From: Laetmonice hystrix | Taxonomy: Eukaryota | NCBI GenBank assembly: GCA_965235115.1 | Contig: OZ249452.1 | Location: 16,306,001-16,370,000, forward strand | DNA: 64,000 bases | Direction: 5' to 3' | Part shown: piece after piece, positions 1 to 64,000 of the stretch | Layout: each line of letters opens with the position of its first letter | Numbering within the stretch: the first letter of the stretch is position 1 | Made by a program: the position numbers and the translations under genes | Notes under the pieces: generated by a model | What the model saw: the letters and a program-made list of their open reading frames with translations, nothing else | Databases searched by the model: none | What the model was told of the DNA's origin: nothing

Positions 1-1392
1 GGGTGATTCTGTATGTGTGGCCGGGACGGGGACGTGATTGGGGTGATTCTGTATGTGTGGCCGGGACGGGGACGTGATTGGGGTGATTCTGTATGTGTGG
101 CCGGGACGGGGACGTGATTGGGGTGATTCTGTATGTGTGGCCGGGACGGGGACGTGATTGGGGTGATTCTGTATGTGTGGCCGGGACGGGGACGTGATTG
201 GGGTGATTCTGTATGTGTGGCCGGGACGGGGACGTGATTGGGGTGATTCTGTATGTGTGGCCGGGACGGGGACGTGATTGGGGTGATTCTGTATGTGTGG
301 CCGGGACGGGGACGTGATTGGGGTGATTCTGTGGCCGGGACGGGGACGTGATTGGGGTGATTCTGTATGTGTGGCCAGGACGGGGACGTGATTGGGGTGA
401 TTCTGTATGTGTGGCCGGGACGGGGACGTGATTGGGGTGATTCTGTATGTGTGGCCGGGACGGGGACGTGATTGGGGTGATTCTGTATGTGTGGCCGGGA
501 CGGGGACGTGATTGGGGTGATTCTGTATGTGTGGCCAGGACGGGGACGTGATTGGGGTGATTCTGTATGTGTGGCCGGGACGGGGACGTGATTGGGGTGA
601 TTCTGTATGTGTGGCTGGGACGGGGACGTGATTGGGGTGATTCTGTATGTGTGGCTGGGACGGGGACGTGATTGGGGTGATTCTGTATGTGTGGCCAGGA
701 CGGGGACGTGATTGGGGTGATTCTGTATGTGTGGCTGGGACGGGGACGTGATTGGGGTGATTCTGTATGTGTGGCCGGGACGGGGACGTGATTGGGGTGA
801 TTCTGTATGTGTGGCCGGGACGGGGACGTGATTGGGGTGATTCTGTATGTGTGGCCGGGACGGGGACGTGATTGGGGTGATTCTGTATGTGTGGCCAGGA
901 CGGGGACGTGATTGGGGTGATTCTGTATGTGTGGCCAGGACGGGGACGTGATTGGGGTGATTCTGTATGTGTGGCCGGGACGGGGACGTGATTGGGGTGA
1001 TTCTGTATGTGTGGCCAGGACGGGGACGTGATTGGGGTGATTCTGTATGTGTGGCCGGGACGGGGACGTGATTGGGGTGATTCTGTGGCCGGGACGGGGA
1101 CGTGATTGGGGTGATTCTGTATGTGTGGCCGGGACGGGGACGTGATTGGGGTGATTCTGTGGCCGGGACGGGGACGTGATTGGGGTGATTCTGTATGTGT
1201 GGCCGGGACGGGGACGTGATTGGGGTGATTCTGTATGTGTGGCCGGGACGGGGACGTGATTGGGGTGATTCGGTATGTGTGGTCAGGACGGGGACGTGAT
1301 TGGGGTGATTCTGACGTGATTGGGGTGATTCTGTGGCCGGGACGGGGACGTGATTGGGGTGATTCTGTATGTGTGGCCGGGACCGGGACGTG
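1..1392. repeat. 40-bp minisatellite (~35 copies, some 34-bp deletion variants), presumably in Wnt1 intron 2
   Basis: Unit GGGTGATTCTGTATGTGTGGCCGGGACGGGGACGTGATTG repeats with period 40 from base 1; variants lacking 6 bp near 321, 1077 and 1150; decays at ~1390. Confidence 0.97.
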
Positions 1393-2178
1393 CTGGACTT
1401 ACCACCCGGAATGATGCGAAGGGTCGGCCGGTATATAGGAAGGGTGAGGGTACAATGGGAGGATTTGGGGTGAATAAGAGGGGATATCTGAGGCAGGTAT
1501 GGTAGCATACGTTAATCACGGGGCTGGGGGAGGCAAGGGGGCGGGGTCCACTGTCACCGAGGGAGGGGGTGTTCAACGGGGTCGACAGACCATGACGGAG
1601 GGAGGGGTAGAACTCCTGGTTGGGGTGTTACCCCGACATCATTCCCGTGCTTCAATGAAAATCTTAAAAATATGAACGGCCTAGCACGGCTGAGCGCTAT
1701 ATTGAATACTATTTTGTCAGGGAAGCTTGTATCGTATAGTAACTAGTGATCACGTTGTGGTAGCCTCAGGTCTCGCGAGGTAATATACTATATCGTTACT
1801 CCAAGGTATCTTCATCAATCAGTTCGGGACTCATCTGTCTTGATTAGGAGCACGGGGAACTTAGATACTCGCAACACATTCTGAAGGTTAAAAAAAAGTT
1901 TGAGACCAGTTGGACTTAAACTGGCTTGGGCTCCCTTCGCTTTTACAAGTCGAAAACAGCATATAAAAAGAATACAAACAGATAAGGAACAGTTTACTTT
2001 TTTTTTATCTATTTGAATGAAATATCGAGGTCGACTTGCCTTTGTATGAATGGCAGCGTGTTCACTCTGTGTTGATTTCTAACCACGAAACTATGCTTGT
2101 ATTCACAGTATATATTAAAACAATTATACCTTAAGCAATTCGTCCTATATTGTGGTTATTATTTTGTTTTGTGTACAG

Positions 2179-2456
2179 GTTGTCGGGAGACAGCTTTTAT
2201 ATACGCCATCACAAGCGCCGCGGTGGCCCATTCGATTGCGCGCGCATGCAGTGAAGGATCTGTGTACACATGTTCGTGTGGACACAAGGCGGCGCCACCA
2301 GTACCAACAGCTTCCGGTCCTGACTGGGAGTGGGGCGGATGTTCCGACAATGCCGAATATGGCCATAAATTCTCGCGAGACTTCGTGGATGTGATCGAAC
2401 GGGGGCGAGATTTACGATACATGACGAATCTACATAATAACGAGGCAGGCCGAGTG
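2179..2456 (+). CDS. Wnt1: Wnt1 internal coding exon (equivalent of vertebrate exon 3); upstream exons lie outside the window
   Basis: Acceptor ttttgtgtacag|GT, donor GTG|gtaagt. Encodes (G)[33 protein letters not shown]...[47 protein letters not shown]; GCRETAF, CSEGS, GPDW.WGGCSDN and E.GRDLR are Wnt1/wingless-type. Confidence 0.93.
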
Positions 2457-2656
2457 GTAAGTGNNNNNNNNNNNNNNNNNNNNNNNNNNNNNNNNNNNNN
2501 NNNNNNNNNNNNNNNNNNNNNNNNNNNNNNNNNNNNNNNNNNNNNNNNNNNNNNNNNNNNNNNNNNNNNNNNNNNNNNNNNNNNNNNNNNNNNNNNNNNN
2601 NNNNNNNNCGGCTTCATGAAAGGAAATACGGCTACCCAATCTTACATGATTTAGAG

Positions 2657-2799
2657 GAATGAAGCACAGTTGATTTGGACCAGTTTCGACCAGAGTTGGA
2701 TATGAATGAAGCACACTTGATTTGGACCAGTTTCGACCAGAGTTGGATATGAATGAAGCACAATTAATTTGACCAGTTTCGACCAGAGTTGGATATGAA
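2657..2799. repeat. 47-bp tandem repeat, 3 copies
   Basis: GAATGAAGCACAGTTGATTTGGACCAGTTTCGACCAGAGTTGGATAT repeated three times. Confidence 0.9.
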
Positions 2800-5700
2800 C
2801 CATAAAGAATGTCTTTCTTAGTGTTGCCTGCGAGCTACGCTTGAATTATGATACTTTTTAGTTTGTCAAAGTCCATGGAAATGTGGCCTATACCAGACAT
2901 TCATAACAAGTGTTCTTTTTGTTTGTGCTCGCAAGTCGTGGAACTGTCAGGGCGGCAACCCCAGTTTGTTGGGTTTCAGGGTGGTTCGACCCTCAGATTT
3001 AGGTTAGTCTACGGCACATAACTTCTGCGTAAAACATAGAAATAGAATCCCCTCGAGTTCGAGCCGCTTGTGTCTGTCGCCAGGAAGATATATGCGTCCT
3101 TTAGAGCATTTAGTGCGCATGCCTAGCGTTAGGTGCGCATGCGTAGGCGGCTCAGAAGCTGCTCTTCCGACATCAATCCATTGCCAGTTAAAGAACTCGT
3201 CCCGCAAGCCTGTTGGTTTCAATTAGCTAGTTAATTGGCCTGTTTGAGGCATCTCCACCCCACGTGTAGGGGCGGAGCCCTGGCGAGGAGCGTCCAGCGA
3301 CGCCGAAAGGTTCTGAAGGCGAGGCTATAGAACGTAATTAGTCCCCGCGAGAGGGCGCAGCGAGCGTGGCTAATGGGGGACTACCTGGTCTAGGGAACGC
3401 TCGCTGCCAACAGATCAACTTCCGGTTTCCGACAAGGACCAATCCGTGCCAAGGATATGAGCCTACCTCTCAGACCATGGCATGAAAATCAATGTTAACT
3501 TAAAACCATTATACCTTTAGGGGATTGTCCACATTGAAGACATGCCCACACGCATATAAAAATACGAATGACAGTTTCTTACAGTGGCCTGACTTGAAAC
3601 AGAATAATACCACCTGTAGAATACAGGATGTTTCCACCTGCACAATAAAGATCTTACTGGAAAACATTGACAAATGTTTTTATCAGGTTAAAATTTTATA
3701 TCAAAATTAGTTCTTCAGACGCTCTTCAAAAATGTTCTACAGTTTTAGGGGTTTTTTTTTAGCAGTTCGTGACTTCTTAAGCAATCGTGTGAAGGGGGGT
3801 TGGTATACCCCCGGAATACGCAGACACCCCCTCCTCAAACCCCAACCCTACCCAGCTGTCTACCAACCCCGCCAGCCCAGGGTCCTCATACGGGTAAATT
3901 AACCCTTAATTACAGACAAATCCAATAAGAGATAGAGCGCCCGTATAGCTTCGTCTAATTGGTGGATGCATTGGAATTTCAGTCCTATTGGCGTGGAACA
4001 GATTTTAATGCTTATACCACTGGCTGACTGGACTGACTTTGACTGACTATAGTTATAACTATGTCTAATGGCAAGGCCTTCCCAGCAACCCTAATGTCTG
4101 GATTTAAAGAGGTTTAATTGACGTACTGGTATTAGTACTTTGACTAATAGTCGCGTTTGGAAAAATTAACGGATATGTCCGATGACTGTACACCGCGCCA
4201 CCAAGCGGATTTGTGTTGTACTTTGGGTCATGGAGGTATATTTGTGAGCTACGGCCGTGCTAAGTGCGCATGCGCAAACATGCCAAAGCAGACGACAATA
4301 ATGAGGGTTGAATCATGATGAAAATGAAAGTGGGTTTGCTTGAAGGTGTGATGTTTTTGTCGAAGCTCCAACTAGTCATTATAAGGTATCAATCAATTCG
4401 TTTTTATCCTACGTCCTCGCTGAGGAACATCGAAAAATAAAAACATTTAGACAACGTTTCCGGTAAGGACGTTAAGACACAAGCCGTACAAGTCGGCTAC
4501 AACTTGTAAACATGTTCATTTCAAGTAACATGTCCGCAGGAGAGTAAATTTGTAAAAAAATCTTTGAAAGACTACAACGGGAAACGGCCAGAGAAGGATA
4601 GGAGGGAGCAGAAAGGAAATCTACCGCCATCTTGACAGCGCCACTCAAAAGACCATCCCTGTTTGCCGTCCGTGCTGACACTCTACCAGTCGATATGTCC
4701 CGTACAGATACTTGTAATTTGGGACCATTAAAATGTAGAATAGCTGGCGGCACAACGGGGGGCCCACACTGACGTTCGGCGCCCGCGCGCTAACCTATAA
4801 TTAACGCTAGGTGGCGCGCACCTCCCATCCGGGCAACTCGCAAACCCGATCGTGTTAAAGGTGTCATGTCACATAGCTTCCTTTCTCGGCGCCATAAATC
4901 ACCAACACGGGGGACACCCTAATCACCACTTACTTGCACCAATATTTTGAAAGACATCAACAAACCCGCAGTAGGTTATGGAGTCCTAGACAAAACGGTC
5001 ACTTTGCAAGGTCACCCAGGTTGGGGTCGTTCACAGAGGGCGCTGTTGATGCGGCGTCCGTCGTGTCGCTGACGGCACACCTGGTGTCTCAGTAACTGAT
5101 CGCCCCCCAACAATCCGCCGACCAGCGTCTCAGCTCACCCAACCGTGACGCGACGGCTGTAGCTATTTGATTTGCTTTGCCCGAGCTTGCTAACACCTGC
5201 TAATTTCCTGTCGTCATTAGTGGGCTCAAACAGTGATCTCTCGCCATTAGTGAGCTCCTTCGTCCTTGGGGTTACGTCAACAGTAGAGCTGTCAAGTATA
5301 AACGAATCGGCCACAGAAAGATGCCTTGCTGACAACCGATAATTTATAGATCGTCGCTTGCATTAAAACCAGCTAAATGTTTGCGCTACGTGTATTTTTA
5401 TAAAAGTGTTTGTACCTAATTGTATTTTACACCGTTATTTGAAACCAGCAAATACATGTATGCGTCACAGACTCATAATTAAAGGCCAAATAGATAACAT
5501 ACACATTGTAAAGTGGGTCTTTCAATCCACCGGGTGGCGACCAAAGCACTGACACGGTGACATATGGGGAAGAAAATTGATGGAAGGTGAAAAAGAAAAT
5601 CAATTTGTCAGAGAATACGTCAGGTACAAGCCATGATGAAAAAATATATAATGCGCACCATAGATAAATAAATATGAAGTAAAATTAACTGAGATAATAA

Positions 5701-6067
5701 GTTGCCGATGATGATAATACTTGACAAATAACAATAATGATGCCAAGAGAAACAAGTTATAACGGTGTGCGATGCCAGATTGAGTAGGTCTCATATTGTT
5801 TCTTCCCATCACATTTAATCGTCGTCACGGCCTGACAATTAAAGGTCCCCTCTTCCATCTCCACAGACCGGTCGAGGCTGCCTTTAGTTTTCACAACTCG
5901 CCGCCGAGTTCAAGCGCCCCCTATTGTCAGCGTTCGGCGGTTCACTGCGCCGTGCCTGCGGTCACTTTGATGTCGTTAATGACGGCTAAGATACACCAGG
6001 TGGCGCTCGTAGATCAGCGTTCTGGTCGTGAGATTGAGGCGTAGTTAGATGATCAAAGTGTGCAGGT

Positions 6068-6505
6068 AGATTCGGTAGATATGTCATAGAGATTCGGTAG
6101 AGATGTCATAGAGATTCGGTAGATATGTCATAGAGATTCGGTAGATATGTCATAGAGATTCGGTAGATATGTCATAGAGATTCGGTAGATATGTCATAGA
6201 GATTCGGTAGAGATGTCATAGAGATTCGGTAGATACGTCATAGAGATTTGGTAGAGATGTCATAGAGATTCGGTAGAGATGTCATAGAGATTCGGTAGAT
6301 ATGTCATAGAGATTCGGTAGATATGTCATAGAGATTCGGTAGAGATGTCATAGAGATTTGGTAGAGATGTCATAGAGATTCGGTAGATATGTCATAGAGA
6401 TTCGGTAGATATGTCATAGAGATTTGGTAGAGATGTCATAGAGATTCGGTAGATATGTCATAGAGATTCGGTAGATATGTCATAGAGATTCGGCAGAGAT
6501 GTCAT
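6068..6505. repeat. 22-bp minisatellite (~20 copies), Wnt1 intron
   Basis: Unit AGATATGTCATAGAGATTCGGT with T/G variants. Confidence 0.95.
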
Positions 6506-6918
6506 ATAGTTACGTGGTGTCAACGCGCCATTGTTTTATCTGAGGCTATGGCAACGTGTTGTGGCTGCCTAGATCATTTCCTATACTGTCTAAATTTAGT
6601 TCTTGCATATACATGTACATGTACTAGGTTTTGTATAGACCCATATATATGTCCGATTGCGGCGGGGGGGGGGGGGGACTGTCCTGTGATATATTTCTTA
6701 ACGCCAGATTATTCAGATTATTTTTGCGATGGAGAGGATTTTTGCGGGGGGAGATTGTGTTATTCGAAGTTCTTAAGTTAAACATGGGCGTGGCTTCTGT
6801 AGAGATTAAAGAATGGCGTTATGTAATATGAAATCTCTCTCTCTCTCTCTCTATCTCGCTCTAATAGGTCTCGCTCTATGACTTACTAAAACAAAGATTG
6901 GTTTACTTGTCCTTGCAG

Positions 6919-7069
6919 CACGTCAGTTCGAGGATGCAGCAGGAATGTAAGTGTCATGGCATGTCCGGAAGTTGCGCAATTAAAACGTGTTGGATGCGCC
7001 TCCAGCACTTCCGGGAGATCGGTTACCAGCTGAAGGATCGCTTCGACGGCGCTTCCCGAGTTTACCAAG
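6919..7069 (+). CDS. Wnt1: Wnt1 coding exon containing the lipidation motif
   Basis: Acceptor ccttgcag|CAC (phase 0), donor CAA G|gtcagt (phase 1). [50 protein letters not shown]; CWMRL and DRFDGASRV are Wnt1-type. Confidence 0.93.
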
Positions 7070-7199
7070 GTCAGTCAAGGTCACTCCATCTCATTCACGA
7101 ACTCTACCTCTTGTGGAACCTTAGATTGTTTACCAAGTCGGATGTCCTAGAGTTTTGTCTTTAACACCTCGTTTAAAGTTAACTTCTTCTTTTTTTCAG

Positions 7200-7543
7200 G
7201 GAATTCGGGAAACGCGATCAGGGACCGGAAAAGTTTGGTGAAGAATAATCTACTTCCGGTTAACCCGAACCATAAAGCGCCAAGCGCGCGAGATCTCGTC
7301 TACTTCGAGAATTCACCCAATTTTTGCGACCCGAGCAATGCGATTGGCTTCAAGGGCACCAGGGGGCGCCCCTGCAATGCGACCTCTATCGGCCTGGATG
7401 GGTGTGACTTGATGTGTTGTGGCCGGGGCCACAGGGCTGAGACATACATGGCCAGAGAACGGTGTAACTGCACTTTTCATTGGTGCTGTGAAGTTACCTG
7501 TCAGATATGCACTCGGCAACGAATGCGGTTTTTGTGTTTGTGA
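7200..7543 (+). CDS. Wnt1: Wnt1 terminal coding exon
   Basis: Acceptor ttttttcag|GG completes the phase-1 codon; [43 protein letters not shown]...CCGRGH...[28 protein letters not shown] (TGA 7541-7543). Confidence 0.93.
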
Positions 7544-8425
7544 TTTTTACTTAGATTCCCTATAAACTGCATTCGCTGAAGAAAGCCCCAACCTCAAAGT
7601 TAGAGTGAAGTGTGCCACATTCCTTGCCAAGGCTGCGAACGGCACACTGCTTGCTTCGAACTCATCTTGTAAGTGAATATGGAGTCCAGACAGACACATG
7701 TCTAGACAGACGTCTAGACAAACGTCTAGACAGACAAGAAACGTGTGAATTCGGATTACGTGGACGGACGTGACGTCATTGTATGACGTCATAATAACAG
7801 ACTATTGTTGGATACGTATCTTCCTTATGTTACAATCATTTGTTTTAGATGTTGTTTCTTCTACGTTTGTCTGTAAATGTAAATAATGCCGGGGTTTCAC
7901 TGTACATACATCTACATGAAGGCGGGATTCAATAATGTGCCAATATTATTAGATAGTGTCTGCAAACGCTGGAGTATCAGATGTGTATATTAAGTTATTT
8001 ATTTATTTCAGTTATGCACTCTTGTACAGAGGAACACGATTTCCGCTCCTTCGAATTCCTTAATTGTGCAGGAACTTCGAAGATTTTTCATCTTCCTGGA
8101 AGAATTTTTAATGCAAACGATTAAATCTTAACTGTAACATGAGTAGGCTCCTCTACACGGAAAATATTTGCATATTGCATAATAAGTTCTTCGAAGTCAT
8201 TTAGGGGAATCAGTTAATTAAAGAGAATGACACGCCTTATACATAATGATGGAGATTGTAAAGACGTGGTCATACCATCTGCAGCTTTGTTGGTGAACAC
8301 GTTTGTGCATCAACAAGCTACTTTAGATTTGCTTAATCGTTCGCAATGAAAGCAGTGACCTGAAGACGACTATTGCGCACTTCAAACGACGATATTATTA
8401 TTTCCTATTAGTGTCTCTGTAACAA

Positions 8426-8483
8426 TGTAACTGGTGAAACGGTAACTGGTGAAACGGTTACTGGTGAAACGGTTACTGGTGAA
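8426..8483. repeat. 15-bp tandem repeat, ~4 copies
   Basis: ACTGGTGAAACGGTT repeats; source of the spurious VTVSP ORF. Confidence 0.9.
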
Positions 8484-9043
8484 ACGGTTACTGGTGAAAC
8501 GGTTCCAGTGCCAAACATGCGCTGTGCGATATAACCTTTCTGGCCACAGACACTGGAGAAAACGGTTCTGACATCTCCGATCAGGACTGAGACGCCTGCC
8601 TGGAGGAAAGGATGTAGATGGGCACTGGAGGATTCGGTAATCCTTACCATGCCATGTATAAAGATATTATAGGTAGTGGAGGAATTAACCATCGTTTTTT
8701 GTATTGTTATGTTGCGTTCACAAAGTGGCTGTTTCAATATTACACATAACTGAAAATAGACTGTTGTGTAGATAAATTGAGGCTAGCTGGCCGCAAGGTC
8801 AGCATAATATTTCACCTCTTTCTCAAGAACTGATCCTACTTGGCACGCCAATAAGGGGGGGGGGGGCGTGGCTCCGAAGGGGTTGTGGTAAACTCATTTC
8901 CCAACGGGGGGTTTCAACTCCCACCCCTCTAGATTCTTACTTTTTACATTTGAGGCTTCTGTGTAGTCTCCAATTCGGATGGTGTTCATTGTCAATGTGT
9001 ATACATAATTATACCTATCATGATATACACACAAACACATTAC

Positions 9044-9067
9044 TTTATTGTGTTTTGATAAAATAAA
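9044..9067. terminator. Candidate bidirectional polyadenylation site for Wnt1 and Wnt6
   Basis: TTTATT at 9044-9049 (AATAAA on minus) and AATAAA at 9062-9067 (plus); by eye each is the first canonical hexamer downstream of its gene's stop codon. Confidence 0.45.
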
Positions 9068-9513
9068 AATTTTGGAACATGCTCGATGTTATCCTGTGGT
9101 GTATTACTTGATCGTACACCAACATCTCGTCATCGTAAGAAGATGAAAATCATCACGACTAAGGACCAACACATACACTGCGACTGCTTGCAACTCGTGA
9201 GACCGTCGTGCGACGAGTAATCGCAGTGTGTGTTGGCGGCACAACGTTATTGGCCTGTTAGTTTATAGATTGCCCACAAGGTGGCCACTAGACGGACTAA
9301 TTGTAATATTTTATCGGAGCGGACGTACAGTATTTATCTTATCACGAGCCTACATGAAGTATATTTGCTATTTGTAGGGCCCTAAGTTCAATGTGCAAGG
9401 AGTCGTCAAATATTTCGAAATCAAATGCAATATTGTTGTGTTACTAGTAGTGGCGTTGATGATGTGCTCGTGCTGCCGCCTGGCGATAAAATGGAACCGA
9501 GTTGTTCTGGCCT

Positions 9514-9762
9514 AACCAAGATATTTGACGTTATGATGATTGGGATTTGTCGCAGCGACTGTTCTGTTAACCAAGATATTTGACGTTATGATAATTGGGA
9601 TTTGTCGCAGCGACTGTTCTGTTAACCAAGATATTTGACGTTATGATAATTGGGATTTGTCGCAGCGACTGTTTGACGTTATTATAATTGGGATTTGTCG
9701 TTTGACGTTATGATAATTGGGATTTATGATAATTGGGACGTTATGATAATTGGGATTTGTCG
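9514..9762. repeat. 55-bp tandem repeat followed by progressively truncated copies
   Basis: AACCAAGATATTTGACGTTATGATAATTGGGATTTGTCGCAGCGACTGTTCTGTT at 9514, 9569 and 9624, then shortened units. Confidence 0.85.
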
Positions 9763-10502
9763 CGGATAATATTTGGGAATGCGACAAACCGACTTCACTA
9801 CCTTTTTAATGCTGCTCTACAGGCGATTTGAATTTCCGTAATCCATTGATTGTTCCAACGAATTATTCGAGTTTGGAGGCCTATATATGATCATCCATCT
9901 AGTCACCTACACTAGACCGGTTGTAGTTATTACGGCATGTAACTACGGTGCGACTGGCAACTCGCCATTTTAAAAAAGGTGGAGTTTTTGGTAGGAGCAC
10001 GGGGAGCTGAGCTCCCCTAGATAAACATACTAAGTTTTCAGGGGGCTGAGGAGGGGGGGGGGGGGTAAAAGGATCATGTCCAGTTGAAAATGTTTGTACC
10101 GCTCGAACGTTTGATGGTGCGTTTTTCTTGGCTGGAATGTAAAGGAGTCTGACAACATTCTAACAGTGAAAGTATAAGTTGTATGTAATTAAAACGAATA
10201 GAATTAGCAAAGGCTTTAATGACGGTTACTTGGACAGTCTTTGCCTTGGTAACATAGACTGGCCAGTGATATCATCAGACTCATATTCACGTATGAGCCC
10301 CCCCCCCCCCCCCCACCAAGCGCCTTAGATATTTCCCCCCGTCTTCATGGCTATCGTTAGTCGTGTGATATGGATTGAAAAATGACAATTGAAAAACGAC
10401 AATCAATATTTTTACGATTCTGAAAAAATGCTAACTCAACACGTAAAGCGCATTGCATCTCCTCAGAAGGATACAAACGTTCACGAAATATTACGATATT
10501 TG

Positions 10503-10737
10503 TCTGTGACCTTGGTCCGAGTCTGTGACCTTGGTCCGAGTCTGTGACCTTGGTCCGAGTCTGTGACCTTGGTCCGAGTCTGTGACCTTGGTCCGAGTCT
10601 GTGACCTTGGTCCGAGTCTGTGACCTTGGTCCGAGTCTGTGACCTTGGTCCGAGTCTGTGACCTTGGTCCGAGACTGTGACCTTGGTCCGAGTCTGTGAC
10701 CTTGGTCCGAGTCTGTGACCTTGGTCCGAGTCTGTGA
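10503..10737. repeat. 19-bp minisatellite, 12 copies
   Basis: Unit TCTGTGACCTTGGTCCGAG, period 19. Confidence 0.96.
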
Positions 10738-11222
10738 TCATTAAGTACGCACTCCTATAGCCGAACATTAAAACATGAACAAGCCAGCGTGAGTCGAGAC
10801 ACTCCCTATGTCTGTACATATACCACCAGAGGGGCGCTTTCCCACGGTGGTTAAACCATCCGGCATCTTGTTAACAAGTCACGTGACCCTCCAGCGTCTC
10901 GCCATCCACGTGAACGTTCAGCGCCTCGTTGTAAGTTTGGCCTCGTATCGTCTGCGGCTGACGTGGTCACGTGACCAGCTAAATGCTGGAGTCGGATATA
11001 ATTATCATGTCGACTTGAAATCGTCTGCATTTCAAATGTTTCTCAAATCAGACCTGCGAATCCAAGAGATTGGGGAAATTGGCTTCATTTAAAAGTCGCT
11101 GCTCGAACTTCAGCACCAAAGAAACAAACAAAAAACATCACATTTTGAGTAAATTCCGTATGGGACGGAGCGTTCCTGCTGTGCTTCCAACGTCATAGAC
11201 ATCGATGGACGACTTTGTGACG

Positions 11223-11684
11223 TCATAGACATCGATGGACCACTTTGTGACGTATGCATGACTGGCACGTGACCTCGCAACACCAATGGAAGCGACACTT
11301 GCAGTTCTCGCGAATCGTCACCGTTTTTCGGCGAGATCCTCTCCCACAACAGAGCAGTTCACAGCCCTCGGTCCTCTGTGACCTGGGGTCACACACACGA
11401 CCTTTTGTCCCTAGAGATCCAACCCTCCGATTGGCCACGCAAAAATTTGGAGACTGCTCTGTGTAGACTATATCCTCCTGTGCTGGCGGTTTTATTTTAA
11501 CGCCCTCAGGAAGCAATGACTTGCCGTCGTTGGAACCAATCACTTTGGAGGCGCTGTCAAATTTGTCTTTGAGATGATTGCCTATTTGACGAAAACTAGG
11601 CATTGTCTGCCAGCAGGTCTTGGTGGCGCAAGACCCAGAAAGCCCGTGACATTTACAGACGGGTTTCATATAGTTAATCACAGC
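11223..11684 (-). CDS. Wnt6: Wnt6 exon 5 (terminal)
   Basis: Acceptor tttcag|GCT; AVINYMKPVCKCHGLSGSCATKTCW...ASKVIGSNDGKSLLP...[22 protein letters not shown]; CHGLSGSC and G.NDGK.LLP are Wnt6-type. Confidence 0.92.
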   Translation of the reverse strand, partial: AVINYMKPVCKCHGLSGSCATKTCWQTMPSFRQIGNHLKDKFDSASKVIGSNDGKSLLPEGVKIKPPAQEDIVYTEQSPNFCVANRRVGSLGTKGRVCDPRSQRTEGCELLCCGRGSRRKTVTIRENCKCRFHWCCEVTCQSCIRHKVVHRCL

Positions 11685-11992
11685 CTGAAACAAGTCCAAG
11701 GTCATCATGAACAAAGGTCACAGTCTGATCAATCATTACCAGATCGTACAACTTTAGGTCAGAGTTGTAAACCATCCGGGAAGGGAGAGAATAAAAGGGT
11801 AGATAAAAGTACGGAGAAAGATCGAAAAAGGCAGAAAATGGCTGAGGACAATGATGCCCTTTTGTACATCTTATGTTACTGAATTTACAGTTGGTTCTAC
11901 CTTGGGCAATAGTTACGCTTAATTATATACACATAAGTAGATATAGAAGTTATACACCCGTGCACCAACACCTATACACAGATACATACATG

Positions 11993-11995
11993 TAC

Positions 11996-12042
<47 letters not shown>

Positions 12043-12056
12043 GGCAGACAGACAGA
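11993..12056. repeat. (ACAG)n microsatellite in Wnt6 intron 4
   Basis: Direct reading. Confidence 0.9.
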
Positions 12057-12069
12057 TATTCTTACATAC

Positions 12070-12231
12070 CAGACGACCTGCCTCACTGTTGTGGAGATGA
12101 ACCAGTGTTTTGATATCATTTCGACGTCCCCGCCGTCGGATATCTATGAACCTTTTCGACTTCACGTAGCCGTAATCTTTAAAAGTGTTTTCACACCCTC
12201 CCCACCTCCACTCCCCCTTGTGGCAGGAGCA
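12070..12231 (-). CDS. Wnt6: Wnt6 exon 4
   Basis: Polypyrimidine tract ttttctatttctttctttctggcgcag|TGC, donor CTG|gtatgt; 162 nt, phase 0/0; CSCHKGEWRWGGCENTFKDYGYVKSKRFIDIRRRGRRNDIKTLVHLHNSEAGRL. Confidence 0.9.
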
Positions 12232-12649
12232 CTGCGCCAGAAAGAAAGAAATAGAAAATCAGCACACTTTCATGTTCACATAATTTTACAAGTATCAGAT
12301 TCGCGAGGGAATAGGCTGCAGGGAGTGGCTCAAAAGTATACCTACAGTACAATAACATTGTGTCGCTACATTTTAACCATTCTGTAGGTATAATGTCTCT
12401 ATCTTATCATCACTATAGAAATTCGGTACAAATGAGCCGGTGAAATAATGAGAAAACACACAATAAAAGGGTCTACTTAGCCGCAATCTCTGAGGGAATA
12501 CTGAGCTGGTCCTAGGGTATCTCTCCGTAGTAGTATTAGTTGCACTTAGTAGAATTAGTAGTAGTAGGAGCGCATGCGTGTGGTACTGCAATTACAGTAA
12601 ATATGGAAAAGATTGTTTCAGTAAGAAATGTGGTAGTAGGCCTAGTAGT

Positions 12650-12675
12650 ATGGCAGCAGCAGCAGAAGTAGTAGC

Positions 12676-12722
<47 letters not shown>

Positions 12723-12765
12723 GAGCAGCAGCAGCAGCAGCAGCAGCAGAAACAGCAGCAGCTAC
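12650..12765. repeat. Compound (GCA)n/(GTA)n trinucleotide microsatellite in Wnt6 intron 3
   Basis: Direct reading. Confidence 0.9.
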
Positions 12766-12913
12766 TTGTAGTAAAATACAATAGAAGATGGCCTACAAAT
12801 AGTTGTATTTGTTGTGGTTAGTTGCAGAACCAGTGTTCGATGGTCCATGCCCTCACTAATGCAGTAGTTGACCAGCGTTTTGTGGGTTAATAAAAGGTCG
12901 GCGGTCAACTTAC

Positions 12914-13005
12914 CTCGAGTAGGCGTCCAAGTGCACATTCGCGAGCAATGGCCACGAGCCCACCGGAAGCAGTAATTGCCCACAGGAAGCCCGTCTCCCG
13001 AGTAT
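12914..13005 (-). CDS. Wnt6: Wnt6 exon 3 (92 nt, not in ORF track)
   Basis: Acceptor ttgtttgttgaacag|AT, donor GAG|gtaagt; (D)TRETGFLWAITASGGLVAIARECALGRLLE; phases match exon 2 (phase 1) and exon 4 (phase 0). Confidence 0.88.
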
Positions 13006-13932
13006 CTGTTCAACAAACAAAGGTCATTACACTTATTATCGCCCATTTGCAAGTAGGTACATCAGACAAAGGGCAATTCCGGTTTGTCCGATTTACAGTG
13101 TGACCTTGGTTAACATTGACTAATTCGAACCAAAATAAACGTGGTAGCCTATAGATCTGGGCTAGTTCAGTTTCGTGCTCAAACATTGGCTGGGCTTAGG
13201 ACATTTCCCAAGCCTATAAAGATATGTCGACGAGGCCGGCACCCACCTACGATGTTGTTTTTTTTTGGGGGGGGGGGGGGCTTAGATTCATAAAGCAAAC
13301 ACAAATGTTTGGCCTGAATTGTGCGAAAAATTAAATGGCTGATGAACGCAAGTGTATGAAATACAGAATGCTGAAATTAGCTTAGCCAATGAATCATCCC
13401 CTCTTAATTGCTTACAAATAGAAATCTCTGACACATCTCTGCAAACTCATGCCAGAAACGTAGATCTAGTCAGACTTTTTACTGTGTCGTCCAATGTTAA
13501 TTGACATGTTTTCTTTGCTGTTAAAACACTGCAAGTTTATGAGACCAAAAAAATGCAAGAAGCCGCCCCCATTTCAACCACTGACGACGAAACAACAGTG
13601 CTACTTTCCCCGGCCGCCGGGACTTAGGTCACTGCCGGAAACGTCCAACCAGGCCCATCTAAATGTACTTACGGTGTACGTAGTGCCTGGAGCTCTCATC
13701 ACTTCACGTGTGGACACAAAAATCACCACCTAACAACTCACCCTGCCTCCAGTTCTGACTGAAATCACCCTATACAACTGAAATCGTCAGGAACTACAGA
13801 GAACCTTGTTTGAACCCTTACACAGATGGTACAGAGACGCCCGGATGTAGATCTACACATACCCATCCGATTAAAAACTCAATCCAACTATTATACCTTG
13901 AAATTCATGCCGCCTCAGCCCAACCGAACTCC

Positions 13933-14114
13933 ATGCCCTGTGAGTAAGGGCAAGGGTCTGTAGACCCCTACATAAGTCATACAAGACACAGAGAGGTGAA
14001 ATATCTGGACTTGACCGTTTGTTATGCCCTGTGATTAAGGGCAAGGGTCTGTAGACCCCTACATAAGTCATACAAGACACAGAGAGGTGAAATATCTGGA
14101 CTTGACCGTTTGTT
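13933..14114. repeat. 91-bp tandem duplication
   Basis: ATGCCCTGTGA(G/T)TAAGGGCAAGGGTCTG...GACCGTTTGTT at 13933 and 14024, near-identical. Confidence 0.9.
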
Positions 14115-16098
14115 CCAAATACATCAGGGACCAAATGTGTGCAGTTCAAAGAAATGGTTCAGAATCGAGAATTTTTGATAAAACAACTTTCTTTCAGTTT
14201 GACCATGATTAGGATTTTCCTGAGACGTACTGTAAAAGGGCTACTATCTTTCTCTCTGCCATGGCCCCTCCCCAATCATTCACCCCCTCCCACCCCCACC
14301 CCCACACATGCACCCTACACACTCTTCCAGACCCTTCTCTACGTTCACTCAGAACGACGAAGATGTTTTGGCGCTAAACCACGCCATCTGTCAACGTCCT
14401 GTCCAAGTTGCCAAAAGTCGTTGCCATAAATGACTTTTATGAGACGTCCGCTAAGTGCTCACTTGGAGCGCCCTCTATCGGCTCCATTTGACTCATTTCA
14501 CACTCTCTCACGTATACGTTGTCGAGTTGACCTCCCCTGACAAATGCCGGCTGGATACCTAGCCCGCTTACCTCCCCACACAGATTCCAGGTGAAGTCGA
14601 TGGGTAAGCCAAGTAAGAGTCTGTGTTCACTCTTTACTAATTGAAGTTATTATTCCGCGGTCACGAGGGTGAGAAAGTTCAGCGAAAACTATAGATCACG
14701 GAATTCTTCAGCCGGTAGAACTGGAAACGCAGCAAAAATTGTTTACTTTTCCTCAGAAGTATTGCATACAAAGGGACTGACACATTCTATCTATGTCAGT
14801 CGAACTCCAAACGCGCACGTCATACCAGGATGTGGCACATCCATGTTAAAACAGAAAGCTATACGTCTGGTCAAATGTGTTTTAATGTTTTTTTTAGTTT
14901 TGTAGACTTTCTATTATAGAGCCTGTGGAAGGCCTTTTGAATTGAACCTTCTCTTAGGCCTCTATAGATCTCTATCTATCCTTTTGTAACCGGGACGGGA
15001 CAGATGGCACTTGTCTATTTTTAAACACTGACGGACCTTTAAGAAAAATGACGGCATTTTCTTTTGGAAAGTGGTATGGTAAGTTCATCCATCTCATGAG
15101 AATGGAAATCATGCGCCGACGATTGTTAATAGTGTACCTCGATTTATACACTCCTGTCTCTTTCCATCGTAATTGTGTCATTAGCAAAAATTACGTCGTC
15201 TGATTACGCTGGCAACGGGACAACTCGTGACGTTCTTCTCGCGTCTCGCTGTTTATCGTCTGCCGCGTGAGTTTGTTGGTGATTGACAGATTGGCTATAG
15301 GACGCCCAAGTTTAGTAAAAATAATTGAACCGCCTATAACAACAACATTTGCCACCTCTACATTCCTGATAGTCGATCGTGGTTGTTGTCACTCAGCATA
15401 TTTACAAAGTTTGCGATATCCTAGCACATATCCAACGGATATCACGCAACTAGTGTTTGGCCGCAATCCCATCAAGTGGAAGATGGTGACAGATTTACGT
15501 GCGCCCGCGTCTAAATAAAGAACAGATTTACAGAGCAACATTTACACTAAACTTACTGACTCTTGATCTGGAATACACGACAAGACAAAATTGTGGAGAA
15601 CGGCAAAGGCGAAGGTTTGTATATCCTTTAGAGGACGTGCGCTATTAGACCCTACCAGCAAAACGGAGACAGTGGCAACATTTTTTCAGACTCTATAAAT
15701 GTTGTGTTCTGTTATATCGGTCATAATAACTCAGATTCTATACTTGTGTTATCATAATTAGATCTATGGAAGGAGATGTCTATATATGCTGATAGGATGA
15801 GCGTTGTCAGCACTGATCAACTGATAACAGATTTGCCAGGATGTTCATTAGGGGAGGGCATGTATCCTGGACTCATGTTGCCGTTAGATATCTACACCAA
15901 ACGAAGGAAGTTCCTACTGCACTCAACTTTAAGAACTTAGGAAGAACGTGCTTAGACTATTATAGCGTGGAATTACGCAGAGTACTGTAGCTTGGGCTGT
16001 GAGGGTGAATATGCATCCTGCACCCCCACCCCCACCCCCACCCCCACCCCCACCCCCACCCCACGGGCCTGGATTGCTCACGGAAGGATCAAACTTAC

Positions 16099-16319
16099 CA
16101 TATTTTAGAATGCGTACAAATGATCTGTGCCGAGTTGTACAGTTCCATTGCCTGTCCCGGAACTGGTATTGACATTCCGCCAGAGCTAATCGAACTCCGT
16201 TCGCGATCGCTTCGACAACATCTCGTTCTTTGTCGCAAATCTCGCGTTGCCTTCCTCCAATCTTACGAGATTTCCTACAGATGGCGTTGGCGTCTGTAAT
16301 GAGTGGACTTCCTACGGCC
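16099..16319 (-). CDS. Wnt6: Wnt6 exon 2 (221 nt, not in ORF track)
   Basis: Acceptor cattaaaag|G, donor TAT G|gtaagt; (W)AVGSPLITDANAICRKSRKIGGRQREICDKERDVVEAIANGVRLALAECQYQFRDRQWNCTTRHRSFVRILKY; WWAVGSPL...ICRK is the Wnt6 N-terminal signature. Confidence 0.93.
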
Positions 16320-18049
16320 CTTTTAATGAGAAAGAAGAAGCTAATTTCACAAATTAAAAGTTGAGATGCAACCGTTTTAAAATTTGTTATGCATGTTACA
16401 CATGGACATAAATTGGGGGAAAACTGCGTTTAAACGATTTTGCCTCTAAAGTCTTCAAATATATAGGGGTCTATGTTCAGTGCATAGCCTGACTTAGGTA
16501 CAAAATACACTTAATGACATTCATTAACATTGTCCTGGTTATATTTGGCTACAGCGATTGTATCGCACGAATTTTTCTTCGGTTTGAAGATGGAAACAGG
16601 TAGCATTACACAATTATCTACTTGTGAAGCCTAACCATCATTAATCAAAAGGTACAAAAGTGTTAGCTGCTATCTATTTTAGTCACAAGATGATTTCCGA
16701 TTCAGCTGCTAACATTATGTGTTGATATGTATACATTCTGTAACATCTATGTCATCACCTAATCACCTACGTTCCTAATTAATTGGGTTGATTGACTTGC
16801 ACATTGAGAACGTAAAAAGGTCACCCTATAATTAGATGATGATTAAATTGGGCTCGAGCCAAAGTGCCCATGGCCATGGGACAATTTGTGACACCCAAAT
16901 AGCGTTGTACCACTCCGATTAATTATTAGGTGACAATATTGAGTGAACAAACAGGACCCAAATATACAACGAACCCTAGATTGGTGGGGGAGAGAACACG
17001 AATTCTAACTTCTTTACTTTCGACCAAATTTCGTGGGTTTTAAGTTATCACGGACGATGTATCCTTTCTTTCTTTCTTTCTTTCTTTTATTCGTTATTTA
17101 TTTATTTATCATTCNNNNNNNNNNNNNNNNNNNNNNNNNNNNNNNNNNNNNNNNNNNNNNNNNNNNNNNNNNNNNNNNNNNNNNNNNNNNNNNNNNNNNN
17201 NNNNNNNNNNNNNNNNNNNNNNNNNNNNNNNNNNNNNNNNNNNNNNNNNNNNNNNNNNNNNNNNNNNNNNNNNNNNNNNNNNNNNNNNNNNNNNNNNNNN
17301 NNNNNNNNNNNNNNNNNNNNNNNNNNNNNNNNNNNNNNNNNNNNNNNNNNNNNNNNNNNNNNNNNNNNNNNNNNNNNNNNNNNNNNNNNNNNNNNNNNNN
17401 NNNNNNNNNNNNNNNNNNNNNNNATCTCAATGGCCAGCGTATAACGTTTAAACTCACTGACAGTTCAGATCTCGCCGCGTATTTAAGCGAATCCTTACAA
17501 AGATGTGTGAGTGATATTCTATAGTCTGAGAAATGTTTAATACGACCATTACAAAGCAAACCGAGGCGGGTGGGAGCTCCAGTTTCTGATGTATGACTGT
17601 TAGGGGTAATCTGAGGGGGGTTAACTACAACCCCCCGCTGTGTCCCCGCTATCGGATCTACCAACCACCATTGGGAGCCAGACTGTCACATCTAACCGTC
17701 CACCAGGTTCATAGACCGAATCTATCGTGAATAAAAGGGAAACGTTGAAAAGATAGAGAGAGGGTGAAGTTTGTTTGATAGACTGGCAGAGGAAGGACGG
17801 TCAGGGATGCCCTGTCAGGTCACACACGGCGCCAGGCGGGAGGTGGTGGTGGTGGTGGTGGTGGTGGTGGTGGTGGGGGGGGGGGGGGGGTACCTCCGAC
17901 CTGGGCCGGTAAATGTTACCAAAAATCGATTCACTGCTTGTAAAACATGGGGGAATCAATTACAGGCGACAAGGGTAGCACGTGACCTGTCACTGATGTA
18001 CGCATTGACCTCGGGACACTGTGGAGGACGCGCGAGTTATCAAGTCGTG

Positions 18050-18265
18050 GATAGAATACTGTGTGGACTTCACAAGGGGGAAAATGGTGCACTTTACAAA
18101 TGGAAAATAGTGGACTTCACAAAGGGGGAAATGTGGACTTCGTAGAAGAAAGTTGTCGAATTCACCTACAGGAGAATAGTGGACTTCACAAACAGGGAAA
18201 TAGTGGACTTCACCAGTAGGGAAAGTGAACTTCACAAGAGTGAAAATGATGGACTTCACAAAACG
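18050..18265. repeat. Degenerate GTGGACTTCAC-type short repeats, possibly TE-internal
   Basis: About 7 imperfect copies of GTGGACTTCACAA...GGAAA(A)TA. Confidence 0.6.
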
Positions 18266-18361
18266 GAAATTGTGGGGTTTACAGGAAAATAAAGGATCAA
18301 TCAGGCCGCCCACCGCCAAAGTCACTACACCAATTCAACTACGTCATTTAAAATTAGATAT

Positions 18362-20560
18362 AATCACTGTCCTAACCAAGGAGGAAGTCATTGTACCAGT
18401 CCAGCTCAGTACGTCCTAACCAAGGAGGAAGTCATTGTACCAGTCCAGCTCAGTACGTCCTAACCCAGGAGGAAGTCATTGTACCAGTCCAGCTCAGTAC
18501 GTCCTAACCAAGGAGGAAGTCATTGTACCAGTCCAGCTCAGTACGTCCTAACCAAGGAGGAAGTCATTGTACCAGTCCAGCTCAGTACGTCCTAACTAAG
18601 GAGGAAGTCATTGTACCAGTCCAGCTCAGTACGTCCTAACCAAGGAGGAAGTCATTGTACCAGTTCAGCTCAGTACGTCCTAACCCAGGAGGAAGTCATT
18701 GTACCAGTCCAGCTCAGTACGTCCTAACCCAGGAGGAAGTCATTGTACCAGTCCAGCTCAGTACGTCCTAACCCAGGAGGAAGTCATTGTACCAGCTCAG
18801 TACGTCCTAACCAAGGAGGAAGTCATTGTACCAGTCCAGCTCAGTACGTCCTAACCCAGGAGGAAGTCATTGTACCAGCTCAGTACGTCCTAACCAAAGA
18901 GAAAGTCATTGTACCAGTCCAGCTCAGTACGTCCTAACTAAGGAGGAAGTCACTGTACCAGTCCAGCTCAGTACGTCCTAACCCAGGAGGAAGTCATTGT
19001 ACCAGGCCAGCTCAGTACGTCCTAACCAAGGAGGAAGTCATTGTACCAGTCCAGCTCAGTACGTCCTAACCAAGGAGGAAGTCATTGTACCAGTCCAGCT
19101 CAGTACGTCCTAACCAAGGAGGGAGTCATTGTACCAGTCCAGCTCAGTACGTCCTAACCCAGGAGGAAGTCATTGTACCAGTCCAGCTCAGTACGTCCTA
19201 ACCAAGGAGGAAGTCATTGTACCAGCTCAGTACGTCCTAACCCAGGAGGAAGTCATTGTACCAGTCCAGCTCAGTACGTCCTAACCAAGGAGGAAGTCAT
19301 TGTACCAGTCCAGCTCAGTACGTCCTAACCAAGGAGGAAGTCATTGTACCAGCTCAGTACGTCCTAACCCAGGAGGAAGTCATTGTACCAGTCCAGCTCA
19401 GTACGTTCTAACCAAGGAGATACGACTTTGCCACACCTCCTGGCTTACGTCCTAACCAAGGAGGAAGTCATTGTACCAGTCCAGCTCAGTACGTCCTAAC
19501 CCAGGAGGAAGTCATTGTACCAGTCCAGCTCAGTACGCCCTAACCAAGGAGGAAGTCATTGTACCAGGCCAGCTCAGGACGTCCTAACCAAGGAGGAAGT
19601 CATTGTATCAGTCCAGCTCAGTACGTCCTAACCAAGGAGGAAGTCATTGTACCAGTCCAGCTCAGTACGTCCTAACCCAAGAGGAAGTCATTGTATCAGT
19701 CCAGCTCAGTACGTCCTAACCAAGGAGGAAGTCATTGTACCAGTCCAGCTCAGTACGTCCTAACCCAAGAGGAAGTCATTGTACCAGTCCAGCTCAGTAC
19801 GTCCTAACCAAGGAGGAAGTCATTGTACCAGTCCAGCTCAGTACGTCCTAACCCAGGAGGAAGTCATTGTACCAGTCCAGCTTAGTACGTCCTAACCCAG
19901 GAGGAAGTCATTGTACCAGCTCAGTACGTCCTAACCCAGAAGGAAGTCATTGTACCAGTCCAGCTCAGTACGCCCTAACCAAGGAGGAAGTCATTGTACC
20001 AGGCCAGCTCAGTACGTCCTAACCCAGGAGGAAGTCATTGTACCAGTCCAGCTCAGTACGTCCTAACCCAGGAAGTCATTGTACCAGGCCAGCTCAGGAC
20101 GTCCTAACCCAGGAGGAAGTCATTGTACCAGTCCAGCTCAGTACGTCCTGACCCAGGAGGAAGTCATTGTACCAGTCGAGCTCAGTACGTCCTAACCAAG
20201 GAGGAAGTCATTGTACCAGTCCAGCTCAGGACGTCCTAACCCAGGAGGAAGTCATTGTACCAGTCCAGCTCAGTACGTCCTAACCCAGGAGGAAGTCATT
20301 GTACCAGGCCAGCTCAGTACGTCCTAACCAAGGAGGAAGTCATTGTACCAGTCCAGCTCAGGACGTCCTAACCCAGGAGGAAGTCATTGTACCAGTCCAG
20401 CTCAGTACGTCCTAACCCAGGAGGAAGTCATTGTACCAGGCCAGCTCAGTACGTCCTAACCCAGGAGGAAGTCATTGTACCAGTCCAGCTCAGTAGGCTT
20501 ACGTCCTAACCCAGGAGGAAGTCATTGTACCAGTCCAGCTCAGTCCTAACCCAGGAGATA
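18362..20560. repeat. 44-bp minisatellite (~50 copies, 39-bp variants), Wnt6 intron 1
   Basis: Unit CCTAACC(A/C)AGGAGGAAGTCATTGTACCAGTCCAGCTCAGTACGT, period 44. Confidence 0.97.
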
Positions 20561-21509
20561 CGACTTTGCCACACCTCCTGACTATACGACCTTGAGGACG
20601 GGTGTCTGGGTCAGATATTATTATGTAGGCCTCCGAGACCAGTGGCGTATCCCGGATTGGAATATTGGGGGTTCGAAATTAATACCCAGGGGAGCGGGGA
20701 TCTCCGGGAAATAATACAACAACAACAAAAAACGATTTACACCACTGGTGGTCCAGGAAAAAGAGAAAACAAATTAGCGGAAACATTAAGTCAACTGACT
20801 TTAGCGGCATTTGGTACAGGAGTCGTTGATAACATATAGTACCAAGTCTATTTATAAAACCACACCAAGTTTACGATATTAAGTGCCGTAAACATCCTCA
20901 GCCGTAACTATGGTGGTTTAAGTGTGACAACTACCGACACACAAGCCATTAATTAACTACTAATTAATCTATTAGATTGGCAACCACCGCTGGGTGATAA
21001 CGTCTCCCTATAAATCACGATTTAATTTCGTAGAATTGTATTATTATATATCTGAGTTTAAAGCGTGCACGTTATCAGTTTCTGGCGGAGGGTGTGTGTG
21101 TGTGTGTGGGGGGGGGGGGTAACAGGGAATTACTTATACCCACTCATATCTCTATCCACTTTATCTTTGAAGATAAAATGTTACCATTGAAATATACATA
21201 CTTCATAAACTGATATAATTATCATTGAAGATTAGTATCTGTTCACTTATAGTAATAACATAATAATAATATTGGCCTGCATAAATAATAGTATAATGGT
21301 AAAGTAAATCTCTATGTTCAGGGAAGAACGTTCAGGGAATCAAATTTTAAAATAAGCGAGGGGAGGAGCCAGAGAATCAGGGTGGGCTACTCCCCCCCCC
21401 CGAAAGATTCTGGATCCTCCCCTGACATTTTTGTCGATTCTGCCCCCCCCCTCTCCCCCCTGTACAAGGTTAGGTCCACATGAAGGTGACCCGTGATATG
21501 TCCACTCAC

Positions 21510-21586
21510 CACCATAGTCCGATGATGTTAGCCGGACAGATGAGGTAGAAGACGGCGCAGACCCTGATCACCTCCCGGGCCCTCAT
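21510..21586 (-). CDS. Wnt6: Wnt6 exon 1 (signal peptide, not in ORF track)
   Basis: gacgATG at 21586; MRAREVIRVCAVFYLICPANIIGLW(W), donor TG|gtgagt (phase 2) joins exon 2 to give GLWWAVGSPL as in other Wnt6 proteins. Confidence 0.9.
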
Positions 21587-21850
21587 CGTCCCCGCCGCCC
21601 GGGTCGATCCCCGCCCGGTTATACCGGGTCCCGTGTACAATATACCCCGGTCAGAACCGCCCGGCTGCCGCTCTGCCCTCGTGCCGGTAACCGCTGCCCG
21701 CTTTCCGACCTAACATCTCCGTGTACGGACACCCTCTGTGTCCTTCCCGCCGGCTCCAGCCTGGAATAACACGTACTCCACCAGCCGTGGTGTATACATG
21801 GACGTCTAGAAAACCTCTCCTTGTATCGGCGCCGCTTCAGACATGCACTC
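21587..21850 (-). promoter_or_regulatory. GC/CpG-rich 5' UTR and promoter region of Wnt6
   Basis: Abrupt rise in GC and CpG content immediately upstream of the Wnt6 ATG; TSS not determinable. Confidence 0.55.
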
Positions 21851-23425
21851 TACAAAAACAAAGTGCTCTCATTAGCTGAGACATTAGTCGTTATTTAAGC
21901 AACAGATCTCAGTTATATGGGTCGCCTCTTGAATTACTCATGTTTGACCGTGTAGACGTGGAATATACTCAGAACGCATCATTCTGATGCAACTGACTTC
22001 GTGCCGTTCAGAGTGATGCCTTTGGAATGTGATGGCTCAGACATTGTATGAAATAACATGCAACTGATTATAACCACTTCGTTTTCCATGAGACGCCAGC
22101 TTGGCCAGCCGGCAGATTGATAACTTAACGTCAGCGTTCCAAATCCCGTGGCTATCAGAGGCCTACCTTCTCAGGTCGACGCAGTACTGGGGGTCGAATG
22201 TCGCGTCTGGTGATAACAGGCTATACAGGATATAATCAAAGCAGTCGAGAATCAACGCTCGGCATAAATAACCCGGACTATATGAAGTAATCGTCACAAA
22301 CGCCGGCTATAGCAGTGGTTACATGTTGTTTCCATGTGAACATGACAAGGGACGCGCACGGCAGACGATCAGGCCACGTTTCACTCATTCAGAGTCGGAC
22401 GTCACCCCTGAGCAGACGACCAGTGTGTGGAACGCGCTCCTCAAACATTCGTTAACTAATCAAGTTCTAGAACCACGGACGTCTGCAGTTTCTGGCATTG
22501 CTACAGACGCAGTAAGACATGTTGTGTGAAGGGGTGGGGTGACGTGTGTGAAGGGGTGGGGTGACGTGTGTATAGGGGTGGGTCAACATTTTGTCTGACA
22601 CCGACAAACGCTTGATCTGAGGGAAAGCAGACGACACCCAGCGTCCATGATGCGCGCCAAATTCTCCCGCCGTGACCTATTCGTTAAACTGTTTCACTTT
22701 CTTACTGACACCTTTGATTAAATACAAATCTAATTGTTAATGACAGATGATGTATGGTACGGGAGAACTTGTCCGACTTACCCACCCTTACCCCTTTCCC
22801 CACGATAATAGGCCTATAGATTATCTCACCAGCAGCTAAAGTAGGCCTATACATGCGTATATTATTTTAATTTTAAAGCTTAGTGATGGCTTCGTTTCCT
22901 CGCGGGACTTTGGCTATTAGGCCTTACTAAAGGTTATCATAAAGTGTTGTCCACGTTAGAGTATATGACGTTTTCGAACGTTTGTAAAACGTTTTTGTCT
23001 GCTGGATGTTTCCTGCGAGCCCTGTGCCACTCATGCAGACTCTATTTCCGCTTGAGAGCAAAAATGAGACATGACAAATTCTTTAACGATTCGTAACATC
23101 CATGTAACACATACATGTAAAATAATGTCATAAGTTCTGTAGAAAACTGCAGCAGGAGAAAGAGGCATAAAGTACCTCCGTCCCTTGCTCAATTCTTGCG
23201 TCATTTCCCGGCCAGTCTTTCCTCTGGGGCGTCCATAACCCCAGTCAACTCTCTCTTCCCCTTTCCGAGTTGCCACTTTCCACGTATATATCGTTTAGTT
23301 TATGATTTTCCCATATCTCAGCGCGTGCCGGAACGATTGACCGGGCTAGTTTTCACAGCTGCAACTCCTCACAGAGAGCGGGGTGGGTGGTTCATGACTA
23401 CCGTCTCCGACACACAGCATACCGA

Positions 23426-23745
23426 CCAGCAAGCCCACCGGCCAGCCCACCGCCCGGCCCGGCCCGGCCCGGCCCGGCCAGCCCACCGCCCGGCCAGCTC
23501 ACCGCCCGGCCAGCTCACCGCCCGGCAAGCCCACCGCCCGGCAAGCCCACCGCCCGGCCCCGCCCGGCCAGCCCACAGCCCGGCCCCGCCCGGCAAGCCC
23601 CCCGCCCGGCAAGCCCACAGCCCGACAAGCCCACCGCCCGGCCCCGCCCGGCCAGCCCACAGCCCGGCCAGCCCACCGCCCGGCAAGCCCCCCGCCCGGC
23701 AAGCCCACAGCCCGACAAGCCCACCGCCCGGCAAGCCCACCTGTC
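23426..23745. repeat. Very GC-rich degenerate repeat upstream of Wnt6
   Basis: Shuffled GCAAGCCCACCGCCCG / GCCCGGCCAGCCCAC modules; generates spurious Pro/Ala/Gly ORFs in several frames. Confidence 0.85.
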
Positions 23746-24689
23746 GGCAATTGAGAAAATTTAGAAAAAAAGAAAAATTGCTTGCCCACCGAAAATACCA
23801 TGGTGGTTCACCATCACCCTGTAACAAGGTCACTCATAATATTGTGGCGGTGGCGTGTCAAGGGGGCTAAGGGGGTGGGGGGTACAGCCCCCAATAATAT
23901 CCGGACGATGTTATAAATAATTCTGACCGAATATTAGCACCCTCTTAGTCCCCCCCCCCCCCCCCCAATAAAAAATAAAAAGATAAATCCTGGAACCACC
24001 CTATGACCTGTGCCAACCAAGTGGACAAGTCTACAAGCCATGCACCAAGGAGGCGATTTTCTCTTTTTTTATGAGGCCTCTGATGTACTGAATGACCCAC
24101 ACCACACGGGGGGAGATGGAAGCGTGTGCCTAAGTATAGATAAATTATACAAATAGAGAACGTTTTAACTGTACGACTGAGCTATTTAGATTGTTAACTG
24201 TACTGCCCTAATTGCCCTGTCATGCTCTTATAGGTAATCAGCTAAAAGCCTTGGGTAAAGCTGGACTCGAATATCATCTTATAGTCGGGAAAGTAAGAAG
24301 CTTTTGAGAGGATCCTTAACTTTAATCTTGTCTATTGTGGTTCTATTGTGTCGGAACGGTTGGAAGCATTTTCTCTCCTGGGATTGTGTCTCACTCAATG
24401 TGCAGTCTAGACATCCACAAATTGAGGAATTGTTTCTACATAGGCCGATCCTCTAATTGGTATTTCTGGGNNNNNNNNNNNNNNNNNNNNNNNNNNNNNN
24501 NNNNNNNNNNNNNNNNNNNNNNNNNNNNNNNNNNNNNNNNNNNNNNNNNNNNNNNNNNNNNNNNNNNNNNNNNNNNNNNNNNNNNNNNNNNNNNNNNNNN
24601 NNNNNNNNNNNNNNNNNNNNNNNNNNNNNNNNNNNNNNNNNNNNTAATTGTCAGGTAAAGGAGTCAACTAACCGCAGATCTGATGAGCC

Positions 24690-24960
24690 TCGTTGTGAAG
24701 TCAATCGTTTCCCATAATACATCCCACCCATAATAAACCGGATGTCTCATTGTGTCGATGACGTACGGATTTAACACTTTCCCTGACTCCATACAAAGAT
24801 TTGCTGCGTCCAAAAACATCGTCTCAGACGCCATAAAGATTGTTATGGCGTTCCAGGAACTATAACTTGACCCGACTGACCTCCACACCATGAAAACATG
24901 TCTTGTAGTGGCCAGGGCATTGACCTCCAAACCTCAACAAACCCTTCTATCAATGATAAA
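24690..24960 (+). mobile_element. Possible highly decayed LINE (CR1/L2-like) reverse-transcriptase fragment
   Basis: Frame-broken translation gives C-V-D-D-V-R-I (YADD-like) followed by SDAIKIVMAFQEL*LDPT...KT, resembling the post-YADD I..WM..N.L.LN..KT segment of LINE RTs; judged by eye only. Confidence 0.3.
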
Positions 24961-27900
24961 TATTCAAGTCCGGCAATATGTACTTACTTATTGCTGATGG
25001 TCTAAGCTGTGCATGAGATAAGCGTTTAATTTAGTACAGTTTTTTTAAGGCAAGCAAAGATTTGTCAGTTGTTGAAATGATCCAAGTAAATATCGACTCA
25101 CCTAAAACCACCTCCAGATAATGATTGCCTATAACAATATTCAATAGGAAGCCACAAAAGGAAGTCGTTTGGCTTCCATCGAGTTCGTGAAAATTCAGAT
25201 CGACCTTTCGTGACGCAACTAAGACGCAGGGACGTCACGTGACGTAAAGAGGCGAAGGGTAATGTAGGAGGGTGGTCAGAGGGGCCCTCTCTGACGTCAT
25301 ATCATGGTCTTCGCCTCCACAGATCGATAGATACCCGCCGTGGGGTTAATTCTTCCTCACAAGTTCCCGTCATGCACCACGAACAATCTACCGGCGTCCG
25401 CTCCGGCCTGCCGAATTGTAGCGCATGCGCAGAAACCACCGCCCCTTGCCGCAGCTGAAACCACCACCACCTTCTCCACCTCGTCCTCCTCCTCGCCAGA
25501 CTGGACAAATAAATTCTGCTCTTTTGAAGTGATCAAGAGTCGGATGGAATGTGTTGGACGAGACGAGAGGGTTGTGCACAGAGCTCGTGGTTTAGGTCGT
25601 GAAATGGTTGATATACATGTCTGTGAAATACACAATCTTCTGTTCGCCTTCACCGCCAACCATGACGGGTGTACGTGATGGCTTCAGACGATCACTCCAT
25701 TTCAAGTTCGAAATAAACAAACAGTATGAAGTGATAGTATATCGTGAGGGTGGGTAAACCCAGCGAGCACGTCCCGTACGTCGGGCGTGGAGTGTTACTA
25801 CTGCTGCTGCTGTATACCGGCCAGTGTGGGAGGATGTGTGGGCTTCGCCGGGCCGGGGGACCCGCTCTGTCGGCCGGGCACGAGAGGAGGGGGCAGGACT
25901 GCCTGATAACTTTATCTCTCTCAGATAAATCCGCATAATTAATCACCAACACCTTATCCCCCTTGAGGCTCATCCTAGAAAAGAAACATGGTCCCTCGAA
26001 GAAACCAGTACCCCCTCCCTCGTCGTGCCCTACCCCACCCTCTCTCATCTTCACCCCGGCCCATTTTACCCGATGTTCCACCCCTTCCACGCACCACAAG
26101 CATGAGTTTGCCCACACGCCGGCTGGGATAAGGCTATAATACCAAGCATAAGTTCCTGACAGGCTGTCGCCAGCCAAACCCTGGCTATCATATAATGTTC
26201 TGTGAATGTTAAGGAGAGGAGGGGGTCATCCCAACCAACCCCCTCCATCGGGGAGACAGGGGGGTAATCCCACAAACCGGGGTAACATTGGTGGGCCCCC
26301 CACCCCCACCCACCCACAGTAAACATACCGACCATTTGTACGAACATCAAGTCGTGTCGAGCCGACCTCTAACGAGGGCCACGTAAAGAGGGCCATGTAT
26401 CCCTGGCCCGCCCTCTGGCGGCGCCCGGGAACCTCATCAAAGGTGCCCCCTGCAAAGTACAACTTATAATATCAGCTGGAGCCCCCTCACACCCCAACCT
26501 ACCCCACCCCACACCAACAGCCACAGGACGGTAAGTGAAATTTCTGCTGGTACCCTCCTGGATGGACCCTTGAGCTGCTGAGAGAAATCCGAAATGGTGG
26601 ACGACAGGGGGGCGGGGTGATGGAAAATTAAAGATATACGATGCCAACACCCTTCTCCGAGATCGGCTGAATTCCCGGAAGGTCCTTGAAGATAGTTTGG
26701 CCATCGGTCGGCAGGTGGCACTCAGCCCGCCGCTGGCGCCCCCCCCCCCCCCGCCCACACCCCACCGCCCACCCCGGCCCCACCGGCCACGCCTCTCGGC
26801 CCTGTGCCAGCAGGATAAGTGACAGTCAAAGAGCCACAGAGATACGACCAACCAGCTCTACCGCTGCTAAACAGCTACTATAAAATAATATAGGACCACT
26901 CATATATCCACTACTTGTATCTATTTAGCACTCAGATAGAGGGCCATCTCATCTTACTCCATGCCCGGAGGGGGATCACACACCCCCCCCCCCCCACATA
27001 TGGTTTATATGTCATCCAAGTTAATAGGGTTGTCCCGCAGGCTCAGCAAAGCTTGTACCACCACATCATGTCGGCAGGAGTCAATGATCACATTGCACTC
27101 TACCAAATACATGCTCGAGACAAGGAGTTCAAAGAGGAGCTGGTTACTCCATGTATAATCTATTTATAGCCAAGGGTAAGCATATTTGTCTTGAGAAGTG
27201 CTCAAACGTGCACGCATGCGCGTTCCGTGTTCTATCCCTTCTAACAGAATCACTTCGTCAGATAGAAAAATAAACGGTTAGCGAAAACAGTAAATCGTTC
27301 TTACGGAAATAGAATAAAGCAACGTTGATTCGTGCAGGAAAGTTTATTTCCCGATTATCGTTCTGTGACCGGTTGGTGGCGCTGGCAGTCTCCGATAGGG
27401 GGCGCTGAATGAGGGAGTTTCTGCTTAGACCAGAAAATCAGAGAAGTAAAGTGTAGGTTATCCAGCAACTTACTTTTGAAATACCGGAAGCTGCCATGAT
27501 TCGTGTTGGCTTGTTTCTTTCTTTGTTTCTTTCTTATTTTTGTTTTTAATTTATGGAAACAGGAAACATTATCATGTACATGTCTACGTGTATAGAGAGG
27601 AGCAAATGTTTTATTTCAATAGCTTGTAATTACATCAGTATCTGTCCATGCTTCTATGTCACCCCAGGGTTCTGGTTTATACTATTACTCCCGATAAAGG
27701 CTCACAAGTAGGCCTACTTCCAAGTTGCGCCTGGTCATGTCGTAGCAGTAAGATGATTTCAGTTTTTATTTAACTGACGATTTAAGTGATGATTTAAGTG
27801 ACCTTGTGATTTACGCTTAAATCGCTTCAGCTCTTTACGAGAAATTATCGCGAAAGCGAGAACCGGGCCTCGTAATCGTGAAACGCTAGCCTTGACCAGA

Positions 27901-28458
27901 CGCTTAGCGCTCCTAGTGGGCACTGGGGAAACCACCTATCTATATCGAAGCATCCCATCCAAAACTGTCATTTCCGAGAGTCCATGTAAGACACATACAC
28001 GTAATTTGCACCCTGATACCTCAGTTATCAAAACGTATAAATGACAAATGGCCTGGACTCTGTGCGACCGGAAGCCAACATTTAACTCCATGAGAGGCGT
28101 TTAGCGAGCCACTTACACATGTCCAATGTATGCACGTCACGAGCTTCACAGTGTGAGAGTGAGTACACATAACACTGAATGGTTACATAAGTAGACCAAG
28201 AGCTCAGTCAGTCAGAGACACGACTTGTGATTAATGAAAACTGACGTATGCCAACAAGTACCGGTAAACTAGACTGTCATAGACTGGGTCTATATCAGCA
28301 TGTGGCCACTCTCAGACAACCAACCTCCACTTTGTACGGAAAATATAGTGAAATTTACAAGGCAAATCTGGTTTGAGGAATGGGAATGGAAGAGGAAGAC
28401 ATAGGAAGAAGAACTCCCTCAGAGATGTGACAATTATAAATTATTTGGTTCCAAAAAA

Positions 28459-28668
28459 TCAAACACACGCCCCGGTCAATCTAAGATATAAAACACACGC
28501 CCGGTCAATCTAAGACATCAAACACACGCCCGGTCAATCTAAGACATCAAACACACGCCCTGGTCAATCTAAGACATCAAACACACGCCCGGTCAATCTA
28601 AGACATCAAACACACGCCCGGTCAATCTAAGACATCAAACACACGCCCCGGTCAATCTAAGACATCAA
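28459..28668. repeat. 29-30-bp minisatellite, ~7 copies
   Basis: AAACACACGCCCGGTCAATCTAAGACATC. Confidence 0.93.
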
Positions 28669-28740
28669 ACAATATCAATTGTGGTCTTCGGTAATGTACA
28701 ATGATCCGAAATGTCTGCGGTAATTATAATATGATCCATA

Positions 28741-29227
28741 ATGTCTGCGGTTTGCGGTAATACAATAATATAAGATGTCTGCGGTTTGCGGTAATACAAT
28801 AATATAAGATGTCTGCGGTTTGCGGTAATACAATAATATAAGATGCCTGCGGTTTGCGGTAATACAATAATATAAGATGTCTGCGGTTTGCGGTAATACA
28901 ATAATATAAGATGTCTGCGGTTTGCGGTAATACAATAATATAAGATGTCTGCGGTTTGCGGTAATACAATAATATAAGATGTCTGCGGTTTGCGGTAATA
29001 CAATAATATAAGATGTCTGCGGTTTGCGGTAATACAATAATATAAGATGTCTGCGGTTTGCGGTAATACAATAATATAAGATGTCTGCGGTTTGCGGTAA
29101 TACAATAATATAAGATGTCTGCGGTTTGCGGTAATACAATAATATAAGATGTCTGCGGTTTGCGGTAATACAATAATATAAGATGTCTGCGGTTTGCGGT
29201 AATACAATAATATAAGATGCCTGCGGT
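28741..29227. repeat. 34-bp minisatellite, ~14 copies
   Basis: ATGTCTGCGGTTTGCGGTAATACAATAATATAAG, period 34, abutting the 29-bp array. Confidence 0.96.
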
Positions 29228-29980
29228 GATGCTATAGATGATGGTGTTTCGGCACGGACCACACCGCGAGCTGATACCTGAACCCGGAAACCCCCCACCG
29301 CGCACGCGCGCATCCATACTCGTCTCCTTGACACCCGCTAGGGGAGCCACTTGTCACTCTCAGACTGTTAGAGGAGGCCCTATATTGGCCGCCTTTTGAC
29401 AGGCTCTAGAATTTCACTTTCACTATCAGTCTTTAAGTACAAGATACATTAAGTAACAACCTTGAGTTTTGATGGTCCATATCTTGGAAATATGCTCTGG
29501 GTTCACGGAGGTCTACAAATCGATATCCTCGTGAAGTTCTTATTCCACTTCTGCAATATGTTCTAGCTTACCCTTCTGAGAGTAAAATAGTTTTCAACTC
29601 AAATTGATTTCACTACAACGTACTCTGATCACAATAGGACAAGATATTCCTAGGTCTGAGTGGACTGAATCCGGTGACCCCGGACTCGGAGGTCAGGGGA
29701 AGATTTCGTTCCGGTTCAACTGAATCAAAGAGATCAGTTCCGGGTGAACTGTGCCGATGGTCTGACAATAGGTCAGATGATGAGTCGGGTTGGTTTCTAT
29801 GGTTACTGGCACATTCCTGACTGAACCGGACAGGTTGCTAGGAGCTGACGTCTTGGGGTACACCCCGGGGTCGGGGTATGGGTCATGTGTGGAGGGTAGG
29901 GGTTGGGGTGGATGGACATGGCGGGGTTACAGGGGTAGAGACGCGGCAAAAACCTGCTCGTGGACAAGTTGAAGGCGCTA

Positions 29981-30500
29981 TACCTCCTACCTATCTACCG
30001 GGCTACCTACCTACCTACTATACCTACCTACCTACCTGCCTGCNNNNNNNNNNNNNNNNNNNNNNNNNNNNNNNNNNNNNNNNNNNNNNNNNNNNNNNNN
30101 NNNNNNNNNNNNNNNNNNNNNNNNNNNNNNNNNNNNNNNNNNNNNNNNNNNNNNNNNNNNNNNNNNNNNNNNNNNNNNNNNNNNNNNNNNNNNNNNNNNN
30201 NNNNNNNNNNNNNNNNNNNNNNNNNNNNNNNNNNNNNNNNNNNNNNNNNNNNNNNNNNNNNNNNNNNNNNNNNNNNNNNNNNNNNNNNNNNCTACCTACC
30301 TACCTACCTTCCTGCATGCATGCATGCCTACCTGCTGTCTCTCTTCTTGCCTACCTGCCTACCTACATACCTACCTACCTACCTATACCTACCTTCCTGC
30401 ATGCATGCATGCCTACCTGCTGTCTGTCTTCTTGCCTGCCTACCTACCTATACGTACATATCTATCGATTTACGTATCTAATTATCGACTTAACCTCACC
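29981..30500. repeat. (CTAC)n/(CTGC)n/(CATG)n microsatellite interrupted by an N gap
   Basis: Direct reading. Confidence 0.9.
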
Positions 30501-31010
30501 TACCTATACCTATACCCACATACATAAATACTTACACTTACCCATAGATACTACATGGTGCGCACACATACATAATGCCATATATAATATATGTTTACCA
30601 GCATACATAAACATATGTTATATACCTAGATGAGCGTATTGTTTACGTGACATACATTTTCGTAGATTTATCGTGAGACCCTGGAGCAAACCGTCCAACC
30701 ATTGCCCAGACCTGATAGTATACCCAGGTTATAAACCCGGACTGCCACCAGGGGGCCTTCTCAGATGTAGTCGGATGCTCAGCGACTTGCTTGGCCAGCA
30801 GGGGTCGCTTGGTACAGGGTTCTAATTGACCTGCTCGACGACAGGGGGCGCTTTGGAGTAAGGTGGTCGAAAACGACGCGGTTCGACGTGGCTTCCCACC
30901 CCGGGGGTTTATATCACATTTCGAAACAAGTTACGGGGGAGAGAATGATCGAGCTGAGCGGTATCTGTGAGACTATGACCAACGTGTAAAATAATGACAT
31001 TAACTTGGGT

Positions 31011-32155
31011 GGAGGCAGGTGTGAGGATAAGGAGGCAAGTATGAGAATAGGGAGGCAGGTATCGGAAGATAGGGAGGCAGGTATAGGAAGATAGGGAGGC
31101 AGGTATACATAGGAAGATAGGGAGGCAGGGGCCAGTTTTACTAAAGGTCCTTATTTAAGGACGTCGCTAATTTAACATAGAAGTGAATGGTTGCTAGGTC
31201 GTTATTTTGGACCTAGCAACCCATTCACTTCTATGTTAAATTAGCGACGTCCTTAAATAAGGACCTTTAGTAAAACTGGCCCCAGGTATAGGAACATAGG
31301 AGACAGGTATAGGAATAGGCAGATAGGGAGGAAGGTATAGTAATGGAGGCAGGTATAGGCAGATAGGGAGGCAGGTATAATGAGAGGGAGCTAGCAGGTA
31401 GGAAGATAAGAAGTCAGGCAGGAAGATAGGGAGGATGGTAAGATAGGGAGGCAGGGAGGGAGATAGGGAGGATGGTAAGATAGTGAGGCAGGGAGGGAGA
31501 TAGGGAGGATGGTAAGATAGGGAGGCAAGGAGGGAGATAGGGAGGATGGTAAGATAGGGAGGCAGGGAGGGAGATAGGGAGGATGGTAAGATAGGGAGGC
31601 AGGGAGGGAGATAGGGAGGATGGTAAGATAGGAGGCAAGTAGGGAGATAGGGAGGATGGTAAGATAGGGAGGCAGGGAGGGAGATAGGGAGGATGGTAAG
31701 GTAGGGAGGCAGGGAGGGAGATAGGGAGGATGGTAAGATAGGGAGGCAAGGAGAGAGGATGGTGAGATAGGGAGGGAGATAGGGAGGATGGTAAGATAGG
31801 GAGGCAAGGAGAGAGGATGGTGAGATAGGGAGGCAGGGAGGGAGATAGGGAGGATGGTAAGATAGGGAGGTAGGGAGGGAGATAGGGAGGATGGTAAGAT
31901 AGGGAGGCAGGGAGGGAGATAGGGAGGATGGTAAGATAGAGAGGCAGGGAGGGAGATAGGGAGGATGGTACGATAGGGAGGCAGGGAGGGAGATAGGGAG
32001 GATGGTAAGATAGGGAGGCAGGGAGGGAGATAGGGAGGATGGTAAGATAGGGAGGCAGGGAGGAAGATAGGGAGGATGGTAAGATAGGGAGGCAGGGAGG
32101 AAGATAGGGAGAATGGTAAGATAGGGAGGCAGGGAGGGAGATAGGGAGGCAGGCA
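31011..32155. repeat. Purine-rich G/A minisatellite (alternating ~20- and ~17-bp modules)
   Basis: AGATAGGGAGGCAGGGAGGG / AGATAGGGAGGATGGTA modules; strongly strand-skewed. Confidence 0.93.
31129..31282. mobile_element. 154-bp palindromic MITE, PIF/Harbinger-like, with CAG target-site duplication
   Basis: Arms GGGCCAGTTTTACTAAAGGTCCTTATTTAAGGACGTCGCTAATTTAACATAGAAGTGAATGG(G)TTGCTAGGTC are inverted around a ~9-nt loop; CAG at 31126-28 and 31283-85; removing the element restores the host repeat GGAGGCAGGTATAGG. Confidence 0.85.
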
Positions 32156-33324
32156 AGCACCATCGCCTTGGTTATATCCTAGACTGACAACTGTCGACGA
32201 GTGTTGCTAGAATAATAAAGCACCATTCCTATCATGAACGGCACACTTTTGGTTTCGCCTGAACAACTCTGAACAGCTCTGAAGAACTCTGAATTCAAGT
32301 ACTGTCACCTCAGTAAGAGGCTCGATCCCAAGACGTCCTGAATGTATAATGGACTCTCCCTAATATCACAAACAACTCCCCTCACTGTCAGGTCACGTGA
32401 GTGCTTCCTTCCGGTCTCGTCTCGGCTACACGTGATCAGTTCATTATCGGAATGTGAGCGTGAATTCCTCTCAGCCTGTGAATTACGTCTGTGTAAAACA
32501 CGACAAATCCGCCACTGCAGGCCGTAGTTGAAGCATTAATAATGGCAGTATAAAGATGCTGTCGATGTTGTTTTTCTCAACTTGAAACATTGCAGAAAAA
32601 AATTGAGACGCAGTGACAAATTTAGCGTGAGGGGACGCTGCAGTGAGAAACGTCAACGTCGGGGAATGTCAATTTTGAGTGACCTGACCTGTGGCGAGGT
32701 CTCGCGATATTTGAGGATCACGTTACCGATTGGTTGAGAGTGGTTTGTCCGCCGACAGGGATCTACCATCGGTAAACACAGCAATCGGCGAGTTTAAGGA
32801 CAACAACAAACACGGTTGTTATGACAACAAATATCATCGGTTTCAAAGACTACTGTATACATCCGGGTTGTTGAAATTTACACCGCCATCGGGCGTCTCA
32901 GAATAGCAGCAGGCAGCAAAAGCCTCTGAATGGGAGTTACTCAGACGGTGGGGTGAGGGGGCTCCAGTCCTTTTGACAGTTAAGTCGTTGAAGATAAAAA
33001 TAAAGCCGAAAGGTATTTAATAGAAAAAAGTTCTTATGTTTCATAAACCAAAGTACAATCCAACACATCAAAGTTTCCTAGTTGGAGGACAAGACATAAA
33101 AAACGGCTGATAAAGAACTTTGTATGAATTATTGAAGGATGGTTTCTCAAAAATGAGGTTTTAATATTGGCGTGAACGGTTGGAAACTGTAGTTACCCCC
33201 AAACAAGCGTGCACTGTCTGAAAGTCTAATAGATATTGAATAAACAGTAGGGAGTAGCCCGGATGAAAGAACCGCCACCTGGTGTCAGATTCCAGCAGTA
33301 GATTAAAGGTGGTCTTCCCACGGA

Positions 33325-33535
33325 CAAATCTATCTACGTATAGAATGTGAGCTATATGTGTAAGAAAATATAATTCTATCTATCTGTAAAATGTGAGCTA
33401 TCTGTGTAAGAAAATATAATTCTATCTATCTGTAAAATGTGAGCTATCTGTGCAAGAAAATATAATTCTATCTACCTGTAAAATGTGAGCTATCTGTGTA
33501 AGAAAATCAAATTCTTTCTACGTGTAGAATGTGAG
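33325..33535. repeat. 46-bp tandem repeat, ~4.5 copies
   Basis: TAAGAAAATATAATTCTATCTATCTGTAAAATGTGAGCTATCTGTG, period 46. Confidence 0.88.
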
Positions 33536-34028
33536 ATGATTATTTATACATGAAAGGCACTTTGTTGAAATGACATATCAGAGGTCTTAACCCCTATCAT
33601 ATAACAATGGTTTTCTTAACTACACAAGCAAAGATCTTATCCCAAATCTGCTGAATGCCAACTGTGGACCTCATTCACGATTAATTAGTCGACTTGAATG
33701 TGTTAGGTTTCCCCTGAGTATTGTAGTCTTACAAAAACAAATAATGACAACAGAAAGCCGTAAAAAGGTTATTCGCGATAGTATTTCGTATAATGGTAGA
33801 TAAAATGGTACGGCTTGTTAGTACGACAGAGATTCAATGTCAACCAAGAGTCAATTCAGGCGGGAAGCAAACGTCGCATCGTAGTTACATCGATGACTCA
33901 GAGATCTGTGAAAGTCTAAACATGATCTGCTGTGGTGATTATAGAATACTAACTATGTCTCTCTATTATGTCTGTCTCTTCTCCGTCTCCTTCTCCTTCT
34001 CCTCCACCTTCTCCTCCTCCTCCCCATT

Positions 34029-34061
<33 letters not shown>

Positions 34062-34189
34062 TATCCCTGATTTAAAAAGAAAATTTTAAATGATAGCCTA
34101 TAGTTTTCTCTACGGTTAGAGATACCTGACAACAGGTTACACCAATAGAGCATTGGGAATTGTTTCAGTATCGGTGTTTCAGGCAGTAA

Positions 34190-34367
34190 ACCATAATCGT
34201 AATCATCACCATAATCATATAACCATTATCACCATAATCGTAATCATCACCATAATCATATAACAATTATCACCATAATCATCACCATAATCATATAACC
34301 ATTATCACCATAATCGTAATCATCACCATAATCATATAACCATTATCACCATAATCGTAACCATCAC
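34190..34367. repeat. CACCATAATC(A/G)TAA-type low-complexity repeat
   Basis: Direct reading. Confidence 0.8.
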
Positions 34368-36419
34368 CAGAAGCACCCTTTCCTCCGCACATGATTTTGA
34401 AGGCACAGAAACCGCTGCCAGTTCAGACATACCATGATCCAATCTCCTCGCTTGGACTTTTTCATCAGGATCTTTTGGAAATGATTATAAGTCATAAACG
34501 TTCTCAGCGGACCGGTATGGGAGAGGTGTCGAGAAGTGATCATGTTTCTAACAGTTCTGTGTTCATGTTCTGTTCAGGTCTCCCAGGGGTTAAGAAGTCA
34601 CCAATGACTTTGACCTGTATGAAACCAGCCAGGATAGTGTCTTGACTCCTCTTGTACGGGTGCATGTATCCAATAATTTCCCATGTACGCAGGCAGACCT
34701 CGGCCCACCCAAGGGGAATAGTGGGATGGAGGTGGTGACATAAAAATTTAAAGTATAATACATGGCCAAAAACCTGTCAGGAAACTATAAGATTTTCCCT
34801 CTTAATTCGTCGCTCCTTTTATCCTTCTCGTGCTCCATGGCCACCTAACCCCAAGATCCAAGACCCCACGCCACAGACCACAGACCCCACTCAGACCAAA
34901 GCCCCAGACCCCAGCCCCAGAAAATGACAAGGTACAGGAAGTATCGCGTCCTTAAGCCCCTCAATACCACCCAGTTTTAGTGAGCTGGGGGTATTGGCGT
35001 GAAGTTCGCGAAACTTGCCGGGAAAACGCGCAGCACTAACCCTCTAACACAATCACTCCCGTACATGTCGGTGACAGCCGTGGAGGAGCGAATAATTGAT
35101 GGAACGCTCCGGGACAGCCTGGAGGAGCCAGGTCCTGGAGGCGCGGAACATTCGGCCGCTGGTGTAAACGTTGAAGGCGTGAGGGTGTTGTTGGCCAACA
35201 TCCTCGGAGACCACACTGGATGAGGGTTCCTGCTTGTGTCTCCTGTACCGGCTGGATGACCTCCCAGACAGACAGACCGATCTCCAGGTACCAGCCGGCC
35301 ACCTTTACCGACCAGACAGAGCTTAGAGGTGGCTACAGAACTCAACCCGAGCATCAAAGACCAGTTCTCACATAGATCATACACCAACTATACCCCCAGC
35401 CCGACCTCAGCGCCTTCAACTTCGCCGCTCTCTCATACATAACGCCGGCTAGTTTTTTCTTGTAACAGACATTTGGTAATTTTCTTGTTGGTTCTGGATG
35501 GATGCCGCTGGGTGCACACAATCAGACTGTCTTTAATCAGTGGAGATGTTTGATGAGAAAACTTTCTGTGGTCATCCCGCCATTGTCTGCGAGCACGCAT
35601 GCGTGATGCGCAATGTGTGACCGGATCTACTCCAACTCGTGTCAGACAACGCGCAATGCTCAAACTACCAGATCGACAGGCGGTATACTCAAACTACCAG
35701 ATCGACAGGGGGTCACACTCTCTGTAGGACCAGAATGATCACTGATTGACACCTATTGTTGCCTGTATTTTGTGGTTATTAGTTTATTAGTCGTGCTGTC
35801 GACTCAGTGCTAACAATGACGAGGTACACACCTAGCGGCGCGTGACGGAACTAACACTGATCTCGTACTGGTTCACGGAGCTTGTGTTATCTTCAGACGA
35901 GATCCTAGAGGTGGACAGGCCGGACAGGCAGGACAGGCGGACAGGCGGGTAGGACAGACAGACAGACGGTCTACTCTATACTATATAGTGGCTGGCAGAT
36001 TTTTCCCGTGATTTACCGCAGAAGTTTAAGTTTTAGTGCCACAAGCCTTGGACTCTGTGGAGGATTAACTGAAGGATTAACTGAAGGATTAAGTGGATAT
36101 TAAGTGGGGTCGGACAGCACCCCTAGCTACCCTCCACCCCACGCCACCTACCACGTGGATCCGCCACTAGTATACCCTTCTCCTGTTATCTATATTAATT
36201 AGCCATTGCTACAACCATGGCAGCCCTACCAGCCGTACCGGTCTCACGGAAGGGGGGTGTGATAAGGGGGTGAGGGGTTGAACCCTGTGCTCGTTTCTCA
36301 GGCTCTCACCCCTCTACTCTCTCCCACCCTAAGGACCGGGGTGAGTTTAGAGCATCCCTGATCGGAAAGTTGAAATAATCAGTTCAAACTCTGCTCACCT
36401 CTGAGGGTCTGACCGTGTG

Positions 36420-36859
36420 AAGTTGTGAGAAGGGCGGGAATCTGTTGATGTCGGCGGGTCGGGCCAGGGACGGAGACTGTGCCGGGAGTAGCGGGGAGCA
36501 GCGCCCGGTCTGAGCGTGACGAGCGGCCGGGCGGTCGTCCCGGGGACGTGAGGGGTTCAGGCCCGCCGACAGACCGCGGACTGGAGGGTTCTCCCCCCGG
36601 TAGCTACCCTCACCGTGTCCCGGGGAGACGGGCGGAGTTCACCTCGGTACCCACCCCCACCGTGTCCCAGCGGAGGGCGGGGGGCTCACCCCAACAACCC
36701 CACCCCAACGTCTTCCTCGACGGATAATCTCACCTTGATATAGGCCTAATCTGTTACTATAGTAACCTCCATGGAGATCAACCTCCTGGCTAAACCACGC
36801 CCTCGGGGATCATCACACGGATTAACGGATGAGCCGTTGGATTAAGCTGTTTGCCTGTG
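36420..36859 (+). promoter_or_regulatory. GC/CpG-rich promoter and 5' UTR of Wnt10
   Basis: CpG-rich block with GGGCGG boxes (e.g. ~36431) directly upstream of the predicted exon 1; TSS not determinable. Confidence 0.5.
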
Positions 36860-36924
36860 ATGTTCCTGGACATGATGACTCAGCATTTTGTGGGAGTGTT
36901 ACTGCTCGGGTTTGCCGTGTACGG
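36860..36924 (+). CDS. Wnt10: Wnt10 exon 1 (signal peptide; predicted, not in ORF track)
   Basis: First in-frame ATG after an in-frame TGA (36830); MFLDMMTQHFVGVLLLGFAVY(G) is hydrophobic; strong donor GG|gtaagt in phase 2 matches the phase-2 acceptor of exon 2. Alternative starts at 36872/36875. Implies a 15.6-kb intron 1. Confidence 0.7.
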
Positions 36925-37620
36925 GTAAGTTTACGGTAATTTTATTCCCATAACCCGCGATAGTCGAGTAACAGCTTGAACTTACGGAAATATACCGACT
37001 ACACCAGATACAGAGATCCTAATACACTCAGGTACAACATCACCCACCAACAACCCCACACATCAACATGTATATAATACATCCACAACACCATTATGTT
37101 ATCGTCACGTGTCGTATATATACGAACACCCCAGTTTTTCTGCAACCACTAAAAGTAGACGCCACTGATGCCAAGGTGTTTTGAAATGAATAGAAATGAA
37201 GGCCTATAGCTCCTATTTGTAAACCATCGGGCATGTGTCAAAAACATCAATTTCTTCTTTGCACGTAGAGAAGATCACGAAAAGATTTCTCAAACATATA
37301 ATTTATTTGGTTGTGTTATTTTCCAATGGTTTGCCAGACGATTAGCGTTAGGCGGATATATATTATAAGGTGTATAATATACGGGTCCCTTTAGGATGTA
37401 AGTACGTTTGGAGGTGATGATGTGGGCCAGAGACTCAGACCCCCTGCACTGACCCCCGTACCCCAGGTAGACGTCAAATCTAACCCCCCATTAATTCACC
37501 CCATTAACCTGACCCCCGGGGCGGGGGGTGGGCGGGGGCGAACCTTCACATACAGTTCCCGTATCTTTGTATAATTAAATCATCCTGTCATCTATTGTCT
37601 CAGGCCCTGTCTCTGGCACA

Positions 37621-39367
37621 GAGTTACCTGTCAGTGATGGTGGGGGCTGGGAGAGTTACCTGTCAGTGATGGTGGGGGCTGGGAGAGTTACCTGTCAGTG
37701 ATGGTGGGGGCTGGGAGAGTTACCTGTCAGTGATGGTGGGGGCTGGGAGAGTTACCTGTCAGTGATGGTGGGGACTGGGAGAGTTACCTGTCAGTGATGG
37801 TTGGGGCTGGGAGAGTTACCTGTCAGTGATGGGGGGGGGCTGGGAGAGTTACCTGTGGGCGGGGGTGGGGGCTGGGAGAGTTACCTGTCAGTGATGGTGG
37901 GGGCTGGGAGAGTTACCTGTCAGTGATGGGGATGCTGGGAGAGTTACCTGTCAGTGATGGTGGGGGCTGGGAGAGTTACCTGTCAGTGATGGTGGGGGGC
38001 TGGGAGAGTTACCTGTCAGTGATGGTGGGGGCTGGGAGAGTTACCTGTCAGTGATGGTGGGGGGCTGGGAGAGTTACCTGTCAGTGATGGTGGGGGCTGG
38101 GAGAGTTACCTGTCAGTGATGGTGGGGGCTGGGAGAGTTACCTGTCAGTAATGGTGGGGGCTGGGAGAGTTACCTGTCAGTGATGGGTGGGGGCTGGGAG
38201 AGTTACCTGTCAGTGATGGTGGGGGCTGGGAGAGTTACCTGTCAGTGATGGGGGGGCTGGGAGAGTTACCTGTCTGTGATGGTGGGGCTGGGAGAGTTAC
38301 CTGTCTGTGATGGTGGGGGCTGGGAGAGTTACCTGTCAGTGATGGGTGGGGGCTGGGAGAGTTACCTGTCAGTGATGGGTGGGGGCTGGGAGAGTTGCCT
38401 GCCAGTGATGGTGGGGGCTGGGAGAGTTACTTGTCAGTGATGGTGGGGGCTGGGAGAGTTACCTGTCAGTGATGGTGGGGGCTGGGAGAGTTACCTGTCA
38501 GTGATGGGTGGGGGCTGGGAGAGTTACCTGTCAGTGATGGTGGGGGCTGGGAGAGTTACCTGTCAGTGATGGGGATGCTGGGAGAGTTACTTGTCAGTGA
38601 TGGGGATGCTGGGAGAGTTACCTGTCAGTGATGGGTGGGGGCTGGGAGAGTTACCTGTCAGTGATGGGGATGCTGGGAGAGTTACTTGTCAGTGATGGTG
38701 GGGGCTGGGAGAGTTACCTGTCAGTGATGGGTGGGGGCTGGGAGAGTTACCTGTCAGTGATGGGTGGGGGCTGGGAGAGTTACCTGTCAGTGATGGTGGG
38801 GGCTGGGAGAGTTACCTGGCAGTGATGGGTGGGGGCTGGGAGAGTTACCTGTCAGTGATGATGGGGGCTGGGAGAGTTACCTGTCAGTGATGGTGGGGGC
38901 TGGGAGAGTTACCTGTCAGTGATGGTGGGGGCTGGGAGAGTTACCTGTCAGTGATGGGTGGGGGCTGGGAGAGTTACCTGTCAGTGATGGTGGGGGCTGG
39001 TAGAGTTACCTGTCCGTGATGGGTGGGGGCTGGGAGAGTTACCTGTCAGTGATGGTGGGGGCTGGGAGAGTTACCTGTCAGTGATGGGTGGGGGCTGGGA
39101 GAGTTACCTGTCAGTGATGGGTGGGGGCTGGGAGAGTTACCTGTCAGTGATGGTGGGGGCTGGGAGAGTTACCTGTCAGTGATGGTGGGGGCTGGGAGAG
39201 TTACCTGTCAGTGATGGGTGGGGGCTGGGAGAGTTACCTGTCAGTGATGGTGGGGGCTGGGAGAGTTACCTGTCAGTGATGGTGGGGGCTTGGAGAGTTA
39301 CCTGTCAGTGATGGGGATGCTGGGAGAGTTACCTGTCAGTGATGGTGGGGGCTGGGAGAGTTACCTG
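37621..39367. repeat. 32-33-bp G-rich minisatellite (~54 copies), Wnt10 intron 1
   Basis: GAGAGTTACCTGTCAGTGATGGTGGGGGCTGG, period 32. Confidence 0.97.
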
Positions 39368-40206
39368 TGGGGGGGGGGTCCTTTTCCTTTTCTGTTTTTA
39401 CTTTTCAGTTGATACGTGACGGTGTATGGCAGAGCACTAATTAATCCAGCAGTTAACAACATTATCCTGAAGGTTCTAAAGCACTTTGATTTCGTCGGGT
39501 TAAAATATGTTTAAAATATATATTTTTTTAATTTTTGCCTTGATTGGTGTTCGTGGAATTGACGTTTAAGCAAAGGTACCCATGTCAAAATTAAAGGGCA
39601 TATATAATTATTATATTAAATTCAATAGTTCTAAATCCGCACCATGAATTTACAACAAGAACTTGGGACAGGTAATTATGTTTAAGGCTGGGAACAATTG
39701 GAGCTGTTCTGCAGGAAGTGGCCGACAATTCGCGATGCCGCATCTTCAGTTTCTTTAGTTTCTATTTGGCGTTTCTTGATTTCGCGTTAAAAAAAAAGTT
39801 GAAATTACAAAAATAAAGCACACGCGAAATATACTGACCTGGCAGTATAGAGAGGTGGGTCTGGTACCCTCTGGGCTTTGACGGGGGAACTGGGGGAGGT
39901 GTGCATGGGGTTAATTGACCTGGCACGAGGTCAGGTGCCGTAATTGGGGGCGGGGGGCGGGGGGTGGCTGACTGGGTCTTGTCGGAATCAGTTTGAGGTC
40001 CACCTGTTTAAGTCAGACCTGTAACGTTAGACCCCATGGTTAGAGTTAAAAGATCTTTGTCTACTTCCTGACTCTTTACCTAACCCTAACCCCAACTCCC
40101 CAGATCTACCCCCCCCCCTTAACCTCACATTATCCATACCCCGACCCCTAGTCTACCCTAACCCACCACCAATTTTGTAGGATGGGTAGGCCTACCATAG
40201 GAAAGA

Positions 40207-43200
40207 CGTCACCGTGACTCAGTCCCGAGTCTGAGAGACCACCACCCAGGGGTGGTCGATAACCGTCACCGTGACTCAGTCCCGAGTCTGAGAGACCACC
40301 ACCCAGGGGTGGTCGATAACCGTCCCCGTGACTCAGTCCCGAGTCGTTGTCTGAGAGACCACCACCCAGGGGTGGTCGATAACCGTCACCGTGACTCAGT
40401 CCCGAGTCTGAGAGACCACCACCCAGGGGTGGTCGATAACCGTCACCGTGACTCAGTCCCGAGTCTGAGAGACCACCACCCAGGGGTGGTCGATAACCGT
40501 CCCCGTGACTCAGTCCCGAGTCGTTGTCTGAGAGACCACCACCCAGGGGTGGTCGATAACCGTCCCCGTGACTCAGTCCCGAGTCTGAGAGACCACCACC
40601 CAGGGGTGGTCGATAACCGTCACCGTGACTCAGTCCCGAGTCTGAGAGACCACCACCCAGGGGTGGTCGATAACCGTCACCGTGACTCAGTCCCGAGTCT
40701 GAGAGACCACCACCCAGGGGTGGTCGATAACCGTCCCCGTGACTCAGTCCCGAGTCGTTGTCTGAGAGACCACCACCCAGGGGTGGTCGATAACCGTCAC
40801 CGTGACTCAGTCCCGAGTCTGAGAGACCACCACCCAGGGGTGGTCGATAACCGTCACCGTGACTCAGTCCCGAGTCGTTGTCTGAGAGACCACCACCCAG
40901 GGGTGGTCGATAACCGTCACCGTGACTCAGTCCCGAGTCTGAGAGACCACCACCCAGGGGTGGTCGATAACCGTCCCCGTGACTCAGTCCCGAGTCGTTG
41001 TCTGAGAGACCACCACCCAGGGGTGGTCGATAACCGTCACCGTGACTCAGTCCCGAGTCGTTGTCTGAGAGACCACCACCCAGGGGTGGTCGATAACCGT
41101 CACCGTGACTCAGTCCCGAGTCTGAGAGACCACCACCCAGGGGTGGTCAATAACCGTCACCGTGACTCAGTCCCGAGTCTGAGAGACCACCACCCAGGGG
41201 TGGTCGATAACCGTCCCCGTGACTCAGTCCCGAGTCTGAGAGACCACCACCCAGGGGTGGTCGATAACCGTCCTCATGACTCAGTCCCGAGTCTGAGAGA
41301 CCACCACCCAGGGGTGGTCGATAACCGTCACCGTGACTCAGTCCCGAGTCTGAGAGACCACCACCCAGGGGTGGTCGATAACCGTCACCGTGACTCAGTC
41401 CCGAGTCGTTGTCTGAGAGACCACCACCCAGGGGTGGTCGATAACCGTCCCCGTGACTCAGTCCCGAGTCTGAGAGACCACCACCCAGGGGTGGTCGATA
41501 ACCGTCACCGTGACTCAGTCCCGAGTCGTTGTCTGAGAGACCACCACCCAGGGGTGGTCGATAACCGTCACCGTGACTCAGTCCCGAGTCTGAGAGACCA
41601 CCACCCAGGGGTGGTCGATAACCGTCACCGTGACTCAGTCCCGAGTCTGAGAGACCACCACCCAGGGGTGGTCGATAACCGTCCCCGTGACTCAGTCCCG
41701 AGTCTGAGAGACCACCACCCAGGGGTGGTCGATAACCGTCCCCGTGACTCAGTCCCGAGTCGTTGTCTGAGAGACCACCACCCAGGGGTGGTCGATAACC
41801 GTCACCGTGACTCAGTCCCGAGTCTGAGAGACCACCACCCAGGGGTGGTCGATAACCGTCCCCGTGACTCAGTCCCGAGTCTGAGAGACCACCACCCAGG
41901 GGTGGTCGATAACCGTCACCGTGACTCAGTCCCGAGTCGTTGTCTGAGAGACCACCACCCAGGGGTGGTCGATAACCGTCACCGTGACTCAGTCCCGAGT
42001 CTGAGAGACCACCACCCAGGGGTGGTCGATAACCGTCCCCGTGACTCAGTCCCGAGTCTGAGAGACCACCACCCAGGGGTGGTCGATAACCGTCACCGTG
42101 ACTCAGTCCCGAGTCTGAGAGACCACCACCCGGGGGTGGTCGATAACCGTCCCCGTGACTCAGTCCCGAGTCTGAGAGACCACCACCCAGGGGTTGGTCA
42201 ATAACCGTCACCGTGACTCAGTCCCGAGTCTGAGAGACCACCACCCAGGGGTGGTCGATAACCGTCACCGTGACTCAGTCCCGAGTCGTTGTCTGAGAGA
42301 CCACCACCCAGGGGTGGTCGATAACCGTCACCGTGACTCAGTCCCGAGTCTGAGAGACCACCACCCAGGGGTGGTCGATAACCGTCACCGTGACTCAGTC
42401 CCGAGTCGTTGTCTGAGAGACCACCAACCAGGGGTGGTCGATAACCGTCACCGTGACTCAGTCCCGAGTCTGAGAGACCACCACCCAGGGGTGGTCGATA
42501 ACCGTCACCGTGACTCAGTCCCGAGTCTGAGAGACCACCACCCAGGGGTGGTCGATAACCGTCCCCGTGACTCAGTCCCGAGTCGTTGTCTGAGAGACCA
42601 CCACCCAGGGGTGGTCGATAACCGTCACCGTGACTCAGTCCCGAGTCTGAGAGACCACCACCCAGGGGTGGTCGATAACCGTCACCGTGACTCAGTCCCG
42701 AGTCTGAGAGACCACCACCCAGGGGTGGTCGATAACCGTCACCGTGACTCAGTCCCGAGTCTGAGAGACCACCACCCAGGGGTGGTCGATAACCGTCCCC
42801 GTGACTCAGTCCCGAGTCGTTGTCTGAGAGACCACCACCCAGGGGTGGTCGATAACCGTCACCGTGACTCAGTCCCGAGTCTGAGAACCACCACCCAGGG
42901 GTGGTCGATAACCGTCCCCGTGACTCAGTCCCGAGTCGTTGTCTGAGAGACCACCACCCAGGGGTGGTCGATAACCGTCACCGTGACTCAGTCCCGAGTC
43001 TGAGAGACCACCACCCAGGGGTGGTCGATAACCGTCACCGTGACTCAGTCCCGAGTCGTTGTCTGAGAGACCACCACCCAGGGGTGGTCGATAACCGTCA
43101 CCGTGACTCAGTCCCGAGTCTGAGAGACCACCACCCAGGGGTGGTCGATAACCGTCACCGTGACTCAGTCCCGAGTCGTTGTCTGAGAGACCACCACCCA

Positions 43201-44978
43201 GGGGTGGTCGATAACCGTCACCGTGACTCAGTCCCGAGTCTGAGAGACCACCACCCAGGGGTGGTCGATAACCGTCCCCGTGACTCAGTCCCGAGTCTGA
43301 GAGACCACCACCCAGGGGTGGTCGATAACCGTCACCGTGACTCAGTCCCGAGTCGTTGTCTGAGAGACCACCACCCAGGGGTGGTCGATAACCGTCACCG
43401 TGACTCAGTCCCGAGTCGTTGTCTGAGAGACCACCACCCAGGGGTGGTCGATAACCGTCACCGTGACTCAGTCCCGAGTCTGAGAGACCACCACCCAGGG
43501 GTGGTCGATAACCGTCCCCGTGACTCAGTCCCGAGTCGTTGTCTGAGAGACCACCACCCAGGGGTGGTCGATAACCGTCACCGTGACTCAGTCCCGAGTC
43601 TTTGTCTGAGAGACCACCACCCAGGGGTGGTCGATAACCGTCACCGTGACTCAGTCCCGAGTCGTTGTCTGAGAGACCACCACCCAGGGGTGGTCGATAA
43701 CCGTCACCGTGACTCAGTCCCGAGTCTGAGAGACCACCACCCAGGGGTGGTCGATAACCGTCACCGTGACTCGGTCCCGAGTCTGAGAGACCACCACCCA
43801 GGGGTGGTCGATAACCGTCACCGTGACTCAGTCCCGAGTCGTTGTCTGAGAGACCACCACCCAGGGGTGGTCGATAACCGTCCCCGTGACTCAGTCCCGA
43901 GTCGTTGTCTGAGAGACCACCACCCAGGGGTGGTCGATAACCGTCACCGTGACTCAGTCCCGAGTCGTTGTCTGAGAGACCACCACCCAGGGGTGGTCGA
44001 TAACCGTCCCCGTGACTCAGTCCCGAGTCTGAGAGACCACCACCCAGGGGTGGTCGATAACCGTCACCGTGACTCAGTCCCGAGTCGTTGTCTGAGAGAC
44101 CACCACCCAGGGGTGGTCGATAACCGTCACCGTGACTCAGTCCCGAGTCGTTGTCTGAGAGACCACCACCCAGGGGTGGTCGATAACCGTCACCGTGACT
44201 CAGTCCCGAGTCGTTGTCTGAGAGACCACCACCCAGGGGTGGTCGATAACCGTCACCGTGACTCAGTCCCGAGTCTGAGAGACCACCACCCAGGGGTGGT
44301 CGATAACCGTCCCCGTGACTCAGTCCCGAGTCGTTGTCTGAGAGACCACCACCCAGGGGTGGTCGATAACCGTCACCGTGACTCAGTCCCGAGTCTGAGA
44401 GACCACCACCCAGGGGTGGTCGATAACCGTCCCCGTGACTCAGTCCCGAGTCGTTGTCTGAGAGACCACCACCCAGGGGTGGTCGATAACCGTCACCGTG
44501 ACTCAGTCCCGAGTCTGAGAGACCACCACCCAGGGGTGGTCGATAACCGTCCCCGTGACTCAGTCCCGAGTCTGAGAGACCACCACCCAGGGGTGGTCGA
44601 TAACCGTCCCCGTGACTCAGTCCCGAGTCGTTGTCTGAGAGACCACCACCCAGGGGTGGTCGATAACCGTCACCGTGACTCAGTCCCGAGTCTGAGAGAC
44701 CACCACCCAGGGGTGGTCGATAACCGTCCCCGTGACTCAGTCCCGAGTCTGAGAGACCACCACCCAGGGGTGGTCGATAACCGTCACCGTGACTCAGTCC
44801 CGAGTCGTTGTCTGAGAGACCACCACCCAGGGGTGGTCAATAACCGTCACCGTGACTCAGTCCCGAGTCTGGGAGACCACCACCCAGGGGTGGTCGATAA
44901 CCGTCACCGTGACTCAGTCCCGAGTCGTTGTCTGAGAAACCACCACCCAGGGGTGGTCGATAACCGTCACCGTGACTC
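40207..44978. repeat. 57/63-bp minisatellite (~80 copies, 4.8 kb), Wnt10 intron 1
   Basis: CGTC(A/C)CCGTGACTCAGTCCCGAGTC[GTTGTC]TGAGAGACCACCACCCAGGGGTGGTCGATAAC; two length classes differ by a 6-bp insert. Confidence 0.98.
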
Positions 44979-47900
44979 GATAATGTTTTTTTATTTGGGG
45001 GGGGGGGGGTCGGTATATTAACCTGNNNNNNNNNNNNNNNNNNNNNNNNNNNNNNNNNNNNNNNNNNNNNNNNNNNNNNNNNNNNNNNNNNNNNNNNNNN
45101 NNNNNNNNNNNNNNNNNNNNNNNNNNNNNNNNNNNNNNNNNNNNNNNNNNNNNNNNNNNNNNNNNNNNNNNNNNNNNNNNNNNNNNNNNNNNNNNNNNNN
45201 NNNNNNNNNNNNNNNNNNNNNNNNNNNNNNNNNNNNNNNNNNNNNNNNNNNNNNNNNNNNNNNNNNNNNNNNCGACCCCCTCCCCCGGACGGCGAGTCGC
45301 GAGTCACGGCGTGGCCAATATCGGAAGTCAGCAAACAGTATATATTACCTCCGTATACATTAGAAGAAAGACTAACATCTTGAGCTCTACCACTCACCTA
45401 GACACAGTTTACCCTGGTCCAACAGTGGCCGTTACTAGTGCTTTGACGTATCCTTAAAAAACGAAGCTGCCTTTATTATGGTGTGTGTTAAAGTCAACGC
45501 TCTCCCCGGTTCTTCGCCTCGTAAAGTCGTATCCTTTAATCGCTATATCTAAAATTGGATTCCGGGCACGATTAGAGTAGCTGACAATATTGATAAAGGT
45601 TGAGAGAATCGGTGAGCCGTCACTGATACCCCCACACCCCCACACCCCCACCCCACATTCCACCCCCTCCCAACACCAACACCCAACATCCTGACCCCCA
45701 ACTCCCAACCTCCGGCTTTTAAGATCGGATTGGAAACGTTCGCACTGCCCTCTATCGGCCGGAGCTAAGCTGTTATGGGGGAATACATTATTGTGACAGT
45801 GGTCTACTGGTCGACCCAGACAGACAGGCATTTAATCCTGTGACACCATGCTCCCAGCTCAAGACTGAGGGTGAGCTGGGGACGGGGTGGGGGTAAGCTA
45901 GCTGTTTGTGATCTTTGTTAGGAACAGGTACAATAGACAGAACCTGGCTGCCATGGCGGCTGATCAAAGCGACGTCACGCCCCCTGGCGGTAGCTTTGTT
46001 GTTCAACATGGAGTTTGACCTTGACGCGCGGACAAAGACCTTATGATCACCAAGAGTGCAGGTGAAAGTGGAAGACGAGAAAAATGGGAGCATGATGATA
46101 GGACGCGTTGAAATGATGACGAGTGGGAGGAGAGACGCGCGAGCGTGCATAAATAAACATAATTATATCGGCGTAGAGTCAACATGAAGTGCGAGAATTC
46201 CGTGAAGATCTTTATGAGTCGATCAACTTGACGCCATCAAGCAAAATGTCGTTCAGCAATGAGCGAGCCAGCAATCGAAACTTTCAGGGCCTACAACTTA
46301 CTGTAACCCTTGCTAGCCCCCCCCCCCCCCTATGTTGTTTATTCGACTTTTGGGTGCTTCGACTACAAAAGGTTAGGCCTAAATAGAAAAAAAAATGTTT
46401 CTCAAAAATTGGTGTTCCAGACTTAGGCCTAGTTGTAAAACGTCCTACCTGGTTTACTTGAACAGGTGGTCAGTTGGACACATTTTTAATGTTGGTCTCA
46501 TGCATGTAAGGTATAATATAGCCTACTTGAAAATTTCAACAGATGTTAGGAATATCAAGGTGTTTAGATATCTACTTCTGTAACTTCTCAGAAGCTTATG
46601 ACATAGGTTATTTTTAAATAGTTACCGTTAAAGTTGAACAAGTTTGTTTTTTATACCCACCCTATCTAATATTGACGACGAATAGATCTAATTGTCGGTC
46701 TTAATATGACGTAAAATCTCAGCCTTTGTTCTACACGGTGGTAACTGAGGTCAGAGAGTGGGACAGGGGGGTCTGCAGCGATGTAGACGTTTTCTTGTTT
46801 GATAACTCTTCCGTTTAGATGATCACAGTGTTTGTAATTAGACCTTAGCTATCACAGAGACCATCAGTAATCTTTGCTGATGGTCATCCCTTGGGATGTA
46901 GGTCAACTCAATAAACTTCTCAGTTAGTGAGTGAGGGAGTGAGGGAGTGATAGAGGGAGTGACTAAAGCGTAGCAACTAATTATAATGAAAATTGGGCAA
47001 TCATAACAGCGATAGCAAAATAGTTATAAAATGAAGTGTTAATAATAGCACCTCCTCGAGCCTCATATTTCCAATGCGGATCAATTTTGTCAGAGTTTAA
47101 TACAACAGATTTATTTCGAAGTCTGAAACCTCGACAACACCCAGCGCTTCGCAAACAAAAATGAAAAAAAATGAATAATTCACGTCCACAACCACGCCTC
47201 AGCAAATAGGCCTACATGTACATCGATAATTAAAAAGGCGGAAAAATGGGTACGAAGAGGAAACGGATATTAGAACATGCCAATGACATCATTATGACGT
47301 ATGACGTCACGCTACGTCATAAACTTTGGTCCAATAGGAAATGCGAGGTCACTAGAATATGAAAGATAAGATGGGGAAAGAACCAGACTAGGAGGACTAT
47401 GGGAAGAATATGAAGGAAATACAATAATCATAGTCATATCACATCGAATCAGATGGTTGAAGAAAACGGGTTCAGACTGTAAAGCTTGAAGGCGTGTTGG
47501 TGAAGGTAAGGGGACATAGATATGAATACGATCTCTAGATGACCAATATAATCTGTGGAGCATAGAACCACAACCTGTGATTCAGCCAAGTCAGTTATTC
47601 CAAGACAGGAACGCTTCATTCATTGACGTCACCGCAGACGCCACCTAGCGGGTATTGACAAACGCCGGTGGTTGGTGCAGTGTCGGACGCCGTAACCCAC
47701 ATCAAAGATTTGGTCATTGTTTACGTGTTCAGTGGCTTTAAGTCAGATTTGTACTCGCCTTTGATATTGAAACCCCCAACGGAAATACTTTGGGTTGGAG
47801 ACTCCGTTCCAAACATACCTGTATGCTTAGTGATTGAGTGACATTTCAACAGAAATCACAGAAAACTACATCCGGGCACTGATGTGACCGGATGTGACCT

Positions 47901-49215
47901 AGTTACCATTGTTTCCGGGTGACTCGTCGATGCCAGGGTTGTAATGGACACACATGTATAAACCACACCCTCCCCTCCCCTAAATTATAATCTTTTACTA
48001 TCGTTAGGCCTTCTCTCTTGTGTCGTAGGGAGACTGTAAAATCAAAGGAGGAACCGGGCAAAACGAAGTGACAGTTCTTGGAAGACCCAGGGCACACCCC
48101 CAAGAAGTATTTCTCAGAGTTAACTGACTCAGAATGAGAGGAAGCGGTTAGTCTGGCTACGTCCCTGACTGTATCAATTAGAATAGGCTCCAACTAGTCC
48201 AAAGTAAGATATCCGCGGTATGATTGGTCATTTGATGGATCCTATCTGCCTTGTGACGTTCGTAATGACGACATCGCCAGCAGACGATAGACGATATTGT
48301 GACGTATAGTTCTTATTGATTGGAAGGTGTCAATGAACCCAAACTGTTGACACAGTACCGTGTTATTTTAAAAAAGACGTCAGGAATCCGCAACATTCCT
48401 TGTGCGAACATCTTCACAGAAAGCCTGAAATAAATGATTAGTTAAGACTATAGGAATGTTAGATGGAAGCTCAAAAAGGACACAACTTAATCATCACAAA
48501 TTTAAAAGAGCTTCAGAAATCTATACGAGACGATCCATCGTCAACATTGATGTTAAATGACGTCAGCCGACGGGGCATAACCGGTAAAAATTGTCAAAAG
48601 TAGGATAAAAATCCAACACCTGGAATCCACAACTTTCGAGCAGCCGTAACGTGTGTCGACAGGTGCGTGGAAGTGGAAAGCATCAAAAATGGCTTCATCT
48701 GACGTATGTATCTGTATCAGCCACTCTGATTGGCTACAGTCATTGAGAGCACCAATCATGCTCTGCTCTCTCATTGGTCCAACCATGACGCGGGGCGTTA
48801 CGTCATAATTTGTCTCGGGAGGAAGACGTGGAAGTGTTTTGTCGTTATCTGCTGTCTGCAGAGTGAATGCGGGATAAAAACAAACTACAGTCGATGGTAC
48901 ATGGTACAGCAGCCATCCCAAGTCCCTCAGTAACCTGTTCGCCATCAGTAACACAGAAACTCGACATCTTACAGCAACAGACGCAGTTATATTCTCAGAA
49001 TAATATATAGTCTCCAACTTTATCGTTGCATTGCCTCAACTTCCAAGCTAAGGCAGCCATTGCTATGATTCCTACGCACCTTTCTAGGCACCTTAAAGAA
49101 CCCTTGCCGGTTCGTGAAAAGGGAAAGCCACGTGAATTAAGCCACGTGAATTAGTTATGGCAAACAGTTACGGTTGAGACATATACTTCCGTCTTGAAGC
49201 AGGCGTTAGGGCGAC

Positions 49216-49500
49216 TCTCTCTCTCTCTCTATCTCTCTCTCTGTCTCTGTCTCTCTCTCTCTCTCGCTCTCTCTCTCTCACTGTCTCTTAATGTTCATTC
49301 TTACTGCTCAGGGCGTCGGAAAAGGGGTCTAAGGAAGCAAGGGGCCAGGGAGCAAGGGAGGCCAGGGAGCAAGGGGGCCAGGGAGCAAGGGGGCCGGGAG
49401 CAAGGGGGCCGGGAGCAAGGGGGGCCAGGGAGCAAGGGGGGCCGGGGAGCAAGGGGCTGGGAGCAAGGGGGCCGGGAGCGAGGGAGCCAGGGAACAAGGG
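49216..49500. repeat. (CT)n microsatellite plus GGGAGCAAGGGGGCC(A) 15-16-bp repeat
   Basis: Direct reading. Confidence 0.85.
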
Positions 49501-52500
49501 GGCCAGAGAGCAACTTTTTCGACTTAAAGTTAAACCGTGCCGTTATGTGAGACAATTTTTCGAGCTAAGATGGCGAATTCCATCCAAGATATCCCTTTTC
49601 TACTGACAATCTACGTTTATCTTTTCGACCAACGAATTTGACTGATTTACAGTAGGGCTAAGCGGGAACTAAAGAAGAATGTAAGTAAATAAGAGATGTT
49701 GAGAGTAGGTGTGCCATCCACGGTTGTTGATAGACACACTCATTTGTATAGATTTCGTCTTGATGCTGTGCGTGTTGGAGGCTGGCAAGCTGCTAAGTGA
49801 AAACAACCGGCCGTATCATATCGCATTCTCGAATGTTCTCTACCCACCGGTGGGATACTATACATCAAGATACCCCCTCCCCCGCCCTAAGCAAGCTTGC
49901 TATTGGGCAAAATGTCCCCAACCCCCCTCATGTAGTGCGCACAGTGGTACATAAAGGGTGATGCATGCCTGGTTTTCTTTCTGCACGTTCAACATTGAAA
50001 CCTACACGGTACCTTCATGTTATGAACGTTTTGTAATGGTTTAGTAATTCCACCCGATTGGAAAGAAACTGAAATTTATCTACAGTTTAGACAGCGTTCG
50101 TATTTGATCTATAGTCGCCATAGAAACCCAATAACGACAATGTCTGTAAGGTGTTGTGATGGAGTCAGATATCAGTGTCGTGAGAGGGGAACAAAGTGGC
50201 ACTCTAATGCCGTGGACAGGCGTCACTCTAAATCACCGACTAGTAATATATGTCGGCAGGTCACTGTTAACCCTGACCTTACCTGGCGAGAACTGCCCTG
50301 GGGGGTCCACCGATCTGATCCCCGCCACTGACACTTCACGTCGTCCCGGTGATACGGATGGAACGTTCGTCCACGCACTGTAATTTAAAGCTTTGGAAAT
50401 TGTCGCTGATTCTTTCAGTTGTGGTTTTGGCATTGAGCGATCCTGATGCAATGAAGTGGCCACCCACGGTTGATACCACACACATTTACGATGCACTAAG
50501 CCCCGCCTATATATGAAATAAATCACTGGAACGTTGGAATAGTAGATCTCTCATGATAACATTACACGAACGTTGGCAGTAAGACCTTAAAATCTATAGA
50601 TCTAGGCCTATAATTAGATCTAGGCCTAAATCGTATCATAAATCCTACCCTTAGTCCAAAACCTGCCCAAACACCTCATCTCTCAAAAATGTCTCTCCCT
50701 AGCCTTACCCCGTGGATATTTAACCACGGGGGGAGTAGGCCTAACTGAGAACGGGAGAACGATTGGATGTGCTATCGGTTGGTGAAACTCCCCGGCTATA
50801 CTGCGTATGTTGACGGCCACGCGATGCCCCTATTATCGCCCATGACGACACGTCATCAAGTGTGGCAGGCTTGATTCTCAGGTGTGTGCTAAAACCCGGT
50901 ACGCCAAAACTGGGCGGCGTTGGGAATGCCCTAGTTGACGTCTAGGGGGGGGGGGGTCTCCAATAGGTCTGCAGATTAAGTGTGTTCGAGGGGGGAAGGG
51001 GGTATTAACATTAGCATTGGTGTCTGTTCCCTTCGGTACGGTCGTCCATCACAAATGGACGACCCTTGTATTCAATCTGCTGCCCATTCAATTAAAGCAG
51101 GATACCTTCCCGAAATGAACCACGGAGGTCAAGAGGGCGCTGAAACGCGGGCTGTGGAGGGTGTGACAGTTGTATAGGGGTAGTTAATTTATTTCTACCG
51201 TCAGTGGGAACACCACTGGGCCGCCAGGGTAGGTTGCCATAGGCCAGGGCCTGGGGGTACTACCACACACGTACACCACCTCCACCACCAGACTACAGAC
51301 ACTAGTCCCTTCACCTGATATTTCTGATAATTAATTGACACGGACAACTGCTGTTTATGACTCATTAAACATTTATTTGATACAGCAGGTGACAGCGATT
51401 GACGACCTCAGATTTAGCCGTTTCCTGTGTGGGCTCCGCCGTGGATCTGACAGACTGATACAGTGTACAAAGTGTGAATGAAGAGACCCATCCTTGACTT
51501 TTCAATTGAAGCCAATTGAATGAATTAAGCGTCCCAACTTAAGCCTGTAAGCTTGTTAAGGCTCCATTTAGGCATTTGCTGTTCTTTACACAAGTGACCA
51601 TTCGATATGAGAGACTATTTCCCAGTTTTGCATTTCTGACTGACGTAATATGTTCAGAGTAACCAAAAAACTGTAGCCGGGGTGCCAGGAACGAAACGCT
51701 ACAATCTGTCAAAGTTTCCGCGAAGAGGTTATCCCCAGATCAGACGACTTAATAAATTCTTTCAAACATCAAAGACTTTGAGGGGGTCCGACCGTCAGGG
51801 AGTTGTCTATAATGGTGAGGCCGTGCACCTCTTGCCTCACCTACACCGACAACAACAGCTGTTTCACCTTGACAAGGCGTACATTCATGAATGTACTTGG
51901 TGTGGAGCTAGCAGGAAGGTCATTCATAAATCCAAAATTCTCGGTTACACGTCCGAAATACGATATTGGTAAGAGTTCGTCTTGCTGAAGGGTCCATAAC
52001 GTAAATTTGTTCACGTTCAGCGCTGAAGAATTTACAAAAACGTCTGTGTTTGAGAGGAACGGCAGGTATTGGAAGTATTTGCGGTTTGAGTCTCTGGTTT
52101 GTGGTCGGTGGCAGTTGTATTGTGGCCTGGTATATTCCCGCGGTTATTATAATACTATAGACCAGGGGTGATATCCACTTTGGGTGACCCCAAGGGTGAC
52201 TTGATAGTGTAGAGGTTCTCGTATAGACAAGAATCTCATTCAACGAGAGCGAGTGATAAGTAGATACTTATCTACTGATGGGATGCTATCAGCATCAAGA
52301 CAACAAAATAAAAAGAGAGGATGAAAAACAGAAGAATTATTGGTTGAAAAGGACAATACGCTGGACTTCTTTCGAATCCGGCATTTAGTTATTTTATCCT
52401 TTCACATAACAGCGTGATTTTATCTTTTTTAATTTTCATTCCTTATTTATTTATTCTTCATCATAATCCACCAAAAGTATCTATTTAATAATATTTTATT

Positions 52501-52515
52501 AACTTTGTTGTGCAG

Positions 52516-52778
52516 AACGACGGGCAATGACATTCTGGGTCTGGACATACCGGAAGAGCCGAACTTAGACCCTAACACCGTGTGCAAAACGTACCCGGAT
52601 CTTACGCCTGCGCAGTATGACTTGTGCCGGCGGTTTCCGGATGTGACGGCGTCTGCTATCCAGGGTATCCAGATCGCCGTTCACGAGTGCCAACACCAGT
52701 TTACACAACATCGATGGAACTGTTCAGCCCTCGAGAAGAAAAATAAAAATCCTCACTCCAGCCCGCTTCTTTCGCAAG
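52516..52778 (+). CDS. Wnt10: Wnt10 exon 2
   Basis: Acceptor ttgttgtgcag|A, donor CAA G|gtaagg; [62 protein letters not shown]...; NDIL, NTVC and [20 protein letters not shown] are Wnt10-type. Confidence 0.93.
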
Positions 52779-53307
52779 GTAAGGGTAAGCATTGGCCTAC
52801 TTTTATTTATTAATAAATTTTTACAAACCAGTTTTATGTAGGACCCATAGAATTGGGCCGACTTACAGAGAAAGAAGGCAGAGAGATTTGTTTGCACCAT
52901 CCGTTTTGGAGCTTTAAAATGACACAAAACCTGAAAGGTACTAGTATTATAATTGTTCAGTGATAGAGAACTTGTTCTCTTTTGATTACTTTTTGATTTT
53001 GTCATCACCTCAAGTTACGTAGGTCATAGCCAAGAGGATAACCAGAGTAGGTTATTGATATAGGGCCGTGCGCGGGGTTACTGTATCCCCCTTCCATCCA
53101 GAATGAATCAAGTAAAATATAGCCTTGGATTGCAGTTCCATTAGGCCTAAAGTAAATTTCAAAATTTCCCGGCATGCCCCTGGACAGCCCTAGCACCCCC
53201 CCCCCCCCCCCCCCCAGTTTATAACCCAACCCCCCTCAGAGGTTCCTGTAATAGGAGAAAGGAGAAAAATGGACTGAACCCCAAGGAGAACATGGGTGGC
53301 CTCGATA

Positions 53308-53736
53308 GGTTGGTGGGGTCGGAGTGAGAGGGTTGGAGGTTGGAGAAGTTGGTGGGGTCGGAGTGAGAGGGTTGGAGGTTGGAGAAGTTGGTGGGGTCGG
53401 AGTGAGAGGGTTGGAGGTTGGAGAAGTTGGTGGGGTCGGAGTGAGAGGGTTGGAGGTTGGAGAAGTTGGTGGGGTCGGAGTGAGAGGGTTGGAGGTTGGA
53501 GAAGTTGGTGGGGTCGGAGTGAGAGGGTTGGAGGTTGGAGAAGTTGGTGGGGTCGGAGTGAGAGGGTTGGAGGTTGGAGAAGTTGGTGGGGTCGGAGTGA
53601 GAGGGTTGGAGGTTGGAGAAGTTGGTGGGGTCGGAGTGAGAGGGTTGGAGGTTGGAGAAGTTGGTGGGGTCGGAGTGAGAGGGTTGGAGGTTGGAGAAGT
53701 TGGTGGGGTCGGAGTGAGAGGGTTGGAGGTTGGAGA
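53308..53736. repeat. 39-bp G-rich minisatellite, ~11 copies, Wnt10 intron 2
   Basis: GGTTGGTGGGGTCGGAGTGAGAGGGTTGGAGGTTGGAGAAG-type unit; essentially identical copies. Confidence 0.96.
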
Positions 53737-54699
53737 AAATTGCGCAGTTCTCCGTCTAGTATATATCTGAACAATCATTAGACCATCTTGTCGTCGGTTG
53801 CCAAGTGACATTCTCACGAAATAGAGGTTCGGGACAGGGATAGGGATTAGAGACAGGGGTAGGGATTAGGGACACAGACAGGGATTAGGGACATGGATAA
53901 GTTTTTAGAGGGGTCTGAGTACTCGGGTTTGGGGGCTGCATGGTCAGTTTTAGTCTAGGCAGGACGTTTAGATTTTTAGTGTTTAACTCCCTCAATTTCA
54001 TGGAAAAGTTACCATGGGGAAGGACATGGATCTGATGAGAGCAGGTTCCTATAGCTTGCCTCATTAGAGGCGGCGGCACGCCCTGCACCCACCCAGTCAG
54101 CGTCAACTCGTCACTCACCGCTAATTGTGCTCGGAGACCGCCGCCCCGTGCACCTCTCGGTTCCCGACCGGCCCGCCAGCCGTTCCGCCCGACTCCTGTC
54201 TGACGGACACCCCGGCTGACGTCCCGGCGGGATCCGGGGCAGTGTGGCCCGGTGGCCTCCACTCACCGCCCGGGCCAGGGTGGGACCTGACAGCCGGCTG
54301 GTGGTGAAACGGTCTGGTATAGCAATCTGCGATAGTTTGTCTTTTCCCGCGTGTGTTGATCTTGGACCTTATAATTATGGGGGCCCAGTCGGGACCTGAT
54401 GCTCGCAATGAGAACCCCAGGTGTTGGGCATCATTTAGGGCTCGTTTTGATACCCCCGACCACCCCACCCCTCCCAGCGCCCCGGTCTACCGCGGAGTGA
54501 GGCTCTCACCGCCCCCAATAACACACCCGCAAACATACCTGATATAAGGTCAGGGACGAAGGACTCGTATGGTATTATACAATATCCGAGAAGATGGGAT
54601 CTATAACTACAAAAATGTATTTTGTTTTTGTCCCAAACTATTTGATTATGGAATCTTTGAGGGAAAAGAAGAGAGAAGAAAGCAGAGTCCGACATTAAA

Positions 54700-55082
54700 A
54701 GCTATGAATGAGAGTCACCGTGCACTCGAGATGAGTCGACATTCCCAGCTAAACATTAAAGGCCATGCTATGAATGAGAGTCACCGTGCACTAGAGACGA
54801 GTCCACATTCCCAGCTAAACATTAAAGGCCATGCTATGAATGAGAGTCACCGTGCACTAGAGACGAGTCCACATTCCCAGCTAAACATTAAAGGCCATGC
54901 TATGAATGAGAGTCACCGTGCACTAGAGACGAGTCCACATTCCCAGCTAAACATTAAAGGCCATGCTACGAATGAGAGTTACCGTGCACTCGAGACAAGT
55001 TCACATTCCCAGCTAAACATTAAAGGCCATGCTATGAATGAGAGTCACCGTGCACTCGAGACGAGTCCACATTCCCAGCTAA
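54700..55082. repeat. 66-bp tandem repeat, ~5.7 copies
   Basis: GCTATGAATGAGAGTCACCGTGCACTAGAGACGAGTCCACATTCCCAGCTAAACATTAAAGGCCAT. Confidence 0.93.
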
Positions 55083-55112
55083 GTCAGCTTGAATTACAAA
55101 GTAAATTCGACC

Positions 55113-55442
55113 TGTTATATTGCAACATATGCCAAATAGAGGTCGTGATATTGCAACAGGTACCAAATAGAGGTCGTTATATTGCAACAGGTACCAAATA
55201 CAGGTCGTTATATTGCAACAGGTACCAAATACAGGTCGTTATATTGCAACAGATGCCAAAAAGAAGGCCGTTATATTGCAACAGGTACCAAATAGAGGTC
55301 GTTATATTGCAACAGATGCCAAATAGAGGTCGTTATATTGCAACAGGTGCCAAATAGAGGTCGTTATCTTGCAACAGGTACCAAATAGAGGTCGTTATAT
55401 TGCAACAGGTGCCAAATAGAGGTCGTTATATTGCAACAGGTG
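55113..55442. repeat. 31-bp tandem repeat, ~10 copies
   Basis: AAATAGAGGTCGTTATATTGCAACAGGTACC, period 31. Confidence 0.93.
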
Positions 55443-56065
55443 CACAACAGAAGTGTTAGTCATATCAAGACACTTCACACATTGCCGGGATTCTTGAGTT
55501 TTGACAGGCGTTTGTCGGACGACGACAAACACTTGGTGAAATCAAGTCGTAAACACAAGTCGCAAACATCAGTCACAAACACCGTTTTTTGACAGGTTGT
55601 TTAATCTACGTGATCACATTTTACATGAGTATTATGTGTGTATGAGGCACCTACCATACAGGAACGGTTTAAAAGTTTGTGTTTTTTTTTAATCTGGAAT
55701 TCTTTCAAATGGTTTGACTTTGCCGCTGTCCCTTTCTCCAGCACACAAGACGAAGTATCAAAAATTTTGTAGGCCATTTCATTGATCATTTTAGTAATGT
55801 TTAACATTCTTAGCAGCATTTACTTAAGTGTCGATCTTGTAACGCCTGTATGTATATAGTGTGTCTATTGCAGATTGCCTTGTCTGATGTAATTACCATT
55901 TATGGCATGAATAGAGGTCTAATGATGGCGTCTTATACCTCACGATATTATATAATTCTTTTTGTCCAACGAAAGTCTTGTCATCACCCCATTCATCAAC
56001 TGATCAATTATTATGTTTAATTTTATTTTATTTATTAATTGATTAAAGTGTCCCTTATATTGCAG

Positions 56066-56328
56066 GGTTCAAGGAGACGGCCTTTGCGTACGCTGTCTCT
56101 AGTGCGGGAGTTAGTACCCAGGTGGCGCGAGCGTGCAGTCTGGGTAAGTTGGCAGCGTGTGGCTGTCAACCACACCTTGACACCAGCAGCAATTCGTGGA
56201 AGTGGAAAGGATGCAATCACAACATTCAGTTCAGTGATGAATTCGCCAGAAAGTTTCTCGATTCCAAAGAAAGCGCAAAAGATCTACAATCACAAATAAA
56301 TTTACACAACAACAGAGTTGGAAGACTG
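56066..56328 (+). CDS. Wnt10: Wnt10 exon 3
   Basis: Acceptor tatattgcag|GG, donor CTG|gtgagt; (G)FKETAFAYAVSSAGVSTQVARACSLGKLAACGCQPHLDTSSNSWKWKGCNHNIQFSDEFARKFLDSKESAKDLQSQINLHNNRVGRL (87 full codons). Confidence 0.93.
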
Positions 56329-57509
56329 GTGAGTTGAGTCGTGGATAAGGTTTGCATTAATTATGTATATTTTTAAATATCATGGCAGAGCGGGCATTCT
56401 TCATCGATTTACGCATCAAAAGTCTTCAAGGATTATATTTATTAAATTCCTTTCAAATGTCCCTTTTGATGTCTATTATATAGCTGACCATGATAGCATG
56501 GTTCAAATTAAATTTTTATTTCAAAACAAATTGTAGCAAATGAGTCTTGAGTCTTCCCACCAGCAGACGTACCCGTTAAATCAAACGACGTCAGACCCGA
56601 TGTAGTTTGTTCCTTATATACGAGAAGATTGTCTCGTAAAAGCAGTTCGCCCGGTGTGGCCTACCACCATGAGGTAGTACGCCGGGGAATTGTTCCCGGC
56701 AGCCGAGGACTCGAGTAGTGTTGAGTTCGTCTCGGAGATAGAGAACTCCCGTCGTGGATATCGACATTCCGGATCTCTCGGCGTCAAAACAAAACCACAT
56801 GACGTGTTCTGTTTGTACCGCCTCAACCGACCCAACCCCCCGGCACATTCAACCACACATGAAATCGATTATTCGCCTTCAGTTCGGATATTAATTACAG
56901 CATGTAAGAGCGGGTCTGACTTTGATCAGAGACCGAGACCGACCGAGCAGCCAGGACCGGGCGGGGTGAGGCTGGGAGTCGGCCGGGCAGACCCGGAGAA
57001 AACGAGGAACGAGTCGTGGTGAAATTGAAGGTGACGTGGTAGTCTGTGGTGGCCGTCCGAGTTTAAGAGGATAATATCACTACTTACCAACACCCGGTGT
57101 AGGGTTTCTAGTGGGGTGGGGGTGGGGGTGGGGTGAGGGTGTGAGGGTGAGAAGGATCTGACGTCAGGGTGGGGTGGCTGCCCGGCCCGCAGGCCCGACT
57201 CTCACGGTCCGCCTCAGGAGCGTATATCGAGTGAGCTATGGGTCCGAGTGGTGGTCGTGCTGGATTGGTGGTTTATTATGCCTTAATAATTGTACTCATT
57301 ATGGCGGTATAATTGCACGTTTAACTCCGCAGCGGATGCTAAATGAATTAATGTAGGGAGGACGTGATTTGAAACACCTCCATGGACACATCGCCATGGT
57401 TGATGGGCCACGCATCTTTATTTACAGATTATAGAAGATGATAAAATATATTTTATAACTTAATGAGAACAAAATAACCTAGAAGATCTTTCTCAAACTA
57501 AGTGTTGTC

Positions 57510-57700
57510 GTTACCTGTATTGGTGTATAATGAAGTGCAGTTTTGGAGAGGTACTATAGTCTACCTTGGCCCGGTACGATAAGAGGGATATTGTAAGACT
57601 AAAGACCTCTACTCTTGAAGGCCCAGCCCGAATAACGACAAAATTGCCCCCTGTATGAATCAGCCTTACCAATAATATAATCTGTAACCTGGAGTTCAAA
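57510..57700 (+). mobile_element. Possible decayed 3' end of a CR1/L2-like LINE ORF2
   Basis: Frame-broken reading W-P-RYDKRDIVRLK...LEGPARITTKL resembles the WSP.YKKDI..LE.VQRRATKL segment of LINE ORF2; by eye only. Confidence 0.3.
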
Positions 57701-58585
57701 TAATCACCAATTATGGAGAAAAATAAACAAACAAAAAACGCGCAGACACCAGTGGCATCTCAAGAGTTTCACCTCGGCCAAATCTTATACATTTTGTCAA
57801 CAACGCCATTCAACGGTTCGCGCTGTTTCGAAATTTAAACTCTGTGGGCTGTCCTACTATTTCATTGTCCTCATAGGCTACAGGCGAGTGTATGATCACT
57901 ATATTTATACGTCATATATAGCTTGGGGTGAAAGGTATGTTATCTCATCGCTATATATTCGGGCTGCCCCTTTAAATTTGATTCTGAACCAGTTTTAAGT
58001 TTGAGAGAACTTTCTGATGAAGACCCAGGGAAGATTCCATTTAACTTGTTTAACTTTTCCTGACTAGATTCATCAATAGGAACAGATTCTCTCTCTAAAT
58101 TTCTAATTTCAAAATTTAAGGCTCTGTAGCCTCCCAGCCTTGCCTCAACCTAATTGCTAATGGGTCCACACACAAAAACTAGGCAGAGCGTCGCAAAGAC
58201 ATACTTGAGGTTCACAATGCAAGGGAACTGGAAGCACAAGCACGCCATCTGGTGATAGAGAAACATATTACTGACGGATACGAATAGTGCCCTCTGTTGA
58301 AAACCCGGAAAATCGATGCTGCCACCTGTCGGCTCCCCTAGATACTTCGCTGCCAAAGTAGTCTCGATCACCAGCCCTTTTGACCGCTAGAGGCCGCTCA
58401 TCGCTCGAAAAGCTTGCGGATAGGAGGACTGGTGGTCCAGTCTACAATGACAATGGTGCAGGATTTTGAACATTTAGATTTCTACGATTGGTGGAACCAT
58501 TCCACTTGAACCATCAAGTCCATACCAATGACCTGTAACGTATACGAGAGTTACAATAATTTGTTCTCGACTCTTGTATATGCAG

Positions 58586-58732
58586 GTTGTACGCAAGAAC
58601 GTACGACCGCTGTGTAAGTGCCATGGCATGTCGGGAAGTTGTGAACTGAAAACCTGCTGGAAGGCGGCGCCACCGTTCCGACAAGTCGGAGATGTCCTCA
58701 AGAGGAAGTTTAGGCACGCTACAAAGGTACAG
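58586..58732 (+). CDS. Wnt10: Wnt10 exon 4 containing the lipidation motif
   Basis: Acceptor gtatatgcag|GTT; [49 protein letters not shown]; donor CAG|gtactt (alternative in-frame donor 6 nt upstream). Confidence 0.9.
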
Positions 58733-59426
58733 GTACTTAAATCACGGTGTTTTACTGATTTCTCATCTGAACAAGGGGGCAAGAGGGGCCTTACCCTACG
58801 GTAACATTCTCACGATAGAGTCTATAAGTGATAGGGGCTCGCGTTAAGGATCGGATAGGACCCCTATNNNNNNNNNNNNNNNNNNNNNNNNNNNNNNNNN
58901 NNNNNNNNNNNNNNNNNNNNNNNNNNNNNNNNNNNNNNNNNNNNNNNNNNNNNNNNNNNNNNNNNNNNNNNNNNNNNNNNNNNNNNNNNNNNNNNNNNNN
59001 NGAGAGGGGAAGGTCTGGGGACTGGGAGTAGAGGTTAGGATAATGTCTGTGTCAAGGAATATTAATCGTCCTAAATTTGTAGTTCTTAACGCTATATTTT
59101 CTGGAAATGTTACCATAGGGTGAAGGCGATATAGCTAGGGGCGGAGAAGATACTGAATCTGATTCCTGAAGGTCAGCTAGCCGGGAATTAAAGTGAAAAC
59201 TATAACTTTTCCAAAATTTCCAGCAGGTCCTTGAGATAAAAAAGTAAATGTTAACGGTCCGAGTTAAACGCCTCTCTTGGAACTTGACCCTTTCAAAACT
59301 CGAACCTTTATCACTTTGGTAATCTTCTTCTTACCGATTACAGAATGATAGCGGAGAGAAACCTGAGCTGCTGTACTATAAAAAATTGAGATGACAATAG
59401 TTCCTCCCTGCTGGTTTTGTTTCCAG

Positions 59427-59750
59427 GTCGACAATACGAACGCAGCCAAGGGAAGACTCAAGCCAGTGCGCAAGCGCAGACGGCGCCCGCATCCCATGGA
59501 CTTGGTTTATTTTGAAAAATCGCCGAATTTCTGCGAACCGGACCCGACGGTCGACTCTCATGGGACGCAGGGCAGGATTTGTAACAAAACGAGCCTCGAT
59601 ATCGATAACTGTGAGACGTTATGTTGTGGCCGTGGTTACAACACGCTCAAAGTGACGCGTACGGAACGCTGTCACTGCCGGTTCCATTGGTGTTGTTACG
59701 TCATCTGTAAGAAATGTACCTTCAGTGATTGGGTGACGGTCTGTAAGTGA
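59427..59750 (+). CDS. Wnt10: Wnt10 exon 5 (terminal)
   Basis: Acceptor ttttgtttccag|GTC; [37 protein letters not shown]...CCGRGYN...[28 protein letters not shown]; FHWCCYV.C and W..VCK* are Wnt10-type. Confidence 0.93.
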
Positions 59751-62700
59751 GCCGCGCATGCGCACTGTGCCGCACGAGGAGGGGACGCTGTGACGCTGAG
59801 TCTTTCATAACTGTGCCGCTAGATGGCGCTTCCGTTTACCGTATATAGCATTGCAGGCTGTTGTTGCAATTTATACGTCGGCAATATTTTGTAAATACAG
59901 GATGTATACGCAACGTCATTTCAAGATCAATTTTAACACCTATGCACATTGGCTCACTGCGTTTTGTTTGGTTGTCAATTGACACTGGGGACACCACGAA
60001 ATGACCTGTTAGTATCACCCACTGAACTGATTAATGAGCTAGGCGGCCTCGAGTGCCTTTCATTGGGATTAAATCTATTGGCGACAAACACAGTGCCAGT
60101 GATTGCGGAATAAATGCTTCTGCGATATAGAATTTGAAATAAAGGGCGATTTTGTAAAATACATGGATTTCACCGTGGAAACTCCTGGTGACGTTTAAAA
60201 AATGTAAATATGTATATTTATAAAGATAGTCGTTAGACCCACTGCAATAAATCGATGGGTTTTTGTTATCGGGCTGGGAGGGACCCCACTCCCAGTTCCA
60301 ACACTCAACTCCCAGATATAACATAACTTTGGCCTATTAAAATCACTATAACTCCACTGCCAACCCGTATCCAGGCCCTATTATACCCACCTCAAAGCAC
60401 CATCCTAGCCTTCATAAGACGTTGTAAGTCACAATACCGCAATAAAGGGTCAATAGTTTCTCAGTCGCCTTCAATCGATGCCCCAATAATACATGGGCCC
60501 TTAGATGGGTGGTCAGCTGTAGCTGGTTGTGTAAGAGGTTCTGACACTTTGAAATAACGTGGATTGTTCATGAGATGAGGGCAGATTTCACAAATTCCCC
60601 CCTTCAACCCCCTGGCTCAGTACAAAAAATACCCCCCCCCCCCCCCAATTAAAACATCATGGTATATAACCTTAGATTTATGTACATTGGCAGGGTTACT
60701 GGACTCATTTGTATAGATTATTACTAGCCCTTGGTTGTTTCCTATAAGTAGTAAGGCAATGACCCCCCCCCCCCCCACCCCGGGCCTACGGGTGATGGGG
60801 TGGGACCTTGGATGTTAGTATTTAAGATTACCTTGTAAATAAAACGCTTTATAAAAAATATATATATAGCATGGAAGGTACCATCTTGATGGCGTTTCCA
60901 ATGACTTGGCTATCAAACCGACCCAGGACAAGTTTTGTCTGTCAAGTAACACTCTTTGGTTAGACTAATATGTTATAGTGACCGGGTCTGAATTCCTAAT
61001 CTTCTAATACGCAATCAATCCTGCAAGTGTTGGCCATTATCCCACAGTATTTAATGTTATCTAGAGGATAAATGGCACATTCCCCAAACTGATTTCCTCT
61101 AACAAATGTCTGTATTTCTCTTCAATGTCCTAATTATTTGATTAATTCAGGACTCATTTGTTATTCTGCGACCCAGCCACCTTAAAGGGGATCTCTAATA
61201 TCCGTGCAGGCTAGGTACATATTCCGGTGTGTAATCGATCACGTGATCAACTTTGACCTCTGACTAAGCCCTGCACACTGAACTCCGGTATGGTGTAACA
61301 AGGCAGAATGTGGAATATCCACTCAATATCCTGAGACTCTTGTCAAAGTAATTCTGAGGTAGCACTAAACATTATAAATATCCTCCTAGCATAGATGTGT
61401 AATCCTGATTGCACAATGAAGGACCTTCTCAAGGGAATCTCCTCTCGCGCGAGAAGAGATATAACGAGAGGCTACGAGATTTCTCACAGAATGATTTAGA
61501 GTTTTAAAGTAGGTTCTCACTCTTTCCAACTCATTGGTAGGCCTGGGTTAGAAGTACTTGGCTTGCTGCAACTCATACCGTTCACCTATCTTCTATCTCA
61601 AGTCAGAAACGTACACTGACAGTGGCCAGCTGTTCTGAAACTGAGTATAATATTCTGACCCTTCTACGCTTATGTTTGGCGAATGTTCTAATGGAAGAAC
61701 CAGCATTGCAGGGGCCATAAAACAGGCCCACAAGCACAGGTCTTTATCAGGCAACCCGGGACCTTCAAATAATTGACTGGACCATGTAAGCAGACGTACG
61801 ACCAACCTCAATAATCTGATCGTGGTCCTGATGTCCTATTCGAGTTATTCGTTTCAACATTTTTCCTGACTGTAACGGCACTCCCATGTTTGACCAATCA
61901 ATTTTGGTGCCAGGTTTCGGCTCTTAACGCACGGATCGATAAAAGGGGACAGACATAATATATATGGCACCACTGTTGGGAAATTGGAGAAGAAAATATT
62001 CTGACTTAGTGTGCATGGTCTCCATTTTAACCGGCACAAAATTACTTTTTTCGTAATCAAAGCAATCCTGTAACATTGTCAAACTCGCCATATGTCACAG
62101 TATCTGGACTTTATTTTTACCCACAGTTCATCAGGTCGCACCAGATTCACCAGGAAGGAATTGTCGGGAGACAACTGGTTTCAAGTCTGGAAGTCGGGCA
62201 GTGTATTATTGTGAATAAAGCCACCATGCCGTGACATTGACTCGGATGTTGACTTTGAACTGTTTACATCCAATAGAAACGACTGTAGCAAGTCTTAGAG
62301 AATTTGACGCCAAACGAACGGGCGGCACCAGGTACGAGGTACCAGGCACAAGGCACCAGGCACAAGGCACTAGGCACCAGACACCAGGCACGTCATTGAT
62401 CTGTCTCCGCATGCGCGTGTTTTTACCTCCACCACGTGATCAAGACGCATGATTCATGGGATACTGTTAGGAGAAACTGATAGCTGAGTGTTACATGTGG
62501 CCCAGACAGTTGGCTATCTTAGACCTATTATAGATAGTGATTTATATACCGTCTCATCCTCACATTAAGAACTGCTTTCCGAGACTTCAGACCATGGGAT
62601 CGACCTCTAACCTTAGCGATAGGACGATACGAGACAGCCTATATCGTATCTCATTGTGAATTATTAGATCTTTGTCCAGGATCTCACATCTTGGTGCCGC

Positions 62701-62772
62701 TCTATGATAGTCTGTCTAATTTGTCACATGGGCAGTTTAGTACACAACATGATAATGTCTTCTGTAGTGAAA

Positions 62773-62984
62773 GGGCCTGGGCACACTAAGCCGATTTACA
62801 TCCGATCGGCCATCCGATTTTCTTAACTTCTGAAATTATTGGTAATTTGTGTCATCAAATCATTAAAGGACATTTAATTTGTAAAGATTAGATATATATT
62901 TTTTGTCGGACGCAAATATCAGATACATTTTATCACCAATCGGATGGCCGATCGGATGTAAATCGGCTTAGTGTGCGAGGGTCC
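62773..62984. mobile_element. ~212-bp MITE with perfect 39-bp subterminal inverted repeat, PIF/Harbinger-like
   Basis: GCACACTAAGCCGATTTACATCCGATCGGCCATCCGATT (62781-62819) and its exact reverse complement (62938-62976); degenerate outer GG(G/A)CC ends flanked by AAA on both sides; AT-rich interior. Confidence 0.8.
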
Positions 62985-64000
62985 AAAGGCAGTGGGCAAG
63001 AATATTACCCCGAGCATATATTAGCAGTGCCAATGCCAGACTTAGAACTTCAGGGGTCAAAGTGGAAGAGTTAACATGAGGGCCAAATTTCTGCCCCATG
63101 CAGGACCGTCGCGCTGTTTATTAGAGTAATACCACAAAGATACGATCACGAGCCAGTGTGAGCCAGTACCTATCCACAAAGTTCATGTTGATGCTGGTGG
63201 TCTCCCTCCTTTGGTGTGATCTGTCGGAAGTTTCATATTTATTTTATAGCAATTAACTTTCCGCCTACTTTTGGAAGTTTGTGTTGTTGTTGTGTTGTTC
63301 ACCGCTTTAAGAAGAAAGTGAAAGGGTGACTAGTTATCCCGAGATATTAATATCGACTCCGGTTTGACACGACCATGGGCAGGACTAACTAGTGCCCAAG
63401 TTGTTACCATCCTACAGTTGAGAACAAATCGATGTTTTTCAATGTATCGTGAGGAAGGACTGGTGTTGGCATTCCATTTGACAAGCTCCCTGTCCACGAC
63501 ACTTTGTATACTACAACTCCATTAGTCAGCAGGGCTAGCCGTGGCTGTTCACCATGTAAAGTGTCAAAAGTCCATTTACAGAATTGGAACCTTCACTGTA
63601 TGAAGACAAGAGGGTGGACAGGACAGCCCAGCCCACTTGGTTCAAACAAAGTGTACATCGATCTCTGACCCTTTAATTAACATAGAATTCAGAGTAACAT
63701 TCCCACGTACTTGGGGGTCTAGGGTTGGGGAAGGAGTAGAGATACGATAGGTTTTTTTTCTTTTCTTTTATTAATTTATTTTTCTTGCCGCGGGGGGGGG
63801 GGGGGTCTAGAAACCAGGGGTAAGGGGTAGCGTTATATATTTGGCGTTAGGGATGGTGAAGAAAATTTAGTTTTTACCACCAAATTTAGTGGCGAAGTTA
63901 TGATTAGGATCTACTGGGACATGCCAACCTTACAAAGCTGATAACAGTTCCAGTTAAATGTCTGGTTGGTTTCGGTTTTAAAAGAAACCATCTCTTTATA

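What the first reader, a model, noticed from the sequence alone, without database searches (positions are those of the whole stretch)
3345..59829. Orientation-blocked CTCF-like motif architecture partitioning the Wnt cluster into putative loop domains
Seen in sequence: ~28 14-mers close to the CTCF core CCRSYAGRKGGCRS, with orientation switching in blocks. Forward at 3345, 4804, 5030, 5527, 5993, 7356, 9274 (one reverse at 5914). Reverse at 14468, 26408, 26443. Forward at 26708, 27369, 27392, 29335, 30745, 30795, 30838. Reverse at 33272, 45745, 45977, 47638, 58242, 58287, 58319 (one exonic forward at 56115). Forward at 58384, 59816. Two are perfect consensus matches (CCGCCAGAGGGCGG, CCGCTAGATGGCGC). 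Established: CTCF is a bilaterian protein, and in vertebrates convergent sites anchor cohesin loops while divergent pairs mark boundaries; that rule is not considered general in invertebrates. Inference: the pattern predicts a Wnt1+Wnt6 domain (~3-26 kb) and a Wnt10 domain (~27-58 kb). If real, this is vertebrate-like insulator grammar in an invertebrate Wnt cluster. Caveat: motifs were picked by eye, so selection bias is possible.
Basis: partly seen in the sequence, partly recalled or inferred. Interest (0 to 1): 0.82.

Follow-up and report, generated by a model that had tools for sequence, protein, structure and literature searches.

The report
CTCF-type motif clusters, no orientation grammar
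The Wnt1-Wnt6-Wnt10 region of this lophotrochozoan genome really is studded with clustered CTCF-type binding motifs, and the genome encodes CTCF, but the claimed orientation blocks and vertebrate-like loop domains do not survive an unbiased scan.

Summary
All 28 listed 14-mers sit at the stated coordinates. The motif enrichment is real. An unbiased scan of CCRSYAGRKGGCRS finds 19 sites with at most 1 mismatch, against 1.2 expected in dinucleotide shuffles. Genome-wide the perfect consensus occurs 17,733 times against 312 for a reversed control.

The genome encodes an 11-zinc-finger CTCF that is colinear with human CTCF and has a YDF motif. Sites form tight clusters: 7 adjacent pairs within 100 bp against 0.8 expected. 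All checked non-coding sites except 58384 lie in single-copy DNA. Density is about 2.2 times the genome mean.

The orientation blocks are not supported. The runs test gives p=0.35 for the unbiased list. Collapsing tight same-strand clusters gives p=0.2-0.9. Four listed sites score as background.

The proposed domain anchors lie inside Wnt1 intron 2 and Wnt10 intron 3. The forward member of the 58.3 kb "boundary" sits in a dispersed repeat. Recent literature finds no orientation signature in protostomes.

Most likely these are orientation-independent CTCF-bound elements. The scan's first readers noted CTCF-like arrays on another piece of this genome too.

The parts
3345..6006 (.). Group of six CTCF-type sites in Wnt1 intron 2: 3345+, 4195-, 4804+, 5527+ (weak, 11 bits), 5914-, 5993+. 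Orientation is mixed.
   Evidence: The whole stretch 3300-6050 is single-copy in the genome.
7356..7392 (.). Two motif matches (7356+, 7379-) inside the last coding exon of Wnt1, encoding [13 protein letters not shown]. They are constrained by coding, so their status as binding sites is ambiguous.
14468..14481 (-). Single strong site (17 bits, 1 mismatch) in a Wnt6 intron.
   Evidence: single-copy
26408..27405 (.). Cluster of four sites in GC-rich intergenic DNA upstream of the mapped Wnt6 exons: 26408- (perfect, 20.2 bits), 26708+, 27369+, 27392+.
   Evidence: single-copy
30745..30851 (+). Three tandem forward sites within 107 bp (30745, 30795, 30838).
   Evidence: single-copy
33272..33288 (-). 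Quasi-palindromic site: 33272- at 16.3 bits, with an overlapping weak 33275+ at 10.8 bits.
   Evidence: single-copy
45745..47651 (-). Three reverse sites (45745, 45977, 47638) in intergenic DNA upstream of Wnt10.
   Evidence: The sites are single-copy; the dispersed repeat at 46391-46669 does not touch them.
58242..58397 (.). Four sites in 156 bp of Wnt10 intron 3: 58242-, 58287- (11.7 bits), 58319-, 58384+. The last one lies in a dispersed ~87-bp repeat and has C at the near-invariant core G.
59816..59829 (+). Perfect consensus site (20.4 bits), 69 bp after the Wnt10 stop codon.
   Evidence: single-copy
2169..7540 (+). Wnt1-like gene, 3' part. Exons at about 2169-2457, 6916-7083 and 7199-7540. 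Exon 1 lies 6.7 kb upstream of the window.
11226..16264 (-). Wnt6 gene. Exons at 11226-11717, about 12019-12222, about 12908-13009 and 16106-16264. The first exon was not located.
52595..59747 (+). Wnt10-like gene. Exons at about 52595-52771, 56062-56334, 58583-58747 and 59421-59747.

Best explanation
The window holds about 20 genuine instances of the bilaterian CTCF core motif. Most are in single-copy intronic and intergenic DNA of a Wnt1-Wnt6-Wnt10 cluster in a lophotrochozoan, and many sit in tight clusters of 2-4 sites within 160 bp or less.

Shown: the motif is non-random, it is clustered, and the genome encodes a CTCF with conserved DNA-reading fingers.

Inferred: these fingers (ZF3-7) read the motif, and each cluster forms a high-occupancy platform. 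Such platforms would act as orientation-independent insulators or as promoter and enhancer tethering elements between differently regulated Wnt genes, as described for flies and echinoderms.

The apparent orientation blocks come from hand selection plus counting tight tandem clusters as independent sites. They are not a loop-domain grammar.
For: Local enrichment: 19 sites with at most 1 mismatch against 1.24 in shuffles, and 23 PWM sites of at least 13 bits against 1.5.

Genome-wide enrichment: 17,733 perfect matches against 312 for the reversed control, and 86,887 against 11,035 at up to 1 mismatch. Among the one-mismatch sites I listed, the mismatches fall mostly at the motif edges, positions 1, 4, 5 and 14.

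CTCF gene: a CTCF gene lies at C7, about 17.405-17.412 Mb, with zinc-finger motifs spread over six exon-like open frames. Two of these exons are colinear with human CTCF residues 307-372 (155 bits in a single stretch) and 372-418. An SVYDF motif is present in the N-terminal part.

Single-copy context: every non-coding site of at least 13 bits was checked, and all but 58384 are single-copy. The two exon sites 7356 and 7379 were not checked.

Clustering: 7 adjacent pairs within 100 bp against 0.78 expected, p about 5e-5.

Density: 2.2 times the genome mean (Poisson p=0.0017) and higher than the flanks (binomial p=0.011).

Orientation is consistent with random.

Literature: there is no orientation signature and no looping at convergent pairs in protostomes, echinoderms or cephalochordates.
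Against: There are no occupancy, accessibility or contact data for this organism. Only three DNA runs were found, and no RNA, ChIP or ATAC runs.

Conservation could not be tested. The nearest relative's contig gave no DNA. A distant relative's Wnt6 locus (63% amino-acid identity, 35% GC) has no sites in 20 kb.

At the 13-bit threshold there are two runs of six same-strand sites (26.7-30.8 kb forward, 33.3-58.3 kb reverse). This is nominally unusual (post hoc p=0.018; sum of squares p=0.04), so a weak orientation effect in the right half of the window is not excluded.
Confidence: 0.6

Rival explanations
1. One reading: vertebrate-like grammar. Convergent forward and reverse CTCF blocks would anchor cohesin loops that split the cluster into a Wnt1+Wnt6 domain (3-26 kb) and a Wnt10 domain (27-58 kb), with divergent boundaries at 26.5 and 58.3 kb.
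For: At 13 bits or more there are six forward sites at 26.7-30.8 kb followed by six reverse sites at 33.3-58.3 kb (post hoc p=0.018). The CTCF ortholog keeps the YDF cohesin-contact motif.
Against: - The unbiased scan gives p=0.35.
- Four listed sites are background.
- The 3-16 kb part alternates in orientation.
- The anchors lie inside Wnt1 intron 2, leaving the Wnt1 promoter outside the domain, and inside Wnt10 intron 3.
- 58384+ is repeat-borne and has a defective core.
- Neither 100 sites on C1 nor the 264-kb region shows orientation autocorrelation.
- The strand of contigs 24645-45025 is unverified.
- The YxF motif is kept across bilaterians that lack looping, and KTYQR, which is gnathostome-specific, was not seen.
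- Protostomes show a baseline orientation metric (3DR) and baseline loop scores.
Confidence: 0.05
2. The motif is an over-represented word for reasons other than CTCF function, for example another zinc-finger protein, relics of repeats, or a mutational bias. On this view most instances in the window are not bound or not functional.
For: The genome has very many C2H2 zinc-finger genes (2,323 first-look candidates, with a dense array on C8). Some genome-wide matches sit in satellites and dispersed repeats. One window site (58384) is repeat-borne. Two matches are in a coding exon. A distant relative's Wnt6 locus has none.
Against: The word equals the conserved bilaterian CTCF core, and the CTCF exons covering ZF3-6 align end-to-end with human CTCF. 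Only 3 of the first 100 perfect sites on C1 are in a tandem repeat. All checked non-coding window sites but one are single-copy. Among the sites I listed, mismatches fall mostly at the weakly informative motif edges.
Confidence: 0.2
3. The orientation blocks are partly an assembly artefact. One or more contigs between N gaps might be placed in the wrong orientation, which would flip all their motifs together.
For: The forward block (26708-30838) lies entirely in contigs 24645-30043 and 30292-45025, which carry no gene to anchor their strand. Gaps 17115, 24471 and 45026 have unrelated sequence on either side.
Against: The blocks are not statistically significant, so no artefact is needed to explain them. 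Contigs 2609-17114, 45273-58867 and 59002-64000 are anchored by colinear Wnt exons, and the 30044 gap has the same-strand (CTAC)n repeat on both sides.
Confidence: 0.05

Closest known systems
Orientation-independent CTCF sites of non-vertebrate bilaterians (Drosophila insulators; CTCF motifs at echinoderm TAD-like boundaries)
   Same: Same core motif and a conserved 11-zinc-finger CTCF. Sites are found in introns and between developmental genes, and there is no detectable orientation rule (for the literature; here).
   Different: This is a lophotrochozoan Wnt cluster. No binding or contact data exist, and partner proteins such as the insect Cp190 are unknown here.
Vertebrate convergent-CTCF/cohesin loop anchors and clustered divergent TAD boundaries
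   Same: Same motif, tight multi-site clusters, and a YDF motif in the CTCF N-terminus.
   Different: Orientation is statistically random here. The proposed anchors cut through genes, and the proposed domains are only about 25-30 kb. The KTYQR motif was not found, and the literature places loop anchoring at or after the origin of Olfactores/vertebrates.
CTCF sites in bilaterian Hox clusters (Heger et al. 2012, cited; content recalled from my own knowledge)
   Same: CTCF-type motifs are concentrated in a conserved developmental gene cluster of an invertebrate.
   Different: This is a Wnt cluster rather than a Hox cluster, and the enrichment over the genome mean is only about 2-fold.
Transposon-borne CTCF motif expansions (e.g. 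mouse SINE B2; my own knowledge)
   Same: One site (58384+) lies in an ~87-bp dispersed repeat with at least 347 candidate copies.
   Different: All the other checked sites in the window are single-copy, so the array is not transposon-derived.

Membership tests
CTCF binding sites (bilaterian core motif) | Matches to the core consensus at a fixed threshold exceed composition-matched expectation | tested here: met
   19 sites against 1.24 expected (at most 1 mismatch) and 23 against 1.5 (PWM at least 13 bits)
CTCF binding sites (bilaterian core motif) | The genome encodes CTCF with the DNA-reading zinc fingers conserved | tested here: met
   C7, about 17.405-17.412 Mb. Zinc-finger exons are colinear with human CTCF 307-372 and 372-418
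CTCF binding sites (bilaterian core motif) | The motif is over-represented genome-wide | tested here: met
   17,733 against 312 for the reversed control; 86,887 against 11,035 at up to 1 mismatch
CTCF binding sites (bilaterian core motif) | Occupancy by CTCF in vivo | not testable with these tools
   No ChIP, ATAC or RNA runs were found for this organism
CTCF binding sites (bilaterian core motif) | Sites conserved in related species | tested here: inconclusive
   The nearest relative's contig gave no DNA. A distant relative's Wnt6 locus has 0 sites in 20 kb.
Vertebrate-type oriented CTCF/cohesin loop domains | Non-random orientation, with forward sites on the left and reverse sites on the right of each domain | tested here: not met
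Runs-test p values are 0.35, 0.52 and 0.10 by threshold.
Vertebrate-type oriented CTCF/cohesin loop domains | Orientation signature beyond the locus | tested here: not met
   100 perfect sites on C1 give p=0.25 and the 264-kb region gives p=0.33. This is a small sample. Published 3DR values for protostomes are about 1.
Vertebrate-type oriented CTCF/cohesin loop domains | CTCF N-terminal cohesin-halting motifs (YxF, KTYQR) | tested here: inconclusive
   SVYDF is present. KTYQR was not seen in open frames of 45 aa or more. YxF alone is also kept in species that do not form such loops.
Vertebrate-type oriented CTCF/cohesin loop domains | Contact-map loops and insulation at the anchors | not testable with these tools
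   No Hi-C or Micro-C data are accessible
Clustered-CTCF insulator elements (orientation-independent) | Several sites packed within about 100-200 bp, more often than chance | tested here: met
   7 adjacent pairs within 100 bp against 0.78 expected, p about 5e-5
Clustered-CTCF insulator elements (orientation-independent) | Enhancer-blocking or boundary activity | not testable with these tools
   Needs reporter or deletion assays
Transposon-borne CTCF motif array | Sites lie in copies of a dispersed repeat | tested here: not met
   Only 58384 does. All the other checked sites are single-copy.

The most novel reading that the evidence does not exclude
The right half of the window could be a real oriented unit. 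Six forward sites at 26.7-30.8 kb face six reverse sites at 33.3-58.3 kb (five of them at 45.7-58.3 kb). With a CTCF that keeps the YDF motif, these could retain cohesin and enclose the Wnt6-Wnt10 intergenic regulatory DNA and the Wnt10 promoter in a loop of about 20-30 kb. That would be orientation-dependent CTCF looping in a spiralian.
Probability: 0.05. Interest if true: 0.75.

Novelty: new member of a known kind. Interest (0 to 1): 0.3.

Why it matters
Whether CTCF orientation grammar existed before vertebrates is an open question, and spiralians are poorly sampled. This locus gives a concrete set of about 20 single-copy candidate CTCF sites and five tight clusters in a conserved Wnt cluster, which CUT&Tag and Micro-C could test directly. 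As it stands the sequence does not argue for vertebrate-like grammar. It fits the current view that the motif and the protein are ancestral while the orientation rule is derived.

Tried and rejected
- JASPAR MA0139 was not available.
- De novo 8-mer enrichment on the TRF-masked 264 kb was swamped by residual repeats and gave nothing usable.
The genome-level orientation test therefore rests on the 100 positions printed and on the 264-kb region.
- Genome-wide counts of tandem motif pairs are dominated by minisatellites, so they cannot be compared with inverted pairs.
- Both sequencing-run searches returned three DNA runs of one sample and no RNA, ChIP, ATAC or Hi-C runs.
- Relatives: the closest Wnt6 relative (76% identity) gave no DNA. 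The next one (63%) has no sites in 20 kb, but it is too distant and too different in composition to be informative.
- Rfam and an inverted-repeat search on the 58.3 kb repeat found nothing.
- Wnt6 exon 1 and the transcription start sites could not be located. Whether the 26.4-27.4 kb cluster is a promoter therefore stays open.
- The assignment of Wnt1 and Wnt10 rests on cluster order and C-terminal sequence, which is my own knowledge. Only Wnt6 was checked against named relatives.


Full report
**What is in the window.** The window is C29:16,306,001-16,370,000 of a 627-Mb assembly in 35 contigs. It holds three Wnt genes.
- A Wnt1-like gene lies on the + strand, with exons at about 2169-2457, 6916-7083 and 7199-7540. 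Its first exon is 6.7 kb upstream of the window.
- Wnt6 lies on the - strand, with exons at 11226-11717, about 12019-12222, about 12908-13009 and 16106-16264.
- A Wnt10-like gene lies on the + strand, with exons at about 52595-52771, 56062-56334, 58583-58747 and 59421-59747.
- A fourth Wnt gene lies 24.5-29 kb upstream of the window.
- The nearest named relatives of the Wnt6 exon are molluscan Wnt-6 proteins at about 60% identity, so the organism is a lophotrochozoan.
- Wnt6 and Wnt10 are separated by about 36 kb that is full of minisatellites.

**The observation.** All 28 listed 14-mers are at the stated places and strands.

In 300 shuffles that preserve dinucleotides within 2-kb blocks, the expected counts are 0.023, 1.24 and 18.9. 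The excess is therefore real and lies entirely in the 0-1 mismatch class.

A PWM trained only on the 200 kb flanking the window finds 23 sites of at least 13 bits against 1.5 expected, and 31 of at least 10 bits against 6.9. Seven sites were missed, including 4195(-), 7379(-) and 36667(+). Sites 7356 and 7379 lie in the Wnt1 coding exon.

**Is the motif meaningful in this genome?** Yes.
- Genome-wide the perfect consensus occurs 17,733 times, against 312 for the same pattern read backwards. With up to one mismatch the counts are 86,887 against 11,035.
- Only 3 of the first 100 perfect sites on contig C1 are copies of a tandem repeat.
It matched CTCF residues 351-409. I then searched the genome with it.
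- One locus, at C7 about 17.405-17.412 Mb, carries exons with zinc-finger motifs. Two of them align colinearly with human CTCF 307-372 (155 bits in one stretch) and 372-418.
- An upstream exon encodes SVYDF, the YxF cohesin-contact motif. KTYQR was not seen.
- A recent preprint reports that YxF is kept across bilaterians, whereas KTYQR is gnathostome-specific.

**Local architecture.** The window has 2.2 times the genome-mean density of sites with at most 1 mismatch (19 against 8.7, Poisson p=0.0017). It is also denser than its flanks (binomial p=0.011). The raised density actually runs from about -47 kb to +66 kb, covering the whole four-gene Wnt cluster.

Sites are tightly clustered. There are seven adjacent pairs within 100 bp against 0.78 expected, p about 5e-5. 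Close pairs are 5 tandem, 3 divergent and 1 convergent.

Genome searches with the DNA around every non-coding site of at least 13 bits show single-copy sequence. The one exception is 58384(+). It lies in an ~87-bp dispersed repeat with at least 347 candidate copies, and it carries C at a core position that is G or T in all other sites.

**Orientation.** The block pattern fails unbiased tests.

| Site list | n | Runs-test p |
|---|---|---|
| At most 1 mismatch, unbiased | 19 | 0.35 |
| PWM at least 10 bits | 31 | 0.52 |
| PWM at least 11 bits | 27 | 0.35 |
| PWM at least 13 bits | 23 | 0.10 |

After merging same-strand neighbours within 100-1000 bp, p is 0.2-0.9.

At 13 bits or more there are two runs of six. 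This is nominally unusual post hoc (p=0.018; sum of squares p=0.04), but it disappears once tight clusters are merged (p=0.25-0.39). The apparent blocks therefore come largely from counting tandem clusters (27369/27392, 30745/30795/30838, 45745/45977, 58242/58319) as independent observations.

The left 16 kb alternates: + - + + - + + - + - +. The 100 perfect sites listed for C1 (p=0.25) and the 264-kb region (p=0.33) show no orientation autocorrelation. Runs of five or six also occur there.

**Fit to the genes and the assembly.**
- The left 'anchors' of the proposed Wnt1+Wnt6 domain lie in Wnt1 intron 2, which leaves the Wnt1 promoter outside the domain. The right 'anchors' of the Wnt10 domain lie in Wnt10 intron 3.
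- Reverse-then-forward switches like those at 26.5 and 58.3 kb also occur at 4195/4804 and 5914/5993, and in the flank at -44007/-43968, -30122/-30066 and -20375/-19923.
- No motif touches a gap.
- Three gaps are consistent with continuity: 2464 (intronic), 30044 (same-strand repeat on both sides) and 58868 (colinear exons).
- The other three, at 17115, 24471 and 45026, cannot be checked. The strand of the contigs that hold the whole forward block is therefore unverified.

**Literature.**
- Two October 2026 preprints and an echinoderm study report that the motif and the protein are conserved across bilaterians.
- The same studies find that protostomes, echinoderms and cephalochordates lack an orientation signature and lack loops at convergent pairs.
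- For spiralians, a 2023 review reports only motif enrichment at TAD borders in a squid.

**Conclusion.** The motif array is real and is most likely a set of CTCF-bound elements acting without an orientation rule. Binding and function are inferred, not shown. The orientation-blocked loop-domain reading is not supported, though a weak effect in the 26-59 kb part cannot be excluded without contact maps.

The scan's first readers also noted CTCF-like arrays on another piece of this genome, and the 58.2 kb cluster separately. I tested only the latter.

Noticed in passing
window 58359-58445: An ~87-bp dispersed repeat with at least 347 candidate copies genome-wide at 77-93% identity. It has no Rfam match and no inverted repeat. 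It carries the CTCF-like site 58384+. Whether the repeat family as a whole carries the motif could not be checked.
   Followed up: partly
window 46391-46669: A ~280-bp dispersed repeat with at least 530 candidate copies at 72-79% identity. Some copies sit as inverted neighbours. It does not overlap any motif site.
   Followed up: no
window 1-1313, 18343-20544, 37620-39368, 40207-44978, 53309-53737 and others: The window has an unusually high minisatellite load. Examples are a 40-bp unit x33, a 44/88-bp unit x50, a 32-bp unit x54, a 57-bp unit x80 (4.8 kb) and a 39-bp unit x11 at 100% identity. These arrays explain the excess of matches with 3 mismatches or fewer.
   Followed up: partly
genome-wide (G000): Closely spaced inverted pairs of the 10-bp motif core, with a gap of 10-40 bp, are far above control. 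Plus-then-minus pairs number 1023 (control 11) and minus-then-plus pairs 496 (control 10). This is a 2:1 asymmetry. It is partly due to repeat families and to the different geometry of the two arrangements.
   Followed up: partly
L005:9466-9741 and L006:1297-5952 (G000 C7, about 17.405-17.412 Mb): The CTCF ortholog locus. Zinc-finger motifs are spread over six exon-like open frames, the N-terminal exon encodes SVYDF, and the C-terminal tail is acidic.
   Followed up: partly
G000 C8, about 24.4-29.4 Mb: A very large array of C2H2 poly-zinc-finger genes. Most of the roughly 200 listed hits to a two-finger query fall in this 5-Mb stretch.
   Followed up: no
L015 (G000 C29:16277165-16281509, 24.5-29 kb upstream of the window): A fourth Wnt gene on the - strand next to Wnt1. 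It is probably Wnt9, going by the conserved cluster order, but this was not tested. CTCF-type sites continue across it.
   Followed up: no
L008 (window coordinates -99866 to -95469): A tandem repeat of about 845 bp in which each copy carries the same one-mismatch motif (CCGGAAGGGGGCAG). This is an example of how repeats inflate genome-wide motif counts.
   Followed up: no
window 7356-7392: Two convergent motif matches 23 bp apart inside the Wnt1 coding exon ([13 protein letters not shown]). The paralogous exons of Wnt6 and Wnt10 have none.
   Followed up: no
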